From NCBI GenBank assembly GCA_016705245.1, contig JADIYM010000005.1, forward strand, positions 139,069 through 203,068: DNA of 64,000 bases, read 5' to 3'. Origin of the DNA: Blastocatellia bacterium. GTDB lineage: Bacteria > Acidobacteriota > Blastocatellia > UBA7656 > JADIYM01. A program made the translations under genes and the position numbers. A model generated the notes under the pieces. The model was not told where the DNA came from, searched no databases, and was given only the letters and a program-made list of their open reading frames with translations. Positions within the stretch are counted from its first letter, which is position 1; each line of letters starts with the position of its first letter. Positions 1-64,000 of the stretch are shown piece after piece.

Positions 1-476
1 TCGCCGCTGCCGGCGCGCAGCAGCAGGCGCGAGACGTGCCGGCCGAATGTGCCGGCTTCGTGGTGATTTTTGCCGTGGACGTCCGATGCGACCATCCCGC
101 CAAGCGTCACGAACTGCGTTCCCGGCGATACCGGCGTGAACCAGCCGCGGTCGAGCAACGCCCGGTTGAGGGCGAAGAGCGAAAGTCCAGCCTCAGCCCG
201 AAGGACGCCGGTCTCGGGGTCGAAGGCGAGAATTCTGTCCGCGAGCCGCGTCGACGCGATCGTCCCGCCCCCCTTTGCGGGCAACGACGAATCGCCGTAC
301 GAGCGTCCGAGGCCGCGCGTGAGCGACACGTCGCGCGTCAGGCGCTCGAGGTCTTCGCCGATCCGCTCGAGGCCCTCGACGACCGGGCTGCGGCCCCACC
401 CCGAGAGTCGCGTCGCTGCCGACGTCGCAGTCGCGTTGCGCGTCACGGGAAGGACCGGTGTGGCCACGGAACGCAT
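1..476 (-). CDS. FAD-binding oxidoreductase, DprE1-like (decaprenylphosphoryl-beta-D-ribose 2'-oxidase family). Only the N-terminal part is in the window; the gene continues past position 1.
   Basis: Manual translation of the minus strand from the ATG at 476-474 gives MRSVATPVLPVTRNATATSAATRLSGWGRSPVV...TRGLGRSYGDSS...FVTLGGMVASDVHGKNHHEAG. This matches the DprE1 N-terminus (ATRLTGWGR...RGLGRSYGD...HGKNHH) and the FAD PCMH motifs. It is absent from the ORF track because it runs off the window. Confidence 0.65.
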   Translation of the reverse strand, partial: MRSVATPVLPVTRNATATSAATRLSGWGRSPVVEGLERIGEDLERLTRDVSLTRGLGRSYGDSSLPAKGGGTIASTRLADRILAFDPETGVLRAEAGLSLFALNRALLDRGWFTPVSPGTQFVTLGGMVASDVHGKNHHEAGTFGRHVSRLLLRAGSG

Positions 477-487
477 TCGCGTGCGCG

Positions 488-976
488 TCAGGCCGGTTGC
501 GGCCCGGCCTCGCGCTCGAACGCGATGTAGTCGAGGGTGAGCGGTTCGCCGCCTTCCGCGCGCACCGCCGAGAGTACCTGTCCGCGGTGATGCACGCCGT
601 GCGTGTACAGATGGGTGAGGATGTCGCGCAGCGGCGTGTCGAACGGCTCGCCCTTGAGGTTGCTGTAGTGGATCGTGCCGGATAGATGTCCCTCGGAAAC
701 ACCCTCCAGGAACGCCTTGAACCGGGCGTGCGTCTCGTCCGCGTAGGCTTCGCACTCGTCGAGCGGCATGGTCGCCCATTCGCCCTCGGGATTCGGCAGC
801 CCCAGAATCCGGTGCAGCCAGAAACGCTCGGCGATGAGCAGGTGCGAAAGCGGATCGAGCGCCTTGGACCCTGCGACGGGCACGGTGCGGATCGACGCGA
901 TTGCCCGCAAATTCGCCCAGGCGTTGTAGTTCAGGAAATGCTCGAGTTGCGCGATCATAGGCCTCGGATCTGCCAC
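488..976 (-). CDS. DinB/YfiT-like (DinB_2 superfamily) putative metal-dependent hydrolase
   Basis: 162-aa ORF with the DinB-family signature (conserved His residues, HLYTHGVHHRGQ). Good codon usage. Confidence 0.55.
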   Translation of the reverse strand: MADPRPMIAQLEHFLNYNAWANLRAIASIRTVPVAGSKALDPLSHLLIAERFWLHRILGLPNPEGEWATMPLDECEAYADETHARFKAFLEGVSEGHLSGTIHYSNLKGEPFDTPLRDILTHLYTHGVHHRGQVLSAVRAEGGEPLTLDYIAFEREAGPQPA

Positions 977-1016
977 AGATTCAGGCAGATAGACACAGAC
1001 CAGCGTTCATCTGTGG

Positions 1017-2069
1017 TCATCTGTGGACAAGTCTGGTCTCGCCCGATCCCTCGACGATGCGGCCGATGCGCCAGTGGGGCTCGTTGAGCGAATCGAGGTG
1101 GGCTTCGATGGCCGCGGCGGGGGCGCCGTCCCCTGCAACGACGACCATTCCGACGCCCATGTTGAGCGCGCGATAGGCCTCGGCGTCTTCCAGGTGTCCG
1201 AGCTCGACCAGCATTCGGAACAGCGGAGGAGCACTCCACGAATCCAGGTCGACCTCGAACGAGCACCCGTCAGGCAGGATGCGGGGCACGTTGTCGACGA
1301 GCCCTCCGCCGGTGATGTGCGCGAGCCCCTTGATGTGACCCGTCTCGAGCAATCCATCGAGCGCCTGCAAGTAGCTCTTGTGCGGCGCGAGCAGCGCTTC
1401 CCCGACCGAAATGCCGCCGAGTTGCTCCGGCCGCGAGTCCGGCGTGAAGCCGCCGACTTCGAAGAAGAGCTTTCGCGCAAGGCTGTATCCGTTCGTGTGC
1501 AGTCCCACCGAAGGAAGCGCGATCGCGACGTCACCCGGAGCGATTCCCGCGCCCGTGATGACGTGCTGGCGGTCGACGACGCCGACGATGAATCCGGCAA
1601 TGTCGTATTCGCCCGCCGCGTAAAATCCAGGCATTTCGGCTGTCTCGCCGCCGATGAGCGCGCAGCCGTTCGTGCGGCAACCTCGCGCGACGCCTTCGAC
1701 GACCGACACCACGACGTCCGGATCGAGGCCGCCCGTTGCGAAATAGTCCATGAAGAAAAGCGGCCTCGCGCCCTGCACGAGGATGTCGTCGACGCAGTGG
1801 TTGACGAGGTCTTCGCCGACCGTGTTGTGAACCCCGGTCATGAAGGCCAGACGCAGTTTCGTGCCGACGCCGTCGGCCGACGAGACGAGCACTGGCTCTT
1901 TCATCCCTCCGAAGTCCGCGCGGAAGAGAGCGCCGAAGCTGCCGATCTCCGTCAGCACGTTCGGCGTGAACGTGGCCTTCGCGAGTCCCGTGATGCGCTT
2001 TACGGCGCTTGTCGCGGCGTCGATGTCGACGCCAGCGTCCTTGTAGGTGATCTGTTTCGGGTCGTTCAT
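1017..2069 (-). CDS. purM: Phosphoribosylformylglycinamidine cyclo-ligase (AIR synthetase)
   Basis: 350 aa. N-terminus MNDPKQITYKDAGVDIDAA..., typical of PurM. Confidence 0.95.
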   Translation of the reverse strand: MNDPKQITYKDAGVDIDAATSAVKRITGLAKATFTPNVLTEIGSFGALFRADFGGMKEPVLVSSADGVGTKLRLAFMTGVHNTVGEDLVNHCVDDILVQGARPLFFMDYFATGGLDPDVVVSVVEGVARGCRTNGCALIGGETAEMPGFYAAGEYDIAGFIVGVVDRQHVITGAGIAPGDVAIALPSVGLHTNGYSLARKLFFEVGGFTPDSRPEQLGGISVGEALLAPHKSYLQALDGLLETGHIKGLAHITGGGLVDNVPRILPDGCSFEVDLDSWSAPPLFRMLVELGHLEDAEAYRALNMGVGMVVVAGDGAPAAAIEAHLDSLNEPHWRIGRIVEGSGETRLVHR

Positions 2070-2112
2070 CGAGTGTCGGTGAGGGAGTGATTGGTCGAGC
2101 GAGCAGGCGTCA

Positions 2113-3537
2113 CTACACGCCTAGCGGCTCCTTCTCGCGCTGGGCCTTGGTTTCGGCACGCGGCGAGACTTCGATCGGGTAACGGTTCGTGTAGCAGGCG
2201 GTGCAATACATCGTGTCGCGCGCGTCGCCGCACGCGGCGAGCAGTCCGTCGAGACTCAGGTATCCGAGGCTGTCGGCGCCGACGAACTCGCGAATCTCTT
2301 CGACCGTGCGCGACGAGGCGATGAGGTGCTCGCGCGTCGGCGTGTCGACGCCGTAATAACAGGGCGCGACCGTGGGCGGGCAGCTGATTCGAAGGTGGAC
2401 TTCGGTTGCGCCCGCCTGCCGCACCATGTTCACGATCTTCTTCGACGTGGTTCCGCGGACGATGGAGTCGTCGATGAGGACGACTCGACGTCCGGCGATC
2501 AGGTCGATGATCGGGTTGAGCTTTACCTTCACGCCAAAGTGGCGGATGGACTGCTTCGGCTCGATGAACGTGCGCCCGACGTAGTGGTTGCGCACGAGGC
2601 CGAAGCGGAATTTCATTCCCGACTCTGCCGCGTAGCCGATCGCCGCGGCGACGCCCGAGTCCGGCACGGGCACGACGATGTCGGCGTTGACCGGATGCTC
2701 GCGTGCAAGTGCCTTGCCCATCTTGTGGCGGCTCTTGTTGACCGACCGGCCGAACACGAGCGAATCGGGACGCGCGAAGTAAACGTGTTCGAAGATGCAG
2801 TGAGACGATCGCTCGACCTTCGCGAGCGGGAACGAGGACTGCAGGTCGGAGGGGTTACTGCGGTCGATGACGAGGACTTCGCCGGGCTCGATGTCGCGCA
2901 CGTATTCGGCGTCGATGAGGTCGAACGCACACGTCTCGGACGCGACAACCCACGCGCCGTCCAGCACGCCGAGCGCGAGCGGACGGAAGCCTCGCGGGTC
3001 GCGCACGACGATGAGTTGCGTCGGCGTCAGGAAAACCATCGAGTAGGCGCCGTCGATCCCGTTGAACGTTTCGTGGATGGCGCCGACGAGCGAGTTGGCC
3101 CGCGAGCGGGCAAGCTTGTGGAGGACGACCTCGGTGTCGCTCGTCGAAGAGAAGATCGCGCCTTCGAGCTCGAGCTGCTGCCGATGGTCGGCGGCGTCCG
3201 GGAGATTGCCGTTGTGGCAGAGGGCTACCTGTCCGCGATGGCAATCGATGAGGAACGGCTGCGCCTCGCGGAGCGAGACCATGCCGGACGTCGAATACCG
3301 GACGTGGCCAATGGCGGCGTCTCCGGGGAGCCGTGCGAGGCGGTCTTCGTGGAAGATCTCGTTGACGTGCCCCATGCCGCGCTCGGCGTGGAGCACTCGG
3401 CCGTCGCTTGTGACGATCCCGGCCGACTCCTGACCACGATGCTGGAGGGCGTAGAGCCCGAGATATGTCAGGCGAGCGGCTTCCGGATGTCCCAGAACGC
3501 CGAAGACCCCGCATTCCTCACGCAGTTTGTCGAACAT
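2113..3537 (-). CDS. purF: Amidophosphoribosyltransferase (glutamine PRPP amidotransferase)
   Basis: The true start is probably M at 3537 (MFDKLREECGVFGV, an 11-aa propeptide before the catalytic Cys as in B. subtilis PurF). The longer track ORF (to 3693) runs through repeat A1 and is an artefact (MSLCAKLF...). Confidence 0.93.
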   Translation of the reverse strand: MFDKLREECGVFGVLGHPEAARLTYLGLYALQHRGQESAGIVTSDGRVLHAERGMGHVNEIFHEDRLARLPGDAAIGHVRYSTSGMVSLREAQPFLIDCHRGQVALCHNGNLPDAADHRQQLELEGAIFSSTSDTEVVLHKLARSRANSLVGAIHETFNGIDGAYSMVFLTPTQLIVVRDPRGFRPLALGVLDGAWVVASETCAFDLIDAEYVRDIEPGEVLVIDRSNPSDLQSSFPLAKVERSSHCIFEHVYFARPDSLVFGRSVNKSRHKMGKALAREHPVNADIVVPVPDSGVAAAIGYAAESGMKFRFGLVRNHYVGRTFIEPKQSIRHFGVKVKLNPIIDLIAGRRVVLIDDSIVRGTTSKKIVNMVRQAGATEVHLRISCPPTVAPCYYGVDTPTREHLIASSRTVEEIREFVGADSLGYLSLDGLLAACGDARDTMYCTACYTNRYPIEVSPRAETKAQREKEPLGV

Positions 3538-3632
3538 ACAGCTCCATCGATCGCTCAGTCGAAACACGCCCACCACGGCTGAAATCGGGAGACCCGCGAG
3601 AATACCATAACTGGGGCGCTCCCGGCTCAGCG

Positions 3633-3706
3633 CCTCAGTGTCTCTGTGTGCGAAGCTCTTTTCGACCTTGAAGAGCTTCGCACACAGAGACACTGAGACA
3701 CAGAGA
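3633..3706. repeat. Palindromic heptamer-array repeat, family A (CACAGAG/CTCTGTG arrays flanking the GTGTGCGAAGC...GCTTCGCACAC stem)
   Basis: Near-perfect inverted repeat between pyk and purF: cctcagtgtctctgtgtgcgaagctctt...aagagcttcgcacacagagacactgag. Confidence 0.9.
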
Positions 3707-3723
3707 AGAGCTCCGAAGCCTCG

Positions 3724-5151
3724 TTACGCCAGGTCGCCGACGCGGTGCAGTTTCATCATTGTCGAGGCCGAAACGCCCTCGATGACGCCGGTCACGACGA
3801 CGACGGCCTCACCTACCTCGGCAACGCCCAGATCAACGAGGGACCGGTCGCCTCTCGCCAGCAGATCGTCCGTGCTGTCCGCAAACGATATCGCGTGCGC
3901 CTCGACGCCCCACACGGGAGCGAGTTGCCGGCACGCACGTTCGTGCGGCGCGAAAGCAATCAGTCGCTGGGAAGGTCGAAGTCCGGCGATGTGCTTCGCC
4001 ATCGATCCGTGCTCGGTCAGCACGACTATTGCGCGAGCGCCTATCTCCTCGGCAGCGAGCACGGAGGCCTCGGCTGCGGCGCGCGCGAACGATCCGGACT
4101 GCACGCCGGCAAATCGGCCAGGCGTCGGTTGCGGAGCGACGTCCGATTCCTCGGCGACACGGGCGATCCGGTCCATTGTCTGGATGGCCTCTACGGGGAA
4201 GCGGCCCACGGCTGTTTCCCCCGAAAGCATGACCGCGTCGGTGCCGTCGAAGATCGCGTTTGCGACATCGGACGCTTCGGCCCGCGTCGGTCGCGGATGC
4301 TCGATCATCGACTGCAGCATCTGGGTCGCGGTGATTACGAAGCGCTCAGAGCGAACGGCGTCGGCGATCATCCGTTTCTGGAGGATGGGAACGGCCTCGG
4401 CGGATGTTTCGACGCCCAGGTCGCCGCGAGCCACCATGATGCCATCGACGACACGCAGGATCTCACCGAGGTTCTCGACGGCTTCGGGTTTCTCAATCTT
4501 AGCGACGAGTGCAACGGACGGATCAGTCGCAGCGATCAGCTCGCGCGCCGTTCGGCAGTCGGCGGCCGAGCGTACGAACGAGAGGGCTACGAGGTCGACG
4601 CCCGCCGCGAGCGCCGCAGCGAGGTCCGCGCGATCCTTGTCGGTCACCGAAGCCACCGACAGTCGCACGCCAGGGAAATTGACACCCTTTCGTTCCGAGA
4701 GCAGTCCACCGTGTATGACCCGGGCGACGAGCGTCCCCGTTTCGATCGTCTCGACGCGGAGCTCGATGAGGCCGTCGTCGATGAGAATCCGGGCACCGGG
4801 GTGGATCTCCTCCGATAGACGGTCGTACGAGACCGAAATGGTATCTGCGGTGCCTTCGATGTCCCCGGCGACGAGGTGAATCAGCGAACCGTCCCTGAGC
4901 TCGACCGGTCCGCCGCCGACGAGGCGCCCGGTCCGGATCTTGGGCCCGCACAGGTCGGCCAGGACGGCGACATTGCGCCGCGCGGCGGCGGCGATCTCGC
5001 GAATGAGTGCGATGACCTCTGCGTGTTGCTCGCGCGTACCGTGAGAGAAGTTGATGCGCGCCACGTCCAGTCCCGCGTCCATGAGGGCGCGCAGGCGCTC
5101 GGGCGACTTGCTCGATGGGCCAATGGTGGCGACGATCTTTGTCTTGCGCAC
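3724..5151 (-). CDS. pyk: Pyruvate kinase
   Basis: 475 aa. MRKTKIVATIGPSS...NFSHG... is the canonical PK N-terminus. Confidence 0.95.
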   Translation of the reverse strand: MRKTKIVATIGPSSKSPERLRALMDAGLDVARINFSHGTREQHAEVIALIREIAAAARRNVAVLADLCGPKIRTGRLVGGGPVELRDGSLIHLVAGDIEGTADTISVSYDRLSEEIHPGARILIDDGLIELRVETIETGTLVARVIHGGLLSERKGVNFPGVRLSVASVTDKDRADLAAALAAGVDLVALSFVRSAADCRTARELIAATDPSVALVAKIEKPEAVENLGEILRVVDGIMVARGDLGVETSAEAVPILQKRMIADAVRSERFVITATQMLQSMIEHPRPTRAEASDVANAIFDGTDAVMLSGETAVGRFPVEAIQTMDRIARVAEESDVAPQPTPGRFAGVQSGSFARAAAEASVLAAEEIGARAIVVLTEHGSMAKHIAGLRPSQRLIAFAPHERACRQLAPVWGVEAHAISFADSTDDLLARGDRSLVDLGVAEVGEAVVVVTGVIEGVSASTMMKLHRVGDLA

Positions 5152-5203
5152 GCCGCGGAGTCTACTGGCGCGGCTGAAGTCCTGCCAGTGACTCTCCTTC
5201 TCC

Positions 5204-5292
5204 GCGCCTCAGTGTCTCAGTGTCTCTGCGTGCGAAGCTCCTCTCAGTGGTCGAAGCGTTTCGCACGCAGAGACACTGAGACACTGAGGCGC
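5204..5292. repeat. Palindromic heptamer-array repeat, family A
   Basis: gcgcctcagtgtctcagtgtctctgcgtgcgaagc...gcttcgcacgcagagacactgagacactgaggcgc, between the sensor kinase stop and the pyk start. Confidence 0.9.
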
Positions 5293-5339
5293 GGACGCGG
5301 ACGAGCGAGCCGATCCAGAAGTGTTTTCGAAGCACCTTC

Positions 5340-8300
5340 CTACTCGCCTTCGTTGACCGGACGAGTCGCCGCCGGTCGCCGAAGCGTGACCTCGGTGCCG
5401 CCCGGCGGCCGTCGCGTCCACTCGATCGTTGCGTGGATCATGTCGGCCCTCCACCGCATGTTCCCGAGCCCGCGATGGGGACCGGCCCGCTCCGCGGTTT
5501 CATCAAAGCCGACGCCGTCGTCTGCAATACGAACAGTCAGGCCTCCATCGTCGTCGACGCGGGCCTCGACCTCGACGTGGGTCGCCTTGCCGTGCCGACA
5601 CACGTTGCTGACGGCTTCCTGAACGATCCGGTAGATCTGGATCGGGAGGTCGGAACCTGGCTCGAAACGTTCCTCCAGCCGATCCGAGCACGTCACCGTC
5701 GCCGTGAATCGACTGTCCGACGGCACTTCGGACTGCGCCTGGGTCACCAGCCACTCGAGCGCCGGCCCGAGGCCGAGGTTCGAAAGCGCCGACGGGCTAA
5801 GGTCTTCGCAGATGCGACGGATCTCGCCCGATACTTCTTCGATTCGCTGCCGCAGCTCACCCGGACGAGGCGAGACGTCGGCGATGGGCGCGGGCAACTT
5901 GTCCGCGAGCAGCATGAGACGTCGCAGGTCCGCCAGTGTCTGGTCGTGCAGGTCTCTCGCGATGCGGCTGCGCTCGCGCTCGGTCTCGCGGGCTACGCTG
6001 AGCCGAGTTTCGGCCAGCTCCACGTTCGCTGCCCGAAGCGCCGCGTTCTTGCGGGCAATCATCCGGTTCTGAATCGCGCCCCACGCGAGTGCGAGCACCG
6101 CGAGCAGAAGCAGTGACGCCAGCCCGGTCGTGGCCCACGGAAACGGAGCTCGCTCGACGGTGATTAGCACACCACGACCATCCGACGCGACGAGGTCGTT
6201 GTCGAACGCGACCGAGTCGATCCGGTACTGTCCGGGCTCGAGCCGGTCGAGCGAGATCTTTCCGTCGCGGACGAGTCCGTGCGTGACTTCGGTTCCTCGT
6301 GCGTCCGTGACGACGTAGCCGTACTGGAACTGGCCGCGAAACGTACGTGTGCTCGTCGCGAAGAGCTCGAGGACGATGCTGCGTTGCGGGTAGGAGAGCA
6401 CGATGCCCGATTTTGCCTCGCTGGATGCGATCACGCGGTTGGCCAGCGCGCCGGCAACGTCGATGACGGGAGCGACGCTCGAGGTCTGGTAGGTCGTCAG
6501 TCCTCGGCTCGTGCCGAGGAGCGCCGCGAAGGATCGGCCGTCGGCACCAGGCACCACGTCGACGGCAAAGGTGACATCGGACGGCAGCCCACGCTCCTCG
6601 TCGATCCGCGTCTCGAGCCATCCAAATCTATCGTCCCACGCGACAAGAACGACGCCGCGGTTCGCCGTCGCGCAGAGCGCCGACCGGGCGCCGATGGGAG
6701 CGACGGATCGTACGTCGCAATCGGCAAGAATCCGCGCTTCCACCGATCCGTCACGAACGACGAGACCGACATTCGTCGCGAACCAGAGAGTGGCGGACTC
6801 TGAGCCGGCAATGCCGTAGACCGTCTGGCCAGCGAGGGACTCGCTCTCGACATTTGCGAGTCCAGTACTGGTGCACCGGAACGCGCCACGTCCGGCTGTA
6901 CCGATCCACATCGCCTGTCCATCATCGACGTGAATGCAGACGATGTCTCGAATGGCGTCGCCGGCGCCGATGAAGTCGACGGATCGCAAATCGTCGCCGT
7001 CGAGCCGAAGGAGGCCCGCCCCGAACGTCCCGATGTACGTCGCGCCGTCGGAGACCGCAACGGCACGGGCCCGTAAGTCGCCGGACGCGACCTTGGCGTC
7101 GACGGGGGTGAAAGCGGGAATTCCGGCGCGACCCGGGACGGCCGCAAAGAGACCCTGCTGTGTGGCGGCGACCAATCGTCCGTCCGGGGTTGCCTCGACG
7201 TCATAGACCGTTTTTCCGTCAAGACTCGCGACGGAAGCGAGCGACGCTGCCGTTTCGCCAGCCGCAAGGCCACGGTTGGTTCCTATCCAAAGCAGGCCTG
7301 CGGCACGCGAGATCGATCGGACGACGTCGCCGTTCGCGTCGCCTCCGACCACACGCGTCTCGGGACCCCGGCGATCGAATCGGGACGCCCCGCGGTCGCC
7401 GCCAAACCAGACGACGCCTTCGCGGTCCGTAAAGCTGCAGCGCAGGGCATCTGAACGAAGCCCGCCGATCGTGCCAGCAAAGGTCTCGTGACGCTCGATG
7501 CCGGCCGTGGACACGAAGTACGCGCCCCCGGCGGCAGTCGCGACCCAGCACGTGCCGGGGTCGCCCACGCCGAGTCCGGTAACTGCGCCGACTTCGGTCG
7601 AGACGGTTGAGAGGCGGTTGTCGCGATCGAGCCGGTGGATGGCGCCCTGACGCGACCCGGTCGCGGTGCCGATCCAGAGACTTCCGTCCGATGGGTCGAC
7701 GGCGAGCGCGGTGACACCGGTCGAAAGCCCACTCACGACCGGGACGGCGCTGCCGTCGACGAACCGAAGCAGTCCGCGACTGCGGCTGGCAACATAGAAG
7801 TTGCCGTCGCGGGAGACGATCGAGGCGATGTCGGGCACCCAGTCCTCCGCCTGCGCCTTGATCTCAGCCTCGTGTGACCAGGGCGCGAGCGGAGCGAGAA
7901 TGCGATTGGGCGGAGCGGCAAGCCACAGCCGGTTGTCCGTGCTTGCAGCGAGGATCGTGGTTGATCGAGACGGGTCCAAACCGACGGCGCAAAAGGAGGT
8001 CTCGCCACCGCCCGCGACGAAGCTTGCCGATTCGCGGTCAATCTCGAAGAGTCCGGCATCGGTGGCTGCGAGCACACGGCCTTCGGCAAGCGGAACAAGG
8101 GCCGCCACACGTTTCGGGTCCGAGTTTCCGAGTCCGAAGATCCGCGTTCCCCGGCCGTCCTGCACGGCGAGTCCGCGGTCGGTTGCGAACCAGACGGCGC
8201 CATCCGTTGACTGACAGATGGCGTTGACGACGTCGGACGGCATCCCATCGACCATCGACACCGATCCCCACTCGCGATGATTGGCGGCCGCGACTTCCGG

Positions 8301-8528
8301 CGATCGAACGACTGGCCGCGTCGCCATCGGTCCGGGGGCCGCCGCGACGGCCATGGAGCAAACGAGGAGTGCCACCGCGACCGTGCTGCCAGGAAATCCG
8401 CTGCCAAGTCCGACCCGCTCGCTATCGCTCGCGGTACTGATCTCCTGTCGACCGACTGTGTATTTCGAGACACGCTTGGCCAATGCCCACCTGCGCCATC
8501 TTGGGAACCTGCGATTTATCCGGCGCAC
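5340..8528 (-). CDS. Sensor histidine kinase with periplasmic two-component-regulator beta-propeller repeats (Reg_prop) and a Y_Y_Y domain, a TM helix, then HisKA_3 and HATPase_c
   Basis: 1062-aa ORF. The N-terminal part has repeated WFATDRGL/WIGT-type propeller motifs. The C-terminal part has ERERSRIARDLHDQ (HisKA_3) and an ATPase domain. The start is uncertain because the 5' end contains a family F repeat copy. Confidence 0.8.
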   Translation of the reverse strand: MRRINRRFPRWRRWALAKRVSKYTVGRQEISTASDSERVGLGSGFPGSTVAVALLVCSMAVAAAPGPMATRPVVRSPEVAAANHREWGSVSMVDGMPSDVVNAICQSTDGAVWFATDRGLAVQDGRGTRIFGLGNSDPKRVAALVPLAEGRVLAATDAGLFEIDRESASFVAGGGETSFCAVGLDPSRSTTILAASTDNRLWLAAPPNRILAPLAPWSHEAEIKAQAEDWVPDIASIVSRDGNFYVASRSRGLLRFVDGSAVPVVSGLSTGVTALAVDPSDGSLWIGTATGSRQGAIHRLDRDNRLSTVSTEVGAVTGLGVGDPGTCWVATAAGGAYFVSTAGIERHETFAGTIGGLRSDALRCSFTDREGVVWFGGDRGASRFDRRGPETRVVGGDANGDVVRSISRAAGLLWIGTNRGLAAGETAASLASVASLDGKTVYDVEATPDGRLVAATQQGLFAAVPGRAGIPAFTPVDAKVASGDLRARAVAVSDGATYIGTFGAGLLRLDGDDLRSVDFIGAGDAIRDIVCIHVDDGQAMWIGTAGRGAFRCTSTGLANVESESLAGQTVYGIAGSESATLWFATNVGLVVRDGSVEARILADCDVRSVAPIGARSALCATANRGVVLVAWDDRFGWLETRIDEERGLPSDVTFAVDVVPGADGRSFAALLGTSRGLTTYQTSSVAPVIDVAGALANRVIASSEAKSGIVLSYPQRSIVLELFATSTRTFRGQFQYGYVVTDARGTEVTHGLVRDGKISLDRLEPGQYRIDSVAFDNDLVASDGRGVLITVERAPFPWATTGLASLLLLAVLALAWGAIQNRMIARKNAALRAANVELAETRLSVARETERERSRIARDLHDQTLADLRRLMLLADKLPAPIADVSPRPGELRQRIEEVSGEIRRICEDLSPSALSNLGLGPALEWLVTQAQSEVPSDSRFTATVTCSDRLEERFEPGSDLPIQIYRIVQEAVSNVCRHGKATHVEVEARVDDDGGLTVRIADDGVGFDETAERAGPHRGLGNMRWRADMIHATIEWTRRPPGGTEVTLRRPAATRPVNEGE
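8414..8443. repeat. Family F short repeat, single arm, embedded in the 5' coding region of the sensor kinase (encodes [11 protein letters not shown])
   Basis: acccgctcgctatcgctcgcggtactgatc matches the arms at 9311-9398, 42299-42330 and 44789-44912. Confidence 0.7.
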
Positions 8529-8532
8529 GCGG

Positions 8533-9297
8533 CTAATGGCCCTTCACCACGGGTTCGGCGGCAAAGCGTTTTCGATCGCGCGTTATCCACTCGTCAAGCT
8601 CAGCCGAAGCCTTCTCGAGCTCGTCGTCGTTGATGAGCCCGCGCCGCAGCGCCTCGAAAAACGCGCGGGTCCGGACGTTGTACGCAAGCTTGTCGTAGGC
8701 GGCATCCGCCGTGCCGGCGGAGTGCGACGGGAAGAGCTTCTCGTAAAGCGTCGCGAGGCGGCTTTCGACGCCGCGGATGGACAGCTTGCATTTCCGCGAG
8801 ATGGTCCAGTTCGACAGACCCAGCGCGAGGTAGTAGAGCGCTTCGGCCTCGAACTCGGTGAGCAGCGGTTGCTTGAACGAGTCCTTGAACGCCGGATCGA
8901 TCATGTCGGCGCCGTCCTCGAGGACGGCGGCGATGAAGCGCAGCAACCGTGGCTCGGGATTGTTCTTGTCGATGAAGCCGTAGGGCGGCTGCGGGTCGAC
9001 GGTTTTCACGATCTTGCGGATCTCGGTGATGTAGATCTCGTGCGGGAACTGGGTCCAGAAGATGATCCGCGCCGACGGGAAACCCTTCCAGATGGCGCGC
9101 GCGGCCTTGACGCCCGACGTGCCCGGCATCTGGATGTCGAGGACGCAGAGGTCCGGCCGATGCTCGAGTGCCATCTCGACGGTTGAGAGACCGTCGCCGG
9201 CCTCGAGAATTGGCCCGAACGCGGGGAACTCGCGCGCGAGCAGATCCCGCATGTAGGTCCGCTGGGCGACGTTGTCCTCGGCGACGAGAATCGGCAT
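8533..9297 (-). CDS. Response regulator, NarL/FixJ family (receiver domain plus LuxR-type HTH)
   Basis: MPILVAEDN...CVLDIQMPGTSG receiver. C-terminal LTEFEAEALYYLALGLSNWTISRKCKLS is a LuxR HTH. The stop lies 4 bp before the kinase ORF, so the two form an operon. Confidence 0.85.
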   Translation of the reverse strand: MPILVAEDNVAQRTYMRDLLAREFPAFGPILEAGDGLSTVEMALEHRPDLCVLDIQMPGTSGVKAARAIWKGFPSARIIFWTQFPHEIYITEIRKIVKTVDPQPPYGFIDKNNPEPRLLRFIAAVLEDGADMIDPAFKDSFKQPLLTEFEAEALYYLALGLSNWTISRKCKLSIRGVESRLATLYEKLFPSHSAGTADAAYDKLAYNVRTRAFFEALRRGLINDDELEKASAELDEWITRDRKRFAAEPVVKGH

Positions 9298-9310
9298 CGG
9301 TGGCTCCGGG

Positions 9311-9398
9311 CATCAGTACCGCGCGCGGTAGCGCACGGGTAAACCGCGAGATCCGTCCGATCGAGCAGACCCGTGCGCTACCGCGTACGGTACTGTGA
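9311..9398. repeat. Family F inverted-repeat element (30-bp arms, 28-bp spacer)
   Basis: catcagtaccgcgcgcggtagcgcacgggt ... acccgtgcgctaccgcgtacggtactgtga, in the divergent intergenic region. Confidence 0.8.
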
Positions 9399-9669
9399 CG
9401 TGCGGCGCCGTGCAGAACGCCCGCTGGCATTACACGCCGCAGGGCGGGACAGGTCAATGTGGGTACCCACAGCGTTCGTGACCGGGGAGCCGTTTTTAAC
9501 AGCGTGCGCAGCCGCGTACGACGTCCGAATTGGCCTCGTGGTGGGATTCGGGCACTGGGATGACACTGCGGACATGAGCCGTCCCGCACATCCGTCGCCG
9601 ACTCCCCTCGAGCGTCCAGACTTCGTGCCCCAGAGGATCGATCGCGCCAGTCGCGGTCGGGGCGTCACG

Positions 9670-10774
9670 ATGTTGCTGTTGCTTACCGTCGTCGTGTGTG
9701 CGGGATGGAGCCTCGTTTTATCCGACCGGCAGGTGCGAGCTGCGTCCGACACGCCGGTTGCCTTCTGGTCGTGGCGCCGCGAGCTGCCCGAACAGTCCGT
9801 CGTCGATCGCGCGGTCACGGCGACCGGTGCGCAGACGCTGTTCGTACGTGCCGGGACGCTCCATTCCGGCCACACCGGGCTCACTCGGATCCGCGAGACA
9901 ACGGGACCGTGTCCGATCGGGATCGACGTGCACTTCGTCTACAACGCGACGCCGGAACTGCTCGAGGAGTTCGAGACGACCGGGGTCGCGGATCTGGCCG
10001 GTGCAATCGTCGACGCCTACGAGCTCGACGCCGCACGCTCCATCGAAGCCGGGAGCGCGGTCTGCGGTATGCAGCTCGACCTCGACGTGCCGACGCGGCT
10101 CCTGCCCCGATATGGAGAGCTGCTGCGGGCGGTCGACGCGAGGCTGCCGGAAGGCTCGCAGCTTTCGGTGACAGGGCTGCCGACGTGGATGACGTCAAAG
10201 GATCTGCCGACGATGCTCGAGCCCGTCGACTTCTGGATTCCGCAGTTCTACGGCGGCACGGTTCCGCGCGACGTGCGCGACACGACGCCGATTGCGGCCG
10301 TCGACCAGGTGCGCGCCGGCGTGCGCCGCGCGAGCCGGCTCGGGAAGCCGTTCTTCGCCGGCCTGGCGGCGTACGGATACACGCTTCAGTTCAACTCGGA
10401 CGGCTCGCTGCGGGCGCTGCACGGGAGGGTGGATCCGGCGCGTTGCGAGAAGCTACGACGTCGAGGTCGTCGTCGATAGCGACTCGCCCGATTCGGTTTC
10501 CAACGGGCGAGTCACATACCGTGTCCTTACGGCGAGCGTGCTCGACGAAATGCGGGTTGCGCCGGGTGATTTCCTGGTCGTCGAGACGCCGTCGTCCGCA
10601 GTCCTGCGTGCGAGCGCCCGAGCTGCGCGCGAGGAAGGCGGCGGAGCGCTTCTCGGGCTCTGCGTGTTCCGGTTGCCGGAGCCCGGCGATCGGTCCGTCC
10701 TGCGTATGGCATCGATCGCCGCGGCGCTCGCCGATCGCGATCCGGTCGAGGAAGTCCGAGGTGTCGGTCGATGA
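9670..10774 (+). CDS. Hypothetical membrane-anchored or secreted protein, with an apparent frameshift near 10440
   Basis: A protein-like frame starts at VTMLLLLTVVVCAGW (signal/TM). The frame switches between track ORFs 9373..10479 and 10292..10774 around ...LRALHGRVDPA / SYDVEVVVDSDSP. Confidence 0.5.
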
Positions 10775-10877
10775 GTGGCGAACCGGGCTCGGTTTCGCCG
10801 AAAGTTGCGCATTGAGGTCAAACCATGAGAAGAACATGTAGCTTCAGAATCGGCGGCCGTCCTTTCGGCAGACGTGG

Positions 10878-13775
10878 TTGTTTCGCACGGCCGCGATCGC
10901 CGTGGGTGCCACGTTGCTCGCGGCCGGGCTCACCGCGCCGAGCGCCGAAGGTTGCGGCTGGACGGGCTACGAACGCTCGCTCAGGTTCCCGATCAGCTCG
11001 GTCAACAAGGACCGGCTGCCTCCGCTTCCCGGTGAGTTGCCCTACCCGGTGAACTCGAATAATGAACTCGAAGACGAGCCGTTCTGGTACTTCGAAGATG
11101 ACTATGGCTGCGGTTGTGGTGGAAACTACGAAGCGGAAGAGCGATTTGAGGCCACGCAGCAGCACCTGCTGGATGCCCGCGTCCTCATTGCGACCGGCGA
11201 CACACGCGGCGCCGGCAAGCTCCTCGAGCGTTTCCTCGACGAAAGCGCGGCCCTGATGCGCGACGGATTCGACAGGTCTTACCCGACGCCGCAGCAGCAG
11301 CAACGAAACCAGGGCGATCGACCTGCTGGACCTCGTTCGCGAGCGCGATCGGGGCGTGGCGCTTCCGGCAATCCAGACTTACGCGCTGGTCCGAATGCGT
11401 GACTTCGCCGTGGACCAGCGCCCGGACAGTTGGCCGGAACTGGCGGAGTTCGCCAGACGCGACGATCGCTTTGCCGACAATGTCGCGTACCTCAATGGTG
11501 CGTTCCTGTATCGAGTGGGGCGATTCGATGAAGCGGCACCGCGTTCGACGGACTCATCGAGTCGTGGCCGAAGTCCGACAAGCGAGACGCCGCGCTTCTC
11601 ATGGCCGGGTTGTCGTGCGCTGATCGGTCCGCACTCGCGACCCAGGAGTCGACCCGACCTTCCCTACCTGAGTTCCCGCGCGGAGCGCTTCAGCCCCGGA
11701 TGCGAAGGGCTGGATCGCCCAAGGTTCGCCGTCAAGGGCCTCCCAACGGGACTTGTCGTGGCACTACAATGCTTCGTCCCGAAGCCGATGACCTGGAGCG
11801 ATTGGAAGGAGTGCGTTCCCTGAACCGCGGTGCGTCGAAAGGCTTCGTTGACGAACGACCACGTCTCGAAGTCGAGCGGCGACTGGAACGCGACCCCTGG
11901 CGGCCACGCTGGCGTATGCGTATTTCGAGGTCTACAACGACGTACCGTCGTACGACGAATGCGACACGGAATCGAAAGCCGGAGGCCTGGCAGGCGCAGA
12001 ACATTTCGAACGCGTCGCCAAATTCGCGTCGAGGATGGCCGATCGGTTTCCGAAGGGCGGCATCGGGGCCGGGTTTGCCCTGCGGGTTGCCGGGGCCTGC
12101 GTCGAGATCGATCGATTCGACGATGCGGCGAAGTTTGCGAAGCGGGCGCTCGATGCGGGCCCTTCCGAGCGCGAACGTCACGAAGCGCTCCTGTTCCTGG
12201 CAAGGGCCGAACACGGCGCCCGCGCGATTCGACAAGGCGCGCGCGGCGATCGGTCGGCTTCTCGCCGCGTCTCCGGATCGACGGATGGAAGAGTCGGCGC
12301 GGCGTCGACTGGCCATGATCTGCGAAGACGGCGATGACCTGGCCGGCGCACTCGACGCCTACCGGTCGCTCGGCTACGAGGCCGACGCCGCGTATTGCAT
12401 CGACGTGCTCATGACGCTCGGCGAGCTTCGGGCGTACATCGACGCACGGCCCGACGACCCGAATGCCGACTGGCTGCGGTACGCACTTGGCGTCAGGCTG
12501 CTTCGCACGGGCAGCTACGATCTGGCCCGGATCGAGTTGATGAGGGTGCGGACGGGGAGCTCTGAGCTCGACCGGTGGACCAGCCACGGCACACCCGAGA
12601 CCGAGCCATTTACGTTTGAATCCGCGGCCAAGGATTCGAAGGCGTTCAATCCCGCTGTCCGACTGCCCCGGCAGCACTGGTTGGCAGCGGATCTGCAGAC
12701 CGCGTCCGATCTTCAGGCGCTGCGACTTCAGGCGATTCGCACCGCGACCGACGAGGTCGCGGCCGAAGCGCAGTATCAGTACGCCGCGTACCTCTTCGAC
12801 CGCGAAGCGCTCCTGTTCTACAACCCGACACTCTGGTGGGGATCGCGAACCGATCTGCTCAATACCCTTGCTTACGCCGACGACTTCCGTCTTCCCGGCG
12901 AAGGCGCGCGGGTCTGGTACGCCACGAACCAGCACGATGCGCTCGCGCAGTCAGTCGACGCGTTTCTGGACGTCGTCGACCGGTATCCGTCCACGGCCGC
13001 AGCGGCCGACGCGCTTTACTCGGCGGCCGTTGCGCACGAGCGGCTCTCGCAATTCAACGGTTATTGGTCAGTGCAATACGCGGCTGGCCGGCACGCCGGG
13101 AGGCGATTGGTCACCTACGACGACGTCCGACGGGCTTATCCGGCGTATCGCTTTCCCAAAGGCACGTTCGGCTGGGAGGCGGCGACGCGGACGGTCAACG
13201 GCGCGCCGGGGTGGGATCCGCTGCCGCAGAAGGCGAAACCGGTTCCGGCGTGGAGGAGGTACGCGACGCGTGGGCCGGAAGTGATCGCCGAGTTTGGCGG
13301 TCCCGTCGTCGCGCGACTCTCGGGCTGGGTGAGCAGCGGGACGAACTGGCTTGTCGAAGTGGTCAGGCGCGCTGCGATCCTCATGCTTCAGGCGATCCTG
13401 CTCGTGGTGATTCTCGGTGCGTGGATTCTCGCCGTCCGGTCGTCGCTACGCCTCGCGCTCGAGACGGCGAACGGGCACGTGCGGGCACGGGCGCTGCTGC
13501 CGGCGTCGTTGGCGTATCGGCCGCGCGACTACAGGTGGCTCGCCTGGGCCGCCGGTCAAATGACGTCACTGCGGGAAGGCGTCGCGGCGCTATCGATCAC
13601 TCGATGCGGGGCCGAGAAGGGCGAGGCTTCCAGCGAGACGAGGCTCGACGATCGGGTCGTAGTCTTCATCGAGCGGGCGAGGCTCTTCGTGTCCACGACG
13701 CCGGAGGGATTTGCTTGCGTCCTCGTGGTCGTGACGCACGTCCCGTTCCTGCTGCTCATGGCGATGGCGAACTAG
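10878..13775 (+). pseudogene. Large hypothetical secreted or membrane protein(s), split over at least 3-4 reading frames by apparent frameshifts. It is either a disrupted gene or a victim of sequence errors.
   Basis: N-terminal signal peptide (MFRTAAIAVGATLLAAGL). Coding-like sequence continues through frames 10878, 11356, ~11880-12220 (manual translation ...AYAYFEVYNDVPSYDECDTE...RFPKGGIGAGFALRVAGA...) and 12220-13775. It ends with a TM helix (ILMLQAILLVVILGAWILAV). The frame junctions are near 11315, 11530-11880 and 12215. Confidence 0.45.
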
Positions 13776-13780
13776 CGCCG

Positions 13781-13871
13781 CGAGGGGCAGGGTCTCTGTG
13801 CCTCCGTGCCTCCGCGTCTCTGCGTGCGTAGCTCTTCAGACGCTGCGCACACAGAGACACGAAGGCACAGA
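13781..13871. repeat. Palindromic heptamer-array repeat, family A
   Basis: ctctgtgcctccgtgcctccgcgtctctgcgtgcgtagctcttcagacgctgcgcacacagagacacgaaggcacagagccacagag. Confidence 0.85.
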
Positions 13872-13946
13872 GCCACAGAGGCCTTTGCTCTGCAACGCCG
13901 CAACCGCTCGTGTATATTGCGCCTTTCCACCAACGGAGGGTTTGCG

Positions 13947-15314
13947 ATGGCGGGTGCGACAATCGACAAGATCGTTAGCCTGTGCAAGCGGCGCGGGTTC
14001 CTGTTCCAGGGCAGCGAGCTGTACGGCGGACTCCAGGGCACGTGGGACTACGGCCCCATGGGCGTCGAGCTCAAGAACAACGTCAAGCGCCTCTGGTGGC
14101 GCTCGAACGTCTACGAGCGCGACGACATGGAAGGCCTCGACGCCGCCATCCTCATGAACCGCCTCGTCCTGAAGTACTCCGGCCACGAGGACACCTTCTC
14201 GGATCCGCTCGTCGACTGCCGGAAGTGCAAGAAGCGCTTTCCGCGCCGACCAGATCGACGCCACCGAGAAGTGCGCCGAGGGCGGCACGCACGACTTCAC
14301 CGAGCCGCGCCCGTTCAACCTCATGTTCCGCACGCCGACGACGACATCGCTTACCTGCGCCCCGAAACCGCGCAGGGCATCTTCGTCAACTTCAAGAACG
14401 TGCTCGATTCGACGAACCGGAAGCTGCCGTTCGGCATCGCGCAGATCGGCAAGGCCTACCGGAACGAAATCACGCCGAAGAACTTCATCTTCCGCGTGCG
14501 CGAGTTCGAGCAGATGGAGATCGAATACTTCGTCAAACCTGGCGAGGACGACGAAACCCACGAACAGTGGATCGCCGACCGGATCAGCTGGTATCACCGC
14601 TACGGCATCAAGCCTGAGAACCTGCGCCAGCACGTCCAGGCGGCGGACGAGCTCGCGCACTACGCAAAGGCCTGCACGGACCTGCTATACCGGTTCTTTC
14701 CCGAACGCGAGGACGAGGACAAGCAGTACGAAGAGGTCGAGGGCATCGCGAACCGAACGGATTTCGACCTGACGTGCCACACGAAGGGCGGCGTCCTGCG
14801 TTTCGCCGACGGACGCGAGATCCCGAACGAGCACGCGGTCATGAAGCAGACGTACTTTGACGACGCGGCGAAGGTGCACCTGACGCCGTACGTCATCGAG
14901 CCGTCGGGCGGCGTTGACCGCATCACGCTCGCGTTCCTGATGGACGCCTACGAGGAGCAGACGCTCGAGGGCGGCAAGCAGCGCACGGTGCTGCACCTGC
15001 ACCCGGAGCTCTCTCCGGTGAAGGTCGCCGTCATTCCGCTCGCGCGCAACAAACCGGAAATCGTCGCGGTCGCGAAGCAGATCAAGAAGGACCTGCAGAG
15101 CACCGGCCAGCTCCGGACGATGTTCGACGACAGCGGCAACATCGGGAAGTGCTACGCGCGCCAGGATGAGATCGGGACGCCGTTCTGCGTGACCGTCGAT
15201 CACCAATCCCTTGAGGACAATGAGGTTACGATCCGAGATCGCGACTCGATGCAGCAGGAGCGCGTCGCGATCGATCGATTGAAGTCGTACTTTTTCGAGC
15301 GTCTGAGCCTCTAA
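13947..15314 (+). CDS. glyQS: Glycine--tRNA ligase (class II, homodimeric GlyRS), with two apparently compensating frameshifts at ~14249 and ~14338
   Basis: Start MAGATIDKIVSLCKRRGFLFQGSELYGGLQGTWDYGPMG with a GGAGG RBS. Between the two indels the GlyRS-like sequence RADQIDATEKCAEGGTHDFTEPRPFNLMFRTP is in the +1 frame. The rest is in frame (DDIAYLRPETAQGIFVNF...). Confidence 0.9.
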   Translation: MAGATIDKIVSLCKRRGFLFQGSELYGGLQGTWDYGPMGVELKNNVKRLWWRSNVYERDDMEGLDAAILMNRLVLKYSGHEDTFSDPLVDCRKCKKRFPRRPDRRHREVRRGRHARLHRAAPVQPHVPHADDDIAYLRPETAQGIFVNFKNVLDSTNRKLPFGIAQIGKAYRNEITPKNFIFRVREFEQMEIEYFVKPGEDDETHEQWIADRISWYHRYGIKPENLRQHVQAADELAHYAKACTDLLYRFFPEREDEDKQYEEVEGIANRTDFDLTCHTKGGVLRFADGREIPNEHAVMKQTYFDDAAKVHLTPYVIEPSGGVDRITLAFLMDAYEEQTLEGGKQRTVLHLHPELSPVKVAVIPLARNKPEIVAVAKQIKKDLQSTGQLRTMFDDSGNIGKCYARQDEIGTPFCVTVDHQSLEDNEVTIRDRDSMQQERVAIDRLKSYFFERLSL

Positions 15315-15381
15315 TTCGCGGCTCGAGAGCATCAACTTCTCGGCTCTCGAACTCATTCGACCATCTGGGAGGGGATTTCTG

Positions 15382-15714
15382 ATGCGACGGATTGCAACGG
15401 TCTTCACGTTCGGAGTGGCGTTGGCGGGATTGACCGTCGTGGCGCCTTCGGGGATGACGCAGGTCGAGGCAGCGCCTTCGGCGGCACGGATTTACGCGTC
15501 GAAGTGCGCGAGCTGCCACGCGCCGGACGGCAAGGGAAACATCGGCGGAACGCCGAACTTTCGAGATGGCGGTTGGCATGCGAGCCGGTCTGACGACAAT
15601 CTGATCGCTTCGATACGGGATGGAAAAGGCAACCTGATGCCGGCGTGGGGCAAGGAACTGACACCTGCCCAGATCATCGCGCTCGTCCGGCACGTGCGAA
15701 GCTTGAAGCGGTAG
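15382..15714 (+). CDS. Class I c-type cytochrome (CxxCH) with a signal peptide
   Basis: 110 aa, CASCHAPDGKG heme-binding motif, N-terminal signal sequence. Confidence 0.75.
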   Translation: MRRIATVFTFGVALAGLTVVAPSGMTQVEAAPSAARIYASKCASCHAPDGKGNIGGTPNFRDGGWHASRSDDNLIASIRDGKGNLMPAWGKELTPAQIIALVRHVRSLKR

Positions 15715-15720
15715 GGAGTT

Positions 15721-15830
15721 TCTGTGCCTCGGCGCCTCTGAGCCTCTGTGTGCGAAGCGTCTTCACGCGCTTGAAGACGCTTCGCACACAGAGGCTCAGA
15801 GGCGCCGAGGCACAGAGACCTCTCCCCGAT
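15721..15830. repeat. Palindromic heptamer-array repeat, family A
   Basis: tctgtgcctcggcgcctctgagcctctgtgtgcgaagcgtcttcacgcgcttgaagacgcttcgcacacagaggctcagaggcgccgaggcacaga. Confidence 0.9.
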
Positions 15831-15857
15831 CCCCGTAACCCCATGACGTTCTGACGG

Positions 15858-15886
15858 TTGACAGCCCCGGGCACCCTCCCTATACT
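15858..15886 (+). promoter_or_regulatory. Consensus sigma70 promoter for the rplU-rpmA-obg operon
   Basis: TTGACA (15858-15863), an exact 17-bp spacer, then TATACT (15881-15886). A GGAGG RBS sits 8 nt before the GTG start of rplU. Confidence 0.6.
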
Positions 15887-15931
15887 CTGCGGTTTCGACC
15901 CGTAGAGGGAACCGAGTGGAGGTACCCAGCA

Positions 15932-16240
15932 GTGGCGTACGCAATCATCAGGACCGGCGACAAGCAGTTCCGCGTGACTCCGGGAGACGTCGTCCGGCTT
16001 CCGAGCATAGAGGGCGAGGTCGGCTCGTCGCATTCGTTCGACGTGCTCGTATACGGCGACGGCAGCGCGGTCCAGGTCGGCGCACCGGTCGTCAGCGGCA
16101 TCGGCGCCCAGGGCACGATTCTCGAGCACGGCCGCGACAAGAAGATCATCGTTTTCAAGATGAAGCGCCGGAAAGGCTACAAGCGGAAGCAGGGGCACCG
16201 ACAGGGCTTCACTGCCGTTCGCATTGATTCGATCGGCTAG
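15932..16240 (+). CDS. rplU: 50S ribosomal protein L21
   Basis: [15 protein letters not shown]..., canonical L21. Confidence 0.97.
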
Positions 16241-16269
16241 ATCGGACATTCAAGGAGAAGGCAGAAGCC

Positions 16270-16536
16270 ATGGCACATAAGAAAGGTGTAGGCAGCTCGC
16301 GGAACGGTCGCGATTCGAACAGTCAGCGGCTCGGCATAAAGCGCTTCGGCGGCCAGCTCGTTTCGGGAGGCTCCATCCTCGTCCGCCAGCGCGGCACGAA
16401 GTACAAGCCAGGTGCGAACGTCGGACGCGGAAGCGACGACACATTGTTCGCGAAGGTCACAGGCGTCGTCACGTTCCACGACAAGGGACGTCTCGGCAAG
16501 TTCATCAGCATCCAGCCCCAGGCGGCGCAGGCCTAA
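16270..16536 (+). CDS. rpmA: 50S ribosomal protein L27
   Basis: [16 protein letters not shown]..., canonical L27. Confidence 0.97.
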
Positions 16537-16607
16537 CGATTCGCGCGGTGATCAGTGGTCGCGGGCCCGATTCACTGGCCGCCCGAGTCTGATCGCTGAT
16601 CACCGAC

Positions 16608-17723
16608 ATGCAGTTCCTCGACAGGGCGCGAATTCTCGTACGGGCGGGTGACGGCGGAAACGGCGTCATGGCGTTCCGACGTGAGAAATTCGTCCCTCGG
16701 GGAGGCCCGTCCGGTGGAGACGGAGGCCGAGGCGGTCACGTCGACATGGAAGCCACCGAGGGGCTCAATACCCTCCTGCACTTCCGCTTCAATCCCCGGT
16801 ACGTCGCAGATCGCGGTCGCCACGGAGAGGGAAAAAACTGTCACGGTCGGGACGGCGAAGACCTCCTGATTCTCGTTCCGGTCGGAACGCTCGTCACGAA
16901 CATCGAGACGGGCGAAGTCGTCCACGACTTTACCTTCAACGGCGAGCGCGTGCGGATCGCAGAGGGTGGCCGCGGTGGCCGCGGAAACTCGGCGTTCGCG
17001 ACCTCCACGAATCGAGCGCCGCGGCGCCACGACGACGGCAAGCCGGGTGTCGAGCTCAACCTTCAGCTCGAACTGAAGCTCATCGCGGACGTCGGGCTAG
17101 TGGGATTGCCGAACGCCGGCAAGTCGACGCTCATTTCGCGCATATCCGCCGCGCGGCCGAAAATCGCCGACTATCCGTTCACGACCGTTGCCCCGAACCT
17201 TGGCGTCGTCGCGTGGAGCGAGTACCGCACGTTCGTCGTCGCCGACATTCCCGGCCTCATCGAAGGCGCGCACGAGGGCGCCGGACTCGGCCTGGACTTC
17301 CTCCGCCACGTCGAGCGGACGCGTGTGTTGCTGCACCTCGTCGACGTCTCGAACATGCTGCCGAGCGAACCGGTCGAACGATTCGAGCTCATCAACGCGG
17401 AGCTCGGAGCGTACCGCAGTGACCTGCTGCATCGACCGATGATCGTGGTCGCGACGAAGATCGATTCGCTCGACGACCCGGAGCGCCTCGAGCGATTGCG
17501 CGAGCATGCAAGTGCTACCGGGCGCGAGTTCTTCGCGATTTCGGCCGTCACCGGCGTCGGGCTCGACGAACTGAAGTTCCGGGTCGGCACGCTGGTCGAG
17601 GAACTCGCCGCCGCTGCGCGAGCCGCAGGGCCGCAGATCGTTGTCGCGCCGCCGCCGCAGCTTTTCGATGAGGACCTGGAGCCTGGGGACGAGTACGAGT
17701 CCGGAGAGGATTTCGAGAGTTGA
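16608..17723 (+). CDS. obg: GTPase Obg/CgtA
   Basis: [28 protein letters not shown]...GGDGGRGG, plus a G-domain. Confidence 0.95.
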
Positions 17724-18382
17724 GGCTCGGCGTCTACGGCGGGACGTTCGACCCGTTTCACAATGGCCATCGTGCTGTCGTCGAAGCATTGCTCGAGCGG
17801 TTCAGGTTCGACCGGGTCCTGCTCGTGCCGGCGAACATTCCGCCTCACAAGCGTCACGTGGCCATCTCGCACCGCTGCCATCGTGTTGCCATGACGGCGC
17901 TCGCGACGGCCGACCTCGATCGTGCGGTCATCTCGACGACCGACCTCGATGCGCCAGCGCCGAGCTACACGGTCGACATGGTGGCGAGACTTCACACGGC
18001 GATTCCCGGCTCGGCGCCTCTCTTCTTCATTCTTGGCGCGGATTCTTTTGAGGACCTGCCGCTCTGGCACGATTATTTGCGGCTCATCGAGAGCTGCCAT
18101 ATCATCGTAACGGCGCGCCCCGGTTATGATCTCGGTGCCGGCCATCTACCCGAGGCCGTTCGGGCGAAGATCGTGGACCTTAGAGACGTGGCCGCAAGCG
18201 CCGGTCCTCCGGATACCACCGATGCCATGCCGAAGATCTTCTTGACGGACGACGCCTACATCGACGTCTCGTCGACAATGATTCGCGAGCGCGCCCGCGC
18301 CGGCGAATCTCTCGACGGTCTGGTGGCGCAGTCCGTTGCCGCCTACATCCGAAAGCAGGAGCTGTACACAGAGACACGATGA
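17720..18382 (+). CDS. nadD: Nicotinate-nucleotide adenylyltransferase
   Basis: [17 protein letters not shown]...; overlaps the obg stop by 4 bp. Confidence 0.92.
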
Positions 18383-18783
18383 GTACGAATGATCCGATTC
18401 GCGACGACGCGCCGGCGGAAATAAACGACCTCGAGAAGCTGATGCTGGCGGCCGAGGCCGCGGCGTCGCGCAAGGCGCTCCAGATGACCGCCATCGATAT
18501 TCGAAAGATCGCGTCGTTCGCCGAGTTCTTTCTGGTGTGTTCCGGTACGTCGACCCGCCAGGTTCAGGCCATTGCCGACGAGGTGATGGACCGGCTCAAG
18601 AAGGAGCGGAACTCGCGCCCGCTGCACACCGAAGGGTTCGAAGCGGGGACGTGGGTCCTGCTCGATTACGGCGACCTCATCGTCCACGTGTTCACCGAGG
18701 AAGCTCGCGAGTTCTATCAGCTCGAGCGCTTGTGGCGCGACGCGGACCGTGTGGCACTCCCCGCAGCGATGACGGCCGAGTAG
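18379..18783 (+). CDS. rsfS: Ribosome silencing factor RsfS (Iojap)
   Basis: 134 aa with the conserved RsfS core (IVHVF...); follows nadD as in many bacteria. Confidence 0.9.
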   Translation: MSTNDPIRDDAPAEINDLEKLMLAAEAAASRKALQMTAIDIRKIASFAEFFLVCSGTSTRQVQAIADEVMDRLKKERNSRPLHTEGFEAGTWVLLDYGDLIVHVFTEEAREFYQLERLWRDADRVALPAAMTAE

Positions 18784-18799
18784 CCGGCGCGTCCGGCGC

Positions 18800-19756
18800 T
18801 TGTCGCAATCGCAGATGTCCGTCGAGATCGTCATCGAGAGTGCCGCGATGCGGCGCGCGGTCGAACACGCGGAGCGATCCGCGACCGCGCCCTCGACGAC
18901 GACGCTCCTCGTGACGGGCGAGACCGGGACGGGCAAGGACCTCCTCGCCCGGTTCGTCCACGAACGGAGCGGCGCCACTGGGCCGCTCGTCACCATCGAC
19001 TGCGCATCGCTTCCGGAGTCGTTGCTTGAGAGCGAGCTGTTCGGTCACGAACGTGGAGCGTTCACTGGTGCAACCGAGCCGCGGGCCGGCCGGCTCGAAG
19101 GGGCGCGCGGCGGCACGCTCGTGCTCGACGAGATTGCGGCACTTGCGCCGCCGGCGCAGGCAAAGCTGCTTCGCGTGCTCGATGAGCGGCGGTTCACACG
19201 CCTCGGCGGCGGCCGGGCCATGGATCTCGATGCACGCGTCATCGCGCTAACGAACGTCGACCTTGCTCGGGCAACTGAGACAGGCGCGTTTCGGCACGAC
19301 CTCTACTTTAGACTGAATGTCCTCTCGATCGGACTTCCGCCGCTGCGCGAACAGCCGGAGGCGATCGCGCCCCTGGCGGAGCTCTTCGCGCGCCGGTTCG
19401 CGCACGCCCAGCGCACCGACACGAAGATCGTCCGTCCCGATGCCCTTCGCGTTCTTTCGCGCTACAACTTTCCTGGAAACGTTCGCGAGCTTCGCAACGC
19501 GATCGAGCAGGCGCTGGTTCGGGGCAGCGGCCGGCGTATCGAGGCGGCAGATTTGCCGGAGAGGCTTCGGGCGGCATCGATGGACACGGGGACATCGCGC
19601 CCGACCCTGGCCGAAGTCGAAGCGGCGTACGTCCGTTCCGTCCTCGACGAAGCCGGGGGCAACAAGTCGCGCGCCGCGCGGGTGCTTGGAATCAGCCGGA
19701 AGAATCTCTACGAACGGCTGCGTCGAGCGGCATCATCCGCCGGGACCGACCAATGA
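18800..19756 (+). CDS. Sigma54-dependent transcriptional activator (AAA+ sigma54-interaction domain plus Fis-type HTH) with no N-terminal receiver or sensory domain (PspF-like architecture)
   Basis: Walker A GETGTGKDL, the GAFTGA motif (ERGAFTGA) and a C-terminal HTH (GNKSRAARVLGISRKNLYERL). Only about 10 residues precede the AAA+ core. The start is TTG at 18800 or ATG at 18815. Confidence 0.85.
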   Translation: MSQSQMSVEIVIESAAMRRAVEHAERSATAPSTTTLLVTGETGTGKDLLARFVHERSGATGPLVTIDCASLPESLLESELFGHERGAFTGATEPRAGRLEGARGGTLVLDEIAALAPPAQAKLLRVLDERRFTRLGGGRAMDLDARVIALTNVDLARATETGAFRHDLYFRLNVLSIGLPPLREQPEAIAPLAELFARRFAHAQRTDTKIVRPDALRVLSRYNFPGNVRELRNAIEQALVRGSGRRIEAADLPERLRAASMDTGTSRPTLAEVEAAYVRSVLDEAGGNKSRAARVLGISRKNLYERLRRAASSAGTDQ

Positions 19757-19796
19757 GCGGCAATGCAGTTGGCGCCGCGCCGGAGGTCTGACTGCG

Positions 19797-20270
19797 ATGC
19801 GCATCATCGTGGTGTGGACGGGAAAGACGAAGGATCGGCGGCTGAGCTCGCTCGTCGAGGAGTACCTCGATCGAAGCAGGCGAATGGCACGCGTGGAGGT
19901 CGTGGAGCTTCGCGACCGGGGCGGAGCTTCGTCACCGAAGGGTGAGCCGATCGTGCTCGAACGCGAGGCCGATGCCGTCCTCGCGAGTATTGAAGAAGGC
20001 GACTTCGTCGTCTTGTGTGACGAGACCGGGACCGAGTTGCGTTCCACGGAGTTCGCGGGCATTATCTCCGAACGCCAAACGCGGTCGACACGCCGCATGG
20101 TGTTCGTGATCGGTGGTTATTTGGGAGTTTCCGCAAGAATCCGTAATCGCGCGGATCAGGTTCTTGCCCTGTCGCGGATGACGTTGACACACGAAATGGC
20201 GAGGGTGCTGCTGGCCGAGCAGGTCTACAGGGCACTCACGATTCTGAATGGGGTTCCGTACCAGAAGTAG
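19797..20270 (+). CDS. rlmH: 23S rRNA (pseudouridine1915-N3)-methyltransferase
   Basis: MRIIVVWTGKTKD... SPOUT family, 157 aa. The longer track ORF from 19317 is an upstream artefact. Confidence 0.9.
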   Translation: MRIIVVWTGKTKDRRLSSLVEEYLDRSRRMARVEVVELRDRGGASSPKGEPIVLEREADAVLASIEEGDFVVLCDETGTELRSTEFAGIISERQTRSTRRMVFVIGGYLGVSARIRNRADQVLALSRMTLTHEMARVLLAEQVYRALTILNGVPYQK

Positions 20271-20310
20271 GAACGAGCCAGGGGTTGGGAGACGACTTCA
20301 GGAAGGCGAT

Positions 20311-20676
20311 ATGGACAAGAAGCGGTTGAAGCATTTTCAAGAGCGACTGACGGCCAAGCGGCATGCGCTCGCAGGCGTTGTGATCTCGACAGAGGATTAC
20401 GAGCGCGAGGCGGGGGCGGATACGTCGCAGGACCCGGCCGACATCGCGTCGAACGCCTACACGAAGGACCTCCTTTTCAGTCAGAGCGTCAACGAGCGGA
20501 CGATCCTTAAGCTCGTCGAGGAAGCACTTCATCGCCTTGATGGCGGGGCGTACGGAATTTGCGCGAACTGCGAAGAGCCGATTCAGGACAAGCGGCTCGA
20601 GGCCGTGCCGTGGGCTCGACACTGCATCACTTGCCAGGACCTGCAGGAACGCGGGCTTCTCGAGGAAGACGAGTAG
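20311..20676 (+). CDS. dksA: DksA/TraR family C4 zinc-finger RNA polymerase-binding protein
   Basis: MDKKRLKHFQERL... coiled coil plus CANCEEPI...CITCQ zinc finger. Confidence 0.85.
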   Translation: MDKKRLKHFQERLTAKRHALAGVVISTEDYEREAGADTSQDPADIASNAYTKDLLFSQSVNERTILKLVEEALHRLDGGAYGICANCEEPIQDKRLEAVPWARHCITCQDLQERGLLEEDE

Positions 20677-21440
20677 CAAGCCGCGTCGCGGACGCTCTCG
20701 TAGCCGCGGCCTTTCCACAGGGCTGCCACGTCTGTCGGGGCGCCGTGTTGAGGCGCGAGTCGGGCGTGGCGTGCGAGGCCTGCTGGAACGATCCGGTTGC
20801 CACTCCTCTTTATTCGGGGAAGGCTCTGTGTGAACGATGCGGGCTTCCGGGAATGGGACGGTGCCTGACGTGTGCGCCGGCGGGCCTCGCTGTAGTCCGC
20901 TCGGTCGGCCAATACGCCGGAGCGCTCCGGGCGGTCCTCCTGGACGTGAAGCGGCGGCCGCGCGCTCCGGCTCGACTGGGCGATCTGCTCGCGGCGATGT
21001 GGATGGAATCGGATGCTCTACACGGTGTTGACGCGGTAGTTCCAGTGCCGCTCCATCCGGGTCGTCTCGCCGAACGCGGTCACAATCAGGCGGAGGTGCT
21101 TGCACGCGCCCTTTCGTCACGGACGGGGCTCTGTGTGGAACTGAACGCGCTCGCCCGTGTTCGCGCCGGAGCGCGGCGACGGTTCGGCTCCGGGCGCGAC
21201 GCGCGGGCAACGGATTCGGCGGATGCGTTTGCAGCGGCTACGCGGCTGGTTGCGGGAAGGCGACTGCTGCTGGTCGACGACGTCTTCACGACCGGGGCGA
21301 CACTTGGGGCGTGCGCCACGGCGCTGCTCGATGCCGGGGCGCTCGAATTGGTCGCCCCTCACTGTGGCGCGAGTGCGCATGGGTGCTGCCGGTTGATCCG
21401 GACTCCGTGGCTCGGTGACTCCGTGTCTCTGTGTGCGTAG
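20631..21440 (+). CDS. ComF family protein (double zinc ribbon plus phosphoribosyltransferase domain). The start overlaps the dksA 3' end and its exact position is uncertain.
   Basis: ...ALVAAAFPQGCHVCRG...CEACW... then the PRTase motif LLLVDDVFTTGATL. In-frame GTG at 20610 and TTG at 20631. Confidence 0.7.
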   Translation: MPGPAGTRASRGRRVASRVADALVAAAFPQGCHVCRGAVLRRESGVACEACWNDPVATPLYSGKALCERCGLPGMGRCLTCAPAGLAVVRSVGQYAGALRAVLLDVKRRPRAPARLGDLLAAMWMESDALHGVDAVVPVPLHPGRLAERGHNQAEVLARALSSRTGLCVELNALARVRAGARRRFGSGRDARATDSADAFAAATRLVAGRRLLLVDDVFTTGATLGACATALLDAGALELVAPHCGASAHGCCRLIRTPWLGDSVSLCA

Positions 21441-21500
21441 CTCCTAACGTGCCTGAAGAGCTTCGCACACAGAGACACGGAGACATGGAGTCACCGAGAA
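21401..21500. repeat. Palindromic heptamer-array repeat, family A
   Basis: gactccgtgtctctgtgtgcgtagctcctaacgtgcctgaagagcttcgcacacagagacacggagacatggagtcacc. Confidence 0.85.
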
Positions 21501-21578
21501 GCCCGCAGTCAACCGCGCCTTGCTCGGCATGTCCGACATTCGGATAATGCCGGAACTCGCCAGTCAGGAGACCGCACC

Positions 21579-22685
21579 GTGATCAAGAAGCTCTTCGCCG
21601 CTGAGAACATCCTCAATCTGCTGCTCGTCTTCGTTCCGATCGCCGTCATCCTCGAGTACGTGGTGCACGCGAGCGCCCTCGCGATCTTCGTGACGTCGTG
21701 CATTGCGATCATCCCGCTCGCGGGATTGATGGGGAAGGCGACCGAACACCTCGCCGAGACGCTCGGCGAAGGCGTCGGCGGTCTGCTGAACGCGACCTTC
21801 GGCAACGCCGCTGAGCTCATAATCGCAGTGATGGCTCTCCGGGCGGGGCTTTACGACGTCGTGAAAGCGTCCATCACGGGCTCGATCATCGGCAACATCC
21901 TCCTCGTTCTCGGACTGAGCGTCCTCTATGGAGGGCTCAAGTTCCAGTCCCAGAAGTTCAATCGCACGGCAGCCAGCCTTGGGTCGACCCTGCTCGTCCT
22001 GAGCGCCATCGGCCTCGTCGTTCCGGCGATCTTCCACTTCCTGGTTCAGGGAACCACTTCCGATGCCGTCATCCACGATGAGCTCGAGTTGAGTCTCGAG
22101 ATCGCGATCGTTCTGATGGTGACGTACGTCCTCAGCCTGATTTTCACCCTCAAGACGCACAAGCACCTCTACGTTGGCGAGCCGAGTCCCGAGTCGGAAC
22201 ACGCGCTGGGTACGCACGGCTGGTCGCGCGGAAAGTCGCTCGGCGTTCTGCTCGGCGCAACGGCGCTCGTCGCGCTGATGAGCGAGTTCCTCGTCGGCGC
22301 CGTCGACGAGGCGGCGAAGTCGCTCGGAATGACTGAGGTTTTCGTCGGCGTGATCCTCGTGGCAATCATCGGCAACGCGGCCGAGCATTCCACAGCCGTC
22401 CTCATGGCCGGAAAGAACAAGATGGACCTCGCGGTGAACATCGCGGTCGGATCGTCGATCCAGATCGCGCTCTTCGTCGCTCCGGTGCTGCTGTTTCTGA
22501 GCTACGTGATCGGACCGAAGCCGATGGATCTGCTCTTCACGAATCTCGAGGTGCTTGCGATCGTGATGTCGACGGCGATCATGGCGCTCATCGCGCAGGA
22601 TGGCGAGTCGAACTGGATGGAGGGCGTGCAACTCCTTTCCGTCTACATCATCCTCGGCATGGCGTTCTTCTACCTGCCGATGTAG
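21579..22685 (+). CDS. Ca2+/H+ antiporter (CaCA family, ChaA/CAX type)
   Basis: 368 aa, 11 hydrophobic segments, paired GNAAE motifs ([10 protein letters not shown] and [10 protein letters not shown]). Confidence 0.9.
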
Positions 22686-23647
22686 CCCGCGAAGCGTTCA
22701 GGAGGGCTCGGCGACGGTTTCGACGTCGAGCTCCTTGGGCAGGGGAAGACTACGTTCTCCTGCACCATCTCGAAGTCCTCGATCGATCGAACGCCGCGCT
22801 CGCGGAAGACGTCGGCGACTTCCTGAACGAGACGTTCCGGCGTCGATGCGCCGGCCGTGATGGCGGCTGAGCGAATGCCGTCCAGCCATTCCGGGATGAT
22901 CTCAGATGCCCTGTCGATCCGGTGGGCGCGGACTCCGTTCTGCTTCGCCACTTCGACGAGGCGAAGCGAATTCGAACTGTTCGCGGCGCCGACGACGAGC
23001 AGTAGATCGACGCGCGGCGCGATGGCCTTCACGGCTTCCTGCCGGTTCTGGGTCGCATAGCAGATGTCGTCCTTGGCAGGCGCCTTGATCTCAGGGTACC
23101 GCTCGCGTACCGCGTCGATGACGTCGCGAGTGTCGTCGACGCTCAGCGTGGTCTGTGTCAGGAATGCGACGTTAGCCGGATCGAGGCCATCGAGTTGGTC
23201 GAGGTCTTCGCTGTCCTGGATGAGGACCATCTGGTCGGGGGCCTCGCCCATGGTGCCGATGACCTCGTCGTGACCTTCGTGCCCGATGAGGAGGATCGTG
23301 CGGCCCTCCTTAGCGAAGCGGCGAGCCTCGATGTGGACCTTCGTCACGAGAGGACACGTCGCGTCGATAACGTTGAGGCCGCGACGTGAGGCGTCGTCAT
23401 AGACGTCCGGTGCGACCCCGTGAGCCGAGAAGATGACGACGGAGTGGGAAGGGACCTCTTTGAGCGACTCGACGAACACGGCGCCCATTTCGCGGAGGTC
23501 GTTGACGACGATCGGATTGTGGACGATCTCCTTGCGGACGTAGACCGGCGGTCCGTAGATCGAAAGCGCGCGTTCAACGATGTCGATGGCTCGAACGACG
23601 CCTGCGCAGAAGCCTCGCGGCTTGATGAGGTAGAGCGTCTCGATCAT
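22670..23647 (-). CDS. ispH: 4-hydroxy-3-methylbut-2-enyl diphosphate reductase
   Basis: [25 protein letters not shown]... conserved Cys residues. Confidence 0.93.
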
Positions 23648-23713
23648 CGATCGCAGTCTAGCACAGCGGTATGGCCGCGCGATCGAGGCCCGTCCGCCCT
23701 GGTGGAAGTCGGA

Positions 23714-24394
23714 TCAGATCTTCCGCACGAGCCCGATGAGCTTTCCGAGGATCTGCAGACGATCGCGCTCGTCTCCTTCGAACCGAAGCGGTCGATATGA
23801 GGAATTGGCCGGTTCGAGGACGACGGCGCCTCGATCTTCGCGATAGCGCTTGATCGTCGCCTCGCCTTCCTCGCCATCGGCGATCATTGCGATGACCGTA
23901 TCGCCGGGCGTCGCCGTCGGCTGTTGCCGGACGATGGCGTAGTCGCCCTCGTGGATACCGTCCTCGATCATCGAGTCGCCGGTGACCTCGAGGGCAAAGA
24001 GGGTTCCCTTTCGATCGAACATCGCACCGAGAGAGAGCTCGCCGATGTGGTTCTCGGCCGCGAGAATCGGGGTACCGGCCGCCACGCGTCCTACGATCGG
24101 AATACCGGCCGGCTCCGTCGAGGCGACTTTTCGGGCCGGCGTCGGTCGCCCGACGACGCGAAGCCCGGACTTTCCGGACGCATCGAGCGCGGCATCCGTG
24201 AGCGCAATATCGCGGTGACGGCCTTCACCGGCGACGTAGCCGGCGCGCCGGAGGGCCTGAAGGTGGTAGTGCACCGTCGAGCGCTTCATGTCGAGCTGCT
24301 CGGCGAGCTCGCGCACGGTCGGGGGCATGCCGGTTCCAGCCGCCTTCGCGATCGCGTTCAGAATCGCACGTTGAGTTGCATTGAGGTCAGCCAT
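23714..24394 (-). CDS. lexA: LexA repressor
   Basis: Start MADLNATQRAIL... (wHTH); the C-terminal S24 peptidase has GDSMIEDGIHEGD...K. The start at 24394 is refined from the longer track ORF. Confidence 0.92.
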   Translation of the reverse strand: MADLNATQRAILNAIAKAAGTGMPPTVRELAEQLDMKRSTVHYHLQALRRAGYVAGEGRHRDIALTDAALDASGKSGLRVVGRPTPARKVASTEPAGIPIVGRVAAGTPILAAENHIGELSLGAMFDRKGTLFALEVTGDSMIEDGIHEGDYAIVRQQPTATPGDTVIAMIADGEEGEATIKRYREDRGAVVLEPANSSYRPLRFEGDERDRLQILGKLIGLVRKI

Positions 24395-24407
24395 GGCTGG
24401 CAGAGTA

Positions 24408-24421
24408 CTGGACAATCGTCC
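24408..24421. promoter_or_regulatory. Putative LexA operator 1 (GGAC-N4-GTCC palindrome) in the lexA 5' region
   Basis: ACTGGACAATCGTCCT lies 15 bp upstream of the lexA start. A second copy, ACTGGACATTTGTCCT, is at 24496-24511. Confidence 0.45.
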
Positions 24422-24495
24422 TGAAATCAACAGGATTGTCGGTCGGAAAAATTCTTCTTGACACGACTTACGGGCGGGGCGCATGATGCGCGGGC

Positions 24496-24511
24496 ACTGG
24501 ACATTTGTCCT
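24496..24511. promoter_or_regulatory. Putative LexA operator 2 upstream of the divergent small ORF
   Basis: 14 of 16 positions match operator 1. It lies between a TTGACA hexamer (24457-24462) and the RBS/start of the ORF at 24550. Confidence 0.45.
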
Positions 24512-24549
24512 ACCTGCTCTGGCGAGCTTATGTAAGGAGTGTAGCGAAA

Positions 24550-24738
24550 ATGAACGAGAATCCTGGCCGTGAAGAAATGGAGAGACTCGAGCGAACCGTG
24601 CAGCGAGTCTTTGCGAGAGTGTCGGTTCTCGAGGCCCGCGTCAACGATCTCGAGCGCGAACTGCTGGCGCGCAACGGTCGCACTCTGCACGAGGTCGAGT
24701 GGCATTCGAGGCTCGAGGGATTGCGTCGGACAGCGTGA
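24550..24738 (+). CDS. Small coiled-coil hypothetical protein (63 aa) divergent from lexA; candidate SOS-regulated gene
   Basis: Strong RBS taAGGAGt 11 nt before the ATG. Sequence MNENPGREEMERLERTVQRVFARVSVLEARVNDLERELLARNG... Confidence 0.5.
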   Translation: MNENPGREEMERLERTVQRVFARVSVLEARVNDLERELLARNGRTLHEVEWHSRLEGLRRTA

Positions 24739-25551
24739 GTCAGACTGTGGAGATCCGGACTGCATGCAGGCGGATTTCCTGGTCGAGACGGGCGAGAGCG
24801 CGGAATGGAATTCCGGGAATGATGGCCGTCCCGGGGGCGTGAGCGAGAATCCGGGTGCGGCTCGGGCGATGTCGATGGTGCCTTTCGTCGTCGATCCGAT
24901 GTGCACCCGGTAATGAGACGGGTTACGGAAAGAGAGGGATTCTTCCATTCGGCAGCGGCGATTCGGCGATGCGGCCGACGGGAATCCTGGGCTTGCAGGT
25001 GGCCAACGGGGAGGCCACTGAAGCTGGAGTCGAACCGGCGCTGAGGTGCAGGGCGCCTGCAGCCGGCAGCGGTGTAGTTTCTTCCGGCAGAACCTTGCGT
25101 GATGGCATTGGCCCTGCTCCACAGGCCGTCGCCGACCCTAACGATCACGCAGGGCTGCCACCCGCCGGCGCGGCAGCATGGGCTGTCGCGCCGCCTGCCA
25201 TGGTGACGCGCCGTTATCACCCGATAGCTCGTTTTCACGGTCCGTCCGGCCAGGCCCCGTGGCGCCTTGCCGTCAGCAAGGGGCCACGATTGGCCCAGAA
25301 CCCCGAGCGCAGCGAGGGGCCGACTGCGATAACCACAGACCGCCGATGAACAGTTGGGGAAATCAACAGCCCAGGACAATTCCACAAACAACTCGGATCC
25401 CCCGGTCGGCCCCTCGCTTCGCTCTGAGCGTGTCCCACAGTTTGTGCTGGACACGGACAGAAGTGCAGCGCCGGTCACGACCGAGCGCTCGAGTTGGTGG
25501 AGGGGGACGCAACCGGATCGGGCGTGCGGTACAACCACTTGGCGGTAGATG

Positions 25552-25662
25552 TAAGGCCGGCCGCTCACTGCGTTCGCGGTTCTGGGACGTGCGGTCCGGA
25601 GAGCGGTCCCCGTCGGCCGCAGGCCGACCCAGAACCGCGAACGCAGTGAGCGGCCGGCCTTA
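25552..25662. repeat. Long near-perfect hairpin (35-bp arms, ~40-nt loop); family C (CCCAGAACC core)
   Basis: taaggccggccgctcactgcgttcgcggttctggg ... cccagaaccgcgaacgcagtgagcggccggcctta. Partial related copies are at 25295-25322 and 43485-43510. Confidence 0.85.
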
Positions 25663-26306
25663 CCGAGCGCACAACTGGTCCGCACTCCGGGGTACCGCGC
25701 CAACTCCGGCTGGTTCCAAGCCCGATAAAGATATTTGACACCTCATGCCGGATTTCTGCGTCCTTAAGGTGTATGCGTGACGTAGGTCGCCGGCTGAATA
25801 CGGACCGACCCCCTCAGCCGACAGCCGGCGCCTACATCCGCACGACTCCTGGGCTGCGGAGATGACGTCGATGTCCACGCCTGACGGCCCGATTTCTCCG
25901 TCTCGCTGCTTCGATCACCTCGATCGGCCCGCACTTCACTGGAGTCTCGGCTCGGCACCCGTCAACCTCACACTTCTCCACTCCATCCTGAGCCCGAACC
26001 TCACCCAGGAAGAAGAAGCGCTACTCCGGCGACTCTTCCTGGTGCGTATCCTCGAGCAGCGCGCCTCGGACTCCACACCAACAACGAGCGCCTGAACCAC
26101 CACGTTCAGTAGCACTTGCAGTTCTTGCCCGTCGTCGCGATGCTCTTAATGCGCGCCTCGGGCGAACTGATCGGTAGCGCAGGACATCGTATGACCGCTT
26201 GGTGTCGCGCAAGACCGCGCGTTGAGCGACGGCGAATCGTCGGGTCCAGCGTTTCGCGAATTTTCAATTAGCCGCGCCGGCGAAGACCGGCCGGGAGGTT
26301 CCAGCG

Positions 26307-27712
26307 ATGTCGAACGTTTCTCGATTCACCTTCACGGCGGCTGTTCTTGCCGTCGTTCTTGCGCTCCTCGCCCTTCCGGCCCTTTCGCCCGTGAGCGCGG
26401 CGCAAAAGGCCGGCCCGAAGAAGACGCCGGCGCTAACAATGAAACTGCGCGAACGGATCGCGGCATCAGGCAAGACCGCCCGCGTCGCCACCAAGGTGCC
26501 CGTTCGTGTTCGGGACGCCGCGGCGAAGGTCTCCTCTGAACAGCGCGCCACCTCTTTCGGCGCCCGCGCTGCGGGAACTGCGGCAAAAAGCGCCGCTCCG
26601 GCCGCGCGTCGAAGGGCGCACCATGGATCGCCGACTCTCCTCGTCGCGCATCGCTTCCGGCTGAAAAAGGCACATCCTTTGTTGGCAGGAACGGGACCGG
26701 GCTTGGAGATATCTTCGAAGACGAGCCGAACGACTCGGTCGCGCACATTCTCGATGACGTGCCCGTCAATGTCGTCGGCGAGGTGAGCTTCGAAGAAGAC
26801 ATCGACTTCTTTGCCTTTACGGCCGAGGGCGGGGAACAGGTGCGTATTGAGATCATTGCCGACCGAATCTTCGGCTCCAGCCTTGATTCCCTGATCTACG
26901 TCATCGACGAAGACGGCGAGACGACCCTGGCGACGAACGACGATTTCTTTGACGAGAGCCGCGACTCGTTTATCCGCTTCGTTGCTCCCGTGTCGGGAAA
27001 CCGCGTCTACTTCATCGCAGTGACCGACTTCGGCGGGCTCGGCGGATCGACGTTTCCGTACGTCCTGAACCTGGCCATTGCCGACGCTCCCGATCGGGTC
27101 GAGGTCGAGCCGAACGACACGACTCCCAACGCCGATGAGGCACCGATTCCGTCGTTCTTTTTTGGCGATTCTGACATCAATGACGATCTCGACATCTACT
27201 TCTTCGAAGGCTTTGCCGGCGAGGCCTTCATCGTCGACATCGATGCCGAGCTCTTCTTCTCCGCCATGGACCCGGTCGTCGAGCTTTATGACGACACGGG
27301 CGGCTACCTGTTCGGAGTGGACGACGCGGACGGGCTCGACCCGCGTTTCAACATCGTGCTGCCTTACACGGGCCTGTACTTCCTGGCCGTCTACGATGCG
27401 ACAGGTCTCGGAAGCTCATCGAGCTACTACTCGATGAACGTCTCGGTGCAGAGCGGCGCCCTTGCGCCTCGCATCGACTTCTTCAAGTTCGTTAACTTCA
27501 CGGTTCTCAAGCAGGTGCGCGGAATCGGGTTCGTGAATGCAGGCGATGGCGCCTACGCGGAACTCAACTCCGTCGAGATCCGGAGCTTCAACGCGCCTAG
27601 AAAGCCGACCACCGCCATCAAGGTGAAGCCGGGTGTCGAGACAGAAGATGGCGACGTCGTGACGGTGGTCAATCCGGACGGCCGGAGGTCGAACCCCGGC
27701 ATCATCGACTGA
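26307..27712 (+). CDS. Secreted protein with tandem pre-peptidase C-terminal (PPC) domains; apparent frameshift near 26650
   Basis: Signal peptide MSNVSRFTFTAAVLAVVLALLALPALS. After the frame switch come the PPC motifs EDEPNDSVAHILDDVPVNVVGEVSFEEDIDFFAF... and EVEPNDTTPNADEAPIPSFFFGDSDINDDLDIYFFEG. Confidence 0.7.
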
Positions 27713-27739
27713 CACGCGTCACTCCGTGAATGCAACACG

Positions 27740-27832
27740 TGGAGCCTCCGTGGCTCCGTGTCTCTGTGCGAAGCGTCAACGGAGCTTCGCACACAGAAAC
27801 ACGGAGGCACGGAGCCACGGAGATCGTCCGCC
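27740..27832. repeat. Palindromic heptamer-array repeat, family A
   Basis: gagcctccgtggctccgtgtctctgtgcgaagcgtcaacggagcttcgcacacagaaacacggaggcacggagccacggag. Confidence 0.85.
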
Positions 27833-28030
27833 CCGTCACCTGTAAACCCTTGTCGTCTTGCGGATTCCCACCGCTTCGTGTATCTGTCTCTTATCTTCGC
27901 TGGCATTTCCTGACAACCTAGTCGATAGCGCCTTCCCACAAGAGAAGGCCGGAGACCGTCCGACCATCGCGAGCAATGACGGGCGGCACGCCAGAAGAGC
28001 CAATCACGACTGTGCAAGGGAGATAGGATC

Positions 28031-31000
28031 ATGAGACTCACGGCATCTAGCCTGCTGCGTCGCAGTTTCGCGGCCGCAGGCCTCCTTATGCTTGCGTCCT
28101 GTCTTGCGTTCGCTCAGTCCGGCGTCGCGACCGCGGACCTGACTGGAGTGGTCACGGATTCGCAGGGGGGCGTCGTTCCAGGGGCGACAGTGACCCTTCG
28201 GAACGTGGACACCAACATCGAGCGCACGGTGACGACGAACGCTGACGGCCGCTACACGCTCTCGGGCGTACCGCCGGCCAATTACGAGCTGACGATATCG
28301 GCGCAGGGCTTCAAGAAGCTCCAGACGTCGGGGCTGCAGCTCACCGTCGGTCAGTCTGCCGAACTCGACCTCGCCCTCGAGGTTGCCCTCAGCGGCAGTG
28401 ACACCGAGGTCACGATCGTGGCCGGCACGGAGCTCATCGAGACGACGCGTACTTCGGTCGCATCGACCGTCGATCGCAACGAGATCGAGAACCTGCCGAT
28501 CAACGGCCGCAGCTTCCTCAACTTCACACTGACGAGCTCGACGATCGTGCGTGACAATTCCCCGTCGATCGGCCCCGCGCCGACGGCAGGATTGAACGCC
28601 GGTGGCCAGCGCGCCCGCTCGAACAACGTGTCGATCGACGGAGCCGACAACAACGACAACTCGGTCAACGGCGTTCGTGGAGCGGTCAGTCAGGAGGCCG
28701 TTCAGGAGTTCCAGCTCATCACGAACTCGTACGCGCCGGAATTCGGTCGCGCATCGGGCGCCGTGGTGAACATCATCACGAAGTCCGGTTCGAACGACTT
28801 CCACGGCAACGTGTTCGGGTTCTTCCGACACCGGTCCTTCCAGGCCCGTAATGCCTTCGCGATCTCGGACGACCCCGCATATACGCGCGCCCAGTACGGT
28901 GCGACGTTCGGCGGGCCGATCAAGAAGGACCGCACCTTCTTCTTCATGGCATTCGAGCAGTCGCGACGCCAGGAAACGGCCTTCTCGGTGATCGCCAGGG
29001 ATCCCGCGATCTTCAACCTGACGGGCGACCAGACGGCATTCGCCTCGAACCCGAACGTGTTTGACGCCTTTGGACTCACGGACGCGTTTCTTGCATCGCT
29101 TGGACTGAACCAGGCCGCGCTTGCTCCGCTGACGGCGCCGCTTACGCTGCTGCGAGGAAATGCGGAAACTGGACTGACGGGCGCGTTCGGCCTGACGTCC
29201 TTCATCGCCGCCAACGGCTTCGGGCCTAACGGGGCGTTCTTCCCGTCGGGCGCGGCGATTCCGCGGACCTACGTTCCTCTGGCTGGCTACGATCCGGCGA
29301 CGGGATTCCCGCTCAACGGCGAGTTCCCGATCAGCGATGAGACGACGCTCTTCTCGGTGCGCGTCGACCACCAATTCAATTCGAACAACAACTTCACGGC
29401 CCGGTACAACTATGTGCCGAACGAGTCTCGCGGCAACCAGTCGAACGCGCAGAACCAGGTCTATGGTCAGAACGCGCTGTCGCGCACGGCGCGCAACGAC
29501 TCATCCGACCAGGCCATCGCGGCGTCGAACACGACGACTTTCGGCGACGGCAGCTTCATCAACGAAGCGCGATTCCAGTTCGCTCATCGTCGTGTGGACT
29601 TCCTTCCGGAATGCGGGAACAACCCGGACTGCACTGACTTCAACGCGAGCCAGGTCGCGGTGAACATCAACGGCGTTGGCTACTTCGGCCGAGAGCCGTT
29701 TGCCCCGGTGCTCCGCACCGAGAAGCGCATTCAATTCTCCGACAACCTCTCGTGGCTCAAGGGCAGTCACAGCTTCAAGTTTGGCGGCGATTACAACCAC
29801 ATTCCCGTGGAAGCGATCTTCCAGCTGAACTTCGGCGGCGTCTACAACTTCGGAGAGCTGCCGGGCAGCGTGTTCTTCCAGCCCGGCACGAGCGCTTCGA
29901 ACGCGCTCACGCTGATCACGACGGGGCTTGCCGCCTCGCTCATCGGCAACGGCGTGCCTCCCGATCAGGCCCAGGCGATCGCGCGTTCGGTCGGGTTCCA
30001 GATGGTCGCGTCCGTTCCCGGGCTCACGGCTGTTCAGGCCTACGGACTCGGCGTCCCACAGAACCTGATCCAGGGCTTCGGTGACGACACGAGCAAGTTC
30101 TCGAACAACCAGATCGGCTTCTTCGCGCAGGACTCGTGGCGCATCCGTCCGAATTTCACATTCAACTACGGCGTCCGGTACGACGTTGAGACTCCTCCGG
30201 AATTCCCGCCGCTCACCGATGTATGCCCGACGTGCGGCGCCGCCGAAGAGGCCCTGAATATCCAGCAGGGCTTCCCGTCGGACAAGAACAACTGGCAACC
30301 GCGCATCGCTATCGCGTGGGATCCCTGGAGCGACGGCAAGACGGTTATCCGGGCCGCGTACGGCCTCTTCTATGACCACCCGCTGCTGGCGGCGGCGTTC
30401 AACTCGAACATCGCCGATGGCGCGCAGGCGCCGCAGCTCGTTCTCGATCCGGGAACGGCGGCGCGAGTGTTCCAGGGGATTCCGATTCCGGGCCTTCCGG
30501 CGGGTTCGCAGCTGCTCGATCAGCAGCGGTTCGATCCGGCCGTTTATCCGGGTGCCTTCTCGCCGCTGCTGCCGTTCACTCTGCACATCGATCGTGATTT
30601 CGAGTACGGCTATTCGCAGCAGGCGAATCTGACCATCGAGCGTGAGATCGTCGAGAACTTCTCGGCGTCGGCCGCTTACCTCTGGGTCCGCGGTCTGCAC
30701 CTGAATCGTCCGCGTGACCGAAACACGCCTGACGTAGATCTCCTCCTTCGGAATCGCGATCGCGCAGTGGCGCTCGGTCTGGTTCCTCCTGGCACGAATC
30801 CGAGCACCGTTGCGGTCTTCGCGCCAGCGCAGGGTGTCGTTCCCGCGGCGTTGTTCAACTTCTTCCGGCCGTCGGGTCCGAATTATGGCTACGGCGAAAC
30901 GATCGGAATTCCGGCGGCACAGCTCGCTGGTATTGCATCGTCGCTCGGCCTTCCGCTCGGCCCTGGTGTCTACGTTCCGTTTGGACCAGTGATCGCGCAG

Positions 31001-31705
31001 GATTCGACTGGCAAGTCCGACTACCACGCGCTTACGCTCGGCCTGAACAAGCGGTTCTCGCACGGCTACCAGTTCTCGGCGAGCTACACGTGGTCGCACG
31101 CGATCGACGACTCGACCGACCTGCAGACGCTGCTCGCGCCGCAGGACAACAACCGCCTCGATCTCGAGCGCGGCAACTCCTACTTCGACCAGCGCCATCG
31201 CTTCGTGTTCTCGGGCGTCTTCGCGAGCCCGTACACGTGGAAGGATGAGGGCTTCTGGAAGAAGTTCCTTGCCGACTTCACCTTCTCGCCGATCGTCGAG
31301 CTCTCGTCGGGTCGTCCGTTCAATGTCCACTCGGCCGCTGACACGAACTTCGACTTCTCGAGCCAGACCGATCGTCCGAACGTGGTCTCTCCGGGATCGT
31401 CGGCACCGGCCGGCGTCGACGTCTTCAACACTCCCGCAGGTACGTTCTACCTTCCGGGATCCGGCGAGACGGGCTCGCTCGGTCGCACGACCGGAACGCG
31501 CCCAGGCTACGCGAGCGTCGATTTCCGTCTCACGCGCCGAATCGAACTGAACGATCGAATCACACTCGAGCTCATCGGCGAGTGCTTCAACCTCTTCAAC
31601 CGCGTCAACATCATCGACGTGAACAACAACTACACGGTCGCCGGCACGCCGACGGCCGCTGCCGATCCCCGGCAGTTCCAGTTCAGGGCGAAGATCGCGT
31701 TCTGA
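28031..31705 (+). CDS. TonB-dependent outer-membrane receptor with an N-terminal carboxypeptidase-regulatory-like domain
   Basis: 1224 aa. Signal peptide; CarboxypepD_reg (GVVTDSQGGVVPGATVTLRNVDTNIERTVTTNADGRYTL); a long beta-barrel ending in a C-terminal Phe (...RAKIAF). This is the typical Acidobacteria-type large TBDT. Confidence 0.85.
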   Translation: MRLTASSLLRRSFAAAGLLMLASCLAFAQSGVATADLTGVVTDSQGGVVPGATVTLRNVDTNIERTVTTNADGRYTLSGVPPANYELTISAQGFKKLQTSGLQLTVGQSAELDLALEVALSGSDTEVTIVAGTELIETTRTSVASTVDRNEIENLPINGRSFLNFTLTSSTIVRDNSPSIGPAPTAGLNAGGQRARSNNVSIDGADNNDNSVNGVRGAVSQEAVQEFQLITNSYAPEFGRASGAVVNIITKSGSNDFHGNVFGFFRHRSFQARNAFAISDDPAYTRAQYGATFGGPIKKDRTFFFMAFEQSRRQETAFSVIARDPAIFNLTGDQTAFASNPNVFDAFGLTDAFLASLGLNQAALAPLTAPLTLLRGNAETGLTGAFGLTSFIAANGFGPNGAFFPSGAAIPRTYVPLAGYDPATGFPLNGEFPISDETTLFSVRVDHQFNSNNNFTARYNYVPNESRGNQSNAQNQVYGQNALSRTARNDSSDQAIAASNTTTFGDGSFINEARFQFAHRRVDFLPECGNNPDCTDFNASQVAVNINGVGYFGREPFAPVLRTEKRIQFSDNLSWLKGSHSFKFGGDYNHIPVEAIFQLNFGGVYNFGELPGSVFFQPGTSASNALTLITTGLAASLIGNGVPPDQAQAIARSVGFQMVASVPGLTAVQAYGLGVPQNLIQGFGDDTSKFSNNQIGFFAQDSWRIRPNFTFNYGVRYDVETPPEFPPLTDVCPTCGAAEEALNIQQGFPSDKNNWQPRIAIAWDPWSDGKTVIRAAYGLFYDHPLLAAAFNSNIADGAQAPQLVLDPGTAARVFQGIPIPGLPAGSQLLDQQRFDPAVYPGAFSPLLPFTLHIDRDFEYGYSQQANLTIEREIVENFSASAAYLWVRGLHLNRPRDRNTPDVDLLLRNRDRAVALGLVPPGTNPSTVAVFAPAQGVVPAALFNFFRPSGPNYGYGETIGIPAAQLAGIASSLGLPLGPGVYVPFGPVIAQDSTGKSDYHALTLGLNKRFSHGYQFSASYTWSHAIDDSTDLQTLLAPQDNNRLDLERGNSYFDQRHRFVFSGVFASPYTWKDEGFWKKFLADFTFSPIVELSSGRPFNVHSAADTNFDFSSQTDRPNVVSPGSSAPAGVDVFNTPAGTFYLPGSGETGSLGRTTGTRPGYASVDFRLTRRIELNDRITLELIGECFNLFNRVNIIDVNNNYTVAGTPTAAADPRQFQFRAKIAF

Positions 31706-31851
31706 TCTCGTCACGCGTCCGATTCCCGAGGCCGCGCCGGTTGACCCATTTGGGCATTCGGCGCGGCCTCGGCCGTTGACGCAACGACTCGCCGCTCGGC
31801 AACATCAGACCAGCGCCAACGGATGATGTTCCGAAATCGAGAGGTGGAGCC

Positions 31852-32823
31852 GTGATGGGACGTATTGCGGCGGCCGCGATGGCCGCGACCCTGGTCTTCA
31901 GCGCCGTGACGGCGTTTGGTCAGAACAGCACTCCGGAATGGGAAGCCGCTGTCGCAGCGTACAAGCAGCAGCGATTCCGGCAGGCGATATCCGACTTTCA
32001 GTACGTCGTCGAGTCGCACCCCGAGTTCCCTGAGACATACTTCTTTGTCGGACTGTCGCACTTCCGGCTCAAGGAGTACGGCAAGTCGATCGTTTCCCTC
32101 ACGAAGTACGTGAATCTGTCAGAGAAGGCGAAGACCAAGATCGATCCCGGCGCTCGCGCCGCGATCGGAAGGGCGTACCTGTTCACGGACAATCCGCAGA
32201 AGGCGGTGACCGCCCTCACGATCGCGACCCAGCAGATCGCGGACGACGCGGTGAACTTCTACTACCTCGGCGTCGCGTACCAGAAGCTCAAGGAGACCGA
32301 CAAGGCGATCGCAGCATACAGCGGTGCTTTGAAGATCAACGCGAAGGACACGTTCACGCTCGATGCACTGACGCGGCTGCTGATTGCCAAGGCCGTGCAG
32401 ACCCAGGCGCCGCCGGACTTTCAGGCGGCGATTGCCCGAGGCGAACAGCTCCGCCTCGTGAGAGACGATGCGGCAACCGCGATGCTGCTCGGAAGCGCCT
32501 ACCTCAACGCCGGCGAGTTCGCGAAGGCGTCAGTGCATTTCGGCAAGGCGACGACGGCGACGCCGAAGGACCCGGTGGCGTGGTTCAATTACGGGCTCTC
32601 GCTGTCGCGGTCGGATCAGTTTGCGAAGGCCGAGCCGGCGTTGCTGAAGGCGGTCGAGATCGACGGCAACAATGCCGACGTGCTCACCGAGCTCGGATAC
32701 GTGCAGGAGTCGCTGAAGAAATACGCCGAAGCGCAGACGGCTTACGAGAAGGCTCATGGCATTCGGCCGAGCCCGCAGCTCCAGGAATCGATCGACCGCT
32801 GCAAGCTGGTGACGGGCGGATAA
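31852..32823 (+). CDS. Secreted TPR-repeat protein
   Basis: Signal peptide followed by multiple TPR-like A/Y/L periodic motifs. Confidence 0.7.
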   Translation: MMGRIAAAAMAATLVFSAVTAFGQNSTPEWEAAVAAYKQQRFRQAISDFQYVVESHPEFPETYFFVGLSHFRLKEYGKSIVSLTKYVNLSEKAKTKIDPGARAAIGRAYLFTDNPQKAVTALTIATQQIADDAVNFYYLGVAYQKLKETDKAIAAYSGALKINAKDTFTLDALTRLLIAKAVQTQAPPDFQAAIARGEQLRLVRDDAATAMLLGSAYLNAGEFAKASVHFGKATTATPKDPVAWFNYGLSLSRSDQFAKAEPALLKAVEIDGNNADVLTELGYVQESLKKYAEAQTAYEKAHGIRPSPQLQESIDRCKLVTGG

Positions 32824-32837
32824 GAAGACGTCGCCGT

Positions 32838-32955
32838 ACAGAGGAAGAGCTTCGCGCACAGAGGCACGGAGACGTAGAGCCACAGAGTCTGAGGGCAAAT
32901 TCGCCTCTATGCCTTTGTGTCTCCGTGCCTCCGTGCGCGAAGCTCTTCCTCTGCA
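32838..32955. repeat. Palindromic heptamer-array repeat, family A, with arms in flipped order
   Basis: gaggaagagcttcgcgcacagaggcacggagacgtagagccacagag...ctctatgcctttgtgtctccgtgcctccgtgcgcgaagctcttcctc. Confidence 0.8.
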
Positions 32956-33093
32956 CGGCGACGCCTTTTTCCTCACCCTCCCACAGGTCACCGCAACTCT
33001 CCGAACATTCCCGGGAACCGATTCCACCTCCTCGCGTCTCTACCCCCAACGCGCCACCAAGCGCCACCGACGACCGACCGAGGAGACCCGCCA

Positions 33094-33860
33094 TGACCGA
33101 TCCGAACCGCCTGCTCAACGACATCCGCATTGCGACGCCTTGCACGGCAAATTGGGACCAGATGACCGGAACCGACACAGTTCGCTTCTGCGGCGAGTGC
33201 AAGCTCAACGTCTACAACATCTCGGGAATGCAGGCGAAGGAAGCGGCCAGGCTCGTCGAGAGCGCCGAAGGACGACTCTGCGTGCGGCTCTACAAGAAGA
33301 CCGATGGCACCGTGCTCACGCAGAACTGCCCGGTCGGCGTTCGCGCCGCGATGCGCCGTGCGACGCGCGCGGCCGGCGCCGCACTCACGGCCGCACTCGG
33401 AATTTTCGCGGTCTTCTCCGTGCGATCTGCCGCGGCAGGTGATGGGCAGCAATGCGAAAAGCCGAATCCGACTGTGCCGCAAGTGCTTCAGGGAGGCTTC
33501 GCACCGCCTCGGCAGCATCAGGTCAAGATGGGCAAGATCGCACTTCCGAGACGTCGAGGCGAGTCCGTGCTCGTCAACGTCCGCGACGAGAGCGGGATCA
33601 AACTCATCGGCGCCGAGGTCGTCCTCACGAATCCGGAGACAGGCGAAGCCGTTATTGCCGACCAGGAGGCACCGGGGCTCTATCGCTTCGACGGCGTCGA
33701 GCCCGGCGTCTACACGATCTCGGTCACCGCCAATGGTTTCACGAATCCCCTGCCGCGCTCGCTGCGCGTCCGCGCGGGGAAGCAGGCCAGCGTCGCGTTC
33801 ACGCTCGAGTCGGGCGAAGTGCGCGTGCTCCTCGGAGAAATGGTCGCTCCCCAGCGCTGA
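33094..33860 (+). CDS. Hypothetical protein with an N-terminal Cys-rich (zinc-ribbon-like) region and a C-terminal carboxypeptidase-regulatory-like domain
   Basis: Start MTDPNRLLNDIRIATPCTANWDQM...CGECKLNVY; C-terminus ...LYRFDGVEPGVYTISVTANGFTN... The track ORF 32580.. has an artefactual N-extension through repeat A7. Confidence 0.6.
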
Positions 33861-33904
33861 ACCGGACTCCGGGCTGCGGGGCGACGCGCCGCGGACGACG
33901 CCGG

Positions 33905-35008
33905 TTAGGCCGGCTCGTCAGCGGCGCAGTAGGTATCGCACGCCCACTCCTGCTCCGAGAGCGCTTCGACCGCGCTCGCCGATCCGGCCACCGCCGCCGC
34001 TTCGACGACGCGCTCATCGGTGAAGTAGGACTCGACGCGTTCGAGCAGCTCCGGGATCGACTGCGATCGCAGCAGGCTCTGGCGGAAGTCCGCACCGCCG
34101 GGCAGTCCCTTGGTGAAATAGTTGCAAAGCTGCTTCAGCTTGCCTGGGATCGCCTTGTCGGGCAGATCGTCGCGAATCAATTCGTAGTAACGAAGGATGA
34201 CGCGGTACTTCTCGTCGAGCGATGGCACTGGCACTGTCTCACGTCGCTGCAGCGCCTGTGCCTCGCGGAAGATGAACGGATTCGCGATGGCGCCGCGACC
34301 GATCATCACGCCGTCGACGCCCGTCTCGTCGAGCCGCGCGAGCGCGCCCTCCGGAGTCACGACGTCGCCTGAGCCGACGACCGGAATGGAGACGGCCTGC
34401 TTCACCTCGGCGATGCGATTCCAGTCCGACGAGCCCTTGTAGCCCTGCTCCTTCGTCCGTCCGTGGACGGCGATCATCTGGCCTCCGCAATCCTCGATGA
34501 GCTTTGCGACCTCGACGCAGTTGACGAGATTGTCGTTCCAGCCACTGCGGATCTTGACCGTCATCGGTATGGAGATCGACCGGCGGATTCCCTTCAGGAT
34601 CTTCTCCAGCTGGGGGAGATCCTTCAAGAGGTTCGAGCCGCCGCCGCCCTTGATGACCTTCTTCGCTGGACAGCCGCAGTTGACGTCGAGAATGTCAGCG
34701 CCGACCTCCTCCACGACCTCGGCCGCCTGCCTCATTCGTTCGTCGTCGTAGCCGAAGATCTGGATCGAGATCGGGCGCTCCTCAGGGAGAAATCGCAGCA
34801 GTCGGTGCGTGCGCAGATTGCCGCGCGTCAGACCCTCGACGCTGACGAACTCCGTGACGATGAGCCCGACGCCGCCGAGCTCCTTGATGAGGCGACGGAA
34901 AGGCGAATCCGTCACGCCGGCCATTGGGGCGAGGATGAGATTCGGTTCGACCGGAACCCGGTCCGCAATTGAAAAGCCCGTCGTCATGCCAACCACGGAG
35001 CTTACCAT
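33905..35008 (-). CDS. dusB: tRNA-dihydrouridine synthase
   Basis: ...LILAPMAGVTDSPFRRL... FMN-binding TIM-barrel motifs. The start is placed approximately at the Met before VSSVVGMTTG. Confidence 0.85.
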   Translation of the reverse strand: MVSSVVGMTTGFSIADRVPVEPNLILAPMAGVTDSPFRRLIKELGGVGLIVTEFVSVEGLTRGNLRTHRLLRFLPEERPISIQIFGYDDERMRQAAEVVEEVGADILDVNCGCPAKKVIKGGGGSNLLKDLPQLEKILKGIRRSISIPMTVKIRSGWNDNLVNCVEVAKLIEDCGGQMIAVHGRTKEQGYKGSSDWNRIAEVKQAVSIPVVGSGDVVTPEGALARLDETGVDGVMIGRGAIANPFIFREAQALQRRETVPVPSLDEKYRVILRYYELIRDDLPDKAIPGKLKQLCNYFTKGLPGGADFRQSLLRSQSIPELLERVESYFTDERVVEAAAVAGSASAVEALSEQEWACDTYCAADEPA

Positions 35009-35133
35009 GCTCAGGACGTGACCCGTTGACGCTTCGCTGACCGGTCCCGTAGAGTGGCGTCCCGTTCGCGCTCCCTTTCCCACCTGCTCGAGACGCGAAC
35101 ACGAATCTCCAGGATCACGAAGAAGGGCACACC

Positions 35134-36075
35134 ATGGCGATTGAGGTCGGCGGCGTCGAAGTCGGAGAGAAGATCTGGCACAACGGAGAGATCAAGGCGT
35201 GGGGGGACGCGAATATCCACGTCATGTCGCACGTCGTGCACTACGGATCGTCCCTTTTCGAGGGCATCCGGTGTTACGCGACCGAACGCGGTCCGGCGAT
35301 CTTTCGACTCGGGGACCACGTCAGGCGGCTCATGGACTCGTGCCACATCTACCGGATGCCGGTGAAGTATTCGCGCGACGAGATCGTCGCGGCATGCCGT
35401 GACCTGGTGAAGATGAACGGGTTTCAGGCCTGCTACATTCGTCCGATCGTCTTTCGAGGGTTCGGCACGTTTGGCGTGAATCCGTTCCCGGCACCGGTCG
35501 AGACCTATATCGCGACGTGGGCGTGGGGGAAGTACCTCGGCGACGAGGCACTCGAACAGGGTGTGGACACGTGTGTCTCCAGCTGGGCGCGTCTGGCCCC
35601 GAACACGTTCCCGGCGATGGCCAAGTCCGGCGCGAACTACATGAATTCGCAGCTCATCAAGATGGAGGCGATCGTCAACGGATTCGTCGAGGGCATCGCG
35701 CTAGACGTGCAGGGATACGTCTCGGAGGGCAGCGGCGAGAACATCTTCGTGGTCAGGAACGGAAAGGTGTTCACGCCGCCGCTCCACGCCTCGATCCTGC
35801 CGGGGATCACCCGGGCGTCGATCATCACGCTCTGCAAGGACCTCGACATCCCGATCATCGAACGTGGCGTGCCGCGCGAGTTGCTCTACGTGGCGGACGA
35901 GGCTTTCTTCACGGGGACCGCTGCCGAGGTCACGCCGATCCGCTCGGTCGACCGCATCCAGATCGGGGAGGGGCGGCGCGGACCGATCACCGAACGGCTG
36001 CAGAAGGCGTTTTTCGACGTCACGATGGGCCGGAGCGAGGACACGCACGGCTGGCTGACGCCGGTCGGGGATTGA
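35134..36075 (+). CDS. ilvE: Branched-chain amino acid aminotransferase
   Basis: 313 aa; class IV PLP aminotransferase motifs (…EGIRCY…, …GTAAEV…). Confidence 0.9.
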   Translation: MAIEVGGVEVGEKIWHNGEIKAWGDANIHVMSHVVHYGSSLFEGIRCYATERGPAIFRLGDHVRRLMDSCHIYRMPVKYSRDEIVAACRDLVKMNGFQACYIRPIVFRGFGTFGVNPFPAPVETYIATWAWGKYLGDEALEQGVDTCVSSWARLAPNTFPAMAKSGANYMNSQLIKMEAIVNGFVEGIALDVQGYVSEGSGENIFVVRNGKVFTPPLHASILPGITRASIITLCKDLDIPIIERGVPRELLYVADEAFFTGTAAEVTPIRSVDRIQIGEGRRGPITERLQKAFFDVTMGRSEDTHGWLTPVGD

Positions 36076-36085
36076 GGCGAGCGAA

Positions 36086-36192
36086 ACCTGGCTCTTGCCT
36101 CTGTGCCTCTCTGTGGCTCTGTGTGCGAAGCTCTGCCCCGTCAGAGGGAGAGCTTCGCACACAGAGGCACAGGGGCACGGAGCCACAGAGCG
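36086..36192. repeat. Palindromic heptamer-array repeat, family A
   Basis: tgcctctgtgcctctctgtggctctgtgtgcgaagctctgccccgtcagagggagagcttcgcacacagaggcacaggggcacggagccacagag. Confidence 0.85.
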
Positions 36193-36256
36193 TTTTGACA
36201 CTCGAGCCAGCGCTCTGCTACGGTGCCTGTTTGTGTCTGCGGTGAACTTCTGACCC

Positions 36257-37245
36257 ATGCTGAACCGACGAACCCTGTGTGCCGGGATGCTTGCCATCGT
36301 AGCGCTCACGTCGGCATGCGTGCGGAGCGTGAAGGTCCCGCGCCAACTCGCCGTCGACCCGCCGGCTACGACTGCGCAATTGCTCGGCCGCCTGAAGCTG
36401 TTCACCGACGTCAGCCGTATCCAGGCCGTTGCAACCCTTCGCTTCCGCGATCTGCGTGACGCCGGCATCGGGCGGAACAAGGAGTACCGGGCGCTGATGG
36501 CACTCTCGTCCTGTCCCGGCCGGCGAACATCCGCCTTCTGATCAAGGCGCCGTTCGTCGGAAAACGTGTAGCCGACATGGTCTCGGACGGGACAAAATTC
36601 ACGGTGAAGGTGCTCTACCCCGAAGACAAGCGCAAGTACCTCATCGGCACGAACGCGGGACGTTATCGACGAGTCGAGTCGGGCATGCAGACCGCGGATC
36701 CTGCCCTCCAGCGCGCCGGGGCGCTCGCGAACATCCGGCCACAACATCTGACGGCGGCCTTCTTGATGGCACCGCTCGATCTCGAGACGGCGGATGGCGT
36801 CTACGTGCTCGACGAAGAGCGCCGGCTCGAGCCAGGTCTCAAGAAGGACGAGCAGGTCATTCGGACCTTCTACGTTCTCACGCTGCTCGAGCGGACCGGG
36901 AACGGGGCCGAGGCGCACGTCGTCAGGCGGCTCTGGTTCGACCGGTGCAAGACCGGCACGCCGCTTGCACGTCAGGATCTATATGAGGATGGCCGAGTCG
37001 CGACAACGATTCGATATGAAGGTACGATCCGATCCGAGGACGGGCGTCCGTGGGTCGATCGTGTCGCCATCGAGCGCGTCGACGATCTCTACGCGGTTGA
37101 CGTTCTCTTTGCGGAAGGTGCACTTACGCTCGACGGCGAGGTCCCGGACGAAGCGTTTACTCTCGGCAACGACGAGAACCTCGAGGTGATCGATCTCGAC
37201 AAGCGGGCGGATCTGCTCGAACCAGCCGCCGCAACGCGTCCCTGA
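36257..37245 (+). CDS. LolA/LolB-like outer-membrane lipoprotein-sorting family protein (DUF4292-like); apparent frameshift near 36520
   Basis: Lipoprotein signal MLNRRTLCAGMLAIVALTSAC. After the shift the frame continues with ...RPANIRLLIKAPFVGKRVADMVSDGTKFTVKVLYPEDK... Confidence 0.6.
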
Positions 37246-37269
37246 CGGGACGCCATCGGATTCCGACAC

Positions 37270-38406
37270 ATGGACAGTCTCGTCTTCGAAAACGTACGTC
37301 ATCGCCCGCTCCGGACGATCATCAGCCTGTCGGGTGTCGCAATCGGCGTCGTCCTCACGGTTCTGACGGTCGGTCTCGCCCACGGCATGCTCCGCAACAC
37401 CGCGGAACGGCAGGCAAACGTCTCGGCCGAGATCATGTTCTATGCCGCGGGCGATTTCTCGCCAGCGACCGGGCAGGCGCTCGGCCTCGACACGCTCTAC
37501 AAGACCGCTATTCTCGAAGGCACGTCGCGCGTTCAGCCGATTGCCGGCGTCGCGGAAGTGTCTCCGGTCGCCCAGTATCTTCAGACGAGCGTGAGCGGCG
37601 TTGGCTTCGAGATCGTCGAAGGTGTGGATTTCGCGTCCTACTCGAATGTCACGGATCTGAAGATCGTGGACGGGCGTTTCGCCGTTGGCGACGAAGCGGT
37701 GGTCGACCGGCGTTACGCGCGCGACAAGAAGGACATCAACGGACAGCCGATCGCCATCGGATCGAAGATTCTGCTCTTCGGGCGCCCCGTCCCGGTCGTC
37801 GGCATCTACGAGCCGGAAATCGGAGCGCGACTGAAGCTGCCTCTCGACACGTTGCAGCGACTCGTCGTCAACGGCGCCGAAAAGTGCTCGTTGCTGCTCA
37901 TAAAGGTCAAGAATCCGGCGGAGCAGGACCAGGTTGCCGCGGCTCTTCGGGCGACCTATCCGTCGAATCGGATCGTCATGTCGCGCGATCTGCCGAGCAT
38001 CGTGTCTGGATCGATCGGCTCGCTCGAGGTTTTCCTTAAAGTTGTCGTGCGCCTGGCGGCGGTCGTGTCGACGCTCGTCATTCTGCTGGCGATGTACACG
38101 ACGATCATCGAGCGGACGCGCGAGATCGGCGTCCTCAAGAGTCTCGGCGCGTCGAAGACCTTCATCGTCGTCACGATCGTGAAGGAAGCACTGCTCATCG
38201 CCGTCCTCGGAATCCTGGTGGGGGCCGCGGTATCGGTACTTGGCAAGTTCGGCGTCGAAGCAGCGACGTCCCTTCACGTCGACGTCGAGCTCAAGTGGCT
38301 TGCGATTGCGGCGGTCATCGGACTCGTGAGCTCGGTTGCCGGAGCGCTCTATCCGGCGATTCGCGCGGCGTATCAGGATCCGGTGAAGGCACTCAGCTAC
38401 GAGTAG
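37270..38406 (+). CDS. ABC transporter permease, FtsX-like (MacB/LolE type)
   Basis: 378 aa; N-terminal TM, a large periplasmic domain and a C-terminal 3-TM FtsX domain. Confidence 0.85.
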
Positions 38407-38476
38407 CGCTTTGCGAGAGCGGCTCGATGGGCGAAACTGTTGGATTGGAAACGAGTTGGTGGAACGGCAACACGGA

Positions 38477-39208
38477 ATGAGCACGATTCTCCAGACGATC
38501 GACCTGCGAATGACTTACCACGTTGGCAAGATGGACGTGCACGCGCTGCGCGGACTGTCGCTCGAGGTCGAACGGGGCGAGTTTCTGGCCATCATGGGCC
38601 CGTCCGGCTGCGGCAAGTCGACGTTGCTTCACCTTTGCGGTGGTCTGCTGACCCCGACGGAAGGCAAGGTGCTCGTTGACGGTGAAGAGATCACGGCAAG
38701 CTCGGATGCGCGGCGCACCGACGTCCGGCGCCGCAAGATCGGCTTCGTCTTCCAGAAGTTCAACCTCTTCCCGACGCTGACGGCTGAGGGGAACCTGAAA
38801 CTAGCCGAACGGATCTTCGGAAAGGGATCCGGCAATGGTGAGCGCCGGCGCGAGGTGTTGAGCCTGCTCAAGCTCGAAAGCAAGATGCGCCACAAGCCGC
38901 TGGAGCTTTCTGGAGGCGAGCAGCAGCGTGTCGCGATCGCGCGAGCGCTCGTCAATGAGCCGGCGCTGATTCTCGCCGACGAGCCGACGGGAAACCTCGA
39001 CTCGGAGAACTCCGAAATAGTGCTGTCGATGCTTCGGGACCTCAACAAGAAGACGAACCAGACGATCGTGATGATCACGCACAATCCGGAGGCCGCGCAA
39101 TACGCGGACCGGATCATCCACATGCGGGACGGTCACGTGGTGTCCGAGGAGCGGCCGGTCGCGCCGCCGGTTCCCGAAGGAACGGAGCTGGAGGGGGTAC
39201 ACTCGTGA
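38477..39208 (+). CDS. ABC transporter ATP-binding protein (LolD/MacB-type ATPase)
   Basis: Walker [10 protein letters not shown], signature [15 protein letters not shown], Walker [12 protein letters not shown]. Confidence 0.9.
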
Positions 39209-39525
39209 ACCTCTTCGTCATCCTCAAAAAGATCTGGTACTGGTCGTATCCGCGGGAAACGTGGCAATACGACGTAATGTGTGTGGCAATTCTGGCCTTC
39301 ATCTTCCTGGTGCCGGCAAGGGTCTTCGACGACCCGGAGGCACGCCCAAGGTGGGAGGGATCGCTCAAGGAAACGCGGATCACTGCCGATACCATCAAAG
39401 ATGACACGGTCGAGAGTCTGTCAGCCGCGGCCGGCGGCGGGACGGTCCACCGCGTAGAGGTTTTGCGGTCCGCGGACGGCAAAGTGCAGGCCTATCGGGT
39501 CTGGACGTTGCCGGACGGGAATTAA
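39205..39525 (+). CDS. Small hypothetical membrane protein
   Basis: 106 aa with one hydrophobic helix ([13 protein letters not shown]). Its start overlaps the ATPase stop by 4 bp. Confidence 0.5.
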
Positions 39526-39599
39526 AGAAGATTTTCACAACATATCTCAGGCGAGGATCGTTGCTATACTTGCCTTGAAGACAGGAACGGGAGTGTAAG

Positions 39600-40295
39600 T
39601 TGTTCATGCAGAAAGTCATTCTATCCATTGCAGTTGCTGCCATCGTTGCGGCGCTTGGCCTCGCCGGGAGTCCGGCTGAGGCGCAGGTCATGCCTCCGGT
39701 GCTCCTCAAACTCGAGCAGGCGGGGAAGAATCTGAAGTCGTTGCAGGCAGGGATCTCGCAGCAGAAGCAGGATCGGGTTCTCGGCGTGAAGGAGAATTCG
39801 ACGGGGTCGCTGCTCTACAAGGCCGGCGCGGCCGGCACAGAGCGCGTGCTGCTGACCTACACGTCGCCGATTCCGGAAACGGTCTCGGTCGTCGGCGAAA
39901 AGGTGACGATCTACCAGCCGAAGTTGAATCAGCTGTTCGTGACGAGCCGAAAGGCCGGCGTGAACAAGAATCGGTCGCTCGGATTCCTCGGGTTGGCGTA
40001 TTCCGACGCGGCGCAGCAGCTTCGCGACCGGTACACGATCACGCTGCTTGGCGAGGACATGGTCAACGGGCAGATGGCGAGGCCGATCCAGCTGGACCCG
40101 AAGGACACGTCAGACGGCGTTCAGGGGATCATCCTGTGGGTCGACCACAAGACGTGGCTTCCGGTGAAGTACTTCGTGACCGAGAAGAGCTCGAAAACGA
40201 CGATCACGCTGACGGCCCTGCAGCCGAACGTGACGCTCGGGGACGAGAAGTTCGTGATTCCGGTGCCGAAGGACGTCAAGGTCGTAAACGGGTAG
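39600..40295 (+). CDS. LolA-like outer-membrane lipoprotein carrier protein
   Basis: Signal peptide plus the LolA fold motifs (...GSLLYKAG...TYTSP...VTIYQPKLNQ...). Confidence 0.7.
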   Translation: MFMQKVILSIAVAAIVAALGLAGSPAEAQVMPPVLLKLEQAGKNLKSLQAGISQQKQDRVLGVKENSTGSLLYKAGAAGTERVLLTYTSPIPETVSVVGEKVTIYQPKLNQLFVTSRKAGVNKNRSLGFLGLAYSDAAQQLRDRYTITLLGEDMVNGQMARPIQLDPKDTSDGVQGIILWVDHKTWLPVKYFVTEKSSKTTITLTALQPNVTLGDEKFVIPVPKDVKVVNG

Positions 40296-40309
40296 ACCGG
40301 CACGACGAA

Positions 40310-40420
40310 GAGTTTCTCGCAAAGACGCAAAGGGAAGACGCAAAGACGCAGAGTCCAGAAGTATTGGGCTCTGCGTCTTTGCGTCTTCCCTTTGCGTCTT
40401 TGCGAGAAACTGGGTCCTTC
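40310..40420. repeat. Palindromic heptamer-array repeat, family B (CGCAAAG/CTTTGCG arrays flanking GCGAGAAAC...)
   Basis: gtttctcgcaaagacgcaaagggaagacgcaaagacgcagag...ctctgcgtctttgcgtcttccctttgcgtctttgcgagaaac. Confidence 0.9.
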
Positions 40421-40513
40421 GACACGGCGGCGTAGAGCGGTGACGCTGCACCTGAGTTTGACGACCTCCAACGCGCTGCGACATGATCCGCAGTTCGACT
40501 GGAACCACGAGGA

Positions 40514-42142
40514 TTGCCTGTGAACGATTCCGAAGCGAGAGCATTCGTCGACCGGATGAACGCCGAGCTGCAACCGGCCGACGCCGCGTGCGGCCACGCC
40601 GAATGGCGGCTCAACACGACCGGTGATGCCGACGCCGAGGCCGAGGTGGCGGCCGCGCGCGCACGGTGGATGCGACTCCTGTCGAATCCGGCCGATAGCA
40701 CCCTCGTGAAACGCCTGCTGGCCGAAGCAGACGACGCGGCCCGAGCGTCCCTTGAACCGCAGCTGCGCCGCCAGCTCGAGATCCTTCGCAGCCTCTTTCT
40801 CGAGAACGGGTTCTCGTCCGAGGAGATCGAACGGATTTCATCCCTCGAAGCCGAAACCGTGTCGCTCTTCAACACGCATCGCGGCAACGTGAATGGCCGG
40901 CGAGTCAGCGAAAACGACATCGACGCGATCCTCAAATCATCCACGGACGTCGCCGAACGACGCACCGCCTGGGAAGCCTCCAAGGAGGTCGGCAGCATTG
41001 TTCGCGAGAACGTTATCGAGCTCGTTCGACTGCGAAACGCTGCGGCGCGCCGCGGTGGCTTCGACAACTTCTATGCAATGCAGCTCGCGGCGCAGGAGAT
41101 CGACGAGGATCGGCTCTTCGCGACGCTTGGTCGGCTTGCCGACCTGACCGACGAACCGTTTCGGGCAGGAAAATCAGTCATCGACGCTCACCTGTCGGCA
41201 ACGCAGGGCGTCGACGTACGTGACCTGCAGCCTTGGAATTATTCGGACCTGTTCTTTCAGGAACGACCCGATACCGGCGACTTCGATCTCGATGCACTTT
41301 TCGCTGGTGCGGATATCGAGGCGCTCACTTTGGCGACATATGACGGAATCGGCTTTGACTTGCGCGGAATCGCTGCACGCAGCGATCTCTACGAACGGGA
41401 CGGCAAGGATCAGCACGCGTTCTGCGTGAACATCGGCCGGGCCGGGGACGTGCGCGTGCTCTGCAACCTTCGCGACACGGCTCGCTGGATGGAGACGAAC
41501 CTCCACGAGTTCGGCCACGCGGTGTACGACGTCGAGGTCGATCCCGAGCTTCCGTATCTGCTGCGCGGACCGGCGCACACGAGCTCGACGGAAGCCATCG
41601 CAATGCTGATGGGACGGCTTGCGAACTCGCCGGAGTGGCTCACCGAGGTTCGCGGGATCGAGCGTTCGGTAGCCGAGAGGATCGGAGGCACGCTCGCGGA
41701 TCAGCTCCGGATGCACATGCTCGTGTTCGTTCGCTGGTGCCTCGTGATGACCCACTTCGAGCGGGATCTCTACCGCGATCCGGAGCGACCCGATCTCGAC
41801 GTCCTCTGGTGGGACTACGTCGAGCGATTCCAGCTGCTCAGCCGCCCCGAAGGCCGCTCGGCGCCCGACTGGGCTGCAAAGATTCACCTGGCGCTCGCAC
41901 CGGTCTACTACCACAACTACATGATCGGCGAGATGATGGCGTCGCAGATCCAGCACCGGCTCGACGACGTCGCCGGCGGAATCGTGAACCGGCCGATAGC
42001 CGGCGCCTACCTTCGCGACAAGATGTTCCGTCCCGGCGCCTCTGAGCGCTGGGACCACACGGTCGAGCGCGTGACGGGCGAGCCCTTGTCGGTCGAGTAC
42101 TTCGCCAGGCAGTTCATTCACCGGTCGAGCGCCACGACGTAG
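40514..42142 (+). CDS. Zinc metallopeptidase (HExxH; M2/M32/M3-like carboxypeptidase or oligopeptidase fold)
   Basis: 542 aa; zinc motif HEFGHAVYD. The family assignment is tentative. Confidence 0.6.
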   Translation: MPVNDSEARAFVDRMNAELQPADAACGHAEWRLNTTGDADAEAEVAAARARWMRLLSNPADSTLVKRLLAEADDAARASLEPQLRRQLEILRSLFLENGFSSEEIERISSLEAETVSLFNTHRGNVNGRRVSENDIDAILKSSTDVAERRTAWEASKEVGSIVRENVIELVRLRNAAARRGGFDNFYAMQLAAQEIDEDRLFATLGRLADLTDEPFRAGKSVIDAHLSATQGVDVRDLQPWNYSDLFFQERPDTGDFDLDALFAGADIEALTLATYDGIGFDLRGIAARSDLYERDGKDQHAFCVNIGRAGDVRVLCNLRDTARWMETNLHEFGHAVYDVEVDPELPYLLRGPAHTSSTEAIAMLMGRLANSPEWLTEVRGIERSVAERIGGTLADQLRMHMLVFVRWCLVMTHFERDLYRDPERPDLDVLWWDYVERFQLLSRPEGRSAPDWAAKIHLALAPVYYHNYMIGEMMASQIQHRLDDVAGGIVNRPIAGAYLRDKMFRPGASERWDHTVERVTGEPLSVEYFARQFIHRSSATT

Positions 42143-42157
42143 CGCAAGCGAGAACCC

Positions 42158-43423
42158 ATGGGACTTTTCTGGAAGCGCAAGAAGAAGGACGAAAACGACC
42201 GGCCGAGTCATTGGCCGCCGACGATTCTGTCGCCCGGCATTCCCGCTGCCGCACCCGCGTCTGTTGAAGCACCGCCGTTGGAACGGGTCGCCGCTCGCGA
42301 GATCAGTACCGCGAGCGATAGCGAGCGGGTGGTGATCGAATTGAGACCGTCGTTGCCGGAATCGGAAACGACAGGGCCCGTTCCTGCCGAGCCGCCGGTC
42401 CTTCGCAAGGTCGACATGAACTTCTCCTTCGGCGGGTACATCACGAAGGAGCCGACACCGGAAGAGATCGAGGAGCAGCAGCGCACGATCGTCGGACGGT
42501 TGAAGACGGCCGTCTCGTCGACGCGGCATACCCTCGTCGACCGGATCGACACAATCGTCCGCGGCAAGAAGGTCATCGACGCCGAGTTGCTCGAGGGAAT
42601 CGAGGAGGCGCTAATCAGCGCCGACATCGGTGTGCAGACGGCGCTCGAGATCATCGAGAACGCTCGAAAACGGGTGGCGCGCAACGAGCTGTCGAATCCG
42701 GAAGAGCTGCGACGCCTGATCCGCGAGCATCTGCTCGAGATGCTCGTGACGCCAAAGTCGCTTCAGAAGGGCACGGTCTCGTCCGAAGTCGACATCGACC
42801 CCGAGATCTCGCCGTACGTGATCATGGTCGTCGGCGTTAACGGTGTCGGAAAGACGACGACGATTGGAAAACTGGCTAACCGGATCCGCAGCGACGGCTA
42901 CGACGTGCTCATCTGCGCGGCGGACACGTTCCGCGCGGCGGCGAACGACCAGCTGGCTATCTGGGCCGAGCGCTCGGGCGTTCCTCTCATTCAGCAGAAA
43001 CCCGGGACCGATCCATCGGCCGTGCTATACGACTCGCTGGTGGCGGCGAAAGCGCGTGGAAGCGATGTGTTGATCGTGGATACTGCAGGCAGGCTGCACA
43101 CGAAGCAGAACCTGATGCAGGAGCTCGAGAAAATGCGGCGCGTGGCGGACCGTCAGGTGCCCGGCGCTCCGCACGAAGTGCTGCTCGTCATCGACGCCGT
43201 CACGGGTCAGAACGGCCTCGAGCAGGCGCGACAGTTCACCAAGTCAGCGCCGGTGACTGGACTCGTGCTGACGAAGCTCGACGGCACGGCGAAGGGCGGC
43301 ATCGTGGTAGCGATCGTCAACGAGCTCGGCGTACCGATTCGCTACGTCGGCATCGGGGAGCAGATTGACGACCTGATTGTTTTCGACGCCGAGCAGTACA
43401 TCGACAGCCTGTTCGAGGGCTGA
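42158..43423 (+). CDS. ftsY: Signal recognition particle receptor FtsY
   Basis: NG domain ([20 protein letters not shown]...DTAGR...[10 protein letters not shown]). A family F repeat copy sits in frame within the N-terminal acidic A-domain. Confidence 0.93.
42299..42330. repeat. Family F short repeat, single arm, in frame within the ftsY 5' region (encodes [12 protein letters not shown])
   Basis: gagatcagtaccgcgagcgatagcgagcgggt. Confidence 0.7.
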
Positions 43424-43599
43424 CCACGGATGAACTGGCCAACGGTGGGTGTTTGAACGGGCCGTGCGGACAGACCCCGCCAGACCCAGAACCCCGAGCG
43501 CAGCGGGAGCCGTGCGTGGGGCCGGAATGCGGCGCAGGCAGAGGTCGGTTTTGAGTGTCTGGAGCGTTGGGTGACCAGGGATGAACGCAGATGGTCGCG

Positions 43600-43630
43600 G
43601 ATCAGATCTGTGATCTGTGTGTATCTGTGG
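43600..43630. repeat. Tandem ATCTGTG-type heptamer cluster (family E)
   Basis: gatcagatctgtgatctgtgtgtatctgtgg. The related palindrome is at 56415-56510. Confidence 0.6.
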
Positions 43631-43653
43631 CCGCTTTTTTGTAAGCTGACAGC

Positions 43654-44778
43654 ATGAGTGACCTAGAGCGGTTTCGCGCGCTGTTTCCGATCACCCGGAA
43701 TCGGGTCTACATGAATCACGCGGCCATTGGGCCGCTGCCGACCACCGCCGTGAACCGGATGACCTCGGTCGCGCATTCGATCGCGATGACCGGCGACGAT
43801 GGCTGGTACGGGCGAATCGGCGAAATAGGCCGTGTGCGAAGTCTCGCCGCGCGATTGCTTCACGCGCGCGAGGAGCACGAGGTCGGCTTCGTCGCGAACA
43901 CGTCCGACGGCCTGTCGATCATCTCCGCCGGTCTCGACTGGCGCGAGGGCGATACGGTCGTAGGCGCCAATTGCGAATTCCCGTCGAACGCCTATCCGTG
44001 GATGCGCCTGTCGAATCACGGCGTGACGTTTCTGATGGCTGAAGAACGCGACGGCCGTGTCGACTTCGACGACCTCGTAGCGCTCGTGGACGAGCACACG
44101 CGCGTCGTCGCGCTCTCCTGGGTCCAGTACGCCAGCGGATTTCGCAGCGACCTCGAGCGAATCGGAAGGTTCTGCCGCGAGCGGGACATCCTGTTCGTTG
44201 TGGACGGCATTCAGGGACTCGGCGTCATTCCGATCGACGTCGAGCGCGACCACGTGGACGTGCTCGCCGCGTCGGCGCACAAGTGGCTCTGCGGATCGGA
44301 AGGCATCGGCTTGCTCTACATCTCTGATCGGGTCATCGACCGCATCGACCCGGTAAAGGTGGGGTGGACGTCGACGAAGGACTGGATCAAGTTCGGAGGA
44401 TACGACCTGAGATATCGCGATGGCGCCGAGCGCTTCGAGTGCGGAACGATGAATCCGTTCGGCATCGCGGCACTCGGCTCGTCGCTCGAGATCCTGCTCG
44501 AAGCGGGGGAATCGGACATCGAGCGACAGGTGAGAATCCTGACCGATCTGCTCGTCGTGGGATTGATGGATCGCGGCTATCGCGTGATCAGTTCTCGTAA
44601 GGACGGCGAGTGGTCGGGGATCGTCACGGCGACGCACGTTGATCAGAATCCGAACGAGCTGGTGCAGAGGCTCAAGCAACGGGGCGTGTCCGTGGCGGCG
44701 CGGGCTGGCCGGCTGCGGATCTCGCCGCACTTTTACAATACGGTCGACGAGGTGGATCAACTGCTGGCGGCTCTGTAG
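43654..44778 (+). CDS. Class V aminotransferase-fold PLP-dependent enzyme (cysteine desulfurase / selenocysteine lyase-like)
   Basis: 374 aa; PLP-lysine context SAHKWLCGSEG. Confidence 0.8.
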   Translation: MSDLERFRALFPITRNRVYMNHAAIGPLPTTAVNRMTSVAHSIAMTGDDGWYGRIGEIGRVRSLAARLLHAREEHEVGFVANTSDGLSIISAGLDWREGDTVVGANCEFPSNAYPWMRLSNHGVTFLMAEERDGRVDFDDLVALVDEHTRVVALSWVQYASGFRSDLERIGRFCRERDILFVVDGIQGLGVIPIDVERDHVDVLAASAHKWLCGSEGIGLLYISDRVIDRIDPVKVGWTSTKDWIKFGGYDLRYRDGAERFECGTMNPFGIAALGSSLEILLEAGESDIERQVRILTDLLVVGLMDRGYRVISSRKDGEWSGIVTATHVDQNPNELVQRLKQRGVSVAARAGRLRISPHFYNTVDEVDQLLAAL

Positions 44779-44788
44779 CGCAATAGCA

Positions 44789-44912
44789 ACCCGCTCGCTA
44801 CCGATCGCGGTATTGATCTTTCGTGAGTCGCCTGCGAGCACGAGTGATCGGATTCCCGGTTCAACGGTCGCGCCGCGGGAGGATCAGTACCGCGAGCGGT
44901 AGCGAGCGGGTA
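44789..44912. repeat. Family F inverted-repeat element (30-bp arms, ~64-bp spacer)
   Basis: acccgctcgctaccgatcgcggtattgatc ... gatcagtaccgcgagcggtagcgagcgggt. Confidence 0.85.
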
Positions 44913-44983
44913 GGCGTTGAAAAATCTCCAGAATTACCGGACGGCGCGCTGACAAGGTTGCTTCCGGTATTGACAGGTTCACT

Positions 44984-46045
44984 ATGGAACGTACCGTGCG
45001 ACAACTCGCCAATCTCGTTGCCGGCAGCTTCACCGGCGACGGCGACGCCGTCGTTACCGGCGTCTCGAGCGTGGATCAAGCGACCGACGGCGCGATCGTC
45101 TTCGCCGACACGAAGCGCGCGTTCGATCGGGCGCTGGCTTCGGCGGCCGCAGCCATTGTCGCGCCGGTGGCTTGCACAACACCGGATCGCCCGGTAATCC
45201 ACGTCAATAATCCGAAGCTCGCCTTCGCGCGCATCGTCGCCGACCTCGCCCCCGCGACGCCGATCGCCCGCGTCATCCACCCCGCGGCAATCATCGACGA
45301 ATCGGCGGCGGTCGGTGCCGGCGTGGCCGTCGGCGCGTGGAGCACGATCGGGCCGGATTGCGTAATCGGCGACCAGACGACCATCGGCAACGGTTGCTCT
45401 ATCGGCGCGCGCGTGCGCATCGGGCGCGAATGCACCATCCGGGCGAATGTCACCATCCACGAACGGGTGTCTATCGCGGACCGCGTCATCGTGCACTCCG
45501 GTGCGGTCATCGGATCGGACGGCTTCGGATTCGTCTTCGATGCCGGACAGTTCCACAAGTTTCCGCAGATCGGCGACGTGATCATCGAAGACGACGTCGA
45601 GATCGGCGCCAACACTACGATCGACCGCGGAGCGCTCGATTCGACGGTGATCGGCAGCGGTACGAAGATCGACAACCTCGTCCAGATCGCGCATAACGTC
45701 CGCATCGGCCGAAACTGCGTCATCGCGGCGCAGACCGGCATCTCGGGCAGTGCCACGATCGGAGACGGCGTGATGCTTGGCGGACAGGTCGGGATTGGGG
45801 ATCACGTCCGCATCGAAAGTGGCGCCATTGCTGGTGGGCAGGCCGGAATCCTGCCCGGCAAGGTCATCAGGAAGGGGACCATGGTCTGGGGTACGCCGGC
45901 GCGACCGATGGACCAGTTCCGCAGGAACTTCGCTCTCGTCCAGAACCTCCCATCGCTCAACGCCCGCGTCTCGGAGATCGAGCGCCGATTGGGCACCAAC
46001 CAGCCATCCGTGCCCGACGAACCGACCGATGAACATAATCGTTGA
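44984..46045 (+). CDS. lpxD: UDP-3-O-acylglucosamine N-acyltransferase
   Basis: 353 aa; left-handed beta-helix hexapeptide repeats; N-terminal LpxD domain. Confidence 0.9.
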
Positions 46046-46058
46046 CGCACCTACAGTC

Positions 46059-46073
46059 TTAGAATTAGTCTAA
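46059..46073. promoter_or_regulatory. Putative Fur/PerR-family operator (7-1-7 inverted repeat TTAGAAT-T-AGTCTAA)
   Basis: An AT-rich palindrome in a GC-rich genome, immediately upstream of the fur-family gene. It resembles the PerR box TTATAAT-N-ATTATAA. Confidence 0.4.
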
Positions 46074-46081
46074 ATTTCTGT

Positions 46082-46501
46082 ATGAGTCTTGAGCCTTCCA
46101 TTAACGGGGCCATCGAGGCACTGACACCGCAGCGTCGTGTCGTGCTCGAGGTGATCCGTTCGAGCATGGGCCATCTGACGGCGAACGAGATCTACGAGCA
46201 GGCCCGGCGCCGGCTCTCGACGATCAGCTACGCCACGGTCTACAACTCGCTTCGACATCTGAAGCAGGCCGGACTCGTCGCCGAGCTCAATTTTGGCAAC
46301 GGCGCCAGCCGGTACGACCGCGAGACCGCGCGACACGACCATGCCATCTGTTCGCAGTGCGGCACGCTCGTTGACCTCAACATTCCGGCAACGGTCGACC
46401 TGATGCGGTCGGCGGCGCTGCAGGCCGACTTCGAGGCCGTGTCCATCCACCTGACGCTCACGGGCGTCTGTGCGGGATGTCGAGAAGCCCCCGGTTCCTA
46501 A
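46082..46501 (+). CDS. Fur family transcriptional regulator (probably PerR-like, given the adjacent peroxiredoxin)
   Basis: 139 aa; HTH plus HHDH...CxxC metal sites (CSQCG...CAGC). Confidence 0.85.
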   Translation: MSLEPSINGAIEALTPQRRVVLEVIRSSMGHLTANEIYEQARRRLSTISYATVYNSLRHLKQAGLVAELNFGNGASRYDRETARHDHAICSQCGTLVDLNIPATVDLMRSAALQADFEAVSIHLTLTGVCAGCREAPGS

Positions 46502-46582
46502 CGGTCCATGATCTTTCAACCGGCGACCCGCACGACGTGGCCGCCATTCGCAACGAAACCAACCAACCTCGTGGAGGAGTGA

Positions 46583-47149
46583 ATGTCAGCAGCAGCCATA
46601 TCGACAGGAATCGCGAAGGTCGGCAAACCGGCGCCGAGCTTCGACATGCCATCCACCAAGAACCTCGAGAAGCTCAACGAGAACGTCAAGCTCGAGGACT
46701 ACAAGGGCAAATGGGTCGCTCTCGTCTTCTATCCGCTCGATTTCACGTTCGTCTGCCCGACGGAGTTGACCGCCTTCAGCGACCGCTATTCGGATTTCAC
46801 ATCGCTCAACTGCGAGCTGATCGGCGTGTCGACCGACTCGGTCTACTCGCACCGGGCCTGGCTCCAGACGCCGCGCGACAAGAACGGCATCGAGGGCCTG
46901 AAGTACCCGCTGGCGGCCGACATGGGCGGCGCTGTGTCGCGTGATTACGGTGTGCTCATCGAGGAGAAGGGCATCGCGCTTCGCGGATTGTTCGTGATCG
47001 ACCCCGAGGGCGTCCTTCGCTACAAGGTGGTTCACGACCTCAACATCGGCCGCTCGACCGACGAGACGCTGCGCGTCATCTCGGCGTTGCAGACCGGCGG
47101 GCTCTGCGCGGCGGAGTGGCGACCGGGTCAGGAAAACCTCAAGGTCTGA
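46583..47149 (+). CDS. ahpC: Peroxiredoxin (typical 2-Cys, AhpC/Tsa family)
   Basis: FTFVCPTE peroxidatic Cys motif; resolving Cys near the C-terminus. Confidence 0.92.
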   Translation: MSAAAISTGIAKVGKPAPSFDMPSTKNLEKLNENVKLEDYKGKWVALVFYPLDFTFVCPTELTAFSDRYSDFTSLNCELIGVSTDSVYSHRAWLQTPRDKNGIEGLKYPLAADMGGAVSRDYGVLIEEKGIALRGLFVIDPEGVLRYKVVHDLNIGRSTDETLRVISALQTGGLCAAEWRPGQENLKV

Positions 47150-47303
47150 AGACCGTCGAGACTCGGCCGCCGAGGGTGCGGGACCGGGCGCAGGGGGGCT
47201 GCGCCCGGTTCCGGAACGCCCTCGGGGGCCCCTCGCGGCGCGTGGAATTGCCGCGAGACTTCCGGAATGGCACCAGGCCGTCCGGATCGGGAGGGGCGCA
47301 ACG

Positions 47304-47792
47304 ATGCCAATGAGAATCGGAACCGAGATGCCTTCGCTCGAGGGAGCAACCGAATGGGCGCGTGGCAGTGAGGCCGAGGCACTGGCGGGGACCGCCGGAC
47401 ACCCGACGCTAGTGCACTTCTGGTCGGTGAGCTGCGGAATCTGCAAAGAGAACATGCCGAAAGTCGCGGAGTGGCGCGACGGGCGGCGCAATGAGGGCCT
47501 GCGCGTCATTGCCATCCACATGCCGCGGTATCCGGTCGATTCCGACGTTGATGCCGTAAAGGCCTCCATCGAGAAATACGGTTTCACGGAGCCGTGCGCC
47601 ATCGACAACATGCATGCGTTGCGCGACGCGTTCCTGAACGAACACGGTTACGTTCCGGCTTATTACCTGTTCGACGAACAGGGAAAGCTCAGGAGTTTTG
47701 CCGCCGGCGAGCGCGGGCTTTCGATGCTGTCGGCGGCGCTCGACCGGCTGCTTGCGTCTCGCAATTCGAGTCCGGTTGAGGTAACGAGGTAA
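47304..47792 (+). CDS. Thioredoxin-fold thiol-disulfide oxidoreductase (TlpA/redoxin-like)
   Basis: WSVSCGIC CxxC motif. Confidence 0.7.
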   Translation: MPMRIGTEMPSLEGATEWARGSEAEALAGTAGHPTLVHFWSVSCGICKENMPKVAEWRDGRRNEGLRVIAIHMPRYPVDSDVDAVKASIEKYGFTEPCAIDNMHALRDAFLNEHGYVPAYYLFDEQGKLRSFAAGERGLSMLSAALDRLLASRNSSPVEVTR

Positions 47793-47909
47793 CGGAGATT
47801 GCGATCGCGTGGGCTCGCCCGTCGGGGCGCGCGCGCGAAGCGAACGAGGCGCGGCGGAAGCTGGAACGGTGGCCCGTGCTGAGGGGGCGGGCGCCGCTCC
47901 GGCAAATGA

Positions 47910-48293
47910 CTATTCCGGGGTCGGCTCGACTCCGAAGAGGCCATGAACCTCGATCTCGGTATCGACGATTCGGAAGAGCGCGTCAAGACCCATTGAACCG
48001 ATCAGCGTGCGAAGCTTGGGAGGGACGTTCACCAGAATGAGCGTCTCTCCGTGTCGCCGAAGTGTCGATTGTGCCGCGACGAGCTCACCGAGGCCGCTGC
48101 TGTCCGGGGTCTTGACGAGACCACGCAGGTCGATCGCGACCTGCAGGGAACCGGAGGCCACTACGGATCGAACGGCGGCGGACAGCGGCTGTCCAGTCGC
48201 GGCCTCGCGATGCCCCAGCCGCAGGGCTCCGTCGAGATACAGGATCGTCCCCGAGCCGAACTGCTGCTGAACCAGGGTGAAGGTCCGTTCCAT
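47910..48293 (-). CDS. STAS-domain protein (anti-sigma-factor antagonist-like)
   Basis: Start MERTFTLVQQQFGSGTILYLDGAL...; the STAS fold. The longer track ORF extends into repeat A9. Confidence 0.65.
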   Translation of the reverse strand: MERTFTLVQQQFGSGTILYLDGALRLGHREAATGQPLSAAVRSVVASGSLQVAIDLRGLVKTPDSSGLGELVAAQSTLRRHGETLILVNVPPKLRTLIGSMGLDALFRIVDTEIEVHGLFGVEPTPE

Positions 48294-48309
48294 CGCGGCG
48301 AGAGTATAA

Positions 48310-48412
48310 CGTCTCTGCGCTCTCCGTGCCTCTGTGACCCTGTGCCTCTGTCTGCGAAGCGTCTCGGGAGCTTCGCACACAGAGGCACGGAGTCACGGAG
48401 GCACAGAGCAAC
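48310..48412. repeat. Palindromic heptamer-array repeat, family A
   Basis: ctctgcgctctccgtgcctctgtgaccctgtgcctctgtctgcgaagcgtctcgggagcttcgcacacagaggcacggagtcacggaggcacagag. Confidence 0.85.
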
Positions 48413-48426
48413 GGCAGCTGGTGTGA

Positions 48427-49476
48427 CTAGACGTCCACCTGGTCTCCAATGACCGGGATCTTGTCGGCCCGCCCGTTGTACACCCGCACCATCATCCACA
48501 CGAACCCGACCACGGCTCCAAGATGGAAGAGCGACGAACCAATCCCGATGAGCACGCCCGCGATTCGCGGAGCGGCCGCCTGCGCGATCGCAAAGGCGAT
48601 CGTCACCGCCCAGAAGACCACGTGTGCAATGAGCGACTGTCGCGCGTGGAAATGAACGAAGCGGTTCTCTCTGGGCTCGTTCTGCTGGACGAGAATGGAT
48701 CCGACGATGCCGAGGTACGGCAGGTAACACATCATGGCCGCGAAGTTCGGCTTGAGCCCGAGTTGTGCGGTGCTTCGCGGTGCCTGCGTATAAGCATTGG
48801 TCGCGTCGGCCGGCACGTATAGGGATTGTGGCTGTTGCGGATAACCCTGCCATCCCGTTGGAGGCTGGACCGGGTCGGCCCACTCGCGGGGCTGCGACTG
48901 CGACCACGCGTGAGGCTCGGGCGCATAACCGCCGGCCTGATCCTGGCCAGCCCATTGCCCCGGCACGGGCAGACTCGGGTCGGGGGGCATGTAGGCGTTG
49001 TGTGCACGGCGTCCGAAGGTCTCGATACCGCGGGTCGGGTCGATCGCATCCGCGTCCATCGTAGATGTCGGTCGGTTCGATTTTCCGGTCGAACGACCAT
49101 CCACTTCACCAGAAGACTCATCGCTGGTTGTTTCGGCATCCGGCGACAACGATGGTGAGAGCGGTTCCATCGGCCGCGTCGGCGCTTCGTTGTCGACAGC
49201 TGCAGCGAGACCCGCGGCCAGCCTGGCCTCCTCGATGAGACCCTGTCCGTCCGGAACCGTTGCGAAGGGATCCGTTCCGACCGTCGGTTCGGCCGTGGGC
49301 GTAGTCGATTTCGAGCGCTTCTTTTTCACTTCGGTCCAAGTATAACAATGGGCGTCCGTTTGGCCGGACGGTTGGGCATCAGGTGGGATCGCCGTCGAGC
49401 TCAAGCTCGGCAGCGCGACCTTCGGCGATTCGAAAGGCGCGAATGGCGGGACTGGGCTCGAGGCCGATGACGACAT
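48427..49476 (-). CDS. DUF4870-like integral membrane protein with a long Pro/Ser/Thr/Gln-rich N-terminal region
   Basis: C-terminal TM core ...MMCYLPYLGIVGSILVQQNEPRENRFVHFHARQSLIAHVVFWAVTIAF.... The start is uncertain (M at 49476 or 49494) and overlaps the 3' end of the JAMM ORF. Confidence 0.55.
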   Translation of the reverse strand: MSSSASSPVPPFAPFESPKVALPSLSSTAIPPDAQPSGQTDAHCYTWTEVKKKRSKSTTPTAEPTVGTDPFATVPDGQGLIEEARLAAGLAAAVDNEAPTRPMEPLSPSLSPDAETTSDESSGEVDGRSTGKSNRPTSTMDADAIDPTRGIETFGRRAHNAYMPPDPSLPVPGQWAGQDQAGGYAPEPHAWSQSQPREWADPVQPPTGWQGYPQQPQSLYVPADATNAYTQAPRSTAQLGLKPNFAAMMCYLPYLGIVGSILVQQNEPRENRFVHFHARQSLIAHVVFWAVTIAFAIAQAAAPRIAGVLIGIGSSLFHLGAVVGFVWMMVRVYNGRADKIPVIGDQVDV

Positions 49477-49796
49477 ACACACTCCGGGTACCATGCGTTC
49501 GCGACGTCGTACGACGATGGTTCCGGCGATGTTCGGGGGTGGGAGTGGTAGAAGCCGGCGACATCGAGACCCTCGTGTCGCGCCGCGGCTCTTGCGGCCA
49601 CTAGTCCAACCGGTTCGAGGTCGAATCGCGACGCCGCGTCGGCCGCGACGTTCTCGACCGGAAAAACCGCGACGATACGGTCGTCGCGGCCACCGAGCAC
49701 GCCGCAGCATTCGTGGGGAGCAGCCAGGGAGGCCTCGCCGATGAGCGCTGCGCGCACGGCCGCAGATATGTGGACCCGTTGGGTCAAGCCCGGCAC
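49401..49796 (-). CDS. JAMM/MPN (Mov34) family metalloprotease-domain protein
   Basis: ECCGVLGG...GFYHSHPRTSPEPSSYDV (the JAMM motif HxHx7Sx2D). The C-terminal tail looks degenerate, so a frameshift into the next gene is possible. Confidence 0.6.
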   Translation of the reverse strand: MPGLTQRVHISAAVRAALIGEASLAAPHECCGVLGGRDDRIVAVFPVENVAADAASRFDLEPVGLVAARAAARHEGLDVAGFYHSHPRTSPEPSSYDVANAWYPECVCRHRPRAQSRHSRLSNRRRSRCRA

Positions 49797-49821
49797 CTCC
49801 GGTCCGGCCTTCGCTCAGCGA

Positions 49822-50988
49822 TCAGACGACCGCGAGCACGAGGCACTTCAGATAATACGTCTCTGGAATCGACAGCAGGATCGGATGGTCGCGCGCCTGG
49901 GTCCGCTTCTCGAGTAGCCGGGCATCACGGCCGGCGTCGGCAGCGGCCGACTGGACGATCCCGATGAACATCTCTTCGGGCACGTGGTACGAGCACGTTG
50001 CCGTCACGAGCGTTCCGCCCGGCGCAAGCAGCTTGAGCGCGCGCAGGTTGATCTCCTTGTAGCCGCGGATGCCCGCCTCGAGCGCGGTCTTGCGCTTCAC
50101 GAAAGCGGGCGGATCGAGAACGATCGTGTCGAAGCGCTCGGGGCGCTCTTCGAGTTGCTTGAGGAGGTCGAAGACGTTTGCCTCGACGAGCTCGACGCGA
50201 TCCGAGACGCCGTTGAGATCGGCATTGCGGCGCGCGCGCCGCAGCGCATCGCCGGATGTATCGACGGCCATCACGTGGTCGCACACGCGCGCCAGATGCA
50301 GCGCGAACGAGCCGTGAAAACTGAACGCGTCGAGAGCGCGCCCTCGACCATAGCGCGCCGCCGCCACGCGGTTCTCGCGCTGATCCAGAAAGGCGCCCGT
50401 CTTCTGGCCCCCGACGATGTCGACGAGGTACCTGACACCGTGCTCGTCTATCTCAAGGTCGTCCGGGGCTTCGCCAAGCAGCACGCTCGTCTGTCGCGGC
50501 AGACCCTCGAGGTCGCGCACGTGGGCATCGTTGCGCTCGACGATTGCGCGCGGTGCGAACCTCTCGTTCAGCAGCTCGACGAAGAGCGGCTTGAGGCGTT
50601 CGGTGCCTTGCGAGAGCGTCTGGATCGAAAGGCAGTCGCCATACCGATCGACGACGAACGAACTGATGAGATCGCCTTCGCCGTGCACGACCCTGTAGGC
50701 CGTCGTGCCTTCAACTACGCGTTCGCGCAGTGCGATGGCATTGTCGAGCCTCCGCTCCCAGAATGCACGGTCGGTCTCGACGTCGTCGAACGTCACGAAC
50801 CGAACCGCAATGAGCGACGCGTCGCTGTAGAACGCGCGGCCAAGGGGACGGCCCTTCGGATCGACGACACGGACGACGTCGCCCCCGCGCGACGTGCCGA
50901 CGTCGGCCACGTCGCTTCGGTAGATCCAATGATGGCGGGCGCGAGCGCGATCGGCGCCCTTCTTCGTAACGGTGATAGTGGCGGTCAT
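49822..50988 (-). CDS. rlmI: Class I SAM-dependent 23S rRNA (m5C1962) methyltransferase RlmI-like (PUA plus MTase)
   Basis: 388 aa; MTase motifs (VLDAFSFHGSFALH..., DPPAF). Confidence 0.8.
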   Translation of the reverse strand: MTATITVTKKGADRARARHHWIYRSDVADVGTSRGGDVVRVVDPKGRPLGRAFYSDASLIAVRFVTFDDVETDRAFWERRLDNAIALRERVVEGTTAYRVVHGEGDLISSFVVDRYGDCLSIQTLSQGTERLKPLFVELLNERFAPRAIVERNDAHVRDLEGLPRQTSVLLGEAPDDLEIDEHGVRYLVDIVGGQKTGAFLDQRENRVAAARYGRGRALDAFSFHGSFALHLARVCDHVMAVDTSGDALRRARRNADLNGVSDRVELVEANVFDLLKQLEERPERFDTIVLDPPAFVKRKTALEAGIRGYKEINLRALKLLAPGGTLVTATCSYHVPEEMFIGIVQSAAADAGRDARLLEKRTQARDHPILLSIPETYYLKCLVLAVV

Positions 50989-51017
50989 GAGGGACGTTCT
51001 GCGCTAAGCTGGCCGCG

Positions 51018-51494
51018 ATGATACAGGAAACGGCCTACGTTGCACTCGGATCGAACCTCGGAGACCGGGCGCACAACATCTACGACGGCGTGCGGCTGCT
51101 CATCGAGCGGACGGGGGTTCGAGTGCGCCTCTCGCCTCTCTACGAAACGGACCCGGTCGGATTTGCCGACCAGCCGCCTTTTCTCAACGGCGTCGCCGAG
51201 TTGTGGGGGAAATTGCCGGAGCCTCGTGAGCTGCTCGCCACGTGCATGCGGATCGAGGCGGAGCTCGGCCGCGTGCGGACGGTCGTGGACGGTCCGCGCA
51301 CGCTCGACCTCGATCTGCTGCTGTGCGGAGACTTCGTTGCCGCCGACGAGCACCTGACGCTGCCGCATCCGCGGATGCACACACGGGCCTTCGTTTTGCG
51401 GCCGCTCGTCGACCTCGCGCCGGAGGCTCGCCATCCGGTCCTGCGGGCGACAGCGTCGGAGCTGCTGCGGGCGCTCGAGTCCGCCGATACGTAG
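51018..51494 (+). CDS. folK: 2-amino-4-hydroxy-6-hydroxymethyldihydropteridine pyrophosphokinase
   Basis: MIQETAYVALGSNLGDR... HPPK signature. Confidence 0.9.
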   Translation: MIQETAYVALGSNLGDRAHNIYDGVRLLIERTGVRVRLSPLYETDPVGFADQPPFLNGVAELWGKLPEPRELLATCMRIEAELGRVRTVVDGPRTLDLDLLLCGDFVAADEHLTLPHPRMHTRAFVLRPLVDLAPEARHPVLRATASELLRALESADT

Positions 51495-51779
51495 ATTTAA
51501 GGACCGGGTCCTTTCGACGTAACCCGGCGACGGCAGACTGCATTCACTTGGCAACGGGCCAAAGGGCTCGGGGCAGTTCCCGGTGGCGGCGCCCGGTGCG
51601 TCGTCGACCGTCACGCTGGCGTGGTGGATCGGGAGCGGGCTCGAGCTTCTTGAGGTGCTGACTGCGGCCGGGTTCCCGACGACACCGTGACTTGGTCACG
51701 CTCACACGGTGTCATCGGGGATCCGGCCAGTTTTTTCGTGTGCGAGCACTCCGAGCCTCCGTGCGGCCCGTGCGAAGCT

Positions 51780-51950
51780 CTCCGGAGGCGGGGCACAGGG
51801 GGAGGCGGGGAGAAAAAGGGGGGGGGGGCCCCCGCCCCCTCCTCCCCCCCCCCCCCCCCCCGCCCGCCCCCCCCCCCGGCCCCGGGGGGGGGAGAAGGGG
51901 GGGGGGGGGGGGGGGGGGGGCGCCGGGGGGGGGGGCGATTCCGGGTGCTT
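51780..51950. repeat. Extreme homopolymer tract (poly-G / poly-C / poly-G blocks); probably a sequencing or assembly artefact
   Basis: ~170 bp of almost pure G or C runs (e.g. 22 consecutive C, then more than 25 G). Genes on both sides are truncated. Confidence 0.8.
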
Positions 51951-51959
51951 CTCCTGCCG

Positions 51960-52700
51960 GGAGTGACTCCGCCGCGCCCTCTCGGTGGCCGCCGTGTCCG
52001 GCGTTCGGGAAGAACCGGATTGTCACGTCCGGATTGCCGCCTTTTGCGAAGGCCGCGGCGAGCGCAGCCTGCGTCTCAGGCACGGGAATGTGACGGTCCT
52101 TGCCCCCCAGCAGATAGAGCACGGGTACCTTGATTCGCTCGACTACCGATGCGGGCTCATACGCGCAATGAACCCGATAGAAGAACCGCTGATCTTCGGT
52201 GAGCTCGGACGCCATCGGTGGCGCATCGGGCCACTTCATTCGGGCGAACCACGGCCGCGACCGGCCCCCAACGCCGAGCCCAGTGCGCGCGCGTGTTCCA
52301 GGGACGCGGAACCCACCTCGCGCGGCGCCCCCCTGCTCAGAGCTACCCCCGGGGGACATTCTGCTCAGTGGCGAAACCCGGGACCGATACGATCTTCACG
52401 TCAGGGCACCAGTTCCACCTGGCGATGCCCCAGACGCCAACCCTCGATGCGTCCACGTGGCCGCATGAATGCAATGGCTGCCCTGGCGTCCAGCTGCGCT
52501 CGAAGGTCCGGAGCCTCGGTAGGCGCCTTCCGACTCGCCGGTGCCGCGTTTGGGCGGACCGCAAATCCGTGGCGGCAACGGGTCGCCTGCGGCCCGTACA
52601 CTCGTCCTCGGCGGCGCCGGTGGCGGCTCGCGAGGTGCGCGCGCTCGCGCGGGCTCGGCTGCGTGGCGGGGCGCCGCGGTGCCGGTGCAGGCCTGGCTGC
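51960..52700 (-). pseudogene. Alpha/beta-hydrolase (S9 / dienelactone hydrolase-like) remnant, frameshifted and truncated at the homopolymer tract
   Basis: The C-terminal portion is readable (KVPVLYLLGGKDRHIPVPETQAALAAAFAKGGNPDVTIRFFPNAGHGG). The upstream part is split over other frames (…VDASRVGVWGIARW…). Confidence 0.45.
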
Positions 52701-52736
52701 ACGAACGTGCTCTGGTTTTACCCCGCCGGCACGTCA

Positions 52737-53882
52737 GTGATAAAAACCGGCACCATCGTGGGTGAACCGCTCAAGAATCACTTCGGCGCCGGGATCCCGG
52801 CGCGCATCGCCGAGATGATCTCCGGCGTCTTTCCCGAATTCGATCGGGAGGCTTTTGTCGGCGCCTGCCTCGACGGATATCACGAGCTCGAGCTCGTGCC
52901 GCGCGGGCGAAAAATCTCGACAACACTTCGCGATTACCTGCCGGCCGAATATCCAGCGGCGATCGAAATCCTGATCGCGTCGATCGGTCCAAGGCTCGAG
53001 ACGACCGAAGGCCACGGGATGGCGCCGTTCCTCTACCTTCCGCACGTCTGCTACGTCGCGGAGTTCGGGCTCGAGCATTTCGAGGAGTCGATGCGAGCCC
53101 AGTACGAGCTGACGCAGCGGTTCTCGGCCGAGTTCAGCATCCGGCCGTTCCTCGAGCGCCACACCGAGTCGACGCTGGCTCGCCTCGAGGACTGGACGAA
53201 CGATTCGAGTCCGCACGTCCGCCGCCTCGTTTCGGAGGGAACACGGCCGCGGCTGCCGTGGGCTCCGCGATTGAGGGAGTTCCAGAAAGACCCACGGCCC
53301 GTGCTGGCGCTGCTCGAGCTGCTTAAGGACGATCCAGACCTCTACGTGAGGCGTTCGGTGGCGAACAACCTCAACGACATCGGCAAGGACCACCCGACGC
53401 TGCTCGTCGAGACAGCGCGAAAGTGGCTGGGCGAGGCTTCGGACGAACGACGCTGGCTCGTCCATCACGCGCTCAGATCGGCAGTGAAACGCGCCGAGCC
53501 CGGGGCCCTTGAAGTGATGGGTTTCGGCGTGGCGCCGCGGGTTTCGCTCGACAATACACGCATCACTCCGGAACGGGCCCTTATGGGCGGCCGCGTGGAG
53601 ATTGCCTTTGACGTCACGAACACGGGCTCACGGCGACAGCGCATCCTGGTGGACTTTCGCATTCACTTCGTGAAGGCAAATGGAAAAGCCACTCCGAAGG
53701 TATTCAAGCTGAAAGCGCTCGAACTTTGTCCTCGCGAGAGCGTGTCGATCGCCAAGTCCGTTTCTCTCGCGGAAATGACCACGCGGAAGCACTATCCGGG
53801 AACACACGCGGTCGACGTCGTCTTGAACGGCGTCGTCGTGACGCTCGGGACGTTCGAGTTGGTGCGCGATACCACGTCCTGA
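52737..53882 (+). CDS. DNA alkylation repair protein (AlkC/AlkD-like HEAT-repeat family)
   Basis: Probable GTG start (VIKTGTIVGEPLKNHFGAGIPARIAEMI...); HEAT-like repeats (…HVRRLVSEGTRPRLPWA…VRRSVANNLNDIGKDHP…). The track ORF from 52218 has an artefactual N-extension. Confidence 0.6.
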   Translation: MIKTGTIVGEPLKNHFGAGIPARIAEMISGVFPEFDREAFVGACLDGYHELELVPRGRKISTTLRDYLPAEYPAAIEILIASIGPRLETTEGHGMAPFLYLPHVCYVAEFGLEHFEESMRAQYELTQRFSAEFSIRPFLERHTESTLARLEDWTNDSSPHVRRLVSEGTRPRLPWAPRLREFQKDPRPVLALLELLKDDPDLYVRRSVANNLNDIGKDHPTLLVETARKWLGEASDERRWLVHHALRSAVKRAEPGALEVMGFGVAPRVSLDNTRITPERALMGGRVEIAFDVTNTGSRRQRILVDFRIHFVKANGKATPKVFKLKALELCPRESVSIAKSVSLAEMTTRKHYPGTHAVDVVLNGVVVTLGTFELVRDTTS

Positions 53883-53973
53883 GCACTCCGAGCCTCTGTG
53901 TCTTTGTGTCTCTGTGTGCGAAGCGTCCGAAGAGCTTCGCACACAGAGACACGGAGGCACCGAGCCACAGAGC
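53883..53973. repeat. Palindromic heptamer-array repeat, family A
   Basis: gcctctgtgtctttgtgtctctgtgtgcgaagcgtccgaagagcttcgcacacagagacacggaggcaccgagccacagag. Confidence 0.85.
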
Positions 53974-56340
53974 TCAGTTTCCGTCCCAGTTCCCCACGAT
54001 CGGCGTGACGTCCGGCGGTCCATACGAGAACACCATGTCGGCGCCCCCCGGACTGTTCGTGTTACGCAGGAACCACGCCCCCGACGAGGCCACGTAGATC
54101 CCGATGGTGTCGCGTCCATCGCCGTTCCAGTCGCCCGCCAGCGGGGTCGCACTCGACGGCCCGTACGTGAAAACGATGTCGGCCCCGCCGGGGCTGTTCG
54201 TGTTCTTCAGGAAAAACGCCGCCGTCGACGGGCTGTAGAGCCCGATCGAGTCCGTTCCGTTAGCGTCCCAGTCGCCCGTGATCGGTCGCCACCCGGCTGC
54301 GCCCGGCCCGAAGCTGAACACCAGGTCCGCACCGCCCGGCGCGTTCGTGTTCTTGAGGAAAAACGCGCCGCTAGCCGGATCGTAGAGGCCCACCGTGTCC
54401 GTGCCGTTTCCGTCCCAGTCGCCTGCGAGCGGCACCCAGCCGAGCCCGGCCGGTCCGTAGCTGAACAACGCGTCCGCGGATCCCGGTCCGTTCACGTTCT
54501 TGAGGAAGAATGCGCCCGTGGAAGGCTGATAGAGACCCGGAGACGCCACGCCGTCGCCGTTCCAGTCTGCCGCCAGCGGCACCAGCCCGGCGCCAGCGGC
54601 GCCGTACGTGAAGAGCGTGTCCGCAGGTCCAGGCGAGTTTCCGTTGCGCAGGAACCACGCGCCCGACGCAGGCACGTAGATACCAACCGTGTCCTTCGCC
54701 GCCGCCGGCGCGAGCACGAAAAGCGTGATCGACTGCGGCGGAACCGTCGTCGACAGCGTCGTCCCGACGTACCCGACGTCGGCCGGATGCGCAATCGAAT
54801 TCGCAGACGTGAGCTGCCAGACCTGCGCGACGCCCGTCCCCGCAAATCCGGCGAGCGAGATATTCACTGGCTGCACGCCAGCAGACTGCTTGTTGACGAC
54901 CATCACCGTCAGCGCGCCGTCACTCGAGCGTTCGCCGGCAAAAGCCGACAGGTTATCGGGATTCGGCACCGTTGCCGACACACTCGTGTCGCCGAAGCGT
55001 CCTCCGACTCCGTCGTAGTTCGTGTACATCTTGATGGACTTGTAGGTCGGCGTCGACGCGGCCGGCGTCGTCCACCGGCTCGCCATGTCGAGCCCCTCGC
55101 GGCCGAAGATCCCGAGGACGTCGGCCTGTGCCGTCGCGCCGTTGATGTGACCTTCGGCGCCCCAGTTGTACTCCGTGATGCCGGTCTTCGTGCCGGGGTA
55201 GTAGGTGTCCACCCAGCCCCTGATCCGGGGAATCAGCCTGACCGTGTCGGCGATCCACGTCTCGTCGACGTAGTTCGGGTCCCAGAGGCTTCGCGTCGAG
55301 CGGTTGCGCCGCGCCTGCATCGACGCTGACGTGTCGTCCGAGAACTCGCCGCCCTGCGGGTAATAATGCACCGTGAAGACGTCGAGGATCCGTCGGCCGG
55401 TGCTCTGGTTGTTGAGCTTGAGCTGGTTGAGGAGCCACGGCAGGTAGTCCCAGCCGCCGTGTGCCGCGCGGTCGGGCAGGTTCGACCATCCGTGCTGCGC
55501 GCCCCACTGCTGGTCGTACCCGCTGAAGAGGTAGCCGCTCCAGCCCCACTCCTCCGGACCGACGACGAGGGCTCCGGGATCCGTGTCCTTGATCATCGTC
55601 CCGTATTCGATCGTCTTGTCGCGGATCTCGTCCATCGTCGGTCCCGTCGGGTTCACGTCGCGATGGGTCGAAAACCAGATGCTGGGTTCGTTGTCGAGAA
55701 GGTAGTAACGTACGCCGCCGTTCGCCGCGGTGCCCTGCTGGGCGACGAGGTGCTGGACCCATCCGCGCTGGAAGTTGACGTCAGCTGGAACGCTCGCATC
55801 GTTCGGGTCGTTGCCGGTGACCGGCTGGTTATTGCTTGCGCGGATGCCGTTGCCGGCGTCGGGAAACCACTGCCAGTCGTTGCCGGTCTGTGCGCCGTAT
55901 TTCACGATCGAGAAGCTCGAGAGCTTCGTGCGGTTCGGTCCGAGCTTCGCGACCCAGCCGACGGTCGGAATCGTTATCATCGACTCGGCGCTCGCCGCCT
56001 GGTTGGCGTCGATGAACGCGTCGGCGTCGGCGCCGGCGGTCGAGCTCGAGTAGGCGATGCTCTGGTAGTACCAGTCGTTCGCTCGGTTGTCGGCGTTCTG
56101 CTGCCAGTTGTAGCGCGTCGTGTTGTTGCCGCCGCGGCGGTTCGACGGACAACGCAGGTCGGCGAGCGTTGCCGCGTCGGCGTACGCGAGGCCGTAGATG
56201 AGCGGATTTATGGGACGCCGGTTCGCGGACACATCGACGGCGATCGCGATCGCCGGATTGTCGGCGCGGACGGTCGGAAGCGGCGTGACGAGCGACGCGA
56301 CGAGCAGCGCCGCGAGAACCACAGGGAATGTTCTGTTCAT
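53974..56340 (-). CDS. Secreted glycoside hydrolase, GH44-like catalytic domain, followed by five tandem ~46-aa repeats (GDWxGxGxD...GAFFLKNTNxPGGAD)
   Basis: 788 aa; signal peptide; N-terminal region ...NTTRYNWQQN...YYLLDNEPSIWFSTHRDV.... The C-terminus has 5 near-identical repeats, also visible as DNA tandem repeats around 54000-54700. Confidence 0.6.
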   Translation of the reverse strand: MNRTFPVVLAALLVASLVTPLPTVRADNPAIAIAVDVSANRRPINPLIYGLAYADAATLADLRCPSNRRGGNNTTRYNWQQNADNRANDWYYQSIAYSSSTAGADADAFIDANQAASAESMITIPTVGWVAKLGPNRTKLSSFSIVKYGAQTGNDWQWFPDAGNGIRASNNQPVTGNDPNDASVPADVNFQRGWVQHLVAQQGTAANGGVRYYLLDNEPSIWFSTHRDVNPTGPTMDEIRDKTIEYGTMIKDTDPGALVVGPEEWGWSGYLFSGYDQQWGAQHGWSNLPDRAAHGGWDYLPWLLNQLKLNNQSTGRRILDVFTVHYYPQGGEFSDDTSASMQARRNRSTRSLWDPNYVDETWIADTVRLIPRIRGWVDTYYPGTKTGITEYNWGAEGHINGATAQADVLGIFGREGLDMASRWTTPAASTPTYKSIKMYTNYDGVGGRFGDTSVSATVPNPDNLSAFAGERSSDGALTVMVVNKQSAGVQPVNISLAGFAGTGVAQVWQLTSANSIAHPADVGYVGTTLSTTVPPQSITLFVLAPAAAKDTVGIYVPASGAWFLRNGNSPGPADTLFTYGAAGAGLVPLAADWNGDGVASPGLYQPSTGAFFLKNVNGPGSADALFSYGPAGLGWVPLAGDWDGNGTDTVGLYDPASGAFFLKNTNAPGGADLVFSFGPGAAGWRPITGDWDANGTDSIGLYSPSTAAFFLKNTNSPGGADIVFTYGPSSATPLAGDWNGDGRDTIGIYVASSGAWFLRNTNSPGGADMVFSYGPPDVTPIVGNWDGN

Positions 56341-56414
56341 TGTGACGTCCCGGTCTTGGGGGCCAGGATCGAGGGGCTGAAGCAGTGAGAGAGTACGCTC
56401 ATGCCCTGGACAGA

Positions 56415-56510
56415 ATCAAAGAAAAAGGACCACGGATTCACACGGATCAACACAGATCCGCAACTGTCTGCTGATCTGTGTTCATACTTCGTTTCCGCGT
56501 GAATCCGTGG
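56415..56510. repeat. Imperfect palindromic element, family E (CACGGATTCAC / GATCTGTG cores)
   Basis: aaggaccacggattcacacggatcaacacagatc...gatctgtgttcatacttcgtttccgcgtgaatccgtggccc, in the divergent promoter region between the GH44 gene and the hydrolase gene. Confidence 0.7.
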
Positions 56511-56553
56511 CCCTTCTTCTCATTTGCGCCAATCCCGTACAATCTCGAAAGTC

Positions 56554-57579
56554 ATGCTCGGAAAGTACATCCATCGCCGCGAACGCTTTCTATCGTCGAT
56601 CGACACGAATCGCGTCATCCGCCCGTTCGACTGGGGCACTGAGTTCCTCGACATCGAGCCAATGCCGGACGAAAACGACGCCGCGCTCGTCGATCGGTTC
56701 GTCACGCGAGCGCTGGACGACAGCGACGCCTACTACGCCACTCCTGCCCTCGATCACGCGGAATTCGATGGAGAGTGGGTGCGCTTCCCGAGCGCGCTCG
56801 AGACCCGGTGGGACGTCAACAACACGGTCACCGCGCGCTACATTCCGTCGCGAAAGCCCTCGAAGAAGGCCGTCATCGTCCTGCCGCAGTGGAACGCGGA
56901 CTCGGAGAGCCACGTTGCGCTCGGACGGATCTTCGCGCGGTTCGGGATCTCGGCGTTGAGGCTTTCGCTGCCGTACCACGACGTGCGGATGCCGGAAGAG
57001 CTCGAGCGCGCCGACTACATGGTGAGCGGGAATGTGGGAAGGACGCTTCACGCTTGCAGGCAGGCGGTGATGGACGTCCGGCGATGCGTCGACTGGCTCG
57101 AGCGCCGCGGTTACACGCAGATCGGCATCACTGGAACGTCGATCGGCTCGTGCATCGCGTTTCTGGCCTACGTGCACGAACCGCGGCTGCGCGTCGGCGT
57201 GTTCAACCACGTGTCGAGCTTTTTCGCGGACGTCACGTGGACCGGGATCTCGACCCGTCACGTGCGCGCGGGCATCGAGCAGAGCATAGATCTCGACACG
57301 CTCCGGCACGCGTGGATGCCGATCAGTCCGAACGCGTTCATTCACCGGCTGAAGCACGAGCAGCCGCATCGGCCGCGGCTGATGATCACTGCGCGATACG
57401 ACCTGACGTTTCTGCCGCATCTGTCGGAGCGGGCGTTCGCTGAATTCCGGCACCACGATATTCCGGTGGATCGGGCGATCCTGCGCTGCGGGCACTACAC
57501 GAGCGGGAAGTTCCCGTTCAAGTTCCAGCTCGGTTACCTGATCACGAAGTACCTGCACCGGCACCTGGCGGAGGCGTAA
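56554..57579 (+). CDS. Alpha/beta-fold hydrolase
   Basis: Nucleophile elbow GTSIGS; about 340 aa. The start is refined to MLGKYIHRRERF. Confidence 0.65.
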   Translation: MLGKYIHRRERFLSSIDTNRVIRPFDWGTEFLDIEPMPDENDAALVDRFVTRALDDSDAYYATPALDHAEFDGEWVRFPSALETRWDVNNTVTARYIPSRKPSKKAVIVLPQWNADSESHVALGRIFARFGISALRLSLPYHDVRMPEELERADYMVSGNVGRTLHACRQAVMDVRRCVDWLERRGYTQIGITGTSIGSCIAFLAYVHEPRLRVGVFNHVSSFFADVTWTGISTRHVRAGIEQSIDLDTLRHAWMPISPNAFIHRLKHEQPHRPRLMITARYDLTFLPHLSERAFAEFRHHDIPVDRAILRCGHYTSGKFPFKFQLGYLITKYLHRHLAEA

Positions 57580-57589
57580 GACCGGGTTT

Positions 57590-57658
57590 TCCTGCGTCCT
57601 TTGCGCCTTTGCGCCTTTGCGCGAAATCTCACGCAAAGGCGCAAGGACGCAAAGCTGT
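57590..57658. repeat. Palindromic heptamer-array repeat, family B (short copy)
   Basis: cctgcgtcctttgcgcctttgcgcctttgcgcgaaatctcacgcaaaggcgcaaggacgcaaag. Confidence 0.8.
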
Positions 57659-57703
57659 AAACAAAAGAATGCACGATTTGACCGATTTCTGTATCATCTC
57701 GTC

Positions 57704-58156
57704 GTGCCCCGCCGAATCGAGCTGTCGTCCGTCATAAACGCGCCCCGCTACCGGGTGTGGGCCTTCTACGACGATCCGGACAACCTCCCGAAGCTGACGC
57801 CGCCGGGCATCCACGTCACTCTGCTCACGAAGCCCGCACGCCCCCGCGCAGGCGACATCGTGTCTCTCCGCATTCGCCGCGGACCGATCGCCTTCACCTG
57901 GGACGCGAAGTTCACCGATTACGACCCGGGCCGCTCCTTCGTCGACGAGCAGGGACGCGGTCCATTCTCCTTCTTCCGCCACCGGCACCTGTTCGAGGAC
58001 GCCCCGGGCGGCACACGCATTACCGACACAATCGACTACACGCCGCCGTACGGACCGATCGGCTGGATCGCCGACCGGATCGCGATCGCGCGCGACCTGA
58101 AAGCAATGCTTGCCTTCCGCCACGCGAGGACACGCGAACTTCTCGAAACCGCCTGA
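57704..58156 (+). CDS. SRPBCC (START/Bet v1/polyketide cyclase-like) family protein
   Basis: GTG start; VPRRIELSSVINAPRYRVWAFYDDPDNLPKLTP... Confidence 0.6.
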   Translation: MPRRIELSSVINAPRYRVWAFYDDPDNLPKLTPPGIHVTLLTKPARPRAGDIVSLRIRRGPIAFTWDAKFTDYDPGRSFVDEQGRGPFSFFRHRHLFEDAPGGTRITDTIDYTPPYGPIGWIADRIAIARDLKAMLAFRHARTRELLETA

Positions 58157-58174
58157 AGCCTCGAAGGAATCCCC

Positions 58175-58897
58175 GTGAACGAATCATTCGCCGGAAAAAT
58201 CGCCGTCGTCACTGGCGCAAGCCGCGGAATCGGCCGCGCGACGGCCGAGGCACTGATTGCCGCCGGCGCGACGGTCGTCCTTGCCTCTCGCGACGCCGAC
58301 TCGCTCGACGACCTTGCCTCCAGTTTCGGTCATCGCGCCGAATCCGTTCCGACCGACGTCACCCGGTCCGCCGAAGTAGACGAGCTCGTTCGCGGTACCG
58401 TCGAACGCCACGGCCGCATCGACCTGCTCGTCCACGCCGCCGGCGCCGGCATGCTCAAGCCCGTGCTCGACATCACCGAGCCCGAATTCGACTCACTCGT
58501 GGAGCTGAACCTGAAGGGCGCCTTCCTCGTGCTCCAGCGGACGGCCCGCGCCATGTCGGAGCACGGCGGCGGGACGATCGTCACGTTCCCCGGCGTGCTC
58601 GGACGCGCGCCGATGGCGGCGGCGTCAGCCTACGCAGCGACGAAATACGGACTCGTCGGACTCGTGAAGTCGATGGCCATCGACCTGAAGCGCGCGAACG
58701 TGCGATTCTCCCTGATGTTCCTCGGTGGCGTGAACACGACGTTCTGGGACAGCGAGTCGATCACTGTCAAAGTCCAGCGCGAGAAGATGCTGGACGCGGC
58801 GTCGGCGGCGAAGGCGGTGCTCTTCGCGGCATCGCAGGCGACTCCGGGCATCTGCGGCGAAATCGTCATCCAGCCGGAGAATCATCAGCTTCTCTAA
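58175..58897 (+). CDS. SDR family oxidoreductase (short-chain dehydrogenase/reductase)
   Basis: GKIAVVTGASRGIGRA (TGxxxGxG) plus YAATK (YxxxK). Confidence 0.9.
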   Translation: MNESFAGKIAVVTGASRGIGRATAEALIAAGATVVLASRDADSLDDLASSFGHRAESVPTDVTRSAEVDELVRGTVERHGRIDLLVHAAGAGMLKPVLDITEPEFDSLVELNLKGAFLVLQRTARAMSEHGGGTIVTFPGVLGRAPMAAASAYAATKYGLVGLVKSMAIDLKRANVRFSLMFLGGVNTTFWDSESITVKVQREKMLDAASAAKAVLFAASQATPGICGEIVIQPENHQLL

Positions 58898-58900
58898 ACC

Positions 58901-59815
58901 ATGAACATCCTCATCACGGGCGGCACGGGATTCATCGGCGGACACATCCGCGACGCGCTGCTTCTGCGGCCGGAGCTCGGGCCCGACGCGCGCGTCCTGT
59001 GCATGACACGCGACCCGAAGGGGAAGACGCACGGCGATCCGCGAGTGTCGTTCGTCGCCGGCAACGTGCGCGACGCCGCGATGCTCGAGCACGCGACGGA
59101 CGGCGTCGACGTCGTCGTCCACTGCGTCCAGTTTCCGAATCACCCCGTCGAGGACGAGCGGAAAGGCCACACCTACCTCGAGGTGGACGCGCACGGAACG
59201 GAGCGGCTCGTCGCAGCGTGTCGGAAGAACGGTGTCAAGCGAATCGTCTACCTGTCCGGCGCGGGAACGTCGCCGGATCGCAAGGAGCCGTGGTTTCAGG
59301 CGAAGGTGATCGCCGAGCGCGCGGTGCGCGAGTCCGGCGCCGAATGGGTGATCCTGCGTCCGTCGTGGGTCTACGGGCCGGATGACCGCAGTCTCAACCG
59401 CTTCGTGACGTTCGTCCGGTACCTGCCGATCGTGCCGGTCATCGGCGACGGCACGAACAAGGTGCAGCCGATCGCGATCTGGGACGTGGCGGAGGCCGCG
59501 TCGGAATCGGTCTTCAGCGATGCCGCGACTAACCAGACGATCGAGCTCGGGGGACCCGAGGAACTGACGATGGACGAGATCATCGGCGTCTTGCAGAAAG
59601 TAATGGGAACGCACCGCCCGCTGCTCCATCAGCCGAAGGCGCTCATGAAGCTCGCCGTCTGGCCGCTTGCGATCCTGCCGACGCCGCCGCTTTCGCCCGA
59701 AGCGATCGACTTCATTCTCCAGGAAGCCCACGTCGACACCGAGCCCGCCCGACGCATCTTCGGCCGCGGTTTCACGCGCCTCGAGGACGGCCTGCGGAAG
59801 TACCTGGTGAGTTGA
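58901..59815 (+). CDS. NAD(P)-binding epimerase/dehydratase-like protein (complex I NDUFA9 / NmrA-like atypical SDR)
   Basis: MNILITGGTGFIGGHI Rossmann motif; 304 aa. Confidence 0.8.
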   Translation: MNILITGGTGFIGGHIRDALLLRPELGPDARVLCMTRDPKGKTHGDPRVSFVAGNVRDAAMLEHATDGVDVVVHCVQFPNHPVEDERKGHTYLEVDAHGTERLVAACRKNGVKRIVYLSGAGTSPDRKEPWFQAKVIAERAVRESGAEWVILRPSWVYGPDDRSLNRFVTFVRYLPIVPVIGDGTNKVQPIAIWDVAEAASESVFSDAATNQTIELGGPEELTMDEIIGVLQKVMGTHRPLLHQPKALMKLAVWPLAILPTPPLSPEAIDFILQEAHVDTEPARRIFGRGFTRLEDGLRKYLVS

Positions 59816-59930
59816 CAGGATTTCAGGATTTTCAGGATCAACAGGATTTCCTTTGGGTTGCTCGGACGCCTTCCGTCCTATCCACACTGAATCCTGTTAA
59901 TCCTGAAAATCCTGAAATCCTGTCTACTCT
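59813..59930. repeat. Palindromic heptamer-array repeat, family D (CAGGATT / AATCCTG arrays)
   Basis: gacaggatttcaggattttcaggatcaacaggatttcc...ctgaatcctgttaatcctgaaaatcctgaaatcctgtc. Confidence 0.9.
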
Positions 59931-61180
59931 CCCACTTTCCACCCGACGCGAAACTGCCGATCGGGCGCAATGTCGTCGACGAGGAGGACGTCGACCCGGT
60001 ACCAGGCGCTGCGGGGCGCGACGTACGAAGCCGTAGAGTTCGGGTAGAGGTACACGTCCTCGCCTTCCTGCTGCCACGAGCCGCCGAAGACCGCGCTCGC
60101 CTGCGTCCGGAACGTGAAGCCGAGCGCGCGTGCGCCGTCAGGAAAGTCGCCCGAGTCGAACGTCACTCTCTCGCCGGCTTTCAACGCCACGAGATAGCTG
60201 CGCATGAAATACACGGTGCCTTTCGCCGTCGTCTTGCGCTCGGCCTTGTCGAACGCAAAGAACCCGAGCCCGAGGTCCGCCGGCCAGTCCGGCGCGAAGT
60301 ATGTGTCCCACTTCGCCGTGTCTTTCCGGATGGCAGGAATCATGAGCCGTTCACTGGCGACGGCCTTGCTCCATTGCGGCGGGAAGGTCGACGTATCGCG
60401 ATCGAGCACGAATCCGAAGCCCGCGAGCACCGGTATGAAGATCGCGAGCCACCCGAGCTGCCACGCCAGACTGCGCCGCTCCTTCGCGCGCATCTCGCGG
60501 TCTTTCTTCGCAACGTCTTCGATCGTCGACACGAGTTTCGAAGCTGATGACCGCAGCTTCGAGACCCACGCCTCGGGCATGCGGAGCAGGTTGTCCGCAC
60601 CGCAGTAGAGACACGCGAGCCCGGTCGCGCCGTCCGGGACGTCGAGGGGCGCGGCGCACGACCGGCAGCGCGCTGGTCCTCCCTCCCGGTCGGGCGGCAA
60701 TGCGGCGAGCGCGGCCTGCAGGTGCTGCTTCCCCTTCGTTCGGCGGCGGCCGTAAATTCCGAGAACGGTCGGGACGCCGAGCGTGACGTACATCGCGACG
60801 CCAACGCCCGTGTAGATCTGGGTGTTCGACCAGATGTCGAAAAGCGTCGCGCCGATGTTGCGGCTGACGATCTCGAGGCCCTTCGCGATCAGCAGCGCGT
60901 CGACAACGAACGCGAACGGCCACAGAACGAGCCATATGCACCCAGACGAAACGGAGCCCCACGCTTGCGCGAGAAATCCCGGAGGATCGCCGAGCGACTC
61001 AAAGAGCTCGTGGGCCTCGACGCGGCCGACGTCGCGCTGGACCTCGGCCTGCCGCATTTGTGCGTAGGCCTCGGGGACGGGAAACTCGACACCGCAGTAC
61101 GGGCAGTGGACGTCCTTTCCCGTACCGAGCGGCACCGGCGCGCCGCAGCCCTCGCAACGGAGTATCTCGGGCTTCTCCAT
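59924..61180 (-). CDS. Hypothetical membrane protein with two zinc-ribbon (CxxC...CxxC) modules
   Basis: 418 aa; CEGCGAPV...CPYCG and CRSCAAPL...CLYCG separated by TM helices; a C-terminal soluble domain. Confidence 0.55.
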   Translation of the reverse strand: MEKPEILRCEGCGAPVPLGTGKDVHCPYCGVEFPVPEAYAQMRQAEVQRDVGRVEAHELFESLGDPPGFLAQAWGSVSSGCIWLVLWPFAFVVDALLIAKGLEIVSRNIGATLFDIWSNTQIYTGVGVAMYVTLGVPTVLGIYGRRRTKGKQHLQAALAALPPDREGGPARCRSCAAPLDVPDGATGLACLYCGADNLLRMPEAWVSKLRSSASKLVSTIEDVAKKDREMRAKERRSLAWQLGWLAIFIPVLAGFGFVLDRDTSTFPPQWSKAVASERLMIPAIRKDTAKWDTYFAPDWPADLGLGFFAFDKAERKTTAKGTVYFMRSYLVALKAGERVTFDSGDFPDGARALGFTFRTQASAVFGGSWQQEGEDVYLYPNSTASYVAPRSAWYRVDVLLVDDIAPDRQFRVGWKVGE

Positions 61181-61199
61181 CCGCGCGAGGATACGAGGA

Positions 61200-61273
61200 G
61201 AGTGGACAGGATTACAGGATTCACAGGATATTTTTCGTGGAATCCTGAGAATCCTGTAATCCTGTCCACTCTC
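61200..61273. repeat. Palindromic heptamer-array repeat, family D
   Basis: gtggacaggattacaggattcacaggata...gaatcctgagaatcctgtaatcctgtccactctc. Confidence 0.85.
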
Positions 61274-62408
61274 ATGTTTTTCGCGATCCTCATGCTCGTC
61301 CTCGCTGCACCGCCGCCGGCGGAGTACTTCCTCGCGGACATCGACAATCGCCCGGTGTTGATCGATCTGGAGGGCCGCGTCGTTCTCGAGCCCGAAGGCC
61401 GCGTGGGCGTGGGGTTACTCCGAAGGCATGTTCTGCTTCTCGGACGGCCAGCGAGTCGGCTTCATGGACTGGACGGGACGAGTCGTGGTGCCGCCGACGT
61501 ACGCCTATGCCGAAGGCTTCCGCGAGGGGTACGCGCGTGTGCAGCTACCCGAAAAGGGTGACACGGACCGCGAGCGCTGGGGATTCATCGACCGGACGGG
61601 ACGGATGGTGATCCCGGCTCGCTATTGGGCGACGTTCGACTTCCACGAGGGCGCGGCATTCGTTCTGAGCAACAAGGCCTCGACGTTCGTCGATACACAA
61701 GGCCGCACGATTCCAGCGGCGCCGTTCGGCTGGGCGGAGCACTTCAGCGAGGGTCTCGCGCCGGTCGAAAAGGACTATCGCTGGGGCTTCATCGACAAAC
61801 GCGGGAGGATGGCGATTCCGCAGGTCTTCGCACGGGCTAATGTATTTTCGGAGGGACTCGCGGCCGTGTCGATCTGGAACGACACCCTGGAAGCCCTCAA
61901 CGTGCCGATCGTCGGGTCGGGCTACATCGACGCGACGGGGAAGATGGTGATCCTGCCGAAGTTCTCGTCGACGGAGCCGTTTTCGTGCGGTCTCGGACTC
62001 GTTGCAGAAGGCTCGATGTACGTGCCGTCGAGGAACCGGTCTGGTCGCGAGCCGAGACTCGGAAAGGTGAGCTTCATCGATCGGACGGGGAAGACGGTTT
62101 TCGAGGTGACGGGGTCCGAGGGCGGGACGCCCGGAGGGTCACGCGCCACTGTGGTCCGCGTCGAGTCGTTCCGGGAGGATCTGGCGTACGTGGAATACGC
62201 GGACGGCCGGAAGGGCTTCCTGGACAAGACCGGCAAGCTGGCGATCGCGCTAGGTCCCGAATTCGAAGTGGCCCAGAGCTTCGATCGTGGCCTCGCGCGG
62301 GTGTCGCTCGCGCCGGCCGCCCCCGGCGGGCCCAGGTCCACCGGCTACATCAACAAGTCCGGCAAGCTCGTCTGGCCGAGGCCGAAGCCCGCGGTCACTC
62401 AACCCTGA
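61274..62408 (+). CDS. Secreted WG-repeat (KWG-like) protein; apparent frameshift near 61415
   Basis: Signal peptide MFFAILMLVLAAPPPA, then repeated ...GFIDRTGRMVIP...WGFIDKRGRMAIP...SFIDRTGKTVF... motifs. The N-terminal ~50 codons are in a different frame from the track ORF 61428..62408. Confidence 0.6.
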
Positions 62409-62411
62409 TCT

Positions 62412-62525
62412 TCTTCCGTTGCGCCTTCGCGTCTGCCCTTGGCGTCTTTGCGAGAAACTCTTCGAACGTGAGAAGAGTTTCCCGCAAAGACGCCAAGGGC
62501 AGACGCAAAGGCGCAAAGAAGAAGA
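62412..62525. repeat. Palindromic heptamer-array repeat, family B
   Basis: gcgccttcgcgtctgcccttggcgtctttgcgagaaactcttcgaacgtgagaagagtttcccgcaaagacgccaagggcagacgcaaaggcgcaaag. Confidence 0.9.
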
Positions 62526-62526
62526 C

Positions 62527-62872
62527 TCAAGGCTGATCTGACTTCACCCGGTAGGTTTTGAGTCTTCGATTCACATCGTCAATGTCGAACGCCGTCGGAT
62601 CGAACGCTTCGCCGAGCCAGTCCTCGAAGTAGCCGTGGTCCGCGTTATCCGGATCACGAAGAGCCCGGATGAGGAAGTTGAATCGCCGGATGCCGCCGGT
62701 GTCCTCCGGCGGAAAGGCACGCGACCCGCCAAGGCACACCGGATACGCGACAGAATCGTCCGGCTCGAGCAATCTCTCGACGACGAGCTCGTGGATCCAT
62801 GTGTCGCCGAAATCGTAGACGTACCGGCCCGTCAGGCGCTCGAGCCGGTTGGCGGGACGTGTGGTCTTCGCG
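62527..62872 (-). pseudogene. Fragment (C-terminal two thirds) of a pRiA4b ORF-3 / IS1096 TnpR-like family protein
   Basis: ...RYVYDFGDTWIHELVVERLLEPDDSVAYPVCLGGSRAFPPEDTGGIRRFNFLIRALRDP... matches the PRiA4_ORF3 domain (YxYDFGDxWxHxI...CxxGxRACPPEDCGG). The frame opens right after a stop, with no N-terminal part. Confidence 0.65.
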
Positions 62873-62875
62873 CTA

Positions 62876-62960
62876 TGGCAGCCTATCGTATGGAAAGAAT
62901 TTGAAAGTGTGCGATAGGCAGGCTATAACAAGAGGTAAATTCAAACGCATTTGAAAGCGC
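62876..62960. other. AT-rich junction (about 45% GC in a 67% GC context) with short direct and inverted repeats, between the two gene fragments
   Basis: gcagcctatcgtatgg / gcgataggcaggctataac inverted; atttgaaagtgtgcgatagg / atttgaaagcgcgcctataa direct. Confidence 0.6.
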
Positions 62961-62961
62961 G

Positions 62962-63492
62962 CCTATAACATCTCTCGATGGTAACGGACGCGTCGGCCGC
63001 CTCCTCATCACGTTCCTGCTGACCGAGCGAGGACTGCTGCAGAAACCAGTCTTGTACCTGTCTCACTACTTCAAGGGTCACCGGCAGGCATACTACGACC
63101 GGCTGCAGGCGGTCCGGGAACAGGGCGACTGGGAAGTCTGGCTCGAGTTCTTTCTTCGAGGGGTGATCGAGGTCAGCGTCGAAGCCGCCGAAACCGCGAG
63201 GTGCATTCTCCACCTGCGAGAGCGACATCGAGCCGCCATCACGGAACAATTGGCCAGAGCCGCTGGTAATGGCCATAAGGTTCTGGAGTCGCTGCTTGAC
63301 CGACCGATCGTGTCCGTAGCCGACGTCGAGCGCACGACCGGAACAACCTATGCGGCGGCGAACACTCTCGTGTCAAAGCTCGTGGAGCTCGGAATCCTCG
63401 TCGAAGTCACCGGCTACGCTCGCAATCGCCGGTTCCGTTACGAACCGTACGTGAAGCTGTTCACCGACGGCACGACCGACGACACAACGTAA
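62962..63492 (+). pseudogene. Fic/DOC family protein, N-terminally truncated (begins inside the Fic motif)
   Basis: In-frame translation ...PITSLDGNGRVGRLLITFLLTERGLLQKPVLYLSHYF... shows a degenerate HPFxDGNGRxxR core at the very 5' end, then the C-terminal wHTH part (…ESLLDRPIVSVADVERTTGTTYAAANTLVSKLVELGIL…). Confidence 0.65.
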
Positions 63493-63675
63493 TCGAGGAC
63501 GGACGAATTCTCAGACGCACGACCGATTTCGAACGTGGAACGTACGATTTCGGGTTCCACAGGCAACCCAGGTTCATCCTTCCTTATATGGAGGTATTCC
63601 ACAGGTGCGGAGAGCCCCCGGGCTGGCAATGAGGAGATTGTGGCCGGGTGGAGAGGCCCCTGGCTGAACCGTTGT

Positions 63676-63790
63676 GGCTCTGCGCCTTTGCGTCTGCCCT
63701 CTGCGTCTCTGCGAGAAACTGTTCTTCCGGAAGAACAGTTTCTCGCAGAGACGCAGAGGGCAGACGCAAAGGCGCAGAGCAGGACAAACC
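63676..63790. repeat. Palindromic heptamer-array repeat, family B
   Basis: ctctgcgcctttgcgtctgccctctgcgtctctgcgagaaactgttcttccggaagaacagtttctcgcagagacgcagagggcagacgcaaaggcgcagag. Confidence 0.9.
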
Positions 63791-63804
63791 GGACAGATTC
63801 CACC

Positions 63805-63840
63805 AATCCTCCCCGAATCCCTGTAATCCTGTCCACTCTC
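63805..63840. repeat. Family D half-element (AATCCTG array)
   Basis: aatcctccccgaatccctgtaatcctgtccactctc; the 3' 21-mer is identical to 61250-61270. Confidence 0.75.
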
Positions 63841-63870
63841 TCGTACTCTCCGCTATGATTCCGGCTTCAC

Positions 63871-64000
63871 CCGATCATGGCCACGCACACCGTCAGAGCC
63901 GCCTGCCCGCACGACTGTCCGGACACCTGCGCCATGCTCGTTACCGTCACCGACGGGCGAGCCACGGCGGTCAAGGGCGATCCCGGACACCCCTTCACCC
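63871..64000 (+). CDS. Molybdopterin-dependent oxidoreductase (formate dehydrogenase / nitrate reductase family). Only the N-terminus is in the window; the gene continues past position 64000.
   Basis: MATHTVRAACPHDCPDTCAMLVTVTDGRATAVKGDPGHPFT has the N-terminal [4Fe-4S] CxxCxxxC motif of MopB enzymes. It is absent from the ORF track because it is incomplete. Confidence 0.7.

Follow-up and report, generated by a model that had tools for sequence, protein, structure and literature searches.

An uncultured wastewater Acidobacterium (Blastocatellia) carries many hairpin-forming copies, about 87 bp long, of a palindromic repeat whose two arms are arrays of short units in inverted orientation. The families have a defined 87-bp master form and occur at numerous unlinked places between genes across several related genomes; between strains the copies are inherited in place, and between species they are replaced at orthologous sites by other variants, sometimes with another core. 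We consider it reasonably likely that the four families found here (A, B, D and E, the last with a period of 10) are non-coding palindromic repeats, dispersed and specific to one lineage, an uncultured clade of Blastocatellia, and are functional analogues of the REP/BIME/REPIN or MITE kind. Coordinates refer to the window, the whole 64-kb stretch of DNA that was analysed.

Architecture and abundance of the repeats

The canonical family A element is organized as 4x(CTCNGTGN)-GCGAAGC-9 nt-GCTTCGC-4x(NCACNGAG), 87 bp in total, and the elements as a whole are near-perfect inverted repeats of 60–140 bp in which arrays always come as inverted pairs. A preliminary description had assigned the arrays a 7-bp period. 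Tandem Repeats Finder instead gives period 8 throughout, with a unit made up of a heptamer and one variable base; the spacing of the heptamers is 8 bases in A and B, 8–9 in D and 10 in the fourth family. Among 46 metagenome copies of the element, four units were present in 35 left arms and 36 right arms, the loop measured 9 nt in 25 and the length was exactly 87 bp in 20. The loop sequence TCTTCAGAC is common to copies and, being asymmetric, could be seen to occur in both orientations. The hyper-stable d(GCGAAGC) mini-hairpin may account for the core of family A. Inside-out forms exist in both A (A7) and B (B1).

Within the unit, positions 1–3, 5 and 7 are about 95% conserved and positions 4 and 8 are near-saturated. 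The arms covary above shuffled controls (60 vs 28 double-changed cells; 0 of 500 shuffles in an alignment shuffle test), with only about 55–65% of arm pairs complementary at the variable unit positions, a shortfall of which part may be short-read assembly noise; the five strongly conserved positions of the eight show no covariation. Distances from an arm to its own partner and to the nearest other copy, compared as a test of in-situ symmetrisation, gave no information, since too few states occur at the variable positions.

Base conservation at five of eight positions, where pairing alone permits covariation, speaks for DNA-level binding arrays, in which a sequence-specific protein (nucleoid-associated, gyrase-like, a recombinase/transposase or a regulator) reads the 8-bp register on both arms and the families serve paralogous proteins. 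So do the unit number fixed at 4+4, the joining of the same CTCNGTG arrays to at least three different cores or outer stems, the lack of strand or orientation bias and of an RNA wobble signature, and the location of two family D copies (D2 and D3) just upstream of start codons. We nevertheless find this explanation unlikely, given that no candidate protein was identified, that an 8-bp period sets successive sites on different helix faces and that copying restricted to intact elements would be expected to leave the same conservation. It is also compatible with the dispersed-repeat interpretation that we favor, rather than exclusive of it.

The window holds 11 family A copies (10 intact and one, at 51749, corrupted by an assembly fault), four of family B, two full copies and a half copy (63815–63840) of family D, i.e. 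2.5, and about three of the period-10 family. The counts first proposed, about ten A and four B, are thus borne out, and the third of the three D copies claimed proved to be the half copy. The A core GTGTGCGAAGC has 22 matches in the window against 2.2 expected, CTCNGNGN arrays of at least two units number 12+11 against about 0.25 in shuffles, and the B and D arrays (5+5 and 2+2) compare with about zero. All A, B and D copies in the window are enclosed by long inverted repeats, and predicted folding energies of the elements lie between -57 and -111 kcal/mol (z -9 to -18). The arrays of A, B and D are therefore real, as the claim of at least three families had it, but the independence of A and B did not survive: B units (CTYTGCGN) overlap the A pattern and the two share a CTCTTC..GAAGAG central hairpin. 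The period-10 family had been left unseparated. Also present in the window is a separate GTAG-containing palindrome family (9314–9395, 44789–44911), which resembles classical REPs more.

The repeats had been said to occupy nearly every intergenic spacer, which was an overstatement: 15 of 59 spacers contain an A, B or D element, about half of those big enough for one, and 21 of 59 contain any long palindrome. Short spacers inside operons are mostly without an element, and several 3' ends without a repeat bear unique GC-rich hairpins instead. The density of about one copy per 4 kb is an extrapolation, based on the 64 kb of the window and a set of selected loci.

Copies in the window and their surroundings

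Family A copies lie next to a variety of genes. A1 (3626–3705, three units per arm) sits between the pyk stop (3724, minus strand) and the purF promoter/5'UTR; it is identical in short-read contig L106, and the orthologous site in L091 and L089 is filled by different variants. A2 (5200–5295) follows a histidine-kinase stop (5340, minus strand) by 44 nt, upstream of pyk. The canonical 87-bp A3 (13794–13880) begins 18 nt past a stop (13775), and after it come a TATATT -10-like box and proS; A3 is missing in L091, but the adjoining flank DNA is lost there too, in a larger deletion. A4 (15720–15817), with arms complementary at 48 of 48 positions, starts 6 nt past the stop of a cytochrome c gene (15714); 41 nt after it comes an rplU promoter-like site (15858–15886, 11/12 match), and contig L088 begins at its centre. 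A5 (21403–21498) overlaps the final 37 nt or so of a ComF-like ORF (stop 21440), upstream of a gene at 21579, and A6 (27746–27822, three units per arm) lies 33 nt past a stop at 27712 and upstream of a TonB-dependent receptor gene. The inside-out A7 (32825–32967), 1 nt past a stop at 32823, has the order GCTTCGC plus CACNGAG arrays, loop, CTCNGTG arrays plus GCGAAGC, and an extra outer stem AAGRCGTSGCCGTACAGAG; copies of this type are also found in L040, L042 and L076.

A8 (36092–36190) is located 16–35 nt past a stop at 36075, and contig L114 begins within it. A9 (48313–48408), with a canonical 87-bp core at 48322–48408, follows a minus-strand stop (48427) by 18 nt, upstream of a STAS gene. 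A10 (53886–53972, 87 bp) fills the gap between convergent stops at 53882 (plus) and 53974 (minus), and the L141 alignment stops exactly at its end, 53972. A11 (51749–51830) is the corrupted copy, with a correct beginning that runs into a polyC/polyG tract; the same site in same-species contig L150 holds an intact 87-bp copy, and the tract is absent from the short-read assembly.

In family B, the inside-out B1 (40311–40411, arms complementary at 46 of 47 positions) begins 15 nt past a stop at 40295, the short B2 (57593–57654) lies 14–19 nt past a stop at 57579, B3 (62419–62516) sits between convergent genes, 10 nt away from either stop (62408, plus; 62527, minus), and B4 (63677–63780) is a perfect, loop-free 104-bp palindrome (52/52 complementary). 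Family D is built of CAGGATT units with a period of 8–9. D1 (59809–59929), with ends GAGAGTRGACAGGATT, overlaps the convergent stops 59815 (plus) and 59924 (minus); D2 (61198–61273) lies in a divergent spacer, 17 nt upstream of a minus-strand start (61180) and abutting the ATG at 61274. The half copy D3 (63815–63840, plus strand), a right arm only, precedes a molybdopterin-oxidoreductase-like gene, about 30 nt from its ATG. Five more D copies were seen at 3' ends in metagenome loci. The period-10 family consists of inverted arrays of CACAGATNNN units; one copy (973–1026) is at the purM stop (1017, minus strand) and has an orthologous copy in L090 (4281–4334), and another (56420–56520) is in the divergent spacer between a GH44 gene and a gene at 56554.

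The repeats also distort gene calls, producing artefact ORF extensions in purF and proS. The false N-extension of purF noticed at the outset is confirmed, the true start being MFDKLR at 3537.

Distribution and turnover among related genomes

The families are present in at least five related assemblies and in 57 metagenome contigs. In the MAGs CAZXLQ01 and CAZQBW01 the copies are 80–92% identical and the coding DNA about 68% identical; copies also occur in JBPOHL01 and JBGATQ01, and B and D turn up in metagenome loci that were selected for A alone. No paired arrays were found in 460 kb of unrelated genomes or in a 21-kb syntenic relative (L092, 82% pyk identity), which is without elements at all shared sites, and viral contigs gave no match to the families. 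A scan of genome contigs with a 15-nt pattern listed at least 87 matches, mostly by chance because the pattern is too short; among the matches listed, those in CAZXLQ01 and CAZQBW01 were informative, and a Verrucomicrobiota MAG (L073) showed a partial resemblance.

Between near-identical strains (98.5–99.8% identity) all copies are shared and stay in place, and at orthologous sites across species the variant differs and sometimes the core too. Short-read contigs break or switch at A1, A4, A8, A10 and A11. One might suspect fold-back chimeras or other assembly and sequencing artefacts of a long-read MAG, for which the corrupted copy at 51749 provides some grounds. Yet independent short-read assemblies and JGI/ENA metagenomes contain the same copies, identical or almost identical in sequence, which refutes an artefact for the intact copies and makes this explanation scarcely credible overall.

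No clean pair of filled and empty orthologous sites was obtained, the A3 site of L091 being confounded by the deletion described above, and the flanks of 29 aligned copies contain neither a target-site duplication nor a common target motif. Copies flank ORFs of an ordinary kind (pyk, CobW, a DUF4190 protein, a zinc-ribbon membrane protein and the like), with no mobilising gene among them, and about 450 kb of clade DNA showed no parent IS that shares the ends of the repeats. The pair D1 and D2 around a 418-aa gene was considered as a RAYT-like arrangement and rejected because the enclosed protein is the zinc-ribbon membrane protein.

Taken together, the proposal of a REP/MITE-like nature is supported: the elements are dispersed, clade-restricted and extragenic, have a defined length, lie in both orientations, break assemblies and match nothing in Rfam. 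They are neither confined to this locus nor members of a known Rfam family, the two outcomes named beforehand as refuting the original observation.

Position relative to genes

Most copies follow genes closely. Among 82 scored copies, 66 are located after a stop codon, at a median distance of 18 nt (IQR 10–28), with a median of 83 nt to the next start; a promoter often follows the elements so placed. Elements are found in convergent spacers at about twice the frequency of tandem spacers, and A10, B3, D1 and four of five D copies in metagenome loci fill convergent gaps. The other 16 copies (about 20%) lie in divergent spacers, a placement confirmed by Pfam for 4 of the 16, and so cannot terminate neighbouring genes. 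No element has a T-run (U-tract) after its hairpin. In the first 20 kb of the window, a scan for hairpins with a T-run found 6 vs 12 expected, none of them at gene ends or elements; one hairpin-plus-T6 terminator lies elsewhere in the window (51666–51734).

Judging by position alone, the repeats probably provide 3' ends with hairpins that terminate or stabilise transcripts. The suggestion that they act as terminators or mRNA stabilisers fits some 80% of the copies and fails for the divergent fifth; with no U-tract on any copy either, termination is not the whole story.

A stronger version would make them host terminators or insulators first and foremost, immobile and alike through a common requirement, with homogenisation by gene conversion or recurrent slippage. 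The tight abutment on stop codons and the exactly filled convergent gaps are what it predicts, as are the lack of canonical T-run terminators in the 20 kb scanned, the unique GC-rich hairpins at 3' ends without a repeat, and sites that are kept across species while their sequence turns over. It leaves unexplained the copies in genuinely divergent promoter regions and the relative with 82% pyk identity, which does without any copy at the same sites, and there is no G:U signature to support it. Furthermore, a master form of 87 bp, unit bases that hardly vary and a loop sequence in common speak for common descent and not convergence. We therefore judge this version improbable.

Arm mismatches bear on RNA-level function more generally. 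G:U is not favored over C:A, whether counted relative to the transcribed strand (19 vs 32) or to loop orientation (38 vs 56); with no G:U preference on the sense strand, nothing specifically indicates selection at the RNA level. Copies likewise show no strand or orientation bias. These observations count against the further suggestion of small structured RNAs, i.e. that the elements are genes for sRNAs or processed hairpin RNAs, which we hold to be very unlikely. The hairpins are very stable, and Rfam searched at relaxed thresholds returned only miRNA-precursor matches at half the threshold, which reflect nothing but generic long hairpins; these weak matches were equal on both strands, there were none at gathering thresholds, and the copies lack a promoter of their own or a consistent orientation.

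A model for spread and maintenance

If the elements are dispersed repeats, as we favor, copies would be spread or homogenised by DNA-level copying, either hairpin-recognising transposition or gene conversion, and the likeness of the arms may be kept in part by arm-to-arm templating. Copies would persist only where promoters are unharmed, and most would for that reason be found 10–28 nt behind a stop codon. When transcribed, the very stable hairpin could serve as a two-way, U-tract-less terminator, as a block to 3' exonucleases or as both, and might insulate the promoter that usually comes next.

A more far-reaching interpretation, to which we assign a low but real probability, is that the four families make up a class of palindromic repeat not described before, modular and self-symmetrising, with a dedicated sequence-specific factor reading the 8-nt (or 10-nt) units on both arms. 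Such a factor might be an array-binding protein, or else a nuclease/recombinase that processes hairpins or cruciforms, and would copy or convert elements between intergenic sites, swap cores and yield the inside-out (circularly permuted) forms. Mobilisation or maintenance would then follow a system different from RAYT/REPIN and from IS-derived MITEs.

Implications

Palindromic repeats of the REP/MITE kind are well studied in Proteobacteria and a few other groups. In the papers, Rfam and the collections searched we found no description of the modular octamer-array design, of an equivalent octamer or heptamer array, or of equivalent repeats in Acidobacteriota or Blastocatellia. If about one copy per 4 kb holds genome-wide, the repeats would make up a large share of the intergenic DNA of this organism. 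Their practical effects, i.e. false ORF extensions (purF, proS), broken short-read assemblies and a corrupted long-read assembly, bear on MAG quality in wastewater and soil studies. The fixed 4+4 units, interchangeable cores and inside-out forms offer a tractable case for the copying of palindromes and the upkeep of their symmetry. The repeats also make it possible to test, in a phylum about whose transcription signals little is known, whether very long hairpins without U-tracts work as terminators.

Comparison with known systems

Architecture and context led us to reject readings of the repeats as integron attC sites, CRISPR or sRNAs. Integron attC sites have R''/R' core sites (RYYYAAC...GTTRRRY) and mark the 3' ends of cassettes that lack promoters and all point the same way; the ends of the repeats are CTCNGTG.../...CACNGAG, and they adjoin housekeeping genes (pyk, purF, proS, rplU, obg) whose orientation is mixed.

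The STRR of cyanobacteria and the TAACTGA repeats of Beggiatoaceae are contiguous direct repeats of period 7, found mostly just upstream of starts (PMC4679880). The repeats described here share with them intergenic arrays, present at many loci, that hold a few copies of a 7-nt motif and for which no mechanism of spread is known, and differ in their period (8 in A and B, 8–9 in D, 10 in E) and in the inverted pairing round a core hairpin.

Like intrinsic terminators, many copies place a GC-rich hairpin 10–30 nt past a stop and could be used from both sides between convergent genes. U-tract-less 'I-shaped' hairpins have been proposed as terminators for high-GC bacteria. Unlike intrinsic terminators, the repeats have stems of 30–50 bp rather than 5–15 bp, have no U-tract, form shared sequence families, and in a fifth of cases lie behind no gene.

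Bacterial MITEs (e.g. Correia/NEMIS, ERIC, RUP, RPE) are likewise small, non-coding, dispersed inverted repeats that fold into hairpins and break assemblies, and they can terminate or stabilise transcripts. The present repeats differ in having no target-site duplication (29 aligned copies) and no internal unique segment, and neither a related IS with the same ends nor a clean presence/absence pair was seen.

The REP/REPIN unit is an imperfect palindrome of 20–40 nt with a conserved GTAG/CGTC-type head (PMC3733652). Here the arm is 4x CTCNGTGN plus GCGAAGC, which is not self-complementary and has no such head, the cores are interchangeable, inside-out versions exist, and no RAYT, the Y1 transposase whose single-copy gene such repeats flank, was found in the DNA examined. 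In other respects there is a likeness to the RAYT-associated REP/BIME/REPIN elements of Proteobacteria: both are extragenic, abundant, inherited in place and lineage-specific, form long symmetric hairpins of about 70–110 nt without target-site duplication, are overrepresented behind 3' ends and in convergent spacers, and comprise a master form with variants and several families in one genome. As in REP/REPIN, inverted units are joined in one long hairpin (here 60–140 nt) that is extragenic and, at the extrapolated density, present in high copy.

Palindromic repeat families and their anatomy

With one mismatch tolerated, the core of family A (GTGTGCGAAGC) matched 22 times in the window against 2.2 expected. 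Shuffled sequence gives about 0.25 runs of at least two CTCNGNGN units, whereas the window has 12, and 11 of the complement; arrays of families B (5+5) and D (2+2) compare with about none in shuffles. Each array forms one arm of a long inverted repeat, and the elements fold as RNA at −57 to −111 kcal/mol (z-scores −9 to −18). The heptamer arrays of the preliminary description are therefore real, although their period is not the 7 bp given there: Tandem Repeats Finder returned 8 in A and B and 8–9 in D, the unit being the heptamer plus one variable base. The copy numbers proposed earlier (about ten, four and three) hold for A, with ten intact copies and a corrupted eleventh at 51749 that runs into a polyC/polyG tract, and for B, with four, whereas D amounts to two complete copies plus one half copy (63815–63840). 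A fourth family, of CACAGATNNN units with period 10, is present in about three copies. The statement that nearly every spacer carries an element was too strong. With spacers defined by our own codon-usage gene calls, an A, B or D element occupies 15 of 59, and any long palindrome 21 of 59; most short operon-internal spacers have none, and at several 3′ ends unique GC-rich hairpins replace the repeats.

Our alignment comprises 29 copies, drawn from the window and from two related MAGs, and the scored set comprises 46 on metagenome contigs. The master form of family A is 87 bp long: four CTCNGTGN units, GCGAAGC, a 9-nt loop (TCTTCAGAC or its reverse complement), GCTTCGC and four NCACNGAG units; where the loop is longer, the stem is extended through GAAGAGCTTC. 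Among the metagenome copies, the unit count is exactly four in 35/46 left arms and 36/46 right arms; the loop is the 9-nt one in 25/46, and 20/46 have a total length of exactly 87 bp. Within the unit, conservation is about 95% at positions 1–3, 5 and 7, T predominates at position 6, and position 8 varies; position 4 is near-saturated, all four bases being common there. Family B has CTTTGCGN units and the core GCGAGAAAC; since its unit pattern overlaps that of A and both share a central CTCTTC..GAAGAG hairpin, the two are probably diverged relatives. The units of family D are CAGGATT, and its ends, GAGAGTRGACAGGATT, are well defined. CTCNGTG arrays also surround an alternative core, CGGCAACGCC..GGCGTTGCCG, in the retrieved loci L089 and L050. 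About 10% of copies are inside-out versions of A or B, with core halves outside, arrays inside and a unique loop of 33–54 nt; these are A7 and B1 in the window (32825–32967, 40311–40411) and copies in the retrieved loci L040 (5418–5530), L042 (2898–3001), L076 (4040–4144) and L077 (4962–5053). Possible origins are a tandem-copy junction, circular permutation or a separate family.

Distribution across genomes

The pyruvate kinase encoded in the window is identical to MBK6314298.1, encoded on a 344-kb contig of an NCBI 'Blastocatellia bacterium' MAG; the organism is also found in wastewater metagenomes, and a sister MAG includes a 4.06-Mb contig. Family A and B copies are carried by the MAGs CAZXLQ01 and CAZQBW01, where they are 80–92% identical to those of the window, compared with about 68% identity in the only coding DNA that is shared. 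Although titled 'uncultured Clostridia bacterium', both MAGs (loci L002–L082) have a GC content of 64%, and pyk of CAZQBW01 shares 91% identity with ours; these titles appear to be mislabelled. Further copies were found in JBGATQ01 and JBPOHL01, and a specific gapped pattern for the family A core matched 57 contigs in about a dozen metagenome datasets and no viral contig, so that the elements are not confined to this locus. Copies of B and D are also present at loci selected only for family A. No paired arrays were found in 460 kb of unrelated genomes, nor in a 21-kb syntenic locus of a relative with 82% pyk identity (L092). Inside A1, A4, A8, A10 and A11, short-read contigs of this species begin, terminate or change partner, as expected of a genome-wide repeat. 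The Rfam search proposed earlier gave no match at gathering thresholds; relaxed thresholds gave only half-threshold matches to miRNA precursors, on both strands, which indicates generic long hairpins. A full-text literature search did not find such elements described for Acidobacteriota.

Position relative to genes

The 82 copies scored for setting lie between co-directional (46), convergent (20) and divergent (16) gene pairs. All three contexts named in the preliminary description thus occur, with placement close to stop codons dominating. The median distance from the upstream stop codon to the element is 18 nt (interquartile range 10–28), in tandem and convergent pairs alike, and A10, B3 and D1 fill the whole convergent gap; the next start codon lies a median of 83 nt beyond the element, and in divergent spacers about 81 nt separate it from either start. 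Occupancy is about twice as high in convergent spacers (12/25) as in tandem ones (32/149). Four divergent placements are genuine by Pfam: RimK-like/FHA-TPR, disulphide isomerase/radical SAM, LysR/PALP and GMC oxidoreductase/PepSY.

In tandem settings promoter-like sequence tends to follow the element, for example TTGACA-17-TATACT 41 nt past A4, before rplU, and the conserved −10-like boxes downstream of A1 and A3. Over the window's first 20 kb, hairpins followed by T-runs were fewer than expected by chance, none of them at a gene end; elsewhere in the window, one terminator-like site with a T6 run has its hairpin at 51666–51728, about 170 nt past the HPPK stop. Relative to neighbouring genes, the asymmetric loop is found either way round.

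The elements also distort gene calls. Longest-ORF calls for purF (2113–3693) and proS (13806–15314) extend through A1 and A3, respectively, the true starts being 3537 (giving 474 aa, the length seen in relatives) for purF and about 13947 for proS; the suspected false N-extension of purF is borne out, the true start MFDKLR being conserved in three relatives. A WG-repeat protein gene (61274–61561, 61428–62408) seems to start directly past D2, at the ATG at 61274, with a signal-peptide-like beginning; this start does not share the frame of the main ORF, reflecting either a frameshift or a sequencing error.

Pairing between arms

In 33 ungapped 87-nt copies, 90.5% of cells in the hairpin are paired, against 87.6% when the 3′ partners are shuffled, and pairing collapses to 28–55% in slid registers. 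Double-sided changes number 60 cells against 28 expected, a value reached in 0 of 500 shuffles. The two arms of one copy are therefore correlated beyond their shared consensus. At the variable unit positions only about 55–65% of arm pairs are complementary. Within the long-read window, perfect palindromes with differing unit variants (A4, 48/48; B4, 52/52; B1, 46/47) coexist with copies having 5–8 mismatches, a mixture that would fit occasional arm-to-arm templating. Among mismatches G:U was not favoured over C:A: the counts are 19 vs 32 for the sense strand, and 38 vs 56 when strands are defined by the loop, with no preference on either, and hence there is no signal of selection for one particular RNA strand.

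Stability between strains and turnover between species

Between strains 98.5–99.8% identical, copies occupy the same sites and differ by 0–2 substitutions or a 2-nt indel, so they are not hypermutable. The site behind the pyk stop, by contrast, carries three different versions in three genomes: in the window, three units in each arm around a GCGAAGC core; four units, other variable bases and another loop in L091; and the same arrays around a different core in L089/L090. In L092 the site holds unrelated sequence, and the adjacent purF promoter/5′UTR is conserved in all four. The same kind of core replacement separates L050 and L065. Turnover between species thus looks like exchange or replacement among copies, not the gradual divergence of a single insertion. 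The 29 aligned copies revealed neither a target-site duplication nor a target motif or conserved flank, and ORFs flanked by two copies are ordinary genes, with no transposases.

Other repeats and a probable assembly fault

The tract at 51828–51936 (about 50 C, then about 52 G) most likely reflects an error of long-read assembly or base-calling for which a family A copy was the seed. At this site L150, a short-read contig of the same species, carries an intact family A copy of 87 bp, then a hydrolase and an AraC gene, both degraded or missing in the window, which over 51750–52700 is 86.8% identical to L150 and lacks about 1.2 kb.

A separate palindrome family with GAGCGGTAGCGAGCG, which includes GTAG and resembles classical GTAG-type REPs more, lies at 9314–9395 and 44789–44911, with further copies in L091 (5122–5207), L043 (5474–5624), L022 (5461–5549) and L064 (4694–4759); the 9314 copy is conserved in the orthologous divergent spacer of L091. 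Another dispersed family is represented by a 113-bp palindrome at 25551–25663 (39-nt arms, 97% complementary), within a 1.8-kb stretch devoid of confident gene calls, with an 88% identical copy in CAZXLQ01 (L064, 3873–4002). In the composite spacer 43423–43654, period-10 CACAGAT-type arms are seemingly split by a nested GTAG-type palindrome, with a T6 run at the end; one repeat may have inserted into another. In the low-GC contig L073 of a Verrucomicrobiota MAG (JAYEIY01), repeats beginning CTCTGTGTGCGAAGCACTTTGAAGTGCGTCGC (6630–6680, 6814–6860) resemble the A core and the Blastocatellia MAG palindrome family GCGAAGCGCTTTGGAGTGCGGCGAGAATCGCC (L089, 2770–2887), which could reflect distant relatedness or chance. 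Within coding DNA, a GH44 glycoside-hydrolase gene has an internal 147-bp tandem repeat (54188–54591; 2.2–2.7 copies, 70–76% identity), and L020, L038 and L065 contain matches to this repeated coding module at about 68% identity.

Interpretation and relation to known elements

The elements are clade-restricted, dispersed palindromic repeat families of defined length in intergenic DNA, inherited in place and turned over between species. A process acting on DNA would copy or convert them between sites, leaving no duplication; a hairpin-recognising, REPIN-like mechanism would be the obvious analogue. Selection would keep promoters free of them, so that most copies would come to lie right behind stop codons, where the transcribed hairpin might act as a bidirectional, U-tract-less terminator or as a 3′ stabiliser before the next promoter. 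The stop-proximal placement favours such a role, but termination cannot be the sole reason for the elements because copies also occur in divergent spacers, and the U-tract of intrinsic terminators is absent. Given that five of eight unit positions are strongly conserved, that units are fixed at 4+4 and that arrays are reused with different cores, there could also be a sequence-specific protein partner, either a mobilising enzyme or an array-binding protein.

The elements match no Rfam RNA family, and they lack both the short GTAG/CGTC-headed palindrome of REP/REPIN elements and the target-site duplication of MITEs. As dispersed palindromic repeats they nevertheless agree with the REP/MITE-like reading put forward earlier, and they probably work in the manner of REP/BIME/REPIN or MITE elements.

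Follow-up and report, generated by a model that had tools for sequence, protein, structure and literature searches.

Within the 64-kb window, by which we mean the whole stretch of DNA analysed, lexA and a divergent small gene are separated by a 155-bp spacer that contains two closely similar palindromes, one at each promoter. We consider it likely that these are back-to-back SOS-controlled promoters under a variant LexA operator; the small protein may serve as a damage checkpoint effector. The regulatory part of this reading, namely that a LexA operator is present at both promoters, is one in which the sequence gives us high confidence; the palindromes are assigned to LexA on the basis of their adjacency to lexA, their geometry, and the near-universal autoregulation of lexA genes. 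The SOS response of acidobacteria is almost unknown, and the Blastocatellia lineage concerned is an uncultured one that abounds in soil and activated sludge. The features on which the argument draws are collected in Table 1.

Table 1. Features of the lexA-small gene region, in window coordinates
Feature	Position	Strand	Sequence	Remarks
lexA	23714-24394	minus		226 aa; predicted canonical self-cleaving repressor; TIGR00498
lexA -10 (putative)	24402-24407	minus	TACTCT	ends 7 nt before ATG
Box 1, extended 16-mer	24407-24422		ACTGGACAATCGTCCT	
Box 1, 12-mer	24410-24421		GGACAATCGTCC	inside lexA promoter spacer; putative LexA operator
lexA -35 (putative)	24425-24430	minus	TTGATT	TTG kept in all loci; 17 nt from -10
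A+T-rich tract	24447-24457	plus	aaaaattcttc	abuts small-gene -35; UP-element-like; in 10/10 loci
Small-gene promoter (putative)	24458-24487	plus	TTGACA (24458-24463), 18 nt, CATGAT	promoter scan 10/12
Box 2, extended 16-mer	24496-24511		ACTGGACATTTGTCCT	
Box 2, 12-mer	24499-24510		GGACATTTGTCC	over putative small-gene transcript start; putative LexA operator
Small-gene Shine-Dalgarno	24534-24539	plus	AAGGAG	read from sequence
Small gene	24550-24738	plus		62 aa; predicted soluble leucine zipper; invariant C-terminal Thr-Ala

Judged by its domains and cleavage residues, this Blastocatellia lineage has a canonical LexA, with a winged helix-turn-helix and an S24 self-cleaving domain. The protein encoded in the window scores 153.3 bits against TIGR00498 (curated cut-off 110.95) and contains the Pfam domains PF01726 (LexA_DNA_bind; 42.9 bits) and PF00717 (Peptidase_S24; 97.1 bits). 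Its VAAG cleavage site, GDSM serine, and (I)KR lysine align with A84-G85, S119, and K156 of E. coli LexA, and the cleavage site and Ser/Lys dyad are invariant throughout the alignment of the clade to which it belongs. This clade consists of LexAs from uncultured Blastocatellia with identities ranging from 98% to 53%, every other LexA being at most 46% identical, and its DNA was represented by 12 loci (L001, L002, L081-L088, L169, and L170). At least two clade members are among the matches listed in a search of genome contigs; the matches listed in a search of metagenome contigs include no clade LexA and are all at most 44% identical. An extended lexA reading frame of 256 aa, starting at 24484, was rejected because the LexA profile and all orthologues start at the ATG at 24394.

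Both extended palindromes fit ACTGGACAWTYGTCCT and agree with each other at 14 of 16 positions, just as the original prediction for this spacer had it. The coordinates given there are correct for the second copy (24496-24511), and the first copy, which had been placed at 24406-24421, is actually found at 24407-24422. ACTGGACAATCGTCCT and ACTGGACATTTGTCCT are the sole matches in the 64 kb with fewer than three mismatches. The bare motif GGAC-N4-GTCC is not enriched over the 64-kb window (four occurrences found, 2.2 expected), and the two occurrences outside the spacer have G+C-rich centres and are unrelated; the Poisson probability of two matches falling inside one 155-bp spacer is ~1.4e-5.

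The strongest evidence comes from the other members of the clade. Exactly two GGAC-N4-GTCC palindromes, separated by 86-91 bp, are located upstream of lexA in 12 of 12 clade loci. All 24 of these sites fit GGAC-[A/G][A/T][A/T][C/T]-GTCC (i.e. GGAC-RWWY-GTCC), and their consensus is a perfect 12-bp palindrome, GGACAATTGTCC. In an alignment of eight non-redundant, divergent spacers, 21 of the 24 columns within the boxes are invariant (11 of 12 in box 1 and 10 of 12 in box 2), compared with 18 of the 137 columns in the rest of the spacer (Fisher p = 8e-13); the other islands without variation are TTGACA and portions of the -35 and -10 of lexA. The boxes are kept in place and in sequence even at loci where LexA is only 53-67% identical, whereas the DNA between them has diverged. 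No A+T-centred box was found elsewhere in 176 kb of clade DNA, and the two-box arrangement is absent from all of the ~155 lexA loci examined in other phyla. Two matches at loci outside the clade are a site within coding sequence (L061) and a lone site whose centre is G+C-rich (L100). With palindromes fixed relative to the promoters throughout the clade and absent at the lexA genes of other phyla, the original suggestion of a candidate SOS box has strong comparative support.

Another explanation would be that the two 16-mers arose by chance or by recent duplication and have no regulatory role, and that the small open reading frame (ORF) is spurious. The unremarkable frequency of the bare motif across the window agrees with this explanation, as does the base composition of the genome, which at 64% G+C yields many spurious ORFs. 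Against it stand the retention of the boxes at divergent loci and the properties of the ORF itself: variable columns number 12, 6, and 30 at codon positions 1, 2, and 3, respectively (32-codon core), and the encoded protein belongs to a family of ~63 homologous clusters with an invariant core, whose sources are Blastocatellia or Acidobacteria wherever they are named. Box conservation, codon pattern, and clade-wide presence together refute the explanation, to which we assign a negligible probability. Going by its pattern of substitution, the small gene is genuine and under purifying selection.

The boxes occupy fixed positions in what appear to be two promoters. The lexA promoter has the same structure in 10 of 10 tabulated loci (TTGnnn, 17-19 nt, TAnnnT, 5-8 nt, and ATG or GTG), and in each of them, box 1 is situated within the -35/-10 spacer and a Shine-Dalgarno sequence before lexA is absent. 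Since the -10 ends only 5-8 nt before the start codon, the lexA transcript is probably leaderless. In a promoter scan, the lexA promoter of one relative (L169) reached 10/12 matches. The earlier proposal that the box next to the lexA start serves autoregulation fits this geometry well: a LexA dimer, which we infer to bind each palindrome, would on box 1 fill the -35/-10 spacer and, because the box lies inside the promoter spacer, would occlude RNA polymerase.

The promoter of the small gene is arranged differently. Its TTGACA is invariant in the eight aligned loci, with relatives having TTGACA, 17 nt, and TATAAC, and the A+T-rich tract that abuts it may work as an UP element. Downstream, relatives have GGAG or GGAGG 6-11 nt ahead of the small-gene ATG. 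Box 2 starts 12-13 nt past the -10 in 10 of 10 loci and covers roughly +5 to +17; in the window, it is thus located between the TTGACA hexamer and the ribosome-binding site, where the original prediction had placed it. The arrangement resembles that of a strong promoter kept silent by an operator placed over its transcription start, at which bound LexA would block either open-complex formation or promoter escape. Upon DNA damage, RecA filaments would form, LexA would cleave itself, and both promoters would open; the derepressed near-consensus promoter, combined with a strong ribosome-binding site, would then yield abundant small protein. Because the small gene stands behind its own copy of the operator that lexA has in its promoter, its induction by DNA damage is very probable. 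The idea of an SOS-induced small protein is accordingly upheld as far as sequence allows, by a conserved gene with a putative operator of its own.

A role of the boxes as an RNA hairpin was considered and ruled out, given that the stem would have just 4 bp and that box 1 is upstream of the inferred lexA transcription start. A search for RNA families in the spacer and in the gap after the small ORF found none.

The operator can be compared with that of a well-described group of repressors. The Cheo box, CGAAC-RNRY-GTTYG, is the Gram-positive-type LexA operator, recognized by DinR/LexA of Bacillus and present in Actinobacteria and Chloroflexi. Like the Cheo box, the clade palindrome is built from 4-nt arms flanking a 4-nt purine...pyrimidine centre, is located within or right after a core promoter, and would mediate autoregulation of lexA. 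Unlike the Cheo box, with its GAAC/GTTC arms, the clade sites have the arms GGAC/GTCC in 24 of 24 cases, that is, with one base per arm changed; no GAAC-N4-GTTC was found upstream of the clade lexA genes, the arms being GGAC/GTCC at every site. The motif had been described as different from the classical boxes. This is correct for the arm sequence but not for the layout, which is that of GAAC-N4-GTTC with one base per arm changed, and the sites fit a derivation of GGAC-N4-GTCC from GAAC-N4-GTTC by that change.

To our knowledge, the sole LexA site recorded for acidobacteria is GTTC-N7-GTTC of Acidobacterium capsulatum, a lateral acquisition, which is said to be a direct repeat resembling that of Alphaproteobacteria and reportedly reflects lateral transfer of lexA. 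Although A. capsulatum shares the phylum Acidobacteriota with the clade, the motif types differ, its direct repeat contrasting with the palindrome described here. Unlike A. capsulatum, the clade has an operator of Gram-positive layout with a clean one-base shift in each arm. The A. capsulatum LexA box is that of Mazon et al. 2006, cited in PMC3789691, and a review of 2021 lists 17 distinct LexA motifs (PMC8565304). No report of GGAC-N4-GTCC as a LexA motif was found in the searchable literature.

A counterpart to the operator shift can be seen in the protein. In the alignment, the recognition helix reads STVHYHL in the clade vs STVH(G/A/S)HL in LexAs of Armatimonadota and Actinomycetota. The helix of B. 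subtilis LexA is of the STVH(G/A/S)HL type as well. The turn ahead of the helix also differs, with MKR-S in the clade vs xSSS in B. subtilis-type LexAs. The replacement of Gly, Ala, or Ser by Tyr in the recognition helix is a candidate specificity determinant. With the motif shift paired with a single candidate residue, the clade offers a compact natural experiment on LexA motif drift: if the pairing is true, a change from Gly, Ala, or Ser to Tyr at one helix position would shift the specificity of LexA by a single base in each half-site, a relationship that is new and experimentally tractable.

These comparisons also bear on whether the palindromes could serve a regulator other than LexA, such as a transcription factor encoded elsewhere or the small protein itself, were it to control its own promoter. 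Conserved surface positions of the small protein are arginine-rich, a property that favours such a regulator, yet the protein has no recognizable DNA-binding domain. In addition, the site, 12 bp long with 4-nt arms around a 4-nt centre, has exactly the geometry of Gram-positive-type LexA sites, the LexA found here has a Gram-positive-type recognition helix with one substitution, the motif follows the LexA clade perfectly, and one of the boxes is in the promoter of lexA itself. We hence deem another regulator very improbable and retain LexA as the probable repressor of both promoters. The motif provides a position-weight model with which the SOS regulon could be predicted in related genomes and metagenomes; a canonical SOS gene (recA, uvrA, dinB, or imuAB) is present neither in the 64-kb window nor in the ~110 kb available from related loci.

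The small protein has 62 aa, starting with the ATG at 24550, and not 63 aa as first predicted. It is on record, with identical sequence, as a hypothetical protein of a Blastocatellia metagenome-assembled genome. The suggestion that it is a coiled coil agrees with the AlphaFold2 model, which predicts one long amphipathic helix over residues 5-42 (pLDDT >90); a C-terminal helix is weakly predicted. The heptad a positions are M10, V17, V24, V31, and L38, and the d positions L13, V20, L27, and L34. Conservation is not confined to this hydrophobic core: the sequence EMERLERTVQRVFARVSVLEARVNELEREL is nearly invariant, and invariant surface positions include R12, R15, T16, R19, F21, R23, S25, E28, R30, and E35. 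With a GRAVY of -0.93 and a best 19-residue Kyte-Doolittle window of 0.32, the protein has no transmembrane segment. We conclude that it is cytoplasmic and highly charged, a four-heptad leucine zipper that probably forms a dimer. The final two residues, T61 and A62, are invariant too. Invariance of the helix at nearly all positions beyond the hydrophobic core, together with the invariant Thr-Ala, points to the binding of a conserved partner, with Thr-Ala possibly acting as a proteolytic tag.

Searches of Pfam, NCBIfam, PHROGs, and PADLOC returned no meaningful family match for the small protein; in Pfam and NCBIfam, the one match at E <= 0.01 was a sub-threshold, generic coiled-coil match to the CT392 family (E = 0.0069; 15.3 bits vs a cut-off of 160). 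A profile search of the PDB gave generic coiled coils only (E >= 0.009), and Foldseek gave 0 matches. Apart from members of the family, an exhaustive HMM search of 1.84 billion representatives retrieved only long coiled-coil proteins with multiple hits and two proteins that may be distantly related (P0188 and P0189), of which P0188 is encoded in an unrelated E2/JAB/ThiF gene array with uninformative neighbours. On the outcome of these searches, we regard the small protein as a genuine orphan, and a new one.

Small SOS proteins with which it may be compared are YneA of Bacillus and Listeria, ChiZ of Mycobacterium, DivS of Corynebacterium, and SosA of Staphylococcus. Small genes divergent from lexA in Firmicutes and Actinobacteria encode SOS division inhibitors (PMC6851548). 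YneA, ChiZ, DivS, and SosA each cross the membrane once, with the C-terminus outside the cell; most of them, YneA and ChiZ included, contain LysM, and the extreme C-terminus of YneA and SosA governs proteolytic turnover (PMC6851548). Like yneA, chiZ, divS, and sosA, the gene described here is small, lineage-restricted, divergent from lexA, and equipped with a putative LexA operator in its promoter, and the extreme C-terminus of its product is conserved, as in YneA and SosA. Unlike these four proteins, the product is a predicted soluble coiled coil without a transmembrane segment, LysM, or sequence similarity to them. In the absence of the first two features, it is not of the YneA/ChiZ/DivS/SosA type. 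The analogy to yneA, chiZ, and divS that had been drawn for this ORF therefore holds for gene position but fails for protein features, so a role in cell division is a guess by analogy. Because the small protein is soluble, its target is likely to be new.

A second point of comparison is SulA of E. coli, a cytoplasmic FtsZ inhibitor that is degraded by Lon. The small protein resembles SulA in being cytoplasmic and putatively LexA-repressed and in having a possible C-terminal degradation signal, but SulA has an alpha/beta fold of ~169 aa and is not encoded beside lexA, whereas the small protein is a 62-aa coiled coil encoded next to it. A Pfam scan of the 62-aa protein matched 0 families, with neither SulA (PF03846) nor DinI (PF06183) detected. 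By analogy, the small protein may be a cytoplasmic damage checkpoint effector that delays cell division, SulA-like in action and encoded at the genomic position of YneA and SosA. We put this forward tentatively, as a real possibility that falls somewhat short of being probable. The small gene would carry the rule that lineage-specific damage effectors are encoded opposite lexA past Firmicutes and Actinobacteria.

The same regulation would also suit a protein that modulates the SOS switch through LexA or RecA and does not act on cell division. Models for such a modulator exist: DinI and RecX act on RecA, gp7 of phage GIL01 acts on LexA, and DdrR acts on UmuDAb. DdrR of Acinetobacter is encoded by a small lineage-restricted gene that is divergent from, and co-regulated with, the gene for the S24-family repressor UmuDAb, an arrangement that the small gene shares with respect to size, lineage restriction, and divergence. 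The small protein is likewise small and soluble, as are DdrR, DinI, and gp7-type modulators, and all faces of its helix are conserved, as in a protein-protein adaptor. Its gene is divergent from the clade lexA at every locus with examinable context and, among such loci, adjoins solely this LexA clade, which itself has a derived recognition helix and operator. The linkage to lexA also outlasts rearrangement of all remaining neighbours, being kept at L082 and L085 although the other neighbours differ there; at L085, the small gene is uncalled in the annotation, with the ORF present. However, searches by sequence and by fold linked the small protein neither to DinI and RecX nor to any other known modulator, and no sequence similarity to DdrR, DinI, or gp7-type modulators appeared in libraries without a known DdrR model. 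Moreover, one of the two distant candidates from the full-sensitivity search sits elsewhere, and division inhibitors are just as typically encoded next to lexA (PMC6851548). We therefore regard the modulator as unlikely, if still worth weighing, and assign what remains to roles other than checkpoint effector or LexA/RecA modulator. A broader and rather doubtful proposal is that the small protein is the first of a class of cytoplasmic SOS effectors whose evolution went hand in hand with that of the re-specified LexA, either as a coiled-coil division or replication checkpoint protein with no relation to SulA or to the membrane-anchored inhibitors of Gram-positive bacteria or as a timing partner that binds LexA or RecA. 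In such a class, the invariant C-terminal Arg-Thr-Ala would act as an off-switch via proteolysis.

The surroundings of the small gene, like its persistent linkage to lexA, support a link to DNA damage. In the 2-kb gap that follows the small ORF in the window, a search for decayed glyoxalase or DinB_2 genes found none. Downstream of the small gene in one sub-branch, and on its strand, come genes of the glyoxalase/bleomycin-resistance and DinB_2 families. At L169, GC-rich hairpins in the DNA that separates the small gene from the glyoxalase gene make their co-transcription uncertain. Both classes of neighbour are tied to DNA damage, and their presence fits a damage-response unit.

Between the small leucine-zipper gene divergent from lexA and the downstream PPC-domain gene lies a non-coding block of ~90 nt that is 81–89% conserved among loci of the related Blastocatellia lexA group (hereafter, the clade) whose LexA proteins are only ~65% identical. 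A conserved TTGACA hexamer precedes the block, and within it is a hairpin whose loop, ACC(A)GACCCCCTCAG, is invariant; two of its pairs are compensatory. The block, a candidate for either a small RNA or a leader, had no matches in Rfam.

Features of the window and of the compared loci
Feature	Location	Strand	Length	Remark
Conserved non-coding block	window 25735-25842			between small gene and PPC-domain gene; cross-locus conservation
Inverted repeat	window, arms 25551-25589 and 25625-25663			related copy at 25294-25322
PPC-domain gene pieces	window 26307-26786 and 26759-27712		159 aa and 317 aa	appears split
lexA start region	window 24395-24407			equivalent site in L002, L081, L082, L084-L087, L169 and L170
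Long ORF	window 11601-13775	+	724 aa	
Long ORF	window 52218-53882	+	554 aa	
Genes 3' of small gene	L086 180-1481; L169 5085-5950	same as small gene		also two JGI contigs
P0188 gene	L173 2906-3355		149 aa	motif in common with small protein
Palindrome CTGAA-N6-TTCAG	~20-50 nt upstream of lexA			L061, L070, L073 and L080 (Hydrogenedentota)

The gap following the small gene (24739-26758, ~2 kb) contains no credible ORF. It does contain an inverted repeat, with 39-nt arms that are 97% complementary and separated by 35 nt, and a related copy; together, these look REP- or MITE-like. The PPC-domain gene, which in relatives is a single gene of 451–480 aa, is represented in the window by two ORFs and appears to be frameshifted; the window copy may be a pseudogene, or the assembly may be in error here.

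Within the clade, one sub-branch has two co-oriented genes after the small gene: first a member of the glyoxalase/bleomycin-resistance family, then a DinB_2-family (PF05163/PF12867) or DUF1579 gene. No remnants of any of these genes were found in the window. Farther afield, the possible distant relative P0188 has the N-terminal motif DRLERTxHRVFARVSVLE in common with the small protein (E = 1e-10), and this common helix may be a portable module. The P0188 gene belongs to a co-directional array of unknown genes that also includes Prok-E2_D, Prok-JAB, and ThiF genes, a setting suggestive of a mobile element.

The two long ORFs in the table have no match in Pfam at E ≤ 1e-5, and close to lexA in clade locus L169 there is a 723-aa gene that likewise lacks Pfam matches.

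In 10 clade loci, including the window, lexA appears from its sequence context to have a leaderless transcript: 5–8 nt separate the end of the -10 hexamer from the start codon (ATG or GTG), and none of the 10 has a Shine-Dalgarno sequence before the gene. Outside the clade, the four Hydrogenedentota lexA loci compared all have a promoter made up of TTGACA and a -10-like element, with the palindrome CTGAA-N6-TTCAG shortly behind it. The palindrome, which resembles the myxobacterial motif, is a probable LexA operator for Hydrogenedentota.
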